DNA of 64,000 nucleotides from Cetorhinus maximus (lineage: Eukaryota). Under the pieces are notes generated by a model, which saw nothing but the letters and a program-made list of their open reading frames with translations, was not told where the DNA came from and searched no databases. Positions 1-64,000 of the stretch are shown here, one piece after another. The DNA lies in the NCBI RefSeq assembly GCF_964194155.1, contig NC_135902.1, positions 30,442,001 through 30,506,000 of the forward strand. The letters run 5' to 3'. The position numbers were made by a program, and so were the translations under genes. The number at the start of each line of letters is the position of its first letter. Position 1 is the first letter of the stretch.

Positions 1-118
1 AAACTTTCACACAGCAAAATTAAAATTCTCAAAAAATGTTAGCAAAATTGGTATTTAAGAATAAATCTAACATTTAAAAAATTACATTCGTTGGGTCTTA
101 TAAAAGCTGGTTTCTTGA

Positions 119-280
119 TTAAATGCGTTCATAACTGAAACCACGAGAATGCATTTCTGCCTTCCACTCCACTAGGATGAAAGAGATTGTGCCAAAGAAT
201 CCAGCCACACCAAGGATAAGCAGCTGCCACTCGAGCAGTAGATAATTGCTGTAGCCAAACGCTATTGCTGCACTGATAGA
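119..280 (-). CDS. MFSD11: MFSD11 terminal coding exon 13
   Basis: [53 protein letters not shown]; stop at 119-121. Confidence 0.94.
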   Translation of the reverse strand, partial: SISAAIAFGYSNYLLLEWQLLILGVAGFFGTISFILVEWKAEMHSRGFSYERI

Positions 281-3200
281 CTGGTGGAGGGGGAAAAATA
301 ACATTCAGTGACTGCATTGCTAAATAGATTCTTCAATGTGTAGAATAAACAAAATTTTTAAAAACATTGAATATGAAACCATTCTTTACTACTAAAATTC
401 ATATTATATAACTGTTTGAGTTGCCTTTGCGTCATACGCATGCATGAGAAAGCTCTTCATTCTTACTTGCACAAACTTGAAGACAGCAAATGCAGGGGCA
501 CTTTCTTCAGAATGCATAAATCCCACAATACTGAGGAGCTGCGTGTTAAAACAGCTGTCACCTAGTCCCAGAAGGAAACTGCAAACCATAGCGATGATTT
601 TGCTGTGGAACAAAATGATAAATTATGAGCTGAGAAATTCATGAATGAAACACAAAAACTTTAGTATATATCTATCACTTTAATTCTGTAGAAATTTTAA
701 CTGCTGTTTGGTCAGTGAGAGAAAGTAAGATAAAACTAATTGTTTTTCAACTAGTTTAGTCCCATGCATACAAGCAAGCTTTGAAAAAGGTAAAAAGCCA
801 ACCTATTTTTGGTAAACAGTCAGGAAAAGGAAGCCAAAACGCAGGTTCTCAGCATATTCTTTATATTAGAACAGGAAACCTGTCCCAAAGAGTAGTCAGT
901 GAAAATCACATCCAACTGGTTATATTCTGGCCAGATTCAGTTTAATGTTTATCTCCAGTCTAGAAGAGATATTAATGTGTATAATGTTGTTGGAAATTAT
1001 TTTTAAATTGGACTTGTAGTGGGGTCTGTGTCTGTGTGTGGTAATTGGATCAAAGCCAGCTAGTCTGGGTGCTTTGATGTATAGTAATTTGAGATGTTAA
1101 TTAGATAAACAGAAGGCTAGAAAAAGTACACTTGCATTTGTTGAACCATTCAAAAGAAGGGAGTAAAACCTTGCACCTAGCTAAGAGACGCCAAGCAATG
1201 CGTTTATATTACTAATAAAATTGGTGCTATGCAAGGGGTTTTATTGTTAGAAGAGGTAGAGTTCAAAGACCTAGTGATACAATGAGAATTTACATTCAAA
1301 GGGAAGGCTAGGTCTAAGCAGAAAGGAGTTTTGTATATGCAGGTCAGAGGCATCCAAGATCTAATCAGCCTGTAAGCCAATAACTATCTGCAAAGGAACC
1401 AAATTGCAAGGGACCTCATTTTGAATTCGTAAGGTTAAATGTGCTTTGCCTGGTGTCTGTTTAAAGTCTATGGGTTATTGTTGCCTTAATGAAGCTTTAT
1501 CTGGGAGTGATTAATTTGGGGACTTGTTTAAAAGTTATTATGGTAGTAATTTGTAGACATGTGTATGTGTTTAATTTCTTGTTAAATTAATAAATGTTTA
1601 ATTTAGTTTATATAAAAAAACCTCTTGAGGCTTGGTGATTTCATTCCTGAATTCAGAGCTGCATCTCAAAAATGCCAATTGAAAATATAAGTTAAGGCAG
1701 TTGTTCAAGTTTCCCTCTGGGATTTAAACAACTCAGCCTTTACCAACCGCTGTGTCATAACAATCCTTGTTCTCTTAATTGTAGGTTTAGTAGCATTTCT
1801 CAAATAATCAGTTCCCTAAACAAATTAATTCCCTAGTGACAAGCAGAAGCACAAATCAAAATATATGACTAACCTGGGAATTAAATAAGAAACTCTATTT
1901 GTCCCTTCATCAGGAACAATTGGTGCATCCCCTGGTACATTTAAGAATATCAGATAGAAGGCTATCATGTGAGTTAATAAACCCAGAAGAACTATAGGGT
2001 TCCTGCCAATGCCGAGATATTTGCTGAGGAATTTGTTCAATAAACCAAAAGTTGCACCACCTAGAAATAAAAATTTACAAAACGAAGTCAATGCAATTCT
2101 GTTTAATATAAGCAGATTTCAATATTTAATAATTAATGCAACTGCAAATGATCACAAACCTATGATTTCTCCAACACCAATGAAGATGCCAGATAAACCA
2201 ATCAGGCTTTTGGCTTCATTCCCAAAGCGATTTGTTGCCCCCAAACAGGTCCCATAGACCCCACTGAAAAAGGTTAGCTCAAAACCTAGAAAAGAAACAA
2301 TTCAACATTTTCACTGACTCAATCTCTGCCTTATCTCTTGCTTAAACTCTGAAACATAAGTAATTTTATCATTTAGCTTCCTCGCATTAACTAACTAGTC
2401 CTTTTGCTGTACCACCAGTCAACCAACTAGCAAATTAACAACACTTGAATGGTGCAGGATAGATCCACGTCATTTCACATCATAGCAATACCAATCATTA
2501 GAAGTGCACAGCTGAGTATATGCATCCTCCAGAGGTTGGTTATGCAACACGATTGTAGGCCCAAGATGTTTGCTCTAGCCTCCCTCTTGCTGGGAATATG
2601 GTGATGTTTTAAAATGAACAGGAACTAAATGTTTGTAATCAATAAAATTGTAACAGAAACATCATCCTTAAAGTCTTTATTTTTAATGGATATAACTTCT
2701 TCACAATATTAATGATTAAAAAAATGTTGTTCACTCTGTATAAAAGAACATTTTGAAAAATGTAACTAGGGAATTAATTTGATTTACAACATGCAAAAAT
2801 AATTGAATTGAAGCAATCAAAACTTAAAAAAAGAATTTTTGACAAGCAAAATCTCGTATCTACACAAACTCCTTTATTAGATTTATCTGACTTCTGGGAG
2901 GATCTTACCAGTGTAAGCAATAGTAATACTTAGTAGCAGCATATCTTTGGTGAAGAATATACGGATTGCACTTCCTATTATAGAAAGAAAATTCTCATTA
3001 ACACAATAAAAGATTTTAAGAAAGTTCTAGTAATTTACTAGAAAACTGGCTACTTACACATGTACATCTAGGGCAGAATTGTAATGAAACTGACCAGCTT
3101 GCAATGGGGAGGCCTGAAGCAGGTCAGGTACCCGTTTCTCAAAGAAGCGGGCTTTGCCTTGGTTGTTAAACCCAGCTACATATTCCATTTTTCACATACA

Positions 3201-6200
3201 TGAATCTCTGCTTTCTCCCCTTGCAGAAGAGAGTCCACAACTCCAGGGAGAGGCAGAGGACTTGGGGTGGTCAATCATGGCCACATTAGCCACTGCAGTG
3301 CAACAGGCCTTGGAGATCAAGTGGTGGGCTTCATAGCTGCTGGTGATAGAGACAGGAGTCTCAGACATAGGGTGACAAAATTAAATATCACACTGTCACT
3401 TAGCGCACAATGGGGAGGCGGTGGCATAGTGGTAATGTCACTGAATGAGTGATCCAGAGGTCCAAGTTAATGCTCTGGGGAACAGGGTTTCAAATCCCAC
3501 TATGGCAGCTGGTGGAATTTAGATTCAATTAGTAAATCTGGAATCACCACCTGCCTTCACCACCCTGCCTCAACTGATGAATCAATACCCCTCCATGTTG
3601 AACAATAATTGGAAGAAGCACTAAGGTCAAGGGCACAGAATGTACTTTGGGTGGGGGACTTCAATGTCCGTCATCAAGAGTGGTTCGGTTGCAACAATAG
3701 TGACCGAGCTAGCCGGGTCCTGAAATTGATAGCCGCTAGACTAGGTCTGTGGCAGGTGGTGAGGGAACCAGAGGGAAATCCTACTTGGCCTTGTCCTCAG
3801 CCTTCTACCTGTCACAGACGCATCTGTCCACGACAGTACTAGTAGGAATGACCACCTCACAGTCCTTGCGGAAATGAAGTCCCATCTTCATATTGAAGAT
3901 ACTCATGTTGTATGGCACTTCCGCCATGCAACATGGGATAGGTTTAGAACAGATTTAGCAATTCAAAACTGGGCATCCATGAGACACTGTAGGCCATCAG
4001 CAGAAGAATGGTACTCACCCACAATCTATAACCTCATGGCCCATCATATCCCCCACTCTACCATTGCCAAGAAGCCAGGGGATCAATGAAAAGTGCAGGA
4101 AGGCATGGCAGGAGTAGCACCAGGCATACCTAAAAATGAGGTGTCAACCTGGTGAAGTTACAACACAGGACTATTTGCATGCCAAACAGAGTGAGCAGCA
4201 AGTGATAAACAGGGCTAAGCAATTCCACAACCAATGGATCCAATCTAAGCTCTTCAGCCCTGCCACATCTAGTTGTGAGTGGTGGTGATCAATTAAACAA
4301 TTATCTGAAGAAGGTGATTCCACAAATATTCCCATCTTCAATGATGAGGGAGCCCAGCACATCGCTGCAAAAGACAAGGCTAAATCATTTACAATCATTT
4401 TCGGCCAGATGTGCTGAGTAGATGATCCAGCTCAGCCTCCTCCTTCAGCTAGTTTGATTCACTCCATGCGCTATCAAGGAACAGCTGAAAACACTGGGCT
4501 ACTAAAAAGGCTATGGGCATTGACAACATTTCAGCAATAACACTGAAGACTTGTGCTTCAGAATGAGCAGTGACTCTATCCAAGCTGTTCCAGTACAGCT
4601 ACAACACTGGCATCTACCCAGCAACATGGAAAATTTCCCATGTTTGTCCTGTCCACAAAAAGCACGATAAATTCAACCTGGTCAATTACCAGAAGCTGAG
4701 TGGCCCTGGCAAAACCCAAAATGTGCAGCAGTGAGCAGGTTATTGCTGAGCAAGTGCCGCTTGATAGCACTGTTGAATTTCTCTTCCAAGTACCTTGAAG
4801 CATACTAATTGATAGCAGGTATATTGGTTGATAACTTGATGGCAATTTTGGATCTTTGCCTGGTTTGGGGAGACCGATGACTTTAGACATGCGCCAAGAT
4901 TTTGGCAGTCTTCCCTCACATATGACCCTTGTAAACAACTGGGCCAACCAGCAGCGGGTTCGTGGACCCAGGCGTTTTAGGAAATCAGTGCAGAACTACG
5001 TCATAAAGTCCAAGATGGATGAAATGACTTCCAAAAAGCTGGAAATCACCTTTAGAGCAGTGAAACACACAGTCTTAGAAAAGCAACTATACAGTTTTGC
5101 TCTTTAAAGTCTTTCCAGCCTGTCATTTTCAGAAAACAATCATTCTCTATGATCTTGCCTTCTGGACCCTGGTGAGTTTCACACAGCTTGGGAGACCTGT
5201 GCACACACTGTTAAAGCCAGAATGTTAGGTAGCAGAATTAATTGGCTCCTTATATATTACAGAGTTGACATCTTCACAGGGTGATTTCAGTGCTCCTCCA
5301 AATGCACTGCAGTAAAAGCCAGAAGTGAGTGAAGCATGTTAGGTTTCCCATAAGCCAGCATATTTTTTGGATTTAACTGCCCGCCTGTACCTGTGACCAC
5401 ATCCCCCCTTGCCAGTTAAAAATTTGTCCATAAAAGCATGCTTACGAAATGCATCTATTGCTGGTGATCGTTGTTCTTGAGGTCTGTAAACAATGCAAAA
5501 CAATTTGTTAAATCACCTGAGAAATCTAACTACTACTGAGCCCCACAGAATTAGTCAAATGGTTAATATTTAATATTCAGATTAATAGGCATTTCCAATT
5601 GGATCGGTTCAACTTAAGCAGGACTCTCATCTTGTGCATAGCACAAGGCTGCATTGGTTACAAAATGTCACCCCTACTTGCTCTATAATTATGGATAAAT
5701 TATCAAGAGGTGAAAGTTATTGAATTTCTTTTAATCTGCTTTTGACACAAATTTAAGCTATCCCAACCTTAATCTATAGCATGCCACACAAATTGAAATG
5801 TTGGTGAATGCAGAAAAAGAAATTAAAACTAGAGATTAGTTTATTGCTATGCAAGAAGAAATTAGTTTCAACAAATAAATTAATTTGTGTTCATGAATAT
5901 GCTGAAGCTAAATAAATTTTTGTGAAGGAATTAAACTCCTTTGCTCATGCATAAAGTAACCAACTTGGTTTATCCTGAACTGTTACTTAAACGACAAACT
6001 GATTCAGATAAAGATAAGGTCAGAAGCACTGAATAACAATATTGGATCGGTGATAGAAAGGGAGGTGGTGATTTACTGCAGGGTGCTGAAAGGACAGTAA
6101 CCGTCATTCTGGTTCTTATGCCCTGGCAATCCAGCTCTACACATGAGTGCTTTTCTTGCCCACCTGAAGTTTTGGAAAAGTTTGTATATGTATATTAAGA

Positions 6201-9200
6201 GGAATGTGATGGTTTTCAACATTGCATCATATGCACTTGAGGCCTATTAAGCAAATAAATTAAAATAAACTTGCACATTCCCAATTTACAGCCTCAAGTT
6301 CAATGCATCTATACAGAATCTCTCCAGCACATGCACACACAAATAAAAAGGAAAAATTAAACCTATGAATTTCCCAATATAACAAATAGTAGAATTGCTC
6401 ATCATAGCCTCTATTTAAAAAACAACAACAAACTCACCGAAGTACAGTATCAGACTCATCATCACGTGTGTCTTCTTCTGTAGCCAAAACCTCTGAAGCA
6501 GGTTTCCTTATAAGTAAAAATAGGACACTTCCCACTCCACTAATTACAGTTAGTGCAGTAAAAACGGTCCTCCGGTTATGATCTGAGAAGACCAAAAAAG
6601 AAAGATTAGTATGAAATTATTAAACTGCTAAAACAGAGAAAGAGGGGAAGAGTGCATTTATGAACTTAGGGGAAAAGAACAAGACAGCAAGATGGCTCTA
6701 TAAAGTAGGGAGGGATGGGTGAAGATGGGATACAGTAACTCCATAAAGAGACACGGGGGAAGAATATTGCACAATTGTGGGAGGAGGATGGCAAAGGCAA
6801 ATAAAGCGCAGCCAAAAAAGAAGAGGGAGAAGATAGATAGACTGACTCTGTGAAGGAGGAATGGAACTAGGAAGGGGGAGAACTCAGTGCTAACATAGTT
6901 ATAGAGACAAAGTTAAGATCATAGAATTTTATAATTTTACAAAAGGAAATACGAATATTAAAAAGGTTGAAAATCACCACGCATTGACAATATTGTACTA
7001 GAGGGCATTGTGTAAAAGATTAATAGATACTAAGCAAACAGTACTGCAAACCTTTAGAAGATATTTGCTAACCAATAGCCACCAGCTGGTGAGATAATGG
7101 ATTTGATGCATTAAAGACTATAAATACAGAATCAGTGTCAATCTGCACAGCCGGCAGCCATTTGGCCCATCCAGTCCATGCCTACATAGTATATGCAGCA
7201 CCATTTTGAACAGCACTACATTTATAAATTTTTAGCCCCATATTTCTTAAAACATCCCCAAACAGTTACTGCATTCTGGTTGCATCCCATACTCCATTAA
7301 TGTCATGCTCCTGTAAGGATGTACAAAAACTTGTGCTTCAACATAAAAATGGGGTTAATCCATTAGTATTTGTCAGGGTCAGCACTGGAGAAGCTAATAG
7401 TGCCAGTGTTCTGGCAAAAATATATTTTAAAAAAACAGTAAGCATAGCGAGTACTGAGAATTGTGGAGGGTAGACAGTGCGACATAGCACAATGCTAACA
7501 AAAATTCAGTTTTACATCAATGTGATAGATGAAGATAGTCAATAATGAATGGATGACCTTTCATTAGTTCCCAAGAGTATTCCTTTAATATCTATTGTGA
7601 AATGTTACAGGTGGTGCATGGAACAGCATTTGTGCAATGAAGTTTGTCTCTCGTTATTAATTGAGAAAGTAATTTTTAATATTCATAATCAATAAAAAGG
7701 CAAAGCACCAAAACAAGCAAAACTCTAAATCTGTTGGTTAATAAGTACCAGTACTCTGCAATAAAATACTTTCTATGGCTCAGTTTCTACTTGCATATGT
7801 TCAGTACAGGTTTTGGATGAAACTGACCTGAGATATGCTTTTCTCCTTTCCAGGCAATATATATATACAGATTTCCAAACAAAAGACTAGAGAAAGAAAA
7901 GGGATGATTATACTTCCACTGAATAAAAACAGGCTACTTATTATTACTGAACTAATGATTATTATAATAATAGTTAAAATAGAAGAATTAATTGAAACTA
8001 GATGTGACTAAAACACAGGCAAATTCAAATAACATTTAGGTAATTTTATTGTGCCAGAAGCAGCATTATTTTACCATTCTAACTTAGAGGGTACAGTTCC
8101 AAATGCAGCAGCTGCTCTCTAGAACTTCACCCAAATGACAAAACTTAGGAACAAAAAAAAATTAGCTTGCTGAGCAAGACATCTGGGGGGGGGGAGATGT
8201 CAGAGATTTGTTTGCGTCACGCTGTTCTGTTGATTTCCTGAGGGCAGGCAGCACCATGGGTTGCTCCCGGCCTGGCATACTTCAATTATATCAAGGGAGA
8301 ACACAGTGCTCACTGTGCCACTGCTTGCCTGGGGAATCAATATAAGTCACACAAACATTTCTTCCCCCACTGTATAAGAGAAGGTTTGATAATAAACCTT
8401 GAAACTTTATTATTTAGTACTGAAACATCAGGAAGGGAAAACGGAACAGATTTAGAAATATATTTTAAACTACACAAGAATGCATATCCCAGTGTTTGAT
8501 CAGATCACAATATGGATATGCTAGCATCTATTTGAACATATTGCATCTAGCTAAGTCCAACACTGTATTTGGGTACAAGTAGTCTGCAAAATAGTTCACC
8601 ATTTGAATTGTTTAGGTCAAACTCAGTTTTACGAAATATATCAAGATGACAACAAAAGGCATCACAGTTGAGCATCAAGTGTATGTCATGAGAAGCTGAA
8701 TTTAGAAGGATACCAAATCACAAGTATTTTAAGATTAAGAAATTATCTAAAAAAACTTATTCTGTAAGGTTTGCTGGGTCATCTTTAGCAAATATAGATA
8801 CAAATTACAATAAGAATCTACAATTCTGTTGAGTTCTGATTTTGGAATTTTATAATCATCTTTCCCCATACCATCAACTTCATATACCTGCTCCCAAAAA
8901 AATCTTGTTTTACAAAACAACATGAGGAGCATTTTTAAAAGAAAAGACACTGCATTTTAAATGCTTCAGTTTCTGTAACTTTTAAATACTTATGAGCTAT
9001 TTGAACTTAAACATTCAACTTTCAGTATGGAAATGTAATGGCTGTCAATGTTTGTTGGAAAATACAATTCCCAAGTCTGTACTGCCCATTAGAAACATTA
9101 CAAATCTCACTAAGTAATTAGCAAAGATCAGTCAGAAAGCAAATTGGAGTGCTATGTTCATATAATATATTCAAGTTTCAAAACTTAAAAACGGTTGAAA

Positions 9201-12200
9201 CAGGGAAGGAGGGCTGGGGGAAGAAATGTCCAAAAAGAGCAGCAAGAAGTATTAGTAAGTTCACAGATTTATATGTATTACAACATAAACCAATAAGCAT
9301 ACATTAAAAGTTTCACCTCCACGTGATTGGCACTTGGATGCATAATCCCATATTTAAATAGAAAACATGAGAGGTGAAAAACTCCCAGCCTTGAAATATC
9401 TCTACAATGCACACATTTATTCATCTAAGTAGAGTTCAGTAATGCTGTGCTCTAGTTTGTAAAGTTAATTTTTAGTAAATACCTAAATTGTAAGAGAGCC
9501 CAAAATATACCACTGTTTCTTCCAATAGTGTTTTCATCGGAGTTCACTGTCAAACAGTTGCCTTGTGCCGTCCATATCACTGAAAAGAAATAAGGATCAG
9601 AAATGTTCAAGCATTGGAACAATCATCTCTATCACACAATACCCCTTTCCCCGTCTCAAGCAAGCAAAGGAGATGCTACATCTTCACTTTTACCTCCTTC
9701 CTTCTCACTGACCTAGGCCTCAATCACTCCTTCCAGGTGAAACAGCAATTTACTTGTACTCCTTTCAATTTAATATACTGTATTCTCTGCTCATGATGCA
9801 ATCTTCTCTACGTCAGTGACACTAAACACAGATTGGGTGATCACTTTACGAAGCATACCCATTCAGTTCGCAAGCGTGGCCCTGATCTTCCAGTCACCTG
9901 TCATTTTGATTTTCAGCTCCATTCCCACTCTGACCTTGCTGTCCTTGGCCTTGGCCTCCTAGACTGTTACAAGCTCAATGTAACAGTGAGGAACAGTGTT
10001 TCGATTAGGCACTTTACAGTCTGCCAGACATAATACCGAGTTGAACAAGTTGAGATCGTAATTTCTGCTCCCTTTTTTTGTGTTTCTTTTTCATTGTAAT
10101 TCCCAACATGGATCAGAAGTCCCCTCTGTGCATGGGCATGGTTTACAGGGCAGCAGGGATCCCCGCGCTTCGAGATGCTTTGGAGACTTGGACAAGCTAT
10201 AGCAGGCATCTCAAAGCACTGGAGAATAACCATCAGTGGTGCCTTTGCAAGATCCTCCAAATTCGGGGGCAAGAAAAATGATCTAAAAATAGTGCCCTCT
10301 CCCAAGCCAACTTGCCCAGCATCGAGGCACTAATCACTCAAGACCAGTTCCAATGGACAGACATGTTGTCCACATGCCTGCCACCAAACTTCCAAATCAA
10401 CTGCTCTACTCGGAACTTGGTCATGACAGGAGACTCCCAGGAGGACAGTGAAAACGCTTTAGGGATGTCCTCAAAGCATCCCTAAAGAGGTCAAAGATAC
10501 CCATTGGCTCATGGAACGCCTTGGCTTGTGAGCAACCAAAATGGAGAAGGCATATTCAGGAAGGCATCAAATGCATTGAGGTTCTTTGTTGGGAACGTGC
10601 AGAAGTGAAGCTGAGAGGTTGGAGAGAGCGCACAAACCTCCAAACAACCTATCTACCCAACACTTCAAGTACCACCTGTCCTGTGGCAGAATCTGCAGAT
10701 TGCATGTTGGACCTATAAGCCATCTCAGAATCCATCAAACATGAGTGGAAGCAAGTCATCCTTGATCCCAAGGGACTGCCTAAGAAAGAGAAGAATAGCC
10801 ATGGGGAGAGTTTAACAATATCAAAACAGCAATTACACACTGTGCCACTGAAGCCAAACAGTCACTGGCTTCGATGTCACTGACACTAACTGTCCATGGG
10901 CGGGAAGTTCACTCCCTGCAGCTGCAGCATCAACAAGTGTAGCCTTGTTTGTTTTGGGATGGCAGCTGTTGGTAATGATCCTGCATTTCCCCATTAACAA
11001 CTTCTGCAGACATCTTTTGTTTCTGTATTTGTCTCAGTACTATCCCACTTCTATCATGCACTCTCTCTTGTCATTTAATCTCTGTCCTCACAGATCTTTC
11101 TCTTTTCTTCTTTGCCTCTCCTCCCCACAACCAGTGCCTCCTTTCCCTGCCTCTGTACTTGCTTAATACAGAAAAGACTGGAAATACTCAAGTCAGGCAG
11201 CACCCTATGGGCATAGAAACAGAGTTAACATTTCAGGTCAATGACCTTTCATCAGAACTGGGGAAAGTTAGAAATGTAGTAGATTTTAAGCAGATGAAAT
11301 GGCAGGGGGGTGCGCATAGAACAAAAGGGAAGGTCTGTGATAGGATGAAGGACAGGAAAGATTAAATGACAAAAGAGTTGGTGGGTCAGGGCCAAAGTAA
11401 GTGATAATGGGACAAACAAAGAAACAAATTATGTGTCTAGAGGAGGTATGAATGGCAGAATGAAGAATGGTTGCTGTTGAAGAGCAAAAACAAGGGAAAA
11501 ACAAGAGTAAAACCAAAACATGCAAAGAAAATGGGGGCCAGAGGTTACAGTCTGAAACTGTTGAACTTGTTGAGCTTGGAAAGCTGTAAAGCGTCTAATC
11601 TAAAAAATGAGGTGCTGTTCCTCGAACTTATGTTGAACTTCATTTGAAATTTGCATTAAGCCGAGGACAGAGGTCAGAGTGAGAGCAAGGTAGGGACTTA
11701 AACTGACAGGTGACCTGAAGCTCGGGGTTATGCTTGCTGACTGAAAAAAGGCGCTCCACAAAGCGGTCACCCAATCTGTATTTGGCTTACCCAATGAAAT
11801 AGAAATGGGTTGGCAGAAATACACATGCTGACTCCAAAGTACACTTTTCTTTCTATGTTTTGCTTTTGCTCGTATTTTCCTGCTATTCTGCAGCTGTTCA
11901 CCATTCACATCTCCTCAAGACACTTCTCCCATTAGCATTCCCTTTGGAACTGTACCACCAACTCTTTTGACATTTAATCTCTCCTGTCACCCAGACCTTC
12001 CCTTTTGTTCGTGAAAACCCTTCCCCATTTCACCTGCTTAAAAACTGAATACATTTCAAACTATTTCCAGCTCTGATGAAAGGTAATCAACTGCAATGAC
12101 AACTCTGTTTCTCTGTTCACAGATGCTGCCAGACTTGCTATGTATTTTCAGGATATTGTTTTTATTATTGTAACAACCATCTTAGGCCAGTTTAGTAAAC

Positions 12201-15200
12201 TATTCCAGTGATCATAGTTTATGGGTTACTGGAATGTATGTACTAACTAATTGTTGAAGATCTTAAGTGGAAATCTTACAAAATGTTGTTCAGGTATTTC
12301 TGCAAATTAACATAGAGCACTTTCAGATTGACATACATGTGGAATACTCATGTGTTAGGGGGTCAAGATACAGCAATCTGCATAATTAGCTTTACATTGC
12401 AACAGTTGACATTTATTAATCAGGACTGAGTGTCGGCAATCTGAACATTTAAGAGAATTGGGTGGTGGGAGTCCAGTAGAGGAGTACATGTCAATGCACT
12501 CAGAGTAACCTTGAAGTATTTTTTTTTAATTCATTCAAGATTTGAATTACAACTATATTTCATACAAACTTCAGATCAATATTGTAGTAATTGTAGGGAA
12601 GATTTCCTCTGTGACCGACAGAGCAAACTCTTAACCTAGTAATGAAGAGCTGGTTTACAATTATTCCATTGGTACAGGGAGGAAATCTTCCACTTTTGTA
12701 TTTAGTTTCCTTTTATCAAAGAAAAATATTGCACTTTTTTTTTCAGGCCACATGGGTCAGGCAAATCAAGATCCACTGCTTCAAGGCTCTAAACTATATG
12801 GCTCAAGTCAACTGCTGGAAGCTGAGAGAGAACAGTCCAGTAACCACTCCCTCAGACTTTCCTTCGCTTTCAAAAACTGCTCAACCTTTGGGGGAAATTA
12901 AACCAATGTCCAACCAAATCACTTGTACCAAACATAGATTCCATGTATTGTACCACTGATATGTTTTGAAATATTACATTTGGTTTTACTTTCATCATCT
13001 TTGTTATGATTACTATTTCTCAGTTGAAAAGTCAAATGCACGCAACATCATCATCCTTGGACGATTAAGTTTTCCAGAGTCACCCGAGTAATCCATTTTG
13101 TCCGCCCCAAAAGTAGGGCTGCAATAGGAACCTTGATACTGGGGCATTCAGCAATTCAACAGCAAAAGTACAGTTGCAAGCAATGAAGCTTCCAGATATC
13201 CACAAATTAAGTTGTAAGGAAAGAATAAGAAAACTGGTAAAATTTGCTGTTTAATTAAAAACAAACTACAAAAAGTGAGTGATCTAACTAAGGTTAAGGT
13301 TACAAATGGAACTGACCAGGCAAATTGCTCTTTATGGTGAAGACTTCAAATACCAAAAGGACACAAATAAAAATTTGGAAGTTAAGGAGTTCAAAAAAGA
13401 AATAGGTGAAACATTTCACCCAACAGACTTAATTTGAGGATGCTGCCAAAAATATGAAAGCAAAATGAACAATTTGTTCAGGAATAAAATGTCAAAATTC
13501 ACAGGAATTACAATTGTCAATGAAGGAAGAGAAAATAACAGATTTTACCTGTAGCTGCAGTAACTTCAAAGTGTGAGAACAGGGAGGATCATGTGGCTTT
13601 AATGAGGATACTTAGAACAAAGCATTTAAAACATAGACAAAATTTGATTGTTTTGTCCCTCTGAAAGATGATCAATGAGCACTGTGGATAGATACCTGAA
13701 GCTTGCTACTGCCTATTGAACCATGAATCACCATCTCTAGAGTGAAAGGAAAAAATAACTCGACAGAAGGAGGAAAAATGTCACATCCACATCAGTTGAA
13801 AACAACTACTAAGATGATTAAGTCAAATCGACCCAATCCAAAAAAATCCAAATGGAATCTCTACTTAGCTTTCGTCTATCATGAGGCAAAATGCTCATGC
13901 CCGACTTAGTTCACAGTTTGGATGAAACTAATTTAAGAATGTAATACAAATAGTACGACTAGAAAACTTCTCACACGTTATGGAATTTTAATCATTATTT
14001 TCTCATCCTAAAAAGAAAACATTCGGTTAACAAATCAAATTTCATTAGCATAGATCAGATCCTCACTAAAAGCTTTTCTCCTCAGGTCTTATGCACGTGG
14101 CTTAGCACAGCAGAACGAAAACTCACCTGCAGCTGCTATTCCAATGACGACAGAAGACAAGTAAAATGACCAAGTGAGTGGCTCAATGAAAACTGCAGCG
14201 TAGGCACTGAAAAAAAGACAATTTTGACTAAATATAAATGTACCCCAATTTAACTCAGTAAATTATAATCCCTCTATTATAGTCAAGATTTTGTGAAAAA
14301 TACAAGGACTCCTCCATGGAACATTGAAATAGGAAATCATCCTTTCACTGAGTACTGATGAACTCAGTGTATTTCATACAAAAGCTGAAAATAAGCTGTT
14401 TTTAAAAAAAAATCATATTTATCATTTTATGTTAAATTATGCAAAGGAATGAAATGCATTTAATTTCATGGTGAATACTGCCAAGTAATTTGGACAATAT
14501 TCAGCTTGGGGAAACTTCTCATACCACAAGTGTTCACATACAGATACTGCAAATTATGATAGAAACAGAAAATTCTCGACATACAATGTAACATCTTGCT
14601 AATCTTCATAGATTTCTTTTTCCTTTGATCAGTTTTGTTACAATCCCCACAGAGACAGATAACTTTTTAAAAGAGATGAATTTCCAAAATGACCATTGGA
14701 AATAACCAAAGGACAAGATTTCATCCTTTAAGACTTCTATTGCAACAAATAAACCTAAATCAAACTTACTTAACAGGCAACTAATACATCGAACAAAAGA
14801 AGAGGTGCTTTTGCATTAACTATCTAAAGCAATCGAGATGAGTCTTACAACCCCTTTCTGTGCAATGAACTTCTAGCAGATGAGTAACATTACAAGAACA
14901 AGTCTAATGTTACTCCCAACTCTCCAGTTGGCTCATTTCTCCCCGCGCAAGGCTGCAACTTCCAGTGTTCTTTGAACGTCAGCCCAAGTTTTCCAGGCCC
15001 AACTTCCACCAGCAATGCCCATCTCAGGGACTCCTTGTTCCTAAATCTCCAAAAGACCCGTCTGTTCTGTTCCCTTCCTTTCAAACAGGAAATGGATTCT
15101 TGCAAGTATTCTGCTCCTCTATAGCGGGTAGTTGCTTTCTCTCTCTCTCTCTCCTCCCGTGTGTCTCACCAAGCAGCTGTCCCTTTATACTGTGAGCCAC

Positions 15201-18200
15201 TGCAGAAATATGTGAAGACCGTTTCCTGATTTTGACAGATTTCTACATACAAACATAGGAACATACGAATTAGGGGCAGGGGTAGGCCACTTGGCCCTTC
15301 AAGCCTGCTCCGCCATTCAATAAGATCATGGCTGATATGATTTTAACTTGAACTATACATACTTGCCTCCCCCCGATAACCTTTCATCCCCGTGCTCATT
15401 AAGAATCTATCTACCTCTGCCTTTAAATTATTCAGATTCTGCCTCCACTTCCTTTTTAGGAAGAGAATTCCAAAGACTTACAAACCTCAAATTTTTTTCC
15501 CATCTGTCTTAAACGAGCAACCCTCTATTTTTAAACAGTGAGCCCTAGTTCTAGATTTTCCCACAAGAGGAAACATCCTTTCCACATCCACCCTGTCAAG
15601 ACCCCTCAGGATCTTGTATGCTTCAATCAAGTCACCTCTTTCTCTTCTAAACTCCAGCATATACAAATCCTAGCCTGTCCAACGTTTCCTCATAAGACAA
15701 TCTGCCCATTCCTGGTATTAGTCTAGCAAACCTTCTCTGAACTGTTTCTAACACATTCACATCCTTCCTTAAATAAAGAAGGCCAGTACTGCACACAGTA
15801 CTCTAGATGTGGTCTCACCAATGCCCCGTGTAACTGAAGCATAACCGCCCTACTCTTGTATTCAATTTCCCTCGCAATAAACAATAACATTCTATTAGCT
15901 TTCCTAATTACTTGCTGTACCCGCATTCTATGCTTCTGTTCGAGTTCATCCCCATAACAACCAGGCCACGTAGGTCTGTCTTGGAGTGGAGGTGTTTAGT
16001 AAAACTCAACCCCCCTTTTCAGAACATTGTTTCACCTTAAGTTAAAGGAGACATTTTAAAACATAACCATCTTGTAAAGTCCAGTGTTTGTAACAGTGTA
16101 TACCAAACTAATTTTGCCTTTTGTTCTTTCCTCCCACATTTCCTTGCCTTAGTTATAAACGGTTATATCGCTAAGTACTTCAGCTCTGACAAAGGATCAT
16201 TAATCTGAAACGCTAAATCTACTTTTCTCTCCCCCAATGCTGCCAGACCTGCTGTGCATTTCCAGCATTTTCCATTTCTTTCTTGGATTTCCAGTATTCA
16301 CAGTATGGTGTTTACCTAATAAGTTTTAAAATTGTTTTTATGTTGTGTAATGCAGGTTTTAGGTTTATCATTCCCTTACCAAGACAACTACACTATGCCT
16401 GCCATCCAGAAAGTCCTCTTAGGAGAACATAAGAAATAGGAGCAGGAGTAGAGAAGGTCATATGGCCCCTTGAGCCTGCTCTGCCTTTCGATAAGATAAT
16501 GGCTGAAGTTCCACATCAACTCCATTTTCAGACTACCACCATATTCTTTGATTCTCTTGGTGCCAAAAAACAATCAATCAGTCTTGAATGTACTCATCGA
16601 CTGAGCATCCACAGCCCTCTGCGGTAGAGAATTCCAAAGGTTCATAAAACTGAATGAAGAATTTTTTCATCTCAGGCCTAAATGGACAACGCCTCACCCT
16701 GAGGCTATGTACCAATTCTAGACTCTGCAGCCAAGGGAAGCAGCCTCTGAGTACCTGTGCTGTAATGCTCTCAATGTTGCCAGAGATGCTATATTTTGGT
16801 TGAGACTTTAAACCGAGGCCCCATCTGTTAACTCAGCTGAACGAAAAAGATCCCACGGCACCAGTTGAAGAAGAACAAGGGAGTAGTCACCAATGTCCTG
16901 TCCTGGCCAACATTTATCCCTCAATCAACATCACAAAAAAAAGACCATCTGTTCATTATAATATTGCTGTTTGTGGGCACTGTGATTCATGTACAATATT
17001 TAGTAACCCTTAGAAAAAATTTTTGCTTTTCCATTCTTCCTACCAAAGTGGATAATTTTACACTTCCCACCTCCTTATCCAAATCACTCAACCAGTCTTT
17101 ATCTTCTTGCTGTCTCTTTGTGCCCTCCTCATAGCTTACATTCCCTTGTGGCTTTGTTGTGAAGTACCTAAAGGACACTCGACAAAGAGTCAACTGTAGG
17201 TAGTTCTTCATTTAGTACAAGCGTGTACACATGGCCCTTTCAGAATGCTCTAAAAGGCACTTTGAAGTTACAAAATTTCTGTTGGTTAGATATACCATCT
17301 TTGGGATAAACCATTATTAATTCACAATGTTCTCATCTTGTATGTCGAATCGTTAGATCCTTAATTACAAATGAGTTTACAACATAAACGTGGAATGACC
17401 TGTTCATCACCTCCGCAATTCCGGAGGAATTCGTAAAACAGTCACAGAATGACCTGACCTTTAGCACAAATGATGTTCACAGTTCATTCCAAAACAAACT
17501 TTGCTTATCTATCCTGATATTTTGCTGCTGTGCCAAGTCATCTGCATATCTCTACTTGACCCCGAGGTTAAGCAATCCAGTTTATTGCAGTAAAATTCGT
17601 GACCATTCATCAACTTATTTTATCCTGATCCAAAGGTCATATTCCTTTAGCTTTATCATGAACTGACCCATAGGTTGGCATTAGTTTCCGGGCGTGGCCA
17701 AAAGGTCATATTCATTCTATTTTTTTTTAAACTGCAGACACTTTTAAGACTTATCCAAACAACTTGTCCAAGCCTAGGTAATCACATGATGCATCCTGAT
17801 ATGCCTCTTCAGCTTTATATTGGCAATAAACTTGGGTGTGTTACACTTGGTCCCCTCATCTAAGTCATTGACATAGATGGCAAATAGTTGAGGTCTAAGC
17901 AATGGTCTTTGCAGCACTCCCTTAGTTACACCCTGCTATCCTGAAAATTACCCTTTTATTCTTGCGTTGCATTCTGTCCATTCACCAATCTTCAATCACT
18001 GCTGATATATGATAGTTTTTCACATAGATAGCACTGTAGTAACTCGCCAAGCCTCCTTCAACAGGACTTTCCAGCATGGGAGTGTTTTAGAAACCAAAGG
18101 GCTACCAAAAAGTTAATAAAAAAGGGAAAACATAGAATATAAGAGCAAACTAGCCAGAAATATAAAAGCTCTTACAATCTGTTTTCATAAGTTATAAAAA

Positions 18201-21200
18201 GGAAGAGAGTAGCTAAAGTAAACGTTGGTCCCTTAGAAGCAGAGACTGGAGAAATTATCATGGGGAATGAGGAAATGGCCTAGGTGTTGAACAAATAATT
18301 TGTCTGTCTTCACAGTAGAAGAGACAAGTTCCGTACCAGAAATAAACGGTAACCTTGGGGCAAAAAAGAGTGAGGAAATTAGGAAAGTGCATATCAGCAG
18401 AGATAAATTACTCAAGAAACTTGAAGGGCTAAAATCCAACCTGATGGCCTATAACCTGGGGTTCTAAAAGGGAGTTGCAGAGATAGTGAATATACTAGCT
18501 ATGATTTTCCAAAATTCCTTAGATTCGGCAATGGTTTCAGTAGATTGTAAGTTGGCAAACGTCACATCACTTTTCAAGGAAGGAGGGTGAGAGAAAACAG
18601 TGAACTGCAGGCCAGTTAGTCGAACAGCAGTTGTTGGGAAAATGCTGGAATCTATCATTAACGAAATCTTAACAATGCACTTAGAAAAGCATAGTATGAT
18701 TAGAACAAGTCATCGTGGTTTTACTAAAGGGAAATCCTGTTTGACAGATTTAAGAGTTTTTTGAGGATGTAACTTGTAGAATAGATAAAGGGAACCAGTA
18801 CATGTAGTATACCTGGATTTCCAAAAGGCATTCAATAAGGTGCCACACAAAAGATTAATAGGCAAAATGAGGGCTCATGGAGTTGGGGGTAATATATTAG
18901 CATGGGTAGAGGATTGGTTAAAGGACGGAAAACAGAGAGTGGGCATAAACAGGGCTTTTTCAAGTTGGTAGGCAGTGAATAGTGGAGTGCCGCAAGGATC
19001 AGTGCTGGGGCCTCAGCTATTTATAATCTATATTACTGAATTAGATGAAGACATAGAGAGTAATGTACCTAAGTTTGCTGATGATACCAAGCTAGGTGGA
19101 AAGGTAAGCTGTGTGACAGAGAAACTGCAAAGAGATATAGACAGGTTAAGTGAGTGAGCAACAAGATGGCAGATATAGGGAAGTGTGAAGTTATTCACTT
19201 AGTACTAAGAATAAAAAAAACAGAATATTTGGTGGTGGTGTTCCCATGTGTCTGCTGCCCCTGTCCTTCTATTGGTAGAAGTCCTGGGTTTGAAGCAAAA
19301 GAACACAAGAAATAGGAGCAGGAGTAAATGAATGGTGCAGCAGGCTCAATGGGTCATGTGGTTTACTCCTGTTCCTATTTCTTGTGTTCTTTTGCTCCAA
19401 ACCCAGGACCTCTACCAATAGAAGGACAGGGGCAGCAGACACATGGGAACACCACCATCATTTCTTTTACAAGATGTGGGCATCAGGGTAGTCCAGCATT
19501 TATTGCCCATCCCTAATTCCGCTTGAGGTGGTGGTGAACCTATTGCTGCAGTCCATTTGGTATAGGTACAGCTACAGTGCTGTTGGGAAGGGAGTTCCAG
19601 GATTTTGATGCAGCAACAGTGAAGTTCTTGGGAGATAGATCAATGATGCATTTAAGCTATAGCAGGACAGAAAGCCAATATCTCCCTCTAACAGATGACC
19701 TGACAATGAACAATGAAAATAGCACACCAAGGGAAGAATGAATGCTAACACTGGAAAGCCTCAATTCCATAAATTTGAAGCCGTTTTATTATTAGGTTGG
19801 AACTGCTGCAGTGGATGTGGTGTAGGTACAACCACAGTGCTGTTGGGAAGGGGGTAACCCGGATTTTGACCCAGTGAGTGAAGGAACGACAATATAGTTC
19901 CAGGTCAGGATGGCGTGTGGCTTGGGGGGGAGCTTGCAGGTGGTGATGTTCCCATGTGTCTGCTGCCCTTGTCCTTCTAGGTGGTAGAGGTTGCGGGTTT
20001 GGAATGTGTTGTCAAAGCCGCTTTGGTGAGTTGCTCCAGTGCATCTTGTAGATGGTACACACTGCTGACACTGTGCGTCAGTGGTGGAGGGAGTGAATAT
20101 TTAAGGTGGTGGATGGGGTGCCAATCAAGCAAGCTTCTCGAGTGTTGTTGGAGCTGCCCTCATCCACTCGTGGCTTGTCAGATACTGAAGCAGTCTGTAC
20201 ACCCATCCAGGCAAGTGGAGAGTATTTCATCACACTCGTGACTTGTACCTTGTAGACGTTGCAGTCTTTGGGGAGTCAGGAGGCAAGTTACTCACTGCAG
20301 AATTCCCAACCTCTGACCTGCTCTTGTAGCCACAGTATTTATATGGCTGGTCCAGTTCAGTTTCTGGTCAATGGTAACCTCCAGGATGTTGATAAAGGGG
20401 AATCCAGTGATGATAATGCCATTGGATGTCATGGGAAGATGGTGAGATTCTCCCATGTTGGAGATGATCATTGCCTGGTACTTATGTGGCATGAATGTCA
20501 CTTGCCACTTATCAGCCCAAGCTTGAATGTTGTCCAGGTCTTGCTGCATATTGACACAGACTGCTTCAGTATCTGAGGAGTCACGAATGGTGCTGAACAT
20601 GGTGCAATCATCATCAAACATCCCCACTTTTGGACCTTATGATGAAGAAAAAGTCATTAGTGAAGCAGATGATGATGATTGGGTCAAGAATACTACCCTG
20701 AAGAACTTCTGCAGCAATGCCCTGGGACTGAGAGGACTGACCTCCAACAACCACAACCATCTTCCTTTGTGCTTGGTATAACTCCAACCAGTAGGAGCTG
20801 TTCCCTCCGATTTCCATTGACTTCAGTATTGCTAGGGCTCTTTGATGCCACACTCGGTCAAATGCTGCCTTGATATCACATCCCCACATCCCATGAAACA
20901 ATATATATAAAAAAACTACCCCCAATTTTATAAGGAAAGATATACTGGCATTGGAGGTAGTCCAGAGAAGGTTGATTCTGAGTATGGAGGGATTTTCTTG
21001 TGAGGAGAGGTTGAGTAGGTTGGGCCTGTACTCACTGGAGTTTAGAAGAATGAGAGGGGACCTTATTGAAACATATAAGATTCTTAGGGGGCTTGACAGA
21101 GTAGATGCTGAGAGGTTGTTTCCCCTTGTGGGAGAGTCTAGGACCAGAGGGCATAATCTCAGAGTAAGGGGGCACCCATTTAAAACAGAGATGAGGAGGA

Positions 21201-24200
21201 ATTTCTTCTCTCAGAGGTTGGTCAATCTGTGGAATTCTTTACTCCAGAGGGCTGTGGAACCTTGGTCATTAAGTATATTCAAGACAGAGATAGACAGATT
21301 TTTAATCAGTAAGGGAATCAAGGGTTATGGGGAAAAGGCAGGAAAGTGCAGTTGAGGATTATCAGATCAGCCATGATCTCATTGAATGGCAGAGCAGACT
21401 CGATGGGCCAAATGGCCTACTTCTGCTCTTACGTTTTATGGTCTTAATCCCATGAGTCCTAATCTTGTGTAACAATCATGTGGCACTTAGAATCACTTCT
21501 GCAAATCCAAGTATACTATATTCACTGGCTCTCCCTTAACCATCCTGCTAGTTACATCCACAAAAATACTAACATATTTGTCCCACTTAAGCTTTCATAA
21601 ATCCACATTGATTCCGTTTAATCATTTTGTGACTTTGCTTAATCATAGAAGCAATATTTTATAATATGAAGTTTGGAAATCTGCAAACTGTGTTTAGGTT
21701 CTTTCAGTTACAGGGGAATGGTATTATACTCCTGGGCTAAACCAGCAGCAAATGCCTGCTTTAGAACCAGTGCAGCTTGAAAAAAAATATGTGTACTTGG
21801 ATTGTGCATGACATAGAAAATTGTTGTAGCTTTATATACAAATACACATTAAAAACAAAATAAATTCCTCCACTTAACTGATTGTGGCAAGCGCTGATCA
21901 ACAAATCCAAGGTTTGTTTCGCCAATATTCAAGATTAAAAATGGGGAAATAAAAACAGCAAATAGAAATATAGGAAGACTAAGCAGATCTCAGTGTCTTA
22001 GTTGATCAAACTCATGAGCAATATTGATGGTGCAGAGCTCCTATCTAAAAGAGGAAGCAAGAAACCTTAATTTCTCTTGAATATTCTGCCCTCCAAAATC
22101 CCTTCCCAAACCCAAAGTCTACTACTGTACAGAGGTCTAACTGCAATTGCACAGTAGTAAGAATAGAAAAGCAGAATATTTTTCAATAAAGCATGAAACT
22201 TCAACACGCTGATGTTCAGAGAAACTTGGGTGTACTCGTACAAAGAACACAGAAAGTTAGCATGCAGTGTAGCAAGCAATTAGGGAGACAAATAGCAAGT
22301 TGGCCTTTATTGCAAGACGACTGAAGTGCAAGGATAAAAGAGTCTTGCTATAATTGCATAGTGCTTTAGGGAGGCTTGAACTGGAGTACTGTGTGCAGTT
22401 TTGGTCTCATTATCTAAGGAAGGGGATGCTTGCTTGAGAGATGGTACAATGAAGGCTCATTAGATTGGTTCCTGGGATGAAAGGGTTGTCCTTTGATGAG
22501 AGGCTAAGTGGAATGGGCTTAAACTCTCAGGAGTCTAGATCCCATTGAAACATACAAGATTCTGAAGGGCTCAATAAGGTAAACACTCAGATTATTTCAC
22601 CTGGTTGGGAAAGCTAGAACATGGGGTCACAGTCTGAGAATGAAGGGTCAACCATTTAGGCCTGAAATGGGCTTCACTCAGTGAGCTGTGAATCTTTGGG
22701 ATTTTCTACCCCAGAGGACAGTGAGATAGATAACTTTGGGTTTCTAGGGGAATTAAGGGATATGGAAAACAGGTGGAAAAATGGAGCTGAGGTAGAAAAT
22801 CAACCATGGTTTTATTGAATGGCAGAACAAGCTCAAAGAGCTGTATGGTCAACGCCTGTTCTTATTTCTAAGATGAAAATATTCTGAACTTGCTTACTTG
22901 TTGTGTTAGATACAAATGGTACACAGGAAAATAATTTCTGAGAATGCAGGAGAAAATAACAATACAAGAAAGTGAACTTGTTATTTGTTTATCTTACCTG
23001 TAAACTAATCCAGAAATGAACATAGAAAGTCGAGCTCCCAAAAGAGCAACAATTGATGGAGTCAAAAGATTCGAGGCAGAAAATACAGTATAGATTATAG
23101 CCAAGCTACAAGAGAAATAAAAGCAGTGTTAGCACAACAAAATGCTGGATATAACTATATCCTAATCTACATCAGTTGGAATAATAATATGTATACAAAA
23201 ATTTAAATCATGCACAAATACACAAATTATGAACTTTTCTGGCCTCTTAACTGCAGATAAATGGTTATGTGTAAATATATTGTTTTGTATTACAAAGCTG
23301 TGTAGCTCTATTAAGGCATTTGCAAGACATGACATTTCAGCATAATATTGCAGTCTCCATACAATATCACTATGCAGAGGAAGATAAACAAAGAAACACC
23401 TGGTATATCCACTTCCTTGAAACCGGGTACTGTTGATGCTCTTGATGACTGTTTGCTGTCAGATAAAAATCAATGTTACTTTAATAGAAGAACAAGATAT
23501 TCTACACAATCAATCTTCAGCATATGCTCATCTTTTACAAGCTACTGCGGTGACTCAGAGCAACCGTGTTAGGGATGAACATGACAAAGTAGAGACTTTG
23601 AGGACTTAAGCTTCTCAAACAAGGACAGTGGCCATGGATAAGCACTTTGGTGATGTAATGATACCTGATGTTGGCCGGTTACATCAGTCTACACATTATT
23701 AGACATATTTTTCAAGTTGTTCTGTTGGAGATTGGTTATTTGCTTGAAATGGGATTTTACCCAGCCTCATTTGACCAGTTGCTGAAATCAGTCTCAAATT
23801 GCAAATAATTACTTCCATGGCCATGCATTAATACATTCAGTTCAGGGGTATAACCTGACATATACCAATGCAGGTTTGAATTTAGTCTCAACACTGAGAG
23901 TTTTCAATCAAATTACAAATTCAATCCACTCAATAAATTCAAAAGTTATGAATTAAAAGTGTTTTTCAAATCTATAAGACCATAAGGCGTAGGAGCATAA
24001 GTAGGCTGACCTGATAATCCTCAACTCCACTTTCCTGCCTTTTCCCCAGAACCCTCAATTCCCTTATTGATTAGAAATCTCAGCCTTGAATATACTTAAC
24101 AACCCAGCCTCTACAGCCCTCTGCGGTAAAGAATTCCACAGATTCATTTACCCTCAGAGAAGAAATTCCTCCTCATTGGTCTTAAATGGGTGACACCTTA

Positions 24201-27200
24201 CTCTGAGATTATGCCCTCTGGTCCTAAACTCTCCCACAAGGGTAAACAAACTCTCAGCATCTACCCTGTCAAGCCCCCTAAGAATCTTATATGTTTCAAT
24301 AAGGTCCCCTCTCATTCTTCTAAACTCCAATGAGAACAGGCCCAACCGACTCAACTCTCCTCATAATAAAATCCCTCTATACCCGGGATCAACCTAGTGA
24401 ACCTTCTCTGGACTACCTCCAATGCCAGTATATCTTTCCTTAGATAAGGGGACCAAAACTGCTCACAGTATTCTCGGTGCAGTCTAACTAATGCCTTGTA
24501 TAGTTTTAGCAAGACTTCCCTATTTTCATACTCCATTCCCTTTGAGACAAAGACCAACATTCCATTTGCCATCCCTATTGCCTGAACTTGTATGTTAACT
24601 TTTTGGGATTCATGCATGAGAATTCCCCAATCCCTCTGTGTTGCAGCCTTCTGCAGTCTTTCTCCATTGAAATAATATTCAGCTCCTCTATTCTTCATGC
24701 CAAAGTGCATAACCTCTCATTTTCCCACATTATATTACATCTGCCAAGTTTTTGCCTACTCACTTAACCTGTCTATATCCCTCTGTAGACTCTTTGTGTC
24801 ATCCTCACCACTTGCCTTCCCATCTATTTTTGTGTTGCCCGCAAACTTGACAATAGTACATTCACTTCTCTCATCCAAGTCATTAATATATATTATAAAT
24901 AATTGTGGCCCTAGCACTGATCCCTGTGGCACTCCACTAATTACAGGCTGCCATCCTGAAAATGCCCCCCTTACCCCAACTCTCTGTCTTCTATTAGTTA
25001 GCCAATCCTCTATCCATGCTAATATACTACCCCCAACACCATGGGCTCTTATCTTATTAAGTAGCCTTATGTGCAATACCTTATCAAACGCCTTTTGGAA
25101 ATCCAAATATATTACATTCACTAGTTCCCCTTTATCTATCCTGCTTATTACCTCTTCAAACAATTCTAATAAATTTGCCAGGCATGATTTCCCATTCATG
25201 AAGCCATATCTTTGTTGTGAGTCATGAACTATTTTCTTAAATGTCTGCCATCGTCCCCCACCGTCTTTTCTGCTAAACTCCTTTCCCAGTAGGTGAAGGG
25301 TGCCGGTGCTCAACTAGTGAACACTTCATTTTTGGCACACAAAGAAGCACTTACAAGTCAGATACACTATAAGACATATAATCAGACCAGTTTTTCCTAT
25401 TTCTCAAACCAGCTGCCCTTACAGTCAAACTTGATAAGCATCATGCTATGAACTTGCACGAGAGCCTGACTTGAGACGATCAAGTTTATTTCATACAGGG
25501 TCCTCACAACATACACACACCTATACATATTTTTAAAAATGTCACTTCTATTGCTTCATGTTGCCAACAGCTTTGTGAAAGTTAACACAACTGTATGATC
25601 CAGCCCATGTTTATCACGAATTTTATCCCTCAACAAACTTAATGATGCTTAACCTTCACTTTCCAGTAACAGAAACTTATCACATACTTTAAATTTGAGA
25701 AGAATCACTGATACAATTTACATTTATATGGTGCCTTTAAAGTCGGAAAAAGTTCCCAGGCACTTCACAAGATCATAAATTAGACAAAAATTGACACCAA
25801 GTCAAAGGAGGATATACCAATGAGTGACTAAAATCTTGGATAAAGGGGAAAGTTTCAATGAACACCCTTATAAGGAGAAAAAAATAGAAAGGTTGAGGGA
25901 TGGAATTCGAGAACTTGGGCTCATATAGCTGAAGGCACAGCTACTAATGTTGGTGTGAATGGAGTTGGTGGATTCAGAAGAGGCTAGTTCTTGAAGGGTT
26001 GTAGGGCTGGAGGAGGTCACAAAGAGTGAGAAGGGCAAGGTCATGGTGGAGCGAGAGCCACTGCAAACCAGAGAGGATAAAGCAATGAAGTTGCGGGTTA
26101 GGATATAGGCAGTAGTTTTGGATGAGCTTTGAACAGCAGGGGCACATTAGCTATCATGCGGAACAGAGACGGGAGCTAGGTGTTTGGCAATTTAGTGGGG
26201 GTAGGATTAAGAGAACAGGAGGTGGACTTCAAGATGATGATGAGCTTGGAGAGGGTCTGAGGAGAGATATGAAGAAGATGCAAGTTCAGAGCTAGATCGG
26301 TGGGGGAGAAATCTTGGCTTGGTAAGCAAGATTGCAGCTGAAAGGTTGGTCTCAATTTTAGTGGCAATGAAGTCTATGAGCTCCTCGCAGTTGTTGTTGG
26401 AAGAGAGGTTGGAAGAAGAGGGGTTTAAGGAGACAGACAGTGGCGGAGAAAAGAAGCCCAGGGGTTCTCTTTGAATTCCAGGATAATCATGGAGTAGTGA
26501 GCAGTTTGGCAGAAGTGCATAGGGCCAAATAGTGCTTAATGTGGTCCAGCCAGGTCTAGTGATGAATGGCTAAGCCAGTTGTCTGCCATATGCTTTCAAG
26601 TGTGCACCTATAAGGTTCTTGGATTTGACACTAATTTTTGGTTGCAAATAATCTTCATCAAGTTTGACCGAGTCTTGACACATACAAAGTCTAAAGCAAT
26701 AGTCAAACAGAGAAATCAACAATATTATCTGCTTCTGCTCTGGGTAGAGAATGTAACCTTTGTCGAATTTTTCCACTTATGTTGCTCTCTAAGAATTGTG
26801 AAAGAAGGCTCAAGATCTTTACGGAGCTCTAGTCACTCACAGACATCCCTTAAAATTGTGCTGCATTTCAGTTTTCTAACTTAACTGTTCATCATCGACT
26901 TGTTTATTTGTGATATAGGCTACCCTATCCTCTAGAACATCATCGACACCTTGTTAACCATTCCATGCTGACAAAAAAACTCTCCTTGCTGACAAAGCTT
27001 GATTGTTAAATGTCACCCATAACTTGAAGAATGCTGGGAATGAACAACTTCAACCATTTAATTTCTAGCTTTAATACAAGTCTGCAAGCTATTTATAAAT
27101 GAAAACATATCATACAACGTTAATCAAATTCTACGTTTAAATGCATACAAAGTATTTTACATACTGCTTGGATTTAGTGAAGCAAAGGATGGGAGAGAGT

Positions 27201-28233
27201 AAAGGTTTTACTGGGGGTAAAGGTATCACAGGCCAAGATGAGGAGCAACTGAGTATGTCAGCTGCTGCATAAGTATAGTTGTGATCAGAGTGTTAAAGGC
27301 AGGACAATAGGGAGTTTGAAAGTACTGTTGTAAGTAACTTAGAGCGGTTCTTTTCCGGGGACGGACACTGGGCTTGAGCTTGTCTGGGGGGGAACCATGA
27401 GCTCTGAGGGATATAAACACACACACTTTCCATTCAACTGTAGTGCCTTTACTGGTTAACTTGTTAAAATATATTTCTGAAACTATACTTGAACCATTCA
27501 TTGTACAAGGACAGAATGAAGACTCCACAATTGCCCTCAACATGTCTGCAGTGACGAGGAGGAAATTAGTGGTTTTGTTTCTGATCACAATCTAGTCACC
27601 CCTGCTGGAACCTGCTGATGTGTGGATGCTAAACGCCAACAAATGCACTCAGCTTGATAAACTGAGCAATCTACTAATAGTGTGTCAAAGTTCACACAAG
27701 AACATGGACTTTGATGGGATCTTGTGCTAAATTGGGTAAACTCAGATGTAATTAGAATGCTTCATTTTTTAAAAAAAACTTGCATTACAATTTTACTCTT
27801 AACTCTTCCCAACCAGAAAATACAACAGATCATTTTACACAAAGAAAACACTGATCTTACAAACTTCAGATTGGGGCCACACAATCTGCATTTAACCTAC
27901 CTTTTCAGTTCTAAACCTACAGAGGAATTTTCACTGGTTAACTCATTTAAACATCGTATAAACTACCTATTTCCACACAAAGATTTTTAAGGACAATGAG
28001 ATATTAAGTTTGTATTAAAAGTCTCTATCATATTACGACAAAATACTTTCAGAAAATGTAAAAGTCTACTAATCCCTTCCACCATTAAATAAAATTATGG
28101 AAGCACCCTGGATTCAGGTACAGGAACAAGCACTTACTTCAATGTTGCCACAGGTTTGAAAGGCGCTGAAAACGAACATAAAGCTGAAGCCCAAAATTAT
28201 GACATTCATGAGTTTTGTTCCTTTTGCCATCAT
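119..28233 (-). CDS. MFSD11: UNC93-like MFS transporter MFSD11, complete spliced CDS (13 coding exons, 1356 nt, 451 aa)
   Basis: Exons 28138-28233, 23400-23455, 22998-23105, 14127-14206, 9483-9579, 7828-7886, 6438-6582, 5446-5483, 2909-2974, 2160-2285, 1874-2060, 467-602, 119-280, all GT-AG and phase-compatible. Protein [38 protein letters not shown]...[11 protein letters not shown]...[13 protein letters not shown]...RGFSYERI* matches the vertebrate MFSD11 pattern. Confidence 0.95.
467..602 (-). CDS. MFSD11: MFSD11 coding exon 12
   Basis: [45 protein letters not shown]; donor gtaaga; 136 nt. Confidence 0.94.
985..1762 (+). mobile_element. Candidate solo LTR in MFSD11 intron 11
   Basis: TGTT...AACA termini, internal AATAAA near 1588, ~780 bp; no clean TSD. 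Confidence 0.45.
1874..2060 (-). CDS. MFSD11: MFSD11 coding exon 11
   Basis: [62 protein letters not shown]; donor gttagt; 187 nt. Confidence 0.94.
2160..2285 (-). CDS. MFSD11: MFSD11 coding exon 10
   Basis: [41 protein letters not shown]; 126 nt. Confidence 0.94.
2909..2974 (-). CDS. MFSD11: MFSD11 coding exon 9
   Basis: [23 protein letters not shown]; donor gtaaga; 66 nt. Confidence 0.92.
3412..3545 (+). mobile_element. tRNA-derived SINE head
   Basis: A-box-like TGGCATAGTGG and B-box-like GGTTTCAAATCC; abuts a LINE fragment. Confidence 0.65.
3550..4695 (+). mobile_element. Degenerate LINE (APE-RT) ORF2 fragment, same family as 19470-20875
   Basis: Endonuclease-like WVGDFNV...; frameshifted; ends at VCPVHKK...NY. 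Confidence 0.75.
4770..4950 (-). mobile_element. Short LINE RT fragment
   Basis: [33 protein letters not shown] = pre-RT domain motif. Confidence 0.7.
5446..5483 (-). CDS. MFSD11: MFSD11 coding exon 8
   Basis: [12 protein letters not shown]; 38 nt; donor gtaagc; bridges phase 2 to phase 1 as required. Confidence 0.85.
6438..6582 (-). CDS. MFSD11: MFSD11 coding exon 7
   Basis: [49 protein letters not shown]; donor gtgagt; 145 nt. Confidence 0.92.
7828..7886 (-). CDS. MFSD11: MFSD11 coding exon 6
   Basis: [19 protein letters not shown]; donor gtcagt; 59 nt. Confidence 0.92.
9483..9579 (-). CDS. MFSD11: MFSD11 coding exon 5
   Basis: [33 protein letters not shown]; 97 nt. Confidence 0.94.
10090..10790 (+). 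mobile_element. RTE-clade LINE 3' fragment
   Basis: [27 protein letters not shown]..., typical of the RTE C-terminus; homologous to 47030-49160. Confidence 0.8.
11223..11260 (-). ncRNA. Minimal type I hammerhead ribozyme motif (Penelope-associated)
   Basis: cagtt-CUGAUGA-a-AGGUC auu GACCU-GAAA-uguu-aacuc on the minus strand. Confidence 0.6.
14127..14206 (-). CDS. MFSD11: MFSD11 coding exon 4
   Basis: [26 protein letters not shown]; donor gtgagt; 80 nt. Confidence 0.93.
14636..16095 (-). mobile_element. Candidate solo LTR (Gypsy-like) containing a CR1 insertion
   Basis: Perfect 8-bp inverted termini TGTTACAA...TTGTAACA; flanks GTTT/GTGT (near-TSD, 4 bp); TATAAA on the minus strand near 15185. 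Confidence 0.55.
15251..15930 (-). mobile_element. CR1 LINE 3' fragment
   Basis: [12 protein letters not shown]...[13 protein letters not shown]; CR1 3' tail. Confidence 0.9.
16425..16770 (-). mobile_element. CR1 LINE 3' end
   Basis: Tail gaacataagaaataggagcaggag and CR1 3' sequence. Confidence 0.8.
16780..16985 (+). mobile_element. Deu-domain SINE body (SacSINE1-like)
   Basis: aaaccgaggccccatctg...gtcctggccaacatttatccctcaa...attgctgtttgtggg; related copies near 52190-52380 (+), 55750-56040 (-), 56960-57180 (-). Confidence 0.6.
18075..19230 (+). mobile_element. CR1 LINE RT region, degenerate
   Basis: [13 protein letters not shown]...[10 protein letters not shown]. Confidence 0.9.
19470..20875 (-). 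mobile_element. LINE RT / 3' fragment(s) of a second family
   Basis: [25 protein letters not shown]; related pieces at 35530-36020, 45130-45590, 55090-55320. Confidence 0.8.
20920..21446 (+). mobile_element. CR1 LINE 3' end (relatively intact)
   Basis: Open frame EVVQRR...[24 protein letters not shown]...SRTRGH; 3' tail. Confidence 0.92.
22145..22870 (+). mobile_element. Degenerate CR1 3' fragment
   Basis: Homologous to the other CR1 copies in the window. Confidence 0.8.
22998..23105 (-). CDS. MFSD11: MFSD11 coding exon 3
   Basis: [36 protein letters not shown]; donor gtaaga; 108 nt. Confidence 0.93.
23400..23455 (-). CDS. MFSD11: MFSD11 coding exon 2
   Basis: [19 protein letters not shown]; cag acceptor, gt donor; 56 nt. 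Confidence 0.92.
23975..25290 (-). mobile_element. CR1 LINE RT + 3' end
   Basis: [36 protein letters not shown] in three broken ORFs. Confidence 0.93.
25712..26600 (-). mobile_element. Degenerate L2-like LINE fragments
   Basis: [15 protein letters not shown] motif and an L2-type 3' tail; related pieces at 51340-52100 and 59740-60530. Confidence 0.6.
28138..28233 (-). CDS. MFSD11: MFSD11 coding exon 1
   Basis: ATG at 28233; [32 protein letters not shown]; donor GAA|gtaagt; a possible acceptor just upstream (~28264) implies a separate non-coding first exon. Confidence 0.93.
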
Positions 28234-28356
28234 TGTTAAATGTCCAGCTTGTCAGGCTGCTTTTCTAGGTAATAATGTATCTTAAATCTCACTTTTGTCA
28301 ATAACAATCTTCAAAACAATACTCATCCTAATTCCAGGCATTGGATTGCCATAAGG

Positions 28357-29822
28357 ACTCTCCCTCCCTCTCTCTCTCACCCCCCTCCTCACACTCTCTC
28401 GCACCCCTCCTCCTCACACTCTCTCTCTCCCCCTCCTCCTCCTCACACTCTCTCTCACCCCCTCCTCCTCACACTCTCTCTCTCACCCCCNNNNNNNNNN
28501 NNNNNNNNNNNNNNNNNNNNNNNNNNNNNNNNNNNNNNNNNNNNNNNNNNNNNNNNNNNNNNNNNNNNNNNNNNNNNNNNNNNNNNNNNNNNNNNNNNNN
28601 NNNNNNNNNNNNNNNNNNNNNNNNNNNNNNNNNNNNNNNNNNNNNNNNNNNNNNNNNNNNNNNNNNNNNNNNNNNNNNNNNNNNNNNNNNNNNNNNNNNN
28701 NNNNNNNNNNNNNNNNNNNNNNNNNNNNNNNNNNNNNNNNNNNNNNNNNNNNNNNNNNNNNNNNNNNNNNNNNNNNNNNCACACTCTCTCTCTCTCTCAC
28801 CCCCTCCTCCTCCTCACACTCTCTCTCTCTCTCACCCCCTCCTCCTCCTCACACTCTCTCTCTCTCTCACCCCCTCCTCCTCCTCACACTCTCTCTCTCT
28901 CTCACCCCCTCCTCCTCCTCACTCTCTCTCTCTCTCTCACCCCCTCCTCCTCCTCACTCTCTCTCTCTCTCACCCCCTCCTCCTCCTCACACTCTCTCTC
29001 TCTCTCACCCCCTCCTCCTCCTCACACTCTCTCTCTCTCTCACCCCCTCCTCCTCCTCACACTCTCTCTCTCTCTCACCCCCTCCTCCTCCTCACACTCT
29101 CTCTCTCTCTCTCACCCCCTCCTCCTCACTCACTCTCTCTCACCCCCTCCTCCTCCTCACACACTCTCTCTCACCCCCTCCTCCTCACACACTCTCTCTC
29201 ACCCCCTCCTCCTCCTCACACACTCTCTCTCACCCCCTCCTCCTCCTCACACACTCTCACCCCCTCCTCCTCCTCACACTCTCTCACCCCCTCCTCCTCC
29301 TCACACTCTCTCACCCCCTCCTCCTCCTCACACTCTCTCACCCCCTCCTCCTCCTCACACTCTCTCACCCCCTCCTCCTCCTCACACTCTCTCACCCCCT
29401 GGGCCTCCTCCTCACACTCCCCCACCTCCTCCTCTCTCTCACCCCACCTCCTCCTCCCCCTCCTCACACTCTCTCTCACCCCCTCCCCCTCCTCACACTC
29501 TCTCTCACCCCCTCCCCCTCCTCACACTCTCTCTCACCCCCTCCCCCTCCTCACACTCTCTCTCACCCCCTCCCCCTCCTCACACTCACTCACTCACCCC
29601 CCTCCTCAAACTCTCTCACCCCACCTCCTCCCCTCCTCACACTCACTCACTCACTCACCCCCTCCTCAAACTCTCTCACCCCACCTCCTCCCCCTCCTCA
29701 CTCACTCACTCACCCCCTCCTCAAACTCTCTCACTCCCCCTCCTCACTCACCCCCCTCCTCAAACTCTCTCACCCCACCTCCTCCTCCTCACTCTCCCCC
29801 TCAGCCTCTCCTTCCCCTCACT
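28357..29822. repeat. C/T-rich minisatellite, unit approximately (CT)nCACCCC(CTC)nACA, spanning an assembly gap
   Basis: Directly visible ~25-31 bp variable units, almost G-free on the + strand. Confidence 0.95.
28491..28779. other. Assembly gap (289 N)
   Basis: Run of N inside the minisatellite. Confidence 1.
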
Positions 29823-29859
29823 CTATGCTCTGACATATGTTCACAACCACAAACAACCG

Positions 29860-30412
29860 CCTCCCACCGGAAACGGCAAACGCATGCGCTATAATCCAAA
29901 TGAACCTTAGCATTCGAAATTTTCCGGTCAAGCCGATTTCGATCGGTGTGCAAAAGTTGTATGTAACACTATGGCGAGCGATTTCCCGTTCGACAATGAA
30001 CGCCATGTTTTACGTGGTTGACATGCAGAAACGTGTTTTCAAGAATAACCGGCAGTTTGACCTGAAGATAAAAACAAAATACTGCTTTAGTTTGACCTGA
30101 AGGGATGAGAACTACAATTCCCAGGAGGCGCCGCGGCTTGAAGGATTTATTTCCTGAGTCGACTATGAAAAAATATTTACAGAAATTAAGAGGGTTGATT
30201 GTAAAATGAAGGGTGTACGGTACAGATTTTTTTATAGTTGATAAAAATGTAATTTGTTCAGTTTTTTCTCCAAGTGAGGGTGTGTTTCCGGGTCAGGCGG
30301 GGCGCCATCTTGTGATTGTCACTGGATTAGGCGGTGGTTTGTGGCGGGTTTCACACTGATCCAGTGTCGACATATTTCCCCTTTAACCTGCCGAAACCAA
30401 GGCCGATTAGCG
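29860..30412. promoter_or_regulatory. Bidirectional promoter MFSD11/SRSF2
   Basis: CpG-enriched. ETS CCGGAA motifs (~29868, ~29922, ~30286), NRF1-like CGCATGCGC (29881-29889), ZNF143/SBS ACTACAATTCCCAG (30111-30124), GC box plus YY1 CGCCATCTT (~30296-30311). Lies between divergent genes. Confidence 0.8.
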
Positions 30413-30765
30413 ATGAGTTACGGTCGAATGCCGCCCGATATCGAGGGGATGACTTCGCTGAAGGTGGACAACCTGACTTACCGCACGTCGCCTGAGACGC
30501 TGAAGCGCGTGTTTGAGAAGTACGGCAAAGTGGGAGACGTTTACATCCCCCGGGACCGCTTCACCCGGGAGAGCCGCGGCTTCGCCTTCGTCCGCTTCCA
30601 CGACAAGCGGGACGCCGAGGATGCCATCGACGCCATGGACGGCGCAGTGCTGGACGGCAGGGAACTGAGGGTGCAGATGGCGCGCTACGGCCGCCCGGCC
30701 GAATCCCACCGGAGAGGAGGCTCGTCCCGCCGGTATGGCGGCGCTTACGGCAGGAGAAGCCGCAG
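30413..30765 (+). CDS. SRSF2: SRSF2 coding exon 1 (RRM)
   Basis: [62 protein letters not shown]...YGRPAESH...RRSR. Confidence 0.97.
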
Positions 30766-32604
30766 GTTAGTGAAGGGGAGGAGGGGGGGGAAGCACCCTT
30801 TATTTTCCCGAATTTTCTGAGACAAACTGAATACTTATTAAAGCCCCTGCATCGGCTCTCACTCTTCAATAAAGTTTTTTTAAGGTCGGCCATTAGCTAC
30901 AAATCTAGGGGTGGTCAGTGTTTGCTTCAGGCTGAGGGCAGACATCGACTTCAACTTAGTGCACGTTCAGCGAGTCCAAATAAATTTGCCTACAAAAGAC
31001 AATCATTTTGGTTTAACTTGAAACCAAAAGGCTGGTAGGGTTTTTTTTTTTACGTAACTATAGTTTTTTTAGTAGAAGAACTATAGTTTTCTCTAGTAAA
31101 TACACATTTTCCTTTTAACCTTTTGTTTTTGTAGTGCCAGCTAATAGATATCTCACTGAGGGAGGCTCTGTTTTCACAGGCTCTAGACGGTTATTAAAAG
31201 TTGACTCTTTTGTTGCAGTTCTCACGATAAGGATGTGCTCATTGAGCCTGGCCGTAAAGGATTTTGTAGTATCTGTGAACGAACAGTGCAGTTGGACTTC
31301 GTAGTTAAAAAGTGTTTTTTTTGTTTATCATTGGTTTAGCAATTACAGCATTTGAAAAGAGGAGTTATGGCAGACAGCAGGTGGCACTTTTTTTTGTTTT
31401 TTTTTGATGATATAGAGACAATTGAGGTTAATTGCAAATAGATGTAATGGATATTTTTCGGAGATTGAGCTTGACCCTTAAAAAACCTATGATACAATAA
31501 TGGCAATTTCTTTTGGGTTTCTAATGGAATTTGTAGACATGTTTTCTGAAGCATATCTTGTGTTTTTGCTGTAATCCCGTTTATTTGGTTCCATAAAAAT
31601 TTTTTGGAAAAATGCTCATCAGGTTTCCACAGAACAATGTACTTCTTCAATCTGTGCAAGTCCCTGGTGCAGGGGTGGTTTATTTCCAGGCCATTTCAGC
31701 CCTTGTTTAATATATGAATGACCGTGATTGTCTGAGAGTGCTATATTCTTTTCCTTTTTGGGAGATTATTTGGCTTGACTATTCAGTTTGCTTGGCATCT
31801 GCGAATTACAGGCATGATGTTGCATTCAATAATTAAATCGTAGTCAAATGGGAAAAGTCTATGACTAGACTACCTGATTGCGACTTATCAGCTTTCCTGT
31901 CTCGATTTCCTTGTGTGCCTTGATTTACTGATCAGGTGGAGTGGAAAGCGTTGTATTATGTTGAGTTTCATGAGTTCAGCTGAAGTCAAGCTGGAAAGAC
32001 TGCTGATAAGTAACTTGCAGTGGCTGTTGGAAAGTGCGCACATGTGGATTTCAGTTGAAGGTTTGTTCTTATCTGCATTGTCCCGTGGTTACGTTTCTTA
32101 GCCAATACTTGTGAACCATGTACACAGGTTAAAGATGACAGTTTAAGGCAACTGTTCCCTATGGAGCTCTATTTCAGTATATGTAAGCGGTGTAAGGAGA
32201 GTGAAATTTGCAAAACAATAGTTTTGTGCCTACTTATCAGTGGGTTTTATATGCCTTTGCTTGTTTTTTTCCACTTAATTGTCTCGCTAAAAGTATCTTT
32301 TTCTCTTAGTCCTAGAAGACGACGTCGATCTCGTACAAGATCCAGAAGCCGAACTAGATCAAGATCTCGCTACAGCAGGTCCAGGTCTCGATCATATTCT
32401 CGATCTAGAACCCGTTCAAAATCTAGATCTGTTGAAAGATCAAGGTCCAAGTCAAAGTCTAAATCAAAGTCAAGATCTCGGTCCAGATCGAGGACAAGGT
32501 CTAGAAGCGGATCTCAGATGTCTCAAGGGTCAAAGTCGAAATCCAGGTCTAGAACCCCAATTTATTCAAGATCTCCACAGAAAGATGGAATTGAATCACC
32601 ATAA
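30413..32604 (+). CDS. SRSF2: Serine/arginine-rich splicing factor 2 (SC35), 2 coding exons, 215 aa
   Basis: Exons 30413-30765 and 32310-32604. RRM with RNP2 LKVDNL and RNP1 RGFAFVRF, followed by an RS domain; junction AG|gttagt...tag|T is in frame. Confidence 0.97.
32310..32604 (+). CDS. SRSF2: SRSF2 coding exon 2 (RS domain)
   Basis: [29 protein letters not shown]...KDGIESP*; acceptor tttttctcttag; TAA at 32602-32604. Confidence 0.96.
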
Positions 32605-33270
32605 AAAAGCGGTAAATTGCACCAAAGTAAGTAAATACACAAAAGTGGTGGAATTATTTTTAGTATCTTTTACATTGGATAATAAAACACACTTATGGTT
32701 TTATGGAAAACATAGAACTGGCATATCTAGATAATTTGTTTTAAGAGTTGCATTAAACTACTGTGTAACCGATGGGAAAAGTCTCGATGCAGACTCCTTT
32801 AGTCCTTAACTTGCAGTGGAATTTGTCATTGGAAGACATTTTCCCCAACTACCAGTTTTATGCGGTTGAAACCTTTGCGTTGTTTATCTGTTTGCTACTG
32901 TTCATGCAACTAAAACTTTCATCCCTGAATGCCAATTCAACATGGGCAGTTAGTAAATAATACTGCAAACTGACTAGTCCTGTGTATGCCATCATTTGAG
33001 AGTTGATGACTTCACTTTGGATCAGCAACCAGGAGCAAAAACTGTGTAATTGCCTCTTGAGACTGGAGGTATTGACTGAATTTGCAAGGAGCTCCAGCTG
33101 GAAAATATTGGGTCCAGAGGCAGTGTGATGCTGGTAATTACTTCATTATTCAAACCTCCCCTCAATGTGCATCAATAAGAGAGAAAAAAAATCTCCAGAG
33201 AAAATCCTTGCATTAATGAAAATTGTTTACAAGGAATTGTTTACCTTAACTTGCATTTTTTCCTATTTAG

Positions 33271-33413
33271 CAGGGGTACTGGCCTGGAGGAGTTGCTGTG
33301 CCCAGCAGTGTGAGAGCTGAATGAACAAACAGTTGAAATTGCAGAGTTGCTGAAGTCATGATGCCAAGATGCTGCCTCTTCTGATAATTTGGCTCCTTCA
33401 CACTTAAGGCACA
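33271..33413 (+). other. SRSF2: Candidate SRSF2 3'UTR cassette (poison) exon
   Basis: Branch-like cttaac, then ttgcattttttcctatttag cag (NAGNAG acceptor at 33270/33273); GA/UG-rich body; donor uncertain (AAG|gc after 33408 or ACA|gtaact after 33413). Position fits the known SRSF2 architecture. Confidence 0.55.
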
Positions 33414-36400
33414 GTAACTTTTTCAAACCATTTCCTTAGTTTATCATCCACATTCGTGTTTGCACAGCAGCAGCAGCAATAGGAAGTCAGGAAATATGGT
33501 AATTAATTCTATTTCTTTAAAGAGGTAGTGATATAAACACTGAGAATGTGGTGGTTGAACCAAAAAACAATATATGCTGCTGGTTCCTCTATGCTTTAGG
33601 GACTTTGGAGAATTTGAGAGTCCTGTGCACTCAATTTCAACTCACGAAGAGCCTTGCTGTCTGAAGTTTAATGGTTGGTAAATGCTGTTCCGGAGATAAG
33701 TATGATTCTCAAAAAAGCCAGAAAATATTAGAATTGCATAGCAAAGCTGTTAGCATCTGAAGAGAGAAAACAATGGTTCATGTTTGAGATTGAGGCCATT
33801 TGTTGCATTGAACAGAAGGAGAATTTGACCACTTCCTCCAATTTTTTTTAACCTGTACTATCCAATTTGTTGAAGCCAGTATGAAATGGACACTTCAAGT
33901 GATTCAAGTAGTTCTTGATCATGTGGGAGTTTTATTTTTCTAATTGCAGTATTATTTTCAAATTATGCATCTGGCCATGGGGGAAAAATAACTTGATGTA
34001 ATATTACAATGGATTGCTTTTTTGGCACCCATCTGCAGAGTAAAACTGGGCTATGCCAGTATGTGCCTTGTCTTCAACTTTGCTTTTCCACCCATTTCCT
34101 TTTTCCAAAAGAGTCATTGTTAACTTCTATGAATAAGACTTCTCTGCTGCCTACTAACTTAGTTGTGCCTGCATAAATGCAGAGGGCAGCAAGCAAAGAT
34201 CAATTTCGTTAGAATGATGTGCCCTCCAGTCTCCATTAAGTTTAACTTTTTGCCTATTACATCTTGTATGCCTTTGAACCCTTCATTCTTGTACATTATT
34301 GTCCAGAGTTTCCATAACTGGATAGGTATGAAAACAATCGTTGTAAGTGGACCTTTCCATCCTTGTAACTTCAAAATATCTCTTGTTTTGCATTTTTAAA
34401 ATTAGCTTGTCTTCATTTGTAGAAATCTGATTGCCTTTGTTAAAGTGATTACTGTGTCACTGGGCCTAGTCTCTTAATGCTAGGGATAGCAAATATGGCG
34501 ATGTCATTTCATTGAATGCGACTCCTGTGCTCCAGCAGCATGTTTGATCTCACACTCGGGTGACAGCTGCTCTGAGCACCTTGTGTACTTTTTTACCTCT
34601 CCACCCTTTCTTTGCTCCATTTCTTGCACCGTCAGACCTTCACTTACAGCCTGCACTTTCTCCTCATGTTCTCCACCCCCACCCATCCTTTTTTTTGCAT
34701 CTAGCTTCAGCCTGCAACCACGATCCAATCACTCCTCAAATTCTCTAATCCAGCAGTGGAACTTTAGTGCATATTGCCAACAAAACTTCTCTGATAGTTG
34801 AATGCTAAGCAAAAGTAATCTGCAGTTTAGTGACACTCATGAAGCCCCAAAATCACAAGATGAGATATTTCCATGCACACTTTCTTGATCTATCAGTTTT
34901 CAGTTCATTTGTTTGGTCCAATATACCCATCAATATTTTGCAAATTTTAACGCTGCTTTTAATGACCAAATGGTAAAGTTCAAGCTTTCTCAATCTTTCG
35001 TCATAAAGTAGACTATCTTATTTCAGTTACATAATTCCTTACTTTTGGAAATAAAATGCCCAGGGTTGAAAAATGAACCTCTTTCAGAAGTGAAGTAGTT
35101 TGGTTCTCATTTTTAACTAACATTTTTGTTTGCAGTTCATCTATTCAAATTTTAAATGTTTGGAAAATGGAAAATTTGTTGGTTGACATTGCAAGTTTTT
35201 TTTGTTATTACATTTCTACATTGCCGGCTGCTTCAGATGTCATAAAATTAATGGTAAAGTTGCATCTTGCTACCGTGATAACAACAGATCCCACATCATT
35301 ATGATCATCGAAACGTTTTCTATCCAAAATAAGATTTGAAATTGTCATTAGATATGAGTTAATTTCTCAGAACAATTTTATGTAAGGTGGGGCGTAAAAT
35401 TTTTCTTTGGGCAGAGTCAACTAATTTCCATCACCTGTAATGGTTTCAAAGCTTGCCATACAGTGTGTGGCATAAAGATTTTGATACCTAAAATTTGAGA
35501 ATCAAATATTTAATATACTCTTGCATTAATTTTGGCAAGGCTGCAATTATTTACCCCCAATTTGCACTGAGAAAGTGGAGGTGAACCACCTTCAGCTGCT
35601 ACAGTCCTTGTGGTTGAATGACAATAGTAGCAGTGATGCTCCAGTGATGTTGGGTAGGGACTTCAGACTTTCACCCAACAGTGATGAAGGAACAGCTATT
35701 TTTAGTCCCAATTCAGAATCCATTTGTGTCTTGGGGATCATGATGATGTATCCATGATTTTGCTTCTCGTGTTCTTCAGGGTGGTAGAGGTCATGTGGCA
35801 GGTAGGTGCTGTTGGAGTAAGCTTGGTGAGTTGATGTACTGCATCCTGTGGATTATATGTACTGCAGTCGCAATACACTGATGGTGGAGGGATGGATATT
35901 GAGTTCACTGGCAAGGGTGCTGAGCAAGAGGATTGCTTTGTCTTGGATAGTGCCACTTTTCTTCAGTTTTGTTGTGGCTGCATCCATCCAGGCAACTGGT
36001 GAGTATTTCATCAAGCTCCTGAATTTCAAGTGTGGGATTAATATAAATGTTGAGGTCTTGGATTAATATTACTATTAAAATGCAGTCAAGTATAGATATA
36101 TAAAATCAACTCTGCTTTATATAGCATTTAAATGTTAGCAGCTATAATTGTAAAATTTTGTCTGAAAGTAAAATAACCAGGAACTACACCTGCACTACAG
36201 ACTAACATTTCATTGAACCTGGTGATAAAACCATTGGGGCATTCCAAGATTTGGACCAGCATCCATTTCATTTTCTCTGCTTGAGAAAATACGTTGATGC
36301 GATTTAACTTCAAGATTTGTTTTGAGATTTAACATTAATCTTGCGATCTATGTAAAATAAAACAAATTATTTGCAGTGAAATATTACTGAAATTGCAGTA

Positions 36401-37113
36401 AAATATCTAACTCCCTGTGTTGTCTTTTAGAATTTTAGGCTTCGTAGGTAATACTGTAGCACTTTGATAGTGAAGGTGGGGCTATGAAGAATTGTTTTCT
36501 GGCACTTATTTGGGAGGTGCACAGAACCAAAATTGAAAAATGTACTTTCTGAAGAATTCATGTTGGATTGTGTTCTTAAATTGCATTGTGCTCCAGAAAT
36601 GAGAACTAAAATATTTATATTTTTATGTAGAATTTTATTCATGTTGAATCCCAAACTTTCTAGTACTGTTTTAATGTTTTCCATTTAGCATTTGCAAAAT
36701 TTTTAGCACCAGCTGCTTTTCTTGTTCTAACATCTTGACATTAAGGCAAATTTAATTTCTGTTCTAGAGGTGACCTTGTATCTTCAGTCAGGTATACAAT
36801 CAAGCTTTGAGGGTTTAAATGGTGTGGATCTTTAATATTTTTAAATTAACTATTCAGATCCAATACCATGTGACCCCAAAATTCGATACATGTCAATTTA
36901 ATGGAATGTGCTCTTTGGGGAAAGTGCACTTTTATTATTTAATTATCCTGTTTTTAAAAGCAGAGGGAAAGGCTGTGGTGTTGATCAGGTGAGCCACCTA
37001 TGTGGACTAAATGTAACTTTTACAGTTCTAGTAAACAAGGTTATTTTGGATACTTTCTACAGTTGTCAAATAGAATATACATTTTTAACTTTTAACTTCT
37101 CTTTTTGTTCCAG

Positions 37114-37955
37114 ATATTCTGGATGGCTGGAAGATTTACGTGGTAGATGCCTTGCAAGAAATATCATCTCTTGCCTTCTGTTTAGGTGATGGAGAGACCT
37201 TCCTAAAATAAGCAGTGATCTACTTAAAAGGTTATTATAACATCATTGTTTATAATAGGTTTTGTCAGTTTAATTCTTCAATTAAAATTAGTGTCTGAGA
37301 AGGCTCATTATATGTTATGTGCCATCTGTGTTGCTATTACTTAAACTTCTTACAATTTAGTGAAATGTTCGACTTCAGATGCATTTTGGCTTGGATTTGT
37401 ACATAAGGTAAAAAGCATGGAACGTATTTCCAGGTTTTGTAATTTTTTTTCTGTACGCTGAAGTAATTATCTTTTAAATTTCAACTTTGCATATGTCTTT
37501 TTCTGTTTTTTTTTCTTTCAGTCCAATACTAATCTTATTGTCTCATGTATTTTTGTGCACTAGGCGCAGTTGTGTAGCAGTTCTGTAAAGCGGGTTAGCT
37601 GTAAGGTGGCGTGTTGCAGTGCAGTGCAGAGTGCTTGGCTGTGTCCTGTATTCTCCTGATTGCTCCTGTAATGATGCCTTGACGTGCAGAAAATATGGCT
37701 GTCCAGTAAAATGCCTGTCAGCTGCACCTCCAGAGACGTGGCTGCGTGTAAATTATGGAGCAGGCAGTAAGCACCTTTAGCTACCTTGTTTTTGTACTTG
37801 GTAATGTGGTTTATCCATTTACAATTGGAATACACTGTTTAGAATGCTGTTAATTTTGAAATTGATTGTAATTAACAGTTTTATTTGTTTCAGTACATAA
37901 AATCCTGTACAACTTGTATTTCTGTAATTAATTAAAGATTTTTTTCTTGGTGTTA
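37114..37955 (+). other. SRSF2: SRSF2 terminal 3'UTR exon region with alternatively retained intron
   Basis: Strong acceptor ttctctttttgttccag at 37113; internal donors AAG|gttatt (37231) and AAG|gtaaaa (37408); branch point TACTAAT 37527-37533; acceptor gcactag|GCGCAGTTGTGTAGCAG at 37563. The sequence resembles the human SRSF2 3'UTR as I recall it. Confidence 0.8.
37931..37936 (+). terminator. SRSF2 polyadenylation signal (ATTAAA)
   Basis: ATTAAA followed by U/GU-rich sequence (ttttttcttggtgttaattgtt) at the end of the conserved UTR block. Confidence 0.65.
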
Positions 37956-40900
37956 ATTGTTCTATTTATGACTATTGATGCTCCATTTAGAAAGCATTTT
38001 TTAAGCATGATCATGGGATATTGACATGATATGGTGGTTGCTTTATTGAACCACTGTGGATCTTTAGTGTGGGTGTATTCTTAAGTTTTATACGTTCGGT
38101 AACTAATAGCTTAATCTGTGCTTTATCTTAAGATCTCTAAATTTAAAAAATATCCATTTGCCTGCTCTGAAAATAATTAGATCTCTGGTAAAGCTTAAGT
38201 TTACATAAGATTGTCAAATTTATCTTGTAGTAGCTGTATGAATGGATCCAGTGTTCGTGTGCTGGAAACTTGGTCCAAAGCCCTCCCATTAATAGTTCTT
38301 TTCCATTTATAAAAACCCAGCTTTATCTCTTGCATAATTGTTTGTTGATTTTTGCTGCACTGGGAAATTCTGTTTTATTTTAATTTAAAAAAAAATATAT
38401 ATATATATATAAAATATATATCTAGTTTTGCTTGGAATTGTGCTTGGACCACAAAATTCAGGTGTCTGAAGTAGATCCCTTTCCGATTTCAGTCAGAAAT
38501 CAAAATTTGCCACCTTGCTCAGCAGATCATTTAATTCATTCTGGAAAGGTAGCTTTGTCTAGAGCCTGGAGCAATTATATTTGATTCTGTTTCCCACAGA
38601 AGGCAAAATGCAAATCGAGTGTTGCTGCATTGCATATGATGCATAGGGTTCTTAGTGCTGTGGATCTTATAGTGCTTGTATTGCCATGTGACTGCCATAG
38701 CACAACTGGGAATAAAATAATTGCATATGCAGTTGTTTGAAACTCTCAAATCTCACTTATAGCTGCTGGAACTTCTCTTTAAGGCTGGGGAGGATCCTAG
38801 ATGATGGAAAAATTATATTGTGGCCTGTGGCAAAAATAGCACCATCAGAGGTGTGAAAATATCTTGCAACCCTGGAATTCATGCCAGCTGAAGGTGTTAG
38901 ACAAACCACCTCTTTAAGGCCTTGCTACTTTTGGAGATAACAGCAGTAGCTCATTAACCTTGTAATATTGGACATTTGTAATTTTTTTAAAAGTATGATT
39001 ACATAGAAAATGCTCCACATTCTGGATGGGGCTGGCAACCACTTTGTACATTTTATAATAGAACTAGATGTTTTTATCATTGCCTTTTGGACACAATTGC
39101 TTTAAGGATTTTACAATAACAGTGGTGCACTGTGTTGGCAATACCTCTGGACAAAAAGAATATTAAAACCAGGAGTTTTAAGAGTTTAAAGAATAGTGCA
39201 TAGATTGGAATTTTTCACTTGGTTAGATGGAAATTGGTGATTCATGCTTCCCACTCCATGGTAGGTATTTTAGCAGGGGTCCTAATATGTACGATCTCAT
39301 TGATTAGTGTTATCAGATATACTGAATGATAATTCAGGGTGATATTCTTGCTTGTGGCTGAGAAATGATTGGCCTGAAAATTACTCATAATTTCTAATTG
39401 TCTTATTTGTTCAAGTTGTGACTGTTGTACCTATAGCACGTTTGTTAGAAATTGAGTACATACATGTATAGTTTCATTGAAATGTCATCGGTATTGTGCA
39501 GTAATTTTTGCATCTTAACATTGTAAAAGCTGAAACCAAAGTCTTCTAGTTCTGCTTCTTCTGGGAAAAGTGTTTATAATCTCCTTCAACTTGCTACTGT
39601 GATAACAGTATATTGATATTAAAGTCCTGATATTAAAGTCCTGATTTTAACTAGAAGTGCAAATCAAGGAGTGGGTGGAGTTTCACAATAAAAACATCAA
39701 ACCCTCTTTCCAGAGCTTAGCAGTGTGAGGTCCAGGGACTATTATACCTGGGGCCTCACCTGCCTGCCTGAAACTAGCTGTAAGTGTCAAATGGGCAGGA
39801 GCAGAAATTTGGGTTGATGCAGACAGATGTATGTCATGGGGATTGGGTTTCGGGACAGGATGCAGAGCCTTGAGCAGAGATAGCTTGTGGGGTCTGGGGA
39901 AGATTGCTGCTAGTCTTGACTCCACAATGAAAACATTAAACCAAAATTGTTTCTCTTCTGGCCTCAGGTATTCTTGCTGTTTTAAGTTGGTGGGAAAAGC
40001 ATAATGGCTTCCCTTCTTAGGCTATAGTTAAATTTGTAGTTGTAGGCCTGTGATATTGGGCATATATAGAGGGGCATCCATTTAGCTTCAGGTGGGCTTC
40101 ATGGCAGTTAAAATGGTAGATGGCAGGATCAGTGTAGAATGTTGATATGTAAGTCATCTGGTCAATTTTAATTGCCCACTCATCTGCTTTCCATTTAAAT
40201 GGACAGGCTTAAAATCATTCTTAACATTGTTAGAGCAGTTGAAGCATTAGGGATTGCATGTGTTTTGTTTAGCCTGAGTCAGTTCCAAATAAAAAGCTTC
40301 ATTTTTGATAATTGAATCCTGCATTTTTACAGCTGTATTGTAACTTCAAATATCATTACTCAGTAGTGGTTCATATTGGGAATAGTGTAGGACAGAGTAG
40401 TTGAGGTAGAAGATTGGCTGTAATCTTATTGAATGATAGAGTAGGCTTGAATGGCCTACTCCTATTCATTATGAATCTTAAAAGAGGAAGGTAAGTTCTT
40501 TGAACAATAGAATAATTTGTCTTTGACCACCTTGAGCATTGTTAAATCCAAAGTATATTGTACTTGTTACTTATGCTGGGTGACAAGCAAAATTGCCCGT
40601 GCACAGTAGCAGCCTGTAGCTTTGCAGCACTTCAAACCTGCATGAGGTTACGTATGTGGTCTGAATTTCATGCAAAGTTTATTTAGTAATTGATGGCAGT
40701 AGAACTCTATATAGCTGAGACATCTTAGCTCATTCATAAAGGGGCCACACTTTATGCAGCCAGAGGATATCTCCATAAATTGTTTTGCGAACTACTTAGA
40801 TTGACAGGAGAATGCTGTTCCAGCCAAATTATTGCTAAGCAGATTGCAAAGACTGGACTTAATTGAGGTTGTGATTCAGTGAAATAAATAAATTGAGTGA

Positions 40901-41904
40901 CTTATAACCTGGGTGGAAGAAGCAACTAAAGTATCCAGTTGAAGGAAGAGTATAAATTTTCTGCATAGAACATTGTGTTTTGAATGCAAACTAATTTTTT
41001 TCAATCTGTACTGTTGTTGTGACTACTCAATATTGTGAAACATTGTTAAAACATAGTACTATAGGGAAGGTTGCCGGGGGCGGGGGGGGACAACGACACG
41101 TTAAGAGGTATATGCTTTTTTTTCTGCAGTTAAAGTATAGTCTAACTTTTTTGTTTGAGCAGTGGCTTCCATTTTGAGCAAATATTTTGACATGCCCTAA
41201 CATTAATGTGAAATTTAACTGTGAAAATAAAGTTGCACAAGACAAATAGAATAAAAACAGAAACTGCTGGCAATGCAGTCTAGCAGCATCTGTGGAGAGA
41301 GATACAGTTAATGTTTCAGGTCTGTGACAGTTCATCAGAACTGAAAAAAGTTAGACATGTACATTTTTGAGCAAGTGAAAGTGCTATTCCAGGATGCATT
41401 GTATAAATTTGGGTACTGGAAGATTAACAAAAGAAATCGGGGAAAAATTACTGAGTTTCCAAATTTATCCAAGATTCTTATTAATTTCGACTACTTTAAT
41501 AATGATTACTGGATCAGAGAGTATGAAAGCCTCTCCAAAAACTCCCAAAATTGAGTTTGGAATGACTGAAGTTCAATTATAGCTACATTTAGTACTGTAA
41601 AAGGGATGCTTCTAAAATACTTAGTGCATTGTTAAATGTCTGGACATTAACTAGCTACTTTTAAATTGTATTTGTTAAAAGCGTTCATGAAACAATCTTC
41701 AGACAGGAAATTACCAAATTGATAATTGTAATCGCAATGCACTGATCCATAATTCACTTCTTCTAATCATCACTAGACCAGGGACAAGCTGATCCTTGAA
41801 GAAGTATTGCTCTTCTCTCCGACAGGATTTCCGTATCTCTCTTTTACCTTGTTCACCTTCATTGCTTTCCATCTCTCTCCTGGTGTTTGACAAGGTGTTT
41901 ACTC

Positions 41905-42200
41905 CTTAGATAATATCACCACCTTCAACACCTCTTTGTCCTTTTGCCTATGACATCTTTTGGCTATCTCCATCTATCACTGGCCCTCTATCCAGCTCTA
42001 CCTGTCCCACCCCCGCCCACCTTAAATCAGGTATATTTCACCTCTTTTCTATTTTTACTTAGTTCCGTTGAAGAGTCATACAGACTTGAAACGTTAACTG
42101 TGTTCCTTTCCGTAGAAGCTGCCAGACCTGCTGAGTTTTTCCAAGTATTTTTATTTTTGTTTTGGATTGCCAGCATCCGCAGTTTTTTGCTTTTATCTTG
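41905..42200 (+). mobile_element. Non-autonomous Penelope-derived element (pLTR 3' part)
   Basis: Homologous to 48380-48760 and 54495-54840; hammerhead-like motif 42060-42100. Confidence 0.75.
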
Positions 42201-43756
42201 ATTCTTATGCCATTGTTCAAAGAGCCTATATTAATCCTTAACTTCCCCTGAAAGTAGACAGAGTGCCCAGTTCACCAGGGGAAATATTTTTACTTTGGCT
42301 GTGTTTTCTAATGATACTGTGCATTGACAATACACTTGCAGTAATTTCCTTACAACACAGAAGATGAGGCAGTGTCCAACAGCGTATTGAAAGCACAATC
42401 GTGAGATAAGGAATTACACATCAAATGTGCACAATTTCTTGTAAGTCTAGATAATGTTAGAAAGAGTGGAAATCTAAGTACCAGCATAACCAATATAAAC
42501 CTTGAATCCGTGTCCATGGTTAATGCTTTTCTGCCTTCTGACTGGCATTGAGGTAAAGTACACTTTACAATCAATTAAGTAAAACATTTTTTTAAAAAAA
42601 CAAGGTACCTAATATCTTGGTGCTTCAGAAACAGTTGTCCAGAAATGCAAAATTTGCAGCACTTTTGGAAAGGGTTACTTACATGTTAACTCAAAATATG
42701 CATGATGTGTGCCGTGGTGTTATCTAATGCACTAATTCCTGGGCAATTTTCCTGGGAATGTGTTTAGAACAATGTGTAACTGATTCCATACTGACCTCAG
42801 AACTCCCAAGCTGCAGAAGTTACTCTTTCGAATGGAGCAAGTGACAAGACTGATGACAAACTGCAACCAATTCAAAATGAGCACCTATTGGCCACTTTTG
42901 TTAAATATAGGGGGAAGCACATTGTACTTTGGAAATATTTCCATTTATTTTAATGAAACGCTGTAGTTACATAATTTAAGCATTTAGCATGCTCTCCTGT
43001 TTTTTAAGAACCGAGAATACGTGGGGAAATGCTCTTTACGTGCATTATTTTGTTGTCTTCAAGTGAAAATTTCATTGTTCCTTATTTGAGGGTAATAAAG
43101 TATCTCAGTTAAAGCACACATTGAGTAGGTACACCTTTAAATCAATCAAAGATAAATAAGATTGTTTCTTGTAACTGGCTGGACATTGAGATTACAGTCT
43201 TTTGCATCAGGGAAAAAGAGCACTTCATATGCTTGAATTCAGAGATAAGGTAGGAGCAGGGATTTGGAAGCCGCTGCCGTCCTATAAAGGCATTTTATTT
43301 TATTGTTTATGATCTTTAAACTGAGTTAAGACTAGGCTATAGTATCAAATACCCAATAGCACTAGTCATCAAGAAATAGATAAATATGGAGCACTTGTTT
43401 TGCATCATATACTCTCCAGTGGTTTGACAGGAGAATAATAAGGATAATCAGGAAATATTGGTTTAAAAGCTAATTAATGTATTTTATAAAAGATTTTAAG
43501 CTACACAATTTACATTTTTATTCCTATATCTTCCATGCCCCCCACACTTTCAACAGCAGAGCTATACTTCAACTAAATGTTTCTACAGTAGATTTTCCAC
43601 ATATGGTGTCTAACTGGAATATTTACAAGGTTTCTTTCGGTATAACCCTGTGCATGTAATTAATTCTGAATGGAAAAATGATAGCACCAATGGAGATTGC
43701 AGTCTTTCTAAAATGGTACTTCCAATGAGAAAAACATCGTTATCTTTGCCACTGAA

Positions 43757-43937
43757 CTAGCTGTAGGTTACTGAAGGAATACCAGTCCTTCTGGTGATAA
43801 TCATCATGTGAACAGTGTGACTTCCAGGCAGACTGGATCCAGCAAGGTGTTCTTCATCTGCATTAAATGTTTCTAGTTGAATGTGAACACACTCCATATT
43901 CCACTTGTATAACAATGCTTCGATTGACCAGTCAGCA
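43757..43937 (-). CDS. METTL23: METTL23 terminal coding exon 5
   Basis: ADWSIEALLYKWNMECVHIQLETFNADEEHLAGSSLPGSHTVHMMIITRRTGIPSVTYS*; TAG at 43757-43759. Confidence 0.93.
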
Positions 43938-46900
43938 CTGGAAGAGAAATTTAGGAGTTAAAATAAAGGAAAATTCTTACAGCAAGGCAATACATATTTC
44001 TTATAAACCCAAGTTTTTTTTTCCACATTTGTTTGAATATAATGAAGTTAAAAGGGATAGTAAGATTTCAAGTGTAATATATTGGATAGAGTTCACGATC
44101 AGAATAGTTAAGATCAGGCATAATATCCAATTGGTCTGTGTTATGATAGGAATAGTGGAAGTTGATCCGGATAGAGTTTAGGGTATGGTCCTTGGACAAT
44201 AGATCATGTGCAATAAAAGGTACAGATATTTAAGATTTGAGTACAGTTCTAATACAGCTAAAAATTGTTTTATCAGCAAAAATGAGCATTTAAAGTGTTG
44301 CGTATTCCACATGAGTAACCAGTTACTAGCTTAATTACAACAGTCAGTTTTTTAGTAAATAAAATTAAGAAAAACCTGGCATGTCAACAAGGGATTCACC
44401 CTATTTATTCTCCAATTCAATGCCTCAGCTGAATATAGCACTGCCTTGACTGGGCAGTCATTCAACTAGTTTTGTTTAAATATAAATGCAGTCAATCTAC
44501 GAAAAATTTCAGCCTGTTGTGATGAACCATTTATTCTCTTACGTTTACAATATCATCTAGGAGTTCAACATAATTAATCAGCATCTAACACAATTGTCTT
44601 ACTGAATCTTTCTTGTTAGTTGTCTTAGATGGACAAATTGAGAATTACAAATAAATAGATCTAAGGGGGGAATATCACAAAATTACAATATTTTGGTTTG
44701 GTCACACATCTGCAATAAAAACACTTATTTGTGCAAACTGGCTACTATTATTGCCTACCTTACTACAGTGAGCAAGTACCATACTTCAACAGTACTTGAT
44801 TTCTTGTTAAATGTTATGAGGATATGGAAAGCAGTGTAAAAATAAAAGTTCTAGGGTGACAGATCTCCAACAGAGTTGATGAATGATAAGTTATGAAGCT
44901 TATTGCATTTAAGCCACAGCTAGACAGCCGATATTTCCTTATAACAGATGAGCTGACAATGAATGATGGAATTAGCACATGAAGGGAAGAATGAATGCTG
45001 ATGCCAGGCAAGACTGGCAGGCCTCAATTCCATAAATCTTGAAGCTGCTTTATTAGGTTGGAATAATCATCAACTCAAAATTATATTTGGCAATAGTGTT
45101 TCAGTCAAACATACAGAAAGTTCTTTTTGATTTATTCATTCATGGGATGTGGGTATCGCTGGTGATTGCCCATCCCTAATTGCTCTTGAGTGGGTGATGG
45201 GAAGCCACCTTGAACCACTGCAGTCCATGTGGTGTAGATATACCCACAGTGCTGTTAGGGAGTTCCAGGACTTTGACCAAGCAATAGTGAAGGAACAGCG
45301 ATATAGTTCCAAGTCAGGATGATGTGTGGCTTGGAGGGGAACTTCAAGGTGGTGGCGTTCCCGTGCATCTGCTGCCCTTGTCCTTCTAGGTGGTAGAGGT
45401 CACGGGTTTGGAAGATGCTGTCAAAAAGTAGCCTTGGTGACTTGCTGCAGTGCATTTTATAGATGGTACGTGCTGCTACCACTGCGTGTTGGTGATGGAA
45501 GGAGTGACTGATGGGGTACCAATCAAGCAGGCTGCTTTGTCCTGGATGGTGTTGAACTTTGAGTGTTGTTGGAGCTGCACTCATCCAGGCATTAAAAATA
45601 TTGTTCAGGTGCTTACAGTAATTAAAAACTCACCTGCGTTCCTGATAAGTGGTCCAGAAAAGCACATGTGGATTTTTTTGCATGAGGTAAAAAACAGTTG
45701 TTAATATATCCTCGAAGTCTATAAAAAAATCAATTAAAGAGGACACTTAAAAGGGGTGCTGAATGACATACAGTAATAAGTCATCACAAGGTGCAGTTTC
45801 ACATTGGATTTTATGGAAAATTTAATTACATTTCAGGAAAAAAAAGACATAAAAGCAAAAGTACTAAAGGTAATAATGCTCATCACTCAAATCTACTCAT
45901 TATTCAGCCGGTCTGGCAGCATCTATAGAGAGAAAGTTTCAGGTCGATGATCTTTCATCTGATATACACAGATGCTGCCAAACCTACTGAGTATTACCAG
46001 CATTTTGAGTTTTTATATCAGATTTGAAGCATCTACAGTGTTTTAATTTTGTGCTCCAGCTATTCAGCTTGTTGACATGAGTATCTGTGCCTTGGAGGCC
46101 AAGAACATCACTGGTTCAATCACCAGTTTCTGCTGAATGAGCTTATTCCAATTTTCACATCTTTAGGACAAAAAAACATTGATACTATATTATGAAAGTT
46201 TTTAGTATGTCTATTTGTAAGGGACTCAAATGCCCTCTTAGTGTCCATGACCTGCATCCAATTAAACAACACTATATAATTAACACAGATTTGGTCCTCT
46301 CTGAATTACATTAGTTTATTAAATATTTCTCCTCTTAACTTAAATGCATTTATATCATTTCTAATCTCATCTTCCTTTCTCATGTGAACCAGGTCCACCT
46401 TCCTGGTAAATACTGAAGCAAAATAACTTGAATATTTCTGCCATTTCATTATTGCTGTCTGTGATTTTCATTGAACATCCTTTAGTGACCTAATTCTCAT
46501 CCCAACTTACTTTTTATTTGTGTGCCTGTAGAATATTTTACTATTTTGTTTTGTAATTCTTGATAATTGAATTTCATTGTTCCTCTGCCTTACTAACTGT
46601 ATTTTTTTTTACTTCCCTGCTTGTCTCTTCATATTCTCCCTGTCTCCCTTTCCATACCATCATTTTTTCCCTCATGTCTTTATTCACTTATGGTGACTCA
46701 TTAGTGTTTATTTATTGCTTTTTGGAAAAATATATTCTGCAAGACTCTGTTGGACACCATTTTAAACGTCTCTTATTACTGTACTGAACGATAGTTTGCC
46801 AATATTGTCCATTTTGAGAGAGGGTAGAAAACAAACTTCTTTTCAATGTTCAAATTCCGCATCGGCTGTTTCCTTGCCACCTTTTCCTTCAAACACCTTC

Positions 46901-49900
46901 AGTCATCTCTCCTAACTATCCTAACGTAACTTGGCATGTTTCTTTTCATCCCTCTGTAAAACCCAAGGAATATTTTTGTGTGTTAAAGGCACAGCATAAA
47001 TGCACATTATTCTTTGTCTTTGTAGGCACTCATTCGAAATGAAGATGACTTACTTCCATTCTGGTTCAATGGGTTCTGAAATGGCTGATAAGTCCAATGT
47101 GCAATCTGCAGACTCTACCATGTGTGGGGCGGGTGGTGCTTGGGTAGCTGAGGTTTGTGCGCTCCGCCATCAGACTTGTCTCCCTTCTTCAATATAGTCA
47201 CGATCACAGCTTCCCAGCATGTGCTCCTCTTCCCAAATGAGGGATATGAGGTTGTGAAGAACCTGCCAGGAATGTATCTGTGTTTCAGAATTTCAGCAGG
47301 GATTCCATCTGTTCCAGGGACTTTGCTGTTTTTCAGTTTTCTAATGGCTTTATCAACTTCGCTCCAGATGCACGTTCCCAACCAAATCTCTGTGTTTGGT
47401 GCCTTCCCGAATGAGCAATGGTCACAAGCTAGGGTCTCCCATGAGTTGACGGGTATGATTGACCTCTTCATGGAGGATTTGAGGACATTCTTAAAATGTT
47501 TCTGCTGTTCTCAGGGATTCTCTTGCTACGATCAAGTTCCGAGAAGAGCAGTTGCTTCAGGATTCTAGTGTAAGGCATATGAATGACATGTCTTGCCCAG
47601 CAGAGTTGGTTTTGAGTAATTAGTGTCTTGATGCTGGGCAAGTTGGCTTTGGAGAGAGCTACTGTTGGTCCGCCTTTCTTGGACGATCTTGCGAAGACAC
47701 AACCAGTGATAGTTATCCAGTGCTTTGAGGTGCCTGCTGTAGGTTGTCCATGTCTCCAAAACATATAGAAGCTTAGGGATCATTGCTGCCCGATTAAACC
47801 ATGACCTTAATCTCGGGTTTGAGATCCTGGTCCTTAAATACTCTTTTCCTCAATTGGCCGAAGACTTTGCTGGCACATCGGAGGCAATGACAAATTTTGT
47901 CTGCCTTTGTTGAGAGTAGGCTCCCAAGGTATGGAAAATGGTTCACCTTTACCAGGATCTTGCCGTTGAACTTAATTGATGGGGTGGGGGAGAAGTGTTT
48001 TGCTGTGGGAGCTGGTTGGAAGAGGATCTTAGTTTTCCAAGCATTATGCTTCGAAAAAGGAGTCAATAATGACCTGGAGCTCAGTTTCTGAGTGAGCACT
48101 AATACAAGCACCATCTGCATACTGAAGTTCTATGACTGAGGTTGGAGTGATTTTGGTTTTTGATTGATGGCAACGTAGGTCGAAACAGTTTCCTGTCCTG
48201 TAGATTGTCTTCACAGCTGTGGATAATTTGCTGGAGGTGAGATGCAGTGTTTCAGTGAGATAAATGGAGGAGAAAGTTGGTGTAATGACACAGCCTTGTT
48301 TGACCCCAGTTTTCTATAGGCTATGGGCCTAGTGCTGGAAAATGGAATTTATATAGATTCTTCTTTTCCCACCTATTTCCATTATTTTTAAATCTAAAAC
48401 TAAAACTTTTTTAGTCTTTCCACCCCACCCCCACTAGAGCTGTACCTTGAGTATCCTGTCTTCCATTCTTAATTAGCACTTTTCTCAGACAATATCACCA
48501 CCTTCAACACCTCTTTGATCCTTTTGTCTGTGACATCTTTTGATTATCTGCTCCTATCACTGCTTGCTTATCTCCACAATCACCACACCCTCAACTTCTT
48601 TTTCCCCCCGCCCCCCCACCTTAGACCAGCTTATATTTCACTTTTCTCCTAACTATACTCAGTTCTGCCGAAGGGTCATGAAGACCCGAAACGTTAACTG
48701 ATTTCTTCTCCACCGATGCTGCCAGACCTGCTGATTTTTTCCAGGTAATTCTGTTTTTGTTTAGAATAGTTAGGTACTTGTTTGACCGGCACAGACTCGA
48801 TGGGCCAAAGGGCCTTTTTCTGTGTTGTAGATCTCTATGACTCTACACAGGGTTTGTGGCGGTTTCATTGGTGATGATCATAGCTTGTACATCATGGCAG
48901 AGTAGACGGAGGATAGTGACAAATTTCAGAGGGCAGTCAAATTTGAGGAGGATACTCCTTAAGCCTTCGTGGTTGACACAGTCAAAGGCTTTTGTGAGAT
49001 AGAAAAAATTGGTGCTTTTCCTTGCATTTTTCTTGAATTTGCCATGCAATGAGGATCTTGTCCATCATGTCTCTCAAAGCACGAAAAATCACACTGTGAC
49101 TTTGGAAGGAGTTCCTTGGCACTGGGAGGAGGCATTTGAGCAGGATGCTTGCAGGTTGACGGAGACGGTACATTGCATAAAGCGGTGATTGGTCCAGCAG
49201 TCATCAGTACCTGTCATGGTGCAGGTGCATGTTGTTAAAGTCAATGCAGTTATAAGGGGCAGACAGGAAAGTGGAGTTGAGACCACAACCATATCAGCCA
49301 TGATCTTACTGAATGGTGGAGCAGGCTCGAAGGGTCAAATGGCCTACTCCTGCTCCTAAGACTATGTTCCAGTTAACCATGAAGAGAAGCGTAACTTCCT
49401 ATTGAAATTAATAATGCTCCATCATGTTACTGAACACCCAAGTTATAGACAGTGAAATCCTTTGTGTCTTTTGCCTCCAGGACAAATATATCAGCAGTTA
49501 AAATTATTCAGTCAGTAGAAAATATAAAGACAAGCAGAAATACAGAACTGGTTTTGCAAAATTTAAATCTTTACCTTTAGGCTCATAAAACACATCAGAA
49601 CCCAGAATGATGTCTATCTGTGGTAACAGCACTAGATCAGGAGATATTTGCCCCCAGGTTAAACCGATGACAGACACATCCTCAAGGTTATTAATCTGGC
49701 AACTTAGGCGGCAGTTATCCAAGCAATTCTGAATCTCTGCACCATCCGATAAAATCACTCTACCGCCACATTTTGCTGCCACTATCCCAGGTAGGCTTGC
49801 ACCAGCTCCAATCTGAAAACACAAAATTAATTCCTGCACCATTCCTTATTGATATATAATATGTAATGATTTGAAAACAATAAGATTCAATTTTCTGTGA

Positions 49901-52900
49901 TTTAAAAGTATTGCAGCTTTTTATTTACAACTGAATCAAATCTTTTGCAAATGTCAATTAACCTAACGGTGAGCAAGAGTTGACAAAAAATGCAAGAGTA
50001 ATAGGACTAATCTTTACACTATCAAAACTTCAATAAAAGGTAAAATTGTACTTTCAATTTTAAAAATTCTGATGTAACCTTGCTTGAATGTTGGATAAAG
50101 ATGTTTCAAAAATTCAACTGGCACACTTAAAAAAAATGCCAACAGGTTATACTTATTTTTATTCTTTTTGCAAGACTGGCTTAGAATTTGTCAGGTTTGA
50201 TAACTTTTTGGTAGAAACTTAACCTAATTTTCCTTATGTAGTTGTCATTTTTAAAAGGGATTTCAGTCTTGATCAGCAGCGAGCACACCTATCCTCTTAT
50301 GAAGCAAAATGCACATGGAATTCTCTAACAAATGTATCCTAATTTATCCCAGACGTTTCCACCTATTTTCTGTCTGTTTTTGAAATACTACTTTTATTAT
50401 CAAAATCAAGTTAATTTATTTTACCTCTAAAATGGTCTTTCCTCTTACTGTATTTCTGTAAAACCATACGTATTGTGCTAGAACCACAGCACATGGCCAA
50501 ATGTACATACCATATTGGGGATCCAGTACCTGAGGAAGCAACAACAACTTGCATTTAAATAGCACCTTTAACATGGTAAAACATCCCAAGACACTTCACA
50601 GGAACTTAATCAGACAAAAATTAATGAACCATAAAGAAAAACATTTTGATGACAGGTTATCAACTTGAAATGCTAACTCTCTCTCTTCACAGGTACTGCC
50701 TAACTTGCTGAGTATTTGCAGGTTGGAGACCAGATGTACCCCAGAAAATGCACTACAGGACCCCTTGGAAGTTCCAATGCAAGGACTTCGTGGGAATTGC
50801 CCAGGAAGTTTGAACTCCCTGCTCTCTGGGACACTCCAAAAAACTGGGTTAGAGTCGGGAACTTCAGACAGTTCCGACTTACTTATCTGGGTAGTTGCCC
50901 AAGAAATGTTAGAATAAAACCCAGTCTCAATCACCTGGGTAACTATACAACTGACCTTCCCCAATCACTCACACTGAAGCCCCTGACCAGGCCTGGGTAG
51001 ACCCCCGCCCCCATGACCCCTCCTGACCCAACTACACACACACCCATCTGCCACCCTACCCCCAACCCAACTACCACCCTACCTAGTTGCCCACCTGCCA
51101 CCCTATCACCCTTGCCATCCTACCTAGCTGCACCCAATCACCCCTATCATCCTACCCCCTAATTTACATTCTCTCCATAGCTTTTCAAAGAAGCTTTGGG
51201 ACATTTAAATATTTTACTTACAGAATATGACAACTAGTGCCATAAAAAGGGTGCGTGGTTTCTGCACTGATTCTCAAAGGTAACTGTATTTTTTTTGTCT
51301 GATCAGGGTCAGAAATAGGGGTTCAGACCCTAGATGCAAGATTCAGGCCTAGGACTGGTGATCAAACATTTGGTCAAAGACCTAGTTTTTAAACAGCATC
51401 TTAGGTGGAGAGGCACAGATGTTTGTAGAGGGAGTTCCAGAGCTTAGGGCCTGAACAGTTGAAGCAACAGCTGCCAACGAGGGCCAGAGAATTGGGGATG
51501 CATGAGGCCAGATTTGGAGAAGGGAGTTTTCGGAGAATTTTGGGAAGTTACAGAAATACAGATGGAATCGATGGCTAGGCAATGGGTCAGTGATCTCCAA
51601 GAATAACTGTAGGGACAGGAAATAAAGCCATTGCAGGAGATTCTCTGGATAGGTAAGCTCCAACTAGACTGGTAAGCTAGGAACCAGGTGAGAGTAGTCC
51701 CACTTCACTGGGCAATGGAGGAGAGACATTGAAGGAGAAACAGTGCGGTCAAACGTGTCAAAGACTGAAGATAGGTCAAGAGGAATTGTGCATCAGTCAC
51801 TGCGGATGTAAGTTGTAGCTTTAGTTAAGACATTTCAGTAGAGAATCAGGTGATGGGGTCTACTCGGGTCTGGTCAGGGGCTTCAGTGAGAGTGATTGGG
51901 GAAGGTCAGCTGTATAGTTACCCAAGTGATATAGAGTAGGTTTTATTCTGTTTAACATTTCCTGGGCAGCCATTAGAGCTGTGGCAATGTCAGAAACTAG
52001 ATTGGAGAGATTCAAACATGACGTTATGGGAGGTGCCATCATGTTCAAGAGCTTTGAAAAGACATGTTGGAGATAGGGGAGAAGACAAAGGATCGTTCTT
52101 CTCAATTCTGTTTATGGGATCTTGTATGAAAATTGTCTTTACTTACACAAACAGTGCTTCAAAACAAATGAACTATCTTGGCCAGCCGTGATTTAATATT
52201 AACATTCTCACCTGAGTCAGAAAATTATTGGATTCAAACCCAACTCTAGAAACTTGACAATATTGACAGTACTGAGGTGCTGCATTATCTCTGACGCTGT
52301 CTTTCAGGTGAGATGTTAAAACCAAATCCCCATCTACCCTCTCAGGGTATAGAAGATCCCACAGCATTCTTTAATGAGGAGGGGAGAGGACAGAATATTA
52401 AGTCCAAGCAGGTTGGTTCAGAAAGTCACATTACTGTATCCTTCACTTGTTTTTCTTCATTGAACTATCTTTCACACGTAGCAACAAGTTTTACAGTACG
52501 TCCATCAATGAATAGCAGCAATTCATAATTAGTCCAGGATTCAATGGTGACTTTCAAAAGGAAATTAGATAAATTCTTGGAGGAAGAAAAATTGCAGGAA
52601 CATGGGGAAAGAGCAAGGGAGTGGGACTAACTGAATTGCTCTTCAAAAGAGTTGGTGCAGATTCGATGGGTTGAATGACCTTTTGTAGGGTAGTATTCCA
52701 TGATTCATTCCCCAGTTCTTGTTTATTATACAGATTGCTTAACTTTAAAAAAAAATTCATGGAATTAATTATACAAAATCACAAATAAAATGTAGATGAT
52801 ATCCAGGTGGGATTGTATTACCTTTTTGGATCAATATGTAACCTAAATTAGGAACTAAACACATTTTAAATAATAATACAGGAATGCTAAATGATTCATT

Positions 52901-55900
52901 AAGCAATACAGTACAATTTTATTTTCATTTGTGAAGCTGACTGGAATCTACTTAAGGAAACAAAAATCAGATTACATGGCCAGACATTTGGTTTCCTTCG
53001 TATGTATTGCTGATAGAAATGACGTGGGAATAGCCTTATGATTTGATCTGTTGCAGGAATATGTTATTCAGTAACGTTATAACATTGCATCTTTCAGGAA
53101 ATTCTGTTGTCAAAATAAAATAATTTTATTTATCCAATTGCCAGTTTTGATGTTGCACTCTCATAAATCAACAAAAAAAACAGCATTCACTCAGAGGAAC
53201 AATATGTCGTACGATGATTCTAAAATGGGAAAGCTATGTAATGGGCTCCTTTGATGGATCAGTGGTAACTGCATCCTATGATACAAAACCAGTAAAATAA
53301 CGAGGAGAGGAAGAAGTTGAGAAATGGTTCTCAAATAAAGTCAGCATTCTTTCAGGGAATTTATTTTCCCCTCCCCAACCGCATATTGCCCAGAATGAAT
53401 GTTTTTGTCTTTTTTCCTGTCTGAAAACACAAACCAAGCAGCGTGCCCATCTCCACTTCCCATCATCCATCCATCTGCGACATCCTCCCTTACCATAGAA
53501 AAACAGATCAAAGAAATCTCATACACAAATCCACATCCAGTCACTCTATGCCACAGGATGTTTGAGCACCATCTAGTCAACTCTCAAATGTTTAAGATTG
53601 CCACCTTTGTGAACTCTAAAACTGAAGAATAGCTTATTGCACCAGTTTCAATGATGCACTTCATTAATGAGACAGACAAGGACACATTCTAATAAAGAAA
53701 GCCAATGATTACAGTTGTGACAGCCAATTACATGTTTCACAATACAGTCAACTTTAATATTTTTGAAGATGAAGGCACCAGGAACACAGATAATTCAATG
53801 CTGCTAAATAAAATTAACTAAAAGGGAAAAATGAAAACTTCACCAAACTTAAAATCATTGAAGTGTTAGCTCAGAATATGTGGTTTATGACTTTTTTTTA
53901 AAGAGACAGCATTTAACTGATAGACATGGGTAAGAATTAAGTTACTGATGAAGGTAAAATGCTCTAAATTCTTATGTTCAGGTACAGTGCTGAAGCTTCC
54001 TCAGCACAAGCAAAAATACTTCATTGGGGTGGATATCATCAGCAGCTGCTCCTTTTGTTAGGGTCATTGGAAATTGCAGATTATAGCAAAAACTGACTTC
54101 ATAATTTCACAAAATTGGAATATTATTGTGAACAAAAACAGAATTACCTGGAAAAACTCAGCAGGTCTGGCAGCATCGGCAGAGAAGAAATCAGTTAACG
54201 TTTTGAGCCTTCATGGCCCTTCGGCAGAACTGAAGCATAGTTAGGAGAAAGGAGAAATATAAACTGGTTTAAGGTGGGGGGGGGGGGGGGGGGGCGCGAA
54301 GAGAGAAGTTGAGGGTGTGGTGATTGTGGAGATAAGCAAGCCGTGATAGGAGCAGATAATCAAAAGATGTCACAGACAAAAGGATCAAAGAGGTGTTGAA
54401 GGTGGTGATATTTGTCTAAGAAAAGTGCTAATTAAGAATGGAAGACAGGATACTAGAGCTGTACTTTGCTTTACCCCACTAGAGCTGTACTTTGAGTATC
54501 CTGTCTTCCATTCTTAATTAGCACTTTTCTTAGACAAATATCACCACCTTCAACACCTCTTTGATCCTTTTGTCTGTGACATCTTTTGATTATCTGCTCC
54601 TATCACGGCTTGCTTATCTCCACAATCACCACACCCTCAACTTCTCTCTTCCCCCCCCGCTCCCCCCCCACCTTAAACCAGTTTATATTTCTCCTTTCTC
54701 CTAACTATGCTTCAGTTCTGCCGAAGGGCCATGAAGGCTCGAAACGTTAACTGATTTCTTCTCCGCCGATGCTGCCAGACCTGCTGAGTTTTTCCAGGTA
54801 ATTCTGTTTTTGTTTTGGATTTCCAGCATCCGCAGTAGCTTTCAGCATATTATTGTGAATATTGTATTAGCAATCTCCATTGCTAAATTTCATTAACAGC
54901 CAACTTTATCAATTCACACAGTAACATTCTTCTCCTTCAACATTCTCCGCTAACAGACATTTACCTCTCCCCCTTCCCTACAGTATAAGCCTCCCTATCC
55001 CCCGAATTTGTACACAGTAAGTAGTCAGTGCTGCTCTGGAGATCTGCTGCAAAACTGCTGGGATTAAGAATTCTCACTTTCAGCACTGCTGTCTCAGGAA
55101 AATGCAATGCAACATGTTCACCACCAAGTCCCATCTGAGTTACACGACATCCTGATTTGGAAATATATAATGGTTCCTTCATTACACCAAGTCAAAACCC
55201 TGAAACTTCTTACCTAATGGTATTATGGGAACACTTACACCATATAGACTACAGCATTTAAGGGGGTAGCTCACCAACCACCTTCTCAGTGGCAATAAAT
55301 GCCAACCTTGCCAGAACCCAAGAATTATTAAGGAAATGGTGGAAGCCAGAAATAGCAGTAGTGAATAAGATCAGAAGCAAAGCAAGAACTCAACTGCAAT
55401 TAAGTTGCAATATTGAACTGAATTGCAATATTGGTCATAGGAATATACTTTAAATGAATTTGAAACTTTTAATTTACAAAGAGGAAACAACTTGTATTTA
55501 TATATCACCTTTCATAACTTCAAGATGTTCCAAAGTACTTCACAGCCGGAGAAGTATATTTGAACATATGAATTAGGAGCACGAGTAGACCACTCAGCAC
55601 TTTGAACCTGTTCTGCCATCCAATAAGATCATGGTTGATCCGATTGTAACCTCAACCCCACATTCCCGCCATCCCCGATAACCTTTCACCTCCTGCTCAT
55701 TAACAATCTATCTAGCTCTAGGTAATGACTGTTTTTAGCTTAGATACCATGCTAGTCAAAATTCAGGCAGCAAGGTCCCACAAACAGCAATGAAATAAAT
55801 GGCTGAAAATCTATTTTACTGAGTTGTTTGAGGGATAAATTTTGACCTGAACTCTCTTGCTCTTCTTCAAATAGTGCTATATGATCTTTCACCTCCTCAC

Positions 55901-57641
55901 GAGAGGGCAAATAGGGCTTTGATTTATTATTGCATACCAAAAATTAGACCTCTGACAATGCAGCTTTTGCTCAGTTTGAAATGCAGCCTAGATTAGGTGT
56001 TCAAATCTAGAATTGGGCTTGAACTTATGCCTTCCGATTTTTAAAAATTACTCTTGTGGCACGTGGGTGCCGCTGGCTAGGCCAGCATTTTTATTGCCTA
56101 TACCTTAGATTTAGAGGTAATAGTGCTAACACTCTGCCAAGATTAATATCTTGTCACATCTAAAAATTTCAAACATGCAGGTACAGCAAGCAATTAAGGC
56201 AGGAAATGGTATTTTGGCCTTTATTAGAAGAGAATTTGAGTATTGAAGTAAAGATATCTTACTGCAATCATATAGAGACTTGGTGAGACAACACTTGAGT
56301 AATGTGTGGAGTTTTGTTCTCCTTACCCAAGGAAAGATATACTTGCCATAGTAGTAATACAACAAAGATTCACCAGACTAATTCCTTGGATGGATGGATT
56401 TTCCTATGAGGAAAAATTAAATAGGCTGGGCTTTTATCGTTGAGAGTTTAGAAGAATGAGAGGTGATTTCATTCAAACATACACAAGTCTTACAGGGCTC
56501 GATAGGGTAGATGAAGGAAGGATGTGTCCCCTGGCTAAGGGCCCTAGAGCCAGGGGGCCACAGTCTCAGAATATGGGGCAGGCCATTTAGGACTGAGAAG
56601 AGGAGAAATTTCTTCACTCAGAGGATGGTGAATCTTTGGAATTCTCTGTCTCAGAGGGCTGTGGAAGTTCAATTGTTGAGTATGTTCAAGACTGGTTTTG
56701 ATAGATTTCTCCATATTAAAAACATCAAGGGATGTGGGGATAGTGTGAGAAAATGGTACTGAAGTAGAAAAATCGCGATCTCATTGAATGGCGGAGCAGG
56801 CTCAAAGGTCTACTCCTGCCCCTATTTCTTATGTAAAACATGTAATGCAACAAAACACCGATGGCAGTGACGGTTCAGGGATGAAAATCTACTTTTATAT
56901 AGTATCTTTCACAGGACATTCTAAAGCATTTTATAACCAACGAATTGTTTTTCTAACACGAGTAGCATGTTGACAAGGGCAGACGCCAAATTGCACAAAC
57001 GGCATGAGATATATGGCCAATTGGTCCGTTTTGGGGGAACTTAAACTAGGAGACCACGCCTGTCTTCAAGAATGGATCGTTTTACATCCATTAAAACAGG
57101 GGGGGGGGGCGGGGGACACCGTGGTGCCTTGGCTTAACATCTCATCTGAAAGAGTCTCAACGATGCAGCAACTTCCCCGGGACAACAATGAATTCAACCC
57201 TCGGTCCCTCGACTGTGTCTACATACACTGCAGCTCTCAACACTCTCCCTGCTCAATCAGAAAGGTCACTGCCAACATTTCCCAGCTCCAAAACAAGCCC
57301 ACTGGAGGGGTTTGGGGGAAACACAGGTGGTGAACGGCACATGTCGAGAGGCAGTTTGAATTGGCGCTGACAGCAGCGGGCAGCCCTTCCATTGGTTTAT
57401 TTTCCCAAAGGCTGGCTCAAGGCCTCCAATGAGGGGGGGAGAAAAGGCGCTCGAATTAACCGAGAAAACCACGATTTGAATTGGTCTTTCTCTTATCTAA
57501 GCAACCGACACAGCGCTTTAATCTCATTTCTACAAGAAGCCAGTCAGCCACCTCGGGGACAGAGACCTCCAGCCGCTCAGCACCATCTCTCGGCCGCTCG
57601 TCCACAAACACGAAGCGTTTCGCCGGCGGCAGGCCGCTCAT
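43757..57641 (-). CDS. METTL23: Methyltransferase-like 23 (seven-beta-strand methyltransferase), 5 exons, 699 nt, 232 aa
   Basis: Exons 57552-57641, 50425-50529, 49575-49812, 45634-45718, 43757-43937 in phase; motifs YGMYIWPCAVVLAQY, motif I LEIGAGASLPG, and GSDVFY (DxxY). Confidence 0.92.
45634..45718 (-). CDS. METTL23: METTL23 exon 4
   Basis: DFEDILTTVFYLMQKNPHVLFWTTYQERS; donor gtgagt; 85 nt. Confidence 0.94.
48355..48762 (+). mobile_element. Non-autonomous Penelope-derived element with hammerhead motif
   Basis: Highly similar to 54478-54814; hammerhead motif 48660-48700. Confidence 0.8.
48660..48700 (+). ncRNA. Minimal hammerhead ribozyme motif, CUGCCGA core variant
   Basis: cagtt-CUGCCGA-a-GGGUC augaa GACCC-GAAA-cguu-aacug. 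Confidence 0.55.
49575..49812 (-). CDS. METTL23: METTL23 exon 3
   Basis: IGAGASLPGIVAAKCGGRVILSD...IDIILGSDVFYEPK; 238 nt. Confidence 0.95.
50425..50529 (-). CDS. METTL23: METTL23 exon 2
   Basis: VLDPQYGMYIWPCAVVLAQYVWFYRNTVRGKTILE; 105 nt; donor gtaaaa. Confidence 0.94.
54120..54859. mobile_element. Penelope-type insertion in inverted-pLTR configuration with 13-bp TSD
   Basis: Arms 54131-54454 and 54495-54814 are reverse complements; ATATTATTGTGAA at 54120-54132 and 54847-54859. Confidence 0.85.
54713..54753 (+). ncRNA. Minimal hammerhead ribozyme motif, CUGCCGA core variant
   Basis: cagtt-CUGCCGA-a-GGGCC augaa GGCUC-GAAA-cguu-aacug. Confidence 0.55.
56170..56835 (+). mobile_element. CR1 LINE 3' fragment
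   Basis: RGHSLRIWGRPFRTEKRRNFFTQRMVNLWNSL; tail. Confidence 0.88.
57552..57641 (-). CDS. METTL23: METTL23 coding exon 1
   Basis: MSGLPPAKRFVFVDERPRDGAERLEVSVPE; phase-0 donor GAG|gtggct (weak); lies in the CpG island. Confidence 0.75.
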
Positions 57642-58160
57642 GACGTCGGCGACATGAACTCTGACCTCGCCGACGTCCGCTGACGCAGGGGGAGGGGCGG
57701 GGCAGGGCGGGGGCGCGGCCTCGGCGCCGTAAAAGTGACTCAGAACCCCCAGATTTACCACCTAAAGATAAAAAAAATCAAATTACGGCGGATGCCGGGA
57801 ATCTGAAATGAAAACAAAAAAGCTGCTGCAAAAACCTCAAGCAGGTCGGTGGAGGGAAAGACAAGAGGGCAAAGCTCCGAGTCCGTATATGACTCTTCTT
57901 CGGAGCATTCAGATTCACCAATCGGGCGCAGCTTCCGCCGCGGGCCGGCCACTCGGTGACGGGCGGGCGGGCCGGACTTCCTCTCTGCGGTTTGATTGAC
58001 AGGTCGGTGCGGGGAGAGGGTGAAGATTCTGGAAAGCTTTCCCTCCCTCCCCCCTCCCCCTCTCCCCTTCGACAGCCTGTAACCCAGACCCCGGGGTGGG
58101 GGCAGCGGCTGGCGGAGCCGGCTTTAATAGCGCAGGAGGCAGTGGTTCTGAGTTTAGGAA
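57642..58160. promoter_or_regulatory. Bidirectional CpG-island promoter METTL23/JMJD6
   Basis: 519 bp between divergent ATGs; CRE-like TGACG motifs (57641, 57681), tandem GC boxes / G-runs 57688-57713, CCAAT near 57918. Confidence 0.8.
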
Positions 58161-58289
58161 ATGAATCACAAAGCTAAGAAACGAATAAAAGAAGCAAAGC
58201 GCAGTGCTCGCCCCGAGTTAAGGGATTCTTACGACTGGACTAAACACAACTACCATGAAACTTTCTCTTTATCCTTGAGCACTGTCAAG
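58161..58289 (+). CDS. JMJD6: JMJD6 (JmjC lysyl hydroxylase / arginine demethylase) coding exon 1; gene continues beyond the window
   Basis: [43 protein letters not shown] followed by donor AAG|gtaagg; diagnostic JMJD6 N-terminus. Confidence 0.96.
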
Positions 58290-60564
58290 GTAAGGAGCGT
58301 CAGGGACCGGGGCCGCCTCACAGCCCCGGGGTCCCACTCACACTCACCCAGCACGTCCCGCACGTACACACTCTCGGCACGGCGCCATCGAGCTGTCCCT
58401 CAGCCCCTAGTCAGAGAGCGGGAATGGTGGGGTGGGGGGGGACCTACACAAGGTGGCCTGCTGGTGGCTTTGATTCTCCCAATCCCTCCCCCTCCCGGCA
58501 TTGGGAAGAGGTGTTGCTTTGGAGGGAACGGCCGGGTTGGGTTCACTTGGTGAGGGAGTGGGGGGGGGAGATTGATTTGGCGGGCACTGAGGGTGTAAAT
58601 CTGGGCTGGAAGCAGGCCGGAGGGGAGGGAAGGGGGGGCACTTTGGACAGGGCAGTTCTGGAGGATGAGATGGGCTGCGGTTACTCGGCAGTCGGTCCAA
58701 GGCAGAATTCCCGTTGTGGTCACCAGGGAGCCGCCGCCGCAGTGGTTATTATTGGAGACAGCTCTTGGAGAAAGAGTTTTTGAGATGTGGGACTTGAGGC
58801 TGTATCCCCTCCTGGGAAGAAACATAAAATTAAGAGCAAAATGCTCCGGATGTTGGAAATCTGAAATAGAGTGCTGGAAATACCCATCAGGTCTTAAAAG
58901 AGTCATATTGGACTCAAAACGTGAACTCATTTCTCCACACACGCTGCCAGACCTGCTGAGTATTTCCAGCACTTTCTGTTGTTCTTAGGGAAGAAATAAA
59001 GTTTGGGTTCTTTCTGGGGAAACAAAGGAAAAACTGGAGTTGGTTGGGCCCAGGTCTTGTGGAGAAAATGAGTCTGGAAAAATAACCTTAAATGGAAGGC
59101 AGTTTCAGTAGGGAAGCAAAGGAATCAGGGTTGTGGCCTCACCAGGGATACAGTAGCATCCAATCCCTAGTGACAAACTTCAGTGTTCAATTACAACATG
59201 ATTACTTTTGTGAGTGAGTTTATGATTTTCACATTAATGGCTGCTGACTACGTGGGTTAACCCTCCCTTTTCAAAATCAGTGATTTCTCTTGTCGCACTG
59301 AGTCTGATACTACCTTATAATTTGCTACATAGATGTAGATATTTGCTGTAAAGGGAGCATTGTTTGTTTGTGTTACTGCAAGTCAAAAGTCAACACACTG
59401 AACTGCCTTGTGTATAGTGTGGCAGCGGTAATAACCTACTTATTCAGTGTCTATTTTGATGCTTATTTTAATCTATCCAATAAAAGAGCTGACTTATTGG
59501 CTAGTGTCGTTTTACACCATGTGACTTTTCAGCCATACTTAAAAATAGTCATGACTCAGAAGATCCTTGGAATGGATGGAATTAATTCAGTATCACAGAA
59601 TCATGCTTTCTCAACCGTCAGTTTGTCCAAATGTACACAAAATCTTTAAACTGGAGAACTAATTTGGCAATAAGTATTAAAATAAAGCTCAACAGTCTGT
59701 TCAGTTCAAATTCCATTCTTAAGACTCGAGACTGTTACTTCTGCCTTCTGCTATTACAGCCCCCTTCTTGCCCTGTTCGTGCTTCCCAATGCTGATTGCT
59801 TCAGCTTTGCCGATTATAACCACTCTCCACACCTCTGTTCACTTGCAAACAAGGCCCTTGCCAGCTGTGACCATACTGTGAATAATGGCCTTGAAAGGAA
59901 CTTGGTGTCAATGCCTTGTCCCTTACTGAAGCCTTCCCAGGTCGCTATGCCTTCCACCACCACCCCTGCTGAAACCGTTGTCATCATTCTGATCAAATTC
60001 CTCTTTGCTCTGTCCAATTATTCCCTTGGCGCCTTCTCTTCCTTTTGAGCACTTTACTTTATTCTGTCTTTCTTGCCGGTGTTTTTAAATCCTCATTAGC
60101 TGCTGCCCACCAAAGCCTCCTTGTGAGTTTCACACTCACAGTCCCTCTTCCTTGATCCTTGCATTGAACAACTTCTCAGTCTTTGTGATTTGAACATCCA
60201 CCTTAACTCATCTTGCCCTCTCTTTGACCTCAGTGCCATCCTGCACTCCTTAAATATCTCAACTCAAATTTGAATCTTTTGTTGGGGGGATTCATCAGAT
60301 TCTCCGAGATTGACGTCAGAATTGTTCAGAACGTAGCGGATCTCACCGTCCTACCCGTGGCCCCCCTCAGACTTGCCATTTCACATGTCTACTTTTCCCA
60401 TTGGCTTGATCACAAGTAGGGTCATCTTTGAACTCTTCCTTGTGTCCTGCACCACTCATGTCCCCCTTCCAGTCCCACTTTCTTCTGCATGCATCCCTGG
60501 AAAAATCTCCCCCCAACTCACTTTTTACAGAACTTTCAAATAATTCTACAGAGGCTATAGAGCT

Positions 60565-60940
60565 CTAAGATTCAGAGGAATCTGGGTGTCCTAGTTCATG
60601 AATTGCAAAAACTTAGTATGCAGGTACATCAAGAAATTAGGAAAGCTGATAGAATGTTGTCATTTATTGTGAGAGGGTTGAATACAAAAGGAGGGAGGTT
60701 ATGCTTCAGTTGTACAAGGCATGGGTGAGACCACATCTGGAGTACTGTGTATAGTATTGGTCTCTTATTTAAGGAAGGATGTAAATGAGTCAGAAGTAGT
60801 TTAGAGAAGGTTTGCTAGACTAATACCAGGAATGGGCAGGTTGTCTTATGAGGAAAGGTTGGACAGTCTAGGCTCAAATCCACTGGAGTTCAGAAGAGTA
60901 AGAGGCAACTTGATTGAAACATACAAGATCCTGAGGGGTC
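60565..60940 (+). mobile_element. CR1 fragment A (truncated by B)
   Basis: VRPHLEYCV..., ends at gaaacatacaagatcctgaggggtc. Confidence 0.88.
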
Positions 60941-61293
60941 ATACGAATTAGGAGCAGGAGTAGCCCCCTGGAGCCTGCTCCGCCATTCAATAAGATCATG
61001 GCTGATCCGAATGTAACCTCAACCCCACATTCCTGCCTACCCCAATAACCTTTCACCCCCTTGTTAATCAAGAATCTATCTAGCTCTGCCTCAAAACTAT
61101 TCAAAGACTCTGCTTCCACCGCCTTTTGATGGAGAGTGTTCCAAAGACTCTCAGCCCTCTGAGAGAAAAGATTTCTCCTCATCTCTGTCTTAAATGAGCG
61201 ACCCCTTATTTTTAAACAGTGGCCCCTAGTTCTAGATTCTCCCACAGGAGAAAACATCCTCTCCACATCCACTCTGTCAAGACCCCTCAGGAT
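60941..61293 (-). mobile_element. CR1 B, 3' end
   Basis: [25 protein letters not shown]...; tail at 60941. Confidence 0.9.
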
Positions 61294-63008
61294 GGCAGAT
61301 AATTTAAACCAATATTTTGCATCGGTCTTCATGGTGGAGGACACTATAAACATCCCAAAGATATCAGATAAGCAAGGAGCTAATGGGAGGAAAGATCTTG
61401 TAACAGTCTGTATCACGAGGGACAAAGTAATTGACAAACTAATGAGACTAAAGGCAAACAAGTCGCCAGGACCTGATGGCCTGCATCCAAGGGTTTTAAA
61501 GGAAGTGGCTGCAGAGATAGTAGAGGCCATGGTCGAAATATTTCAGAACTCATTGGATTCTGGGAGAGTCCAGGCGGATTGGAAAAACGCTAATGTGATG
61601 CCCCTGTTCAAGAAGGGAGGGAGACAAAAAGCAGGAAACTATAGGCCAGTCAGCCTAACATCTGTCATTGGGAAAATGCTAGAGTCCATTATTAAGGAAG
61701 AAATAGGACATTTAGAAAAGCTTGACGCAATCAAACAGAGTCAGCATGGTTTTGTGAAAGGGAAATCATGTTTGACAAATTTGCAAGAGTTCTTTGAGGA
61801 TATAACAAGCAGAGTTGATAAAGGGGAACTGGTAGATGTAGTGTATTTGGATTTCTAGAAGGGATTCAATAAGGTGCCACATAAAAGGTTATTGCACAAA
61901 ATAGGAGCTCACGGTATGGGGGTAATGTATCAGCATGGATTGAGGATTGGTTAACACAGAAGACAGAGTGTCGAGATTAATGGGTCTTTTTCAGGTTGGA
62001 AAAACGTAACTAATGAAATGCCACAAGGATCAGTCCTAGGGCCTCAATTATTTACTATCTATATTAATGACTTGGATGAGGGGGCAGAGTGTAATGTATC
62101 CAAATTTGCTGACGATATAAAAATGGGTGGGTGGGCATGTTATGATGAGGACATAAGGAATCTGCAAGGGGATATAGATAGGTTGAGTGAGTGGGCAAAA
62201 ACTTGGCAGATGCAGTTTAATGTGAGGTCATGCACTTTGGTAGGAAGTATCAAAAGGCAGACTATTATTTAAATGGAGAGAGACTCCAAAAAAGTGCAGC
62301 ACAGAGGGATCTGAGTGTTCTTGTGCATGAAACACAAAAAGTTAGTATGCAGGTGCAGCAAGTAATTAAGAAGGCAAATGGAATTTTGGCCTGTATTGCT
62401 AGGAGGTTGGAGTTTAAAAATAGGGAAGTCTTGTTACAACTGTGTTGGTGAGGCCACACCTGGAGTACTGTTAACAGTTTTGGTCCCCTTATTTAATAAA
62501 GGACATGCTGGCATTGGAGGCAGTTCAAAAGAGATTCACTAGGCTGATTCCTGGGATGAAGGGATTGACTTATCAAGAGCAGCTGAACAGGTTAGGTCTT
62601 TATTCATTAGAGTTTAGAAGAATGAGGGGTGATCTTATTGAAACGTATAAGGCTCTGAGGAGGCTTAACAAGGTTCCCTCCACTAGGAGGGAAATTTTGA
62701 ACTAGGGGACATAGTTACAGAATAAGGCGACACTCATTTAAAACTGAGATGCGAAGGAATTTCCTCTCTGAAGGTAGTGAATGTCTGGAATTCTCTACCC
62801 CAGAGAGTTGTGGAGGTTAGATCACTGAAAGTATTTAAAGAGGAGGTAGATAGATCTTTGAAATATTGGGGAGTTGAGGGCTATGAGGAGCTGACACGAA
62901 AGAGGAGTTGAGGCCTGGGGTAGATCAGCCACGATCTTATTGAATGGTGGGGCAGGCTTGAGGGGCCGAATGGTCTACTCCTCCTATTTCTTCTGTTCTT
63001 ATATTCTA
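61291..63008 (+). mobile_element. CR1 C, RT through 3' tail, inserted into B
   Basis: KSPGPDGLHPRVLKE...GNYRPVSLTS...[16 protein letters not shown]. Confidence 0.93.
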
Positions 63009-64000
63009 AGGTTTCAATTAAGTCACCTCTTAATCTTCTAAATTCCAGTGGATACAAGCCTAACCTGTCCAGCCTTTCCTCATAAGACAAAGTGCCCATT
63101 CCTGGTATTAGACTAGTAAACCCTCTCTGAAGTGCCTCTAATGCATTTACATTTTTTCTTTAATAAGGAGACTGTACACAATACTCCAAATGTGGTCTCA
63201 CCAATGCCCTGTACAACTGAAGCATAACCTCCCTACGTTTGTAATCAATTCCCCTGTCAATAAATGATAACATTCTGTTAGCTTTCCTAATTACCTGCTG
63301 TAACTACATACTAACCTTTTGTGATTCATGTACCGGGGCACCCAGACCCACAGAGCACTGCAATCTCTCACCATTTAGATAATAAGCTTCCTTTTTATTC
63401 TTCTTGCCAAAACGAACAATTTCACATTTGCCCACCTTATACTCCATTTGCCAGATCTTGGCAATTTACTTAACCTATTGATGACACTTTGTAGCCTCCA
63501 TATGTTTTCTTCTCAGTTTACTTTCCTACCTATCTTTGTGTCATCAGCAAGTTTAGCAACCATTCCTTCTGTCCCTTCAGCCAAGTCATTTATATAAATT
63601 GTAAAAAGTTGAGGCCTCAGCACTGATCCCTGTGGCACACCACTCGTCACATCCTGCCAACCAGAAAAAGATCCATTTATGCCAACTCTTTGCTTCCTGT
63701 GATCTAGCCAATCTTTTAGCCATGCCAATATGTTACCCCTACACCATGATGAGCTTTTATTTTCTGCGATAACCTTTGATGTGGCACTTTATCAAATGCC
63801 TTCTGGAAATCTAAGTACAGTACATCCACTGGTTCCCCTTTTATCCACAGCAGATGTGATTCCTTCAAAGAACTCCAATAAATTGCTTAAACATGATTTC
63901 CCTTTTACAAAACCATGTTGACTCTGCCTGATTGCCTTGAATTTTTCTAGGTGCCCTGCTATAACATCTTTAACAAAAGCTTCTAACATTCTTCCCTATG
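63009..64000 (-). mobile_element. CR1 B, upstream (RT) part
   Basis: [48 protein letters not shown]. Confidence 0.92.

Follow-up and report, generated by a model that had tools for sequence, protein, structure and literature searches.

The window analysed here, a 64,000-nucleotide stretch of the Cetorhinus maximus genome (NC_135902.1, positions 30,442,001 to 30,506,000), contains an UNC-93-family gene on the minus strand (176–28233) and dispersed remnants of a Penelope-like element (PLE) family carrying hammerhead motifs. Exons of the gene include 28233–28138 (96 nt), ~23105–22997 (108 nt, by Pfam match), 14206–14127 (80 nt), and 9579–9484 (~97 nt); a second exon demanded by phase was not located in this gene. 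The gene is presumably MFSD11-like, and the intron following the 80-nt exon presumably number 4, both judged from human exon sizes. The hammerhead motif at 11223–11260 lies within this intron in sense orientation. Its earlier assignment to MFSD11 intron 4 therefore stands as to orientation and placement in an intron of an UNC-93-family minus-strand gene, whereas the gene name and intron number depend on the human exon sizes. An effect of this copy on the host gene is not likely. Four assembled contigs, guessed to be RNA, were compared with 8000–27900; their matches were swamped by repeats, and their ends and strand were not readable.

Searching with a profile of 80 genomic copies gave 15 matches in the window and recovered all 11 sites listed in the initial annotation. 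The copy at 11223–11260 (−) belongs to subfamily A, the oldest, and is the sole copy of the 11 to combine a canonical core (CUGAUGA, C3 at 11255) with a 5-bp stem II; its stem I has four pairs (cagtt/aactc), C15.2 has changed to U, and the predicted cut falls between 11227 and 11226. With no partner motif, this copy is likely inert. It is part of a 5′-truncated PLE arm (11163–11843, −) comprising a GIY-YIG remnant (11843–11551), 3′ UTR, hammerhead, and tail. An opposite arm of subfamily A (11928–12169, +), in which stem II and the GAAA box are broken, is to judge from the layout probably its head-to-head partner; no target duplication was found for the pair. The GIY-YIG remnant by which the initial annotation tied the copies to PLEs (9640–10010; here 9651–10057, +) is genuine, matching a long ORF of the genome at 61% amino acid identity (E 1.7e-30), but it is a separate, old fragment on the other strand from the 11223 copy, which has its own endonuclease remnant upstream (11843–11551, −). 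We take the stretch that follows 9651–10057 to be unrelated and LINE-like.

Further along the window, a short, old pLTR stub (16177–16310, +) has a core broken by G8A, a tail-only stub absent from the earlier list (33705–33785, −) was recovered as a profile match, and an old subfamily A stub (41241–41360, −; motif 41306–41343) retains a canonical core with just three stem II pairs. A rearranged PLE piece (41794–42198, +) fuses the start of the ORF (41794–41903) to 3′ UTR, hammerhead, and tail; its motif (42060–42100) is of subfamily D and carries A6U plus a private U4C. In a small head-to-head pair at 45902–46043, the minus arm has a damaged core without the cut site, and the plus arm (45967–46043), another profile match absent from the earlier list, is tail only. 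The motif at 48660–48700, within a young pLTR fragment (48353–48773, +), has a CUGCCGA (A6C) core and a private GGGUC/GACCC stem, and an old stub at 50647–50723 (+) has a broken core (C3U with G8). One young head-to-head insertion of subfamily G occupies 54120–54859; its arms are 97–98% alike, the right arm has the longer tail, and a 13-bp target duplication (54120–54132 and 54847–54859) bounds it. Its motifs lie at 54192–54232 (−), with A6C and loss of G12, and at 54713–54753 (+), with A6C. Also absent from the earlier list are an old, decayed subfamily B copy within a CpG-rich stretch (57778–57907, −) and the minus arm (58836–58894) of a head-to-head stub pair at 58836–58993, whose plus arm retains stem II (GAGUC/GACUC) and has lost the CUGA box. 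The layout previously described as common to all copies applies to 11223–11260, with its core and 5-bp stem II, but not to most others, in which the core is changed, or broken or missing (12070, 16185, 45940, 50645, 58900), or stem II is short. In themselves, the copies in the window are unremarkable fossils.

By their sequence, all 11 listed sites are pLTRs of a single Penelope-like retrotransposon family. The 80-copy profile gave 94 matches in 970 kb of regions chosen at round coordinates and none in reversed DNA, a density of ~100 pLTRs per Mb; exact-pattern searches of the whole genome gave 5,629, 18,109, and 12,286 matches, with zero in reversed controls. RT and, at the C terminus, GIY-YIG share one frame, as in EN+ PLEs. 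In Pfam, the 634-aa frame of locus L061 matched RVT_1 (E 2.3e-5) and GIY-YIG (E 0.052), both below curated cut-offs, and the 96-aa remnant gave a weak THUMP match only, its identity coming from genomic relatives. DKG, RT, and EN motifs could be read directly from the sequence. In the full-length copy L062, motifs stand on either side of the RT and EN frame (C3 at 58 and 3350), one ~0.4–0.5 kb past the frame and the second ~175 nt ahead of it. A same-strand motif match occurs 440–710 nt beyond the end of the endonuclease query at 21 of 29 protein-picked loci (own locus excluded), which, together with the L062 frame, bears out the proposed association of the repeat copies with PLE RT and GIY-YIG sequence. 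PLE architecture is further seen in direct pLTRs around the frame, an inverted truncated arm, an optional tail, and target duplications (L062; 54120–54859; 8–15-bp duplications).

The genomic frames contain a C-X4-C-X2-C linker and an endonuclease CxxC..H..H motif, both Neptune traits; that clade is defined by a CX2-5CxxC linker and a CCHH endonuclease motif (PMC8557442). Judged from these motifs, the family is probably of the Neptune clade, with Nematis also having a linker zinc finger. Neptune EN+ PLEs as described in PMC8557442 likewise have RT followed by a C-X4-C-X2-C linker and, C-terminally, a GIY-YIG bearing CxxC and two His, along with pLTRs, an inverted truncated arm, and an optional tail. 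Identity as non-LTR retrozymes was considered and rejected, as no tandem units occur and the window copies are dispersed or inverted. The retrozymes described in bioRxiv 10.64898/2026.07.22.740005 also carry PLE-derived type I hammerheads and are reported in one chondrichthyan genome, but they form head-to-tail tandem arrays, whereas copies in the window occur singly or as head-to-head stubs.

At the sequence level, the motif matches the published minimal type I hammerhead of metazoan PLEs (PMC4209133). Shared features include the type I layout, CUGANGA with an extra base, a 5-bp stem II, no helix III loop, palindromic 15.2/16.2, and a short helix I, as well as two pLTRs ~3.3 kb apart, inverted pairs 100–700 bp apart, and mostly solo copies. 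Table S1 and Fig. S3 of that source include no cartilaginous fish. The CUGANGA plus GAAA core is present in subfamilies A, B, and C and in the window copies at 11223 and 41306, while all eight subfamily majorities have the extra A between positions 9 and 10.1, C-G at 15.2–16.2, a GUU or GUC triplet, and an ACGU palindrome. This palindrome bears out the suggested minimal type I layout with a vestigial palindromic helix III, and helix III being available only in dimers is supported by the sequence. Cleavage had been placed after GUU, which fits some subfamilies; in others the predicted triplet is GUC. Seven of the eight majorities have a G10.1-C11.1 pair; subfamily A, to which the 11223 copy belongs, has A-U there, unlike the hammerheads of PMC4209133.

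Positions C3, U4, G5, G8, A9, G12–A15.1, and U16.1, with H at 17, are unchanged in all eight majorities; because 45 of 61 tail columns are invariant too, this constancy of the core is weak evidence either way. Continued catalysis would also fit the fixed core letters other than position 6 (8/8 majorities). Subfamilies differ by 2-nt indels, for which reason a coding constraint on the motif was discarded. In subfamily B, one stem I pair is broken (C.A). An Rfam scan gave no hammerhead match at E ≤ 10, as expected for motifs without helix III, and monomer folding of seven copies was unexceptional (z −2.5 to 0.0) and is therefore no evidence either way. Under A6U, the core is predicted to zip up as a rod (pairing 0.82–0.91 vs. 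0.07–0.44).

All five stem II arm pairs that the initial annotation quoted as covariation exist in the window sequence. In an alignment of 11 copies (ten of the 11 listed sites, joined by the copy near 57900; the 45940 copy, which is truncated, was omitted), stem II is 92.6% paired and all five pairs have double-sided change; for both helices, 3 of 500 shuffles matched the number of double-changed pairs, in a control that ignores relatedness. Two of the five quoted stems are post-insertion changes: GAGUC/GACUU (42060) reflects CpG loss from GACUC followed by G, and GGGUC/GACCC (48660), found in 1 of 219 copies and 0 of 100 among the matches listed, is so rare as to be private. Across the eight subfamily majorities, which are up to 28% apart, stem II pairing is intact in 40 of 40 pairs, with three independent double changes. 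The U-A to C-G change postdates A6C; among 100 of the matches listed, one insertion has the U.G intermediate and none has C.A. Single changes within subfamilies broke pairing 50 times and kept it 54 times. That stem II was held paired in the source elements is supported by these comparisons. The earlier claims of covariation and of structural selection in the source elements thus persist through the between-subfamily double changes and retained pairs, but part of the quoted covariation is neutral decay. With just three double changes, the events are few, and hairpin template switching could be their source.

Core position 6 is A in subfamilies A, B, and C, U in D, E1, and E2, and C in F and G. 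Median divergence from the subfamily majority, computed on unbiased copies, is 0.22 in A (n = 16), 0.16 in B (n = 27), 0.07 in C (n = 2), 0.055 in D (n = 8), 0.05 in E1 (n = 4), 0.025 in E2 (n = 2), 0.01 in F (n = 6), and 0.02 in G (n = 5). Measured on the tail columns alone, 25 U6/C6 copies are younger than 40 A6 copies (p 5e-7). A tree of 42 long copies, none of them of subfamily A, groups the 12 C6 rows (F and G) as a single clade (95/88), which is nested within U6 rows (100/100). As read from these alignments and this tree, position 6 changed first from A to U and then to C in a single lineage, with stem II compensating throughout. That the youngest subfamilies are U6 and C6 weakens the idea of selection for cleavage itself. 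A6C strongly reduces Mg-supported cleavage (PMC7151607, PMC3088659), and the young lineage likely spread with a weakened self-cutter. The cores described in PMC4209133 are all A6, a letter which the descriptor used there demanded, whereas the youngest subfamilies here are U6 or C6. What is new relative to known PLE hammerheads is that the youngest lineage altered a normally fixed core letter twice while its hairpin stayed paired. The hammerhead of phage Bcep176 also has A6C (PMC3088659, PMC7151607); it is described as a single monomeric bacterial-phage ribozyme of tested activity, whereas the A6C form here occurs in >12,000 retrotransposon copies, arose via U6, and is of putative dimer type. 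The literature searched, with most subscription papers and Repbase/Dfam outside its scope, gave no reports of shark or Neptune hammerheads or of A6U in Penelope elements.

Among random copies, 28 of 90 end inside a 13-nt zone at helix I, the boundaries of old copies being BLAST ends. About 20 of the first 100 young copies among the matches listed start at −5 to −2 from C3 and three at −14 to −6 (counted by eye); six short insertions with 8–15-bp target duplications start at −4 to −1. Starts exactly at the cut site make up ~0.7% of young and old groups alike, by scaled by-eye counts that left out unmutated native copies (first pattern letter on native A) and had separately counted denominators. 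With ~20% of starts at the 5′ edge of helix I, this suggests that templates were mostly uncut. In young GUC families, ~11 of 100 non-native rows among the matches listed start exactly at the cut site, versus 3–5 at neighboring positions, a small excess that could reflect real cleavage. No cleavage footprint was found in canonical-core families, where 3–4 of 100 among the matches listed start at the cut site, like its neighbors. Of 10 solo copies starting at G, 6 have an additional G before them (expected 0.27, p 0.026), several A-family natives being misclassed as junctions in this count. The 5′ hot spot, with its branch-like CTAAC, pyrimidines, and AG, also fits a 3′ splice site, for which D. 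virilis Penelope offers a parallel (PMC4209133, PMC2377424). The six duplication-bounded insertions yielded no common upstream first exon joined by splicing to the AG ahead of the core, although splicing from host exons may still occur.

We consider it reasonably probable that these sites are the decaying ends of one high-copy PLE lineage, in which the motif is likely placed at the extreme 5′ end of the element RNA and is likely a weak cutter, if it cuts at all, in copied templates. Transcription would start at helix I, at an initiator-like YYANWYY site, and reverse transcription would begin 100–135 nt downstream and run to that 5′ end, leaving short stubs. For cleavage to occur, two motifs would have to pair via the ACGU palindrome, perhaps aided by an element protein. 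Selection in the young lineage may have preserved the hairpin more than the catalytic rate, and genomic copies, the intronic one included, would decay neutrally and likely be inert. More tentatively, and as a possibility that we stop short of calling probable, the youngest and most successful lineage may have lost efficient cleavage in two steps (A6 to U6 to C6) with stem II still selected, the motif then serving mainly as a folded 5′-leader signal at the transcription start.

The hammerhead could instead be a working, selected ribozyme in all subfamilies, with U6 and C6 tolerated or tuning and with dimer or protein-aided cleavage removing the capped 5′ 36 nt or trimming tandem precursors. The ten other core positions, palindrome, and NUH triplet kept in 8/8 majorities accord with this, as do the slow, Mn2+-favoring cleavage of a natural A6C hammerhead (PMC3088659, PMC7151607), the cleavage of the Anolis motif with protein (PMC11167929), and the slight cut-site excess in young families. 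We nevertheless regard it as rather unlikely, given the rarity of cut-site starts beside those at helix I, the predicted zipping of the A6U core, and flanking columns almost as invariant as the core. Improbable, too, is a relic of a distant ancestor's ribozyme, its stem persisting through hairpin-driven DNA or cDNA correction and a few lineage bottlenecks without RNA-structure selection. Such a relic would suit the mere three independent double changes, the broken stem I of subfamily B, the fixation of two successive core changes, and the neutral decay of copies, but not the retention of every stem II pair across such divergent majorities, the presence of a wobble and absence of a mismatch intermediate among the matches listed, or the identical architecture retained across animal PLEs (PMC4209133 Fig. 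S3). Co-option of the intronic copy to cut host pre-mRNA is very improbable: its canonical core and sense position in an intron would allow it, but from the ATG exon through to the last exon located, no further same-strand match was found, C15.2 is lost, the monomer has no helix III, monomers were inactive in the in vitro assays of PMC4209133, and chance retention of the core is seen in a few old copies (core plus stem in 6 of 70).

The reading we prefer, of a 5′-terminal motif that cuts weakly if at all, has a likeness in Poseidon of Anolis carolinensis (PMC11167929); the two would have in common copies that derive from uncut RNA and 3′ ends ~100–135 nt past the motif, as internal initiation predicts. 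According to that source, the Anolis hammerhead requires protein in order to cut and is dispensable for insertion in vitro, and no RNA-seq ends fell at its cut site. Poseidon differs in having a canonical core and an ORF that begins within stem II, whereas here the core has drifted and the ATG lies ~175 nt downstream of C3. What hammerheads do in PLEs is described as still an open question (PMC8557442, PMC11167929), and a dated A6/U6/C6 series in one lineage, each form amplified thousands of times, makes it testable with seven short RNAs. If the two-step loss of cleavage is true, the subfamily series would be a natural experiment on the purpose of PLE hammerheads: should the U6 and C6 forms fail to cut, cleavage would be dispensable for spread in vivo, and should they cut, they would count as rare natural variants of the core that became fixed at high copy. 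Searches with descriptors that demand CUGANGA would overlook the youngest copies, the U6 and C6 forms, which have >30,000 exact motif matches.

A profile built from 80 genomic copies was run on the window (G000:C25:30442001-30506000; genome 3.99 Gb) and on 970 kb of regions chosen at round coordinates. It returned 15 matches in the 64-kb window, recovering all 11 motif sites of the initial annotation, and 94 in the round-coordinate regions, with none in a reversed-sequence control; extrapolation gives a family of ~390,000 fragments genome-wide. An Rfam scan of the window returned no hammerhead matches. All five stem II arm pairs given in that annotation occur in the window sequence and its sites are real, but the layout it ascribed to all copies holds only loosely, as the canonical core occurs together with a full stem II at 11223-11260 (-) alone among the window copies. 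With stem II left free, exact patterns matched the genome 5,629 times for a CUGAUGA core and 12,286 times for CUGCCGA (0 in controls for either), and a CUGYUGA exact pattern matched 18,109 times; the patterns are not equally strict and old copies escape exact matching, and the counts therefore cannot be read as relative copy numbers.

Across the 11 copies aligned from the window, pairing stands at 92.6% in stem II, where 5/5 pairs show double changes, and at 81.8% in stem I, where no pair does. Because copies are related, 219 of them were sorted into eight seeded subfamilies (A, B, C, D, E1, E2, F and G). The proposed stem II covariation persists at this level, with 40/40 pairs kept in the subfamily majorities, but in narrower form: three double changes are independent (at pairs 1 and 2, A versus B; at pair 4, in G), the GACUU arm represents CpG loss, and the GACCC arm is a private change in 1/219 copies. 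For pair 4, the 100 matches listed include one insertion with a U.G intermediate and none with C.A. Inside subfamilies, 50 single changes break pairing and 54 preserve it, near parity, and inserted copies therefore decay neutrally. Stem I of subfamily B carries a C.A mismatch, and pair 10.1-11.1 of subfamily A is A-U.

Subfamily A is the most diverged, followed by B, C, D, E1, E2 and then F/G; core position 6 is A in subfamilies A, B and C, U in D, E1 and E2, and C in F and G. Unbiased copies of subfamilies C and E2 number just 2 per subfamily. When age is judged from tail columns only, the 40 A6 copies come out older than the 25 U6/C6 ones (p 5e-7), and the U6 group is likewise older than the C6 group (p 0.036). 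Among 42 long copies placed in a tree (at most six per subfamily, none from A), F and G form one clade inside a U6 grade, and C, D and E1 do not separate from one another. The remaining ten positions of the core are fixed, as are 45/61 tail columns. Every core in the published PLE hammerhead alignment carries A6 (PMC4209133), whereas here U6 occurs in D-E2 and C6 in F-G.

The motif belongs to a Penelope-like element (PLE). One full-length copy elsewhere in the genome (L062) measures 3.4 kb and has the C3 of its two motifs at 58 and 3350; between them lies an RT plus GIY-YIG frame, starting ~175 nt downstream of the first motif. RVT_1 and GIY-YIG matches to a related frame both fall below curated cut-offs. 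The linker C-X4-C-X2-C and CCHH motif of the PLE frames fit Neptune or Nematis, following the definitions in PMC8557442. The GIY-YIG remnant originally taken to tie the motifs to PLEs is real (9674-9961; 65,756 genomic candidates, 150 scored), and at 21/29 other loci chosen by its protein a same-strand motif match lies 440-710 nt beyond the query end. It is a separate plus-strand piece, however; the endonuclease remnant that goes with the intact 11223 copy lies at 11843-11551 (-). A single head-to-head insertion spans 54120-54859 (both arms), bounded by a 13-bp target duplication, a layout also described in PMC3846280. At 41794-42198 (+), a piece from the ORF start runs straight into the 3' UTR and the hammerhead; this permuted junction may reflect a template jump or else an internal deletion. 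In L062 an open, hydrophobic frame (~110 codons) crosses the 5' hammerhead along with the 5' pLTR and leader; 2-nt indels between subfamilies argue against its being kept. The end of another, non-PLE repeat forms a near-perfect 99-nt inverted repeat (96%) at 19230-19460.

Insertions tend to begin at the start of helix I. Among 90 random copies, 28 end within a 13-nt zone around it, compared with 3 in the 17-nt stretch above that zone and 9 in the 20-nt stretch below; in young families, of the 100 matches listed, ~20 begin between -5 and -2 relative to C3 and 3 between -14 and -6 (by-eye count). In six stubs bounded by target duplications, the start falls at -4..-1, there are 0-4 extra bases, and no exon common to them was found upstream. 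Solo starts are enriched for a preceding extra G (6/10, p 0.026; at A starts 2/3, not significant), as a copied cap would give. The site fits an initiator consensus and a 3' splice site alike. In Drosophila virilis Penelope, an intron ends at helix I (PMC4209133, PMC2377424). At least five pyrimidine tract plus AG sites, each resembling a 3' splice site, lie in the 250 nt 3' of the motif (L062 minus strand 6200-5980; all subfamily tails), and stubs inserted in sense introns could act as cryptic acceptors.

These data lead us to favor, as somewhat probable, a hammerhead fold that would lie at the element RNA's 5' end and cut weakly or not at all, its hairpin being under selection in source elements and its genomic copies inert fossils. 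Starts at the predicted cut site make up ~0.7% of 10,271 young copies and 0.7-0.9% of 15,239 old ones (by-eye counts, scaled), with a local excess of 2-3-fold that is confined to the young group; such low values match the Anolis PLE result, in which uncut RNA is the main template (PMC11167929). With A6U, the core is predicted to pair with the GAAAC box. In a test hammerhead at 0.3 mM, the Mg-supported rate fell from 0.3 to 3.6e-6 per minute on A6C substitution and Mn activity was spared (PMC7151607), and a natural phage A6C variant is slow (PMC3088659). A dimer ribozyme still under selection, assisted by protein and tolerating these core changes, seems rather unlikely; a relic maintained by hairpin correction is improbable, and co-option by the host more so still. 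Minimal hammerheads in PLE pLTRs are already published; the literature searched yielded no report of hammerheads in cartilaginous-fish Neptune elements or of an A6-U6-C6 series. Separately, six of ~11 young copies starting exactly at the predicted cut site (C1-C4) are preceded by TT, the native bases being TC, which could reflect target preference or fold-back priming.

The copy at 11223-11260 had been placed in sense orientation in MFSD11 intron 4. It does lie sense in an intron of an UNC-93-family gene on the minus strand, whose exons of 96, 108, 80 and ~97 nt match those of human MFSD11, on which the gene name rests; the intron is the fourth when one further exon, called for by phase between the first two, is counted. 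This copy is the sole same-strand match inside the gene span. Single minimal hammerhead motifs gave no cleavage in vitro (PMC4209133), and the copy is likely inert. A second UNC-93-family gene, a paralog with similar exon-by-exon matches, lies at G000:C15:57834939-57850017. Directly upstream of the ATG exon, a long CT-rich tandem array of 27-35-nt units (28350-29800) adjoins a CpG-rich stretch at 29001-31000. An old, decayed PLE copy at 57778-57907 (-) sits inside a CpG island within 57001-58000 (GC 0.55, CpG o/e 0.84) that is promoter-like in appearance, and the copy's CpGs are mostly retained.
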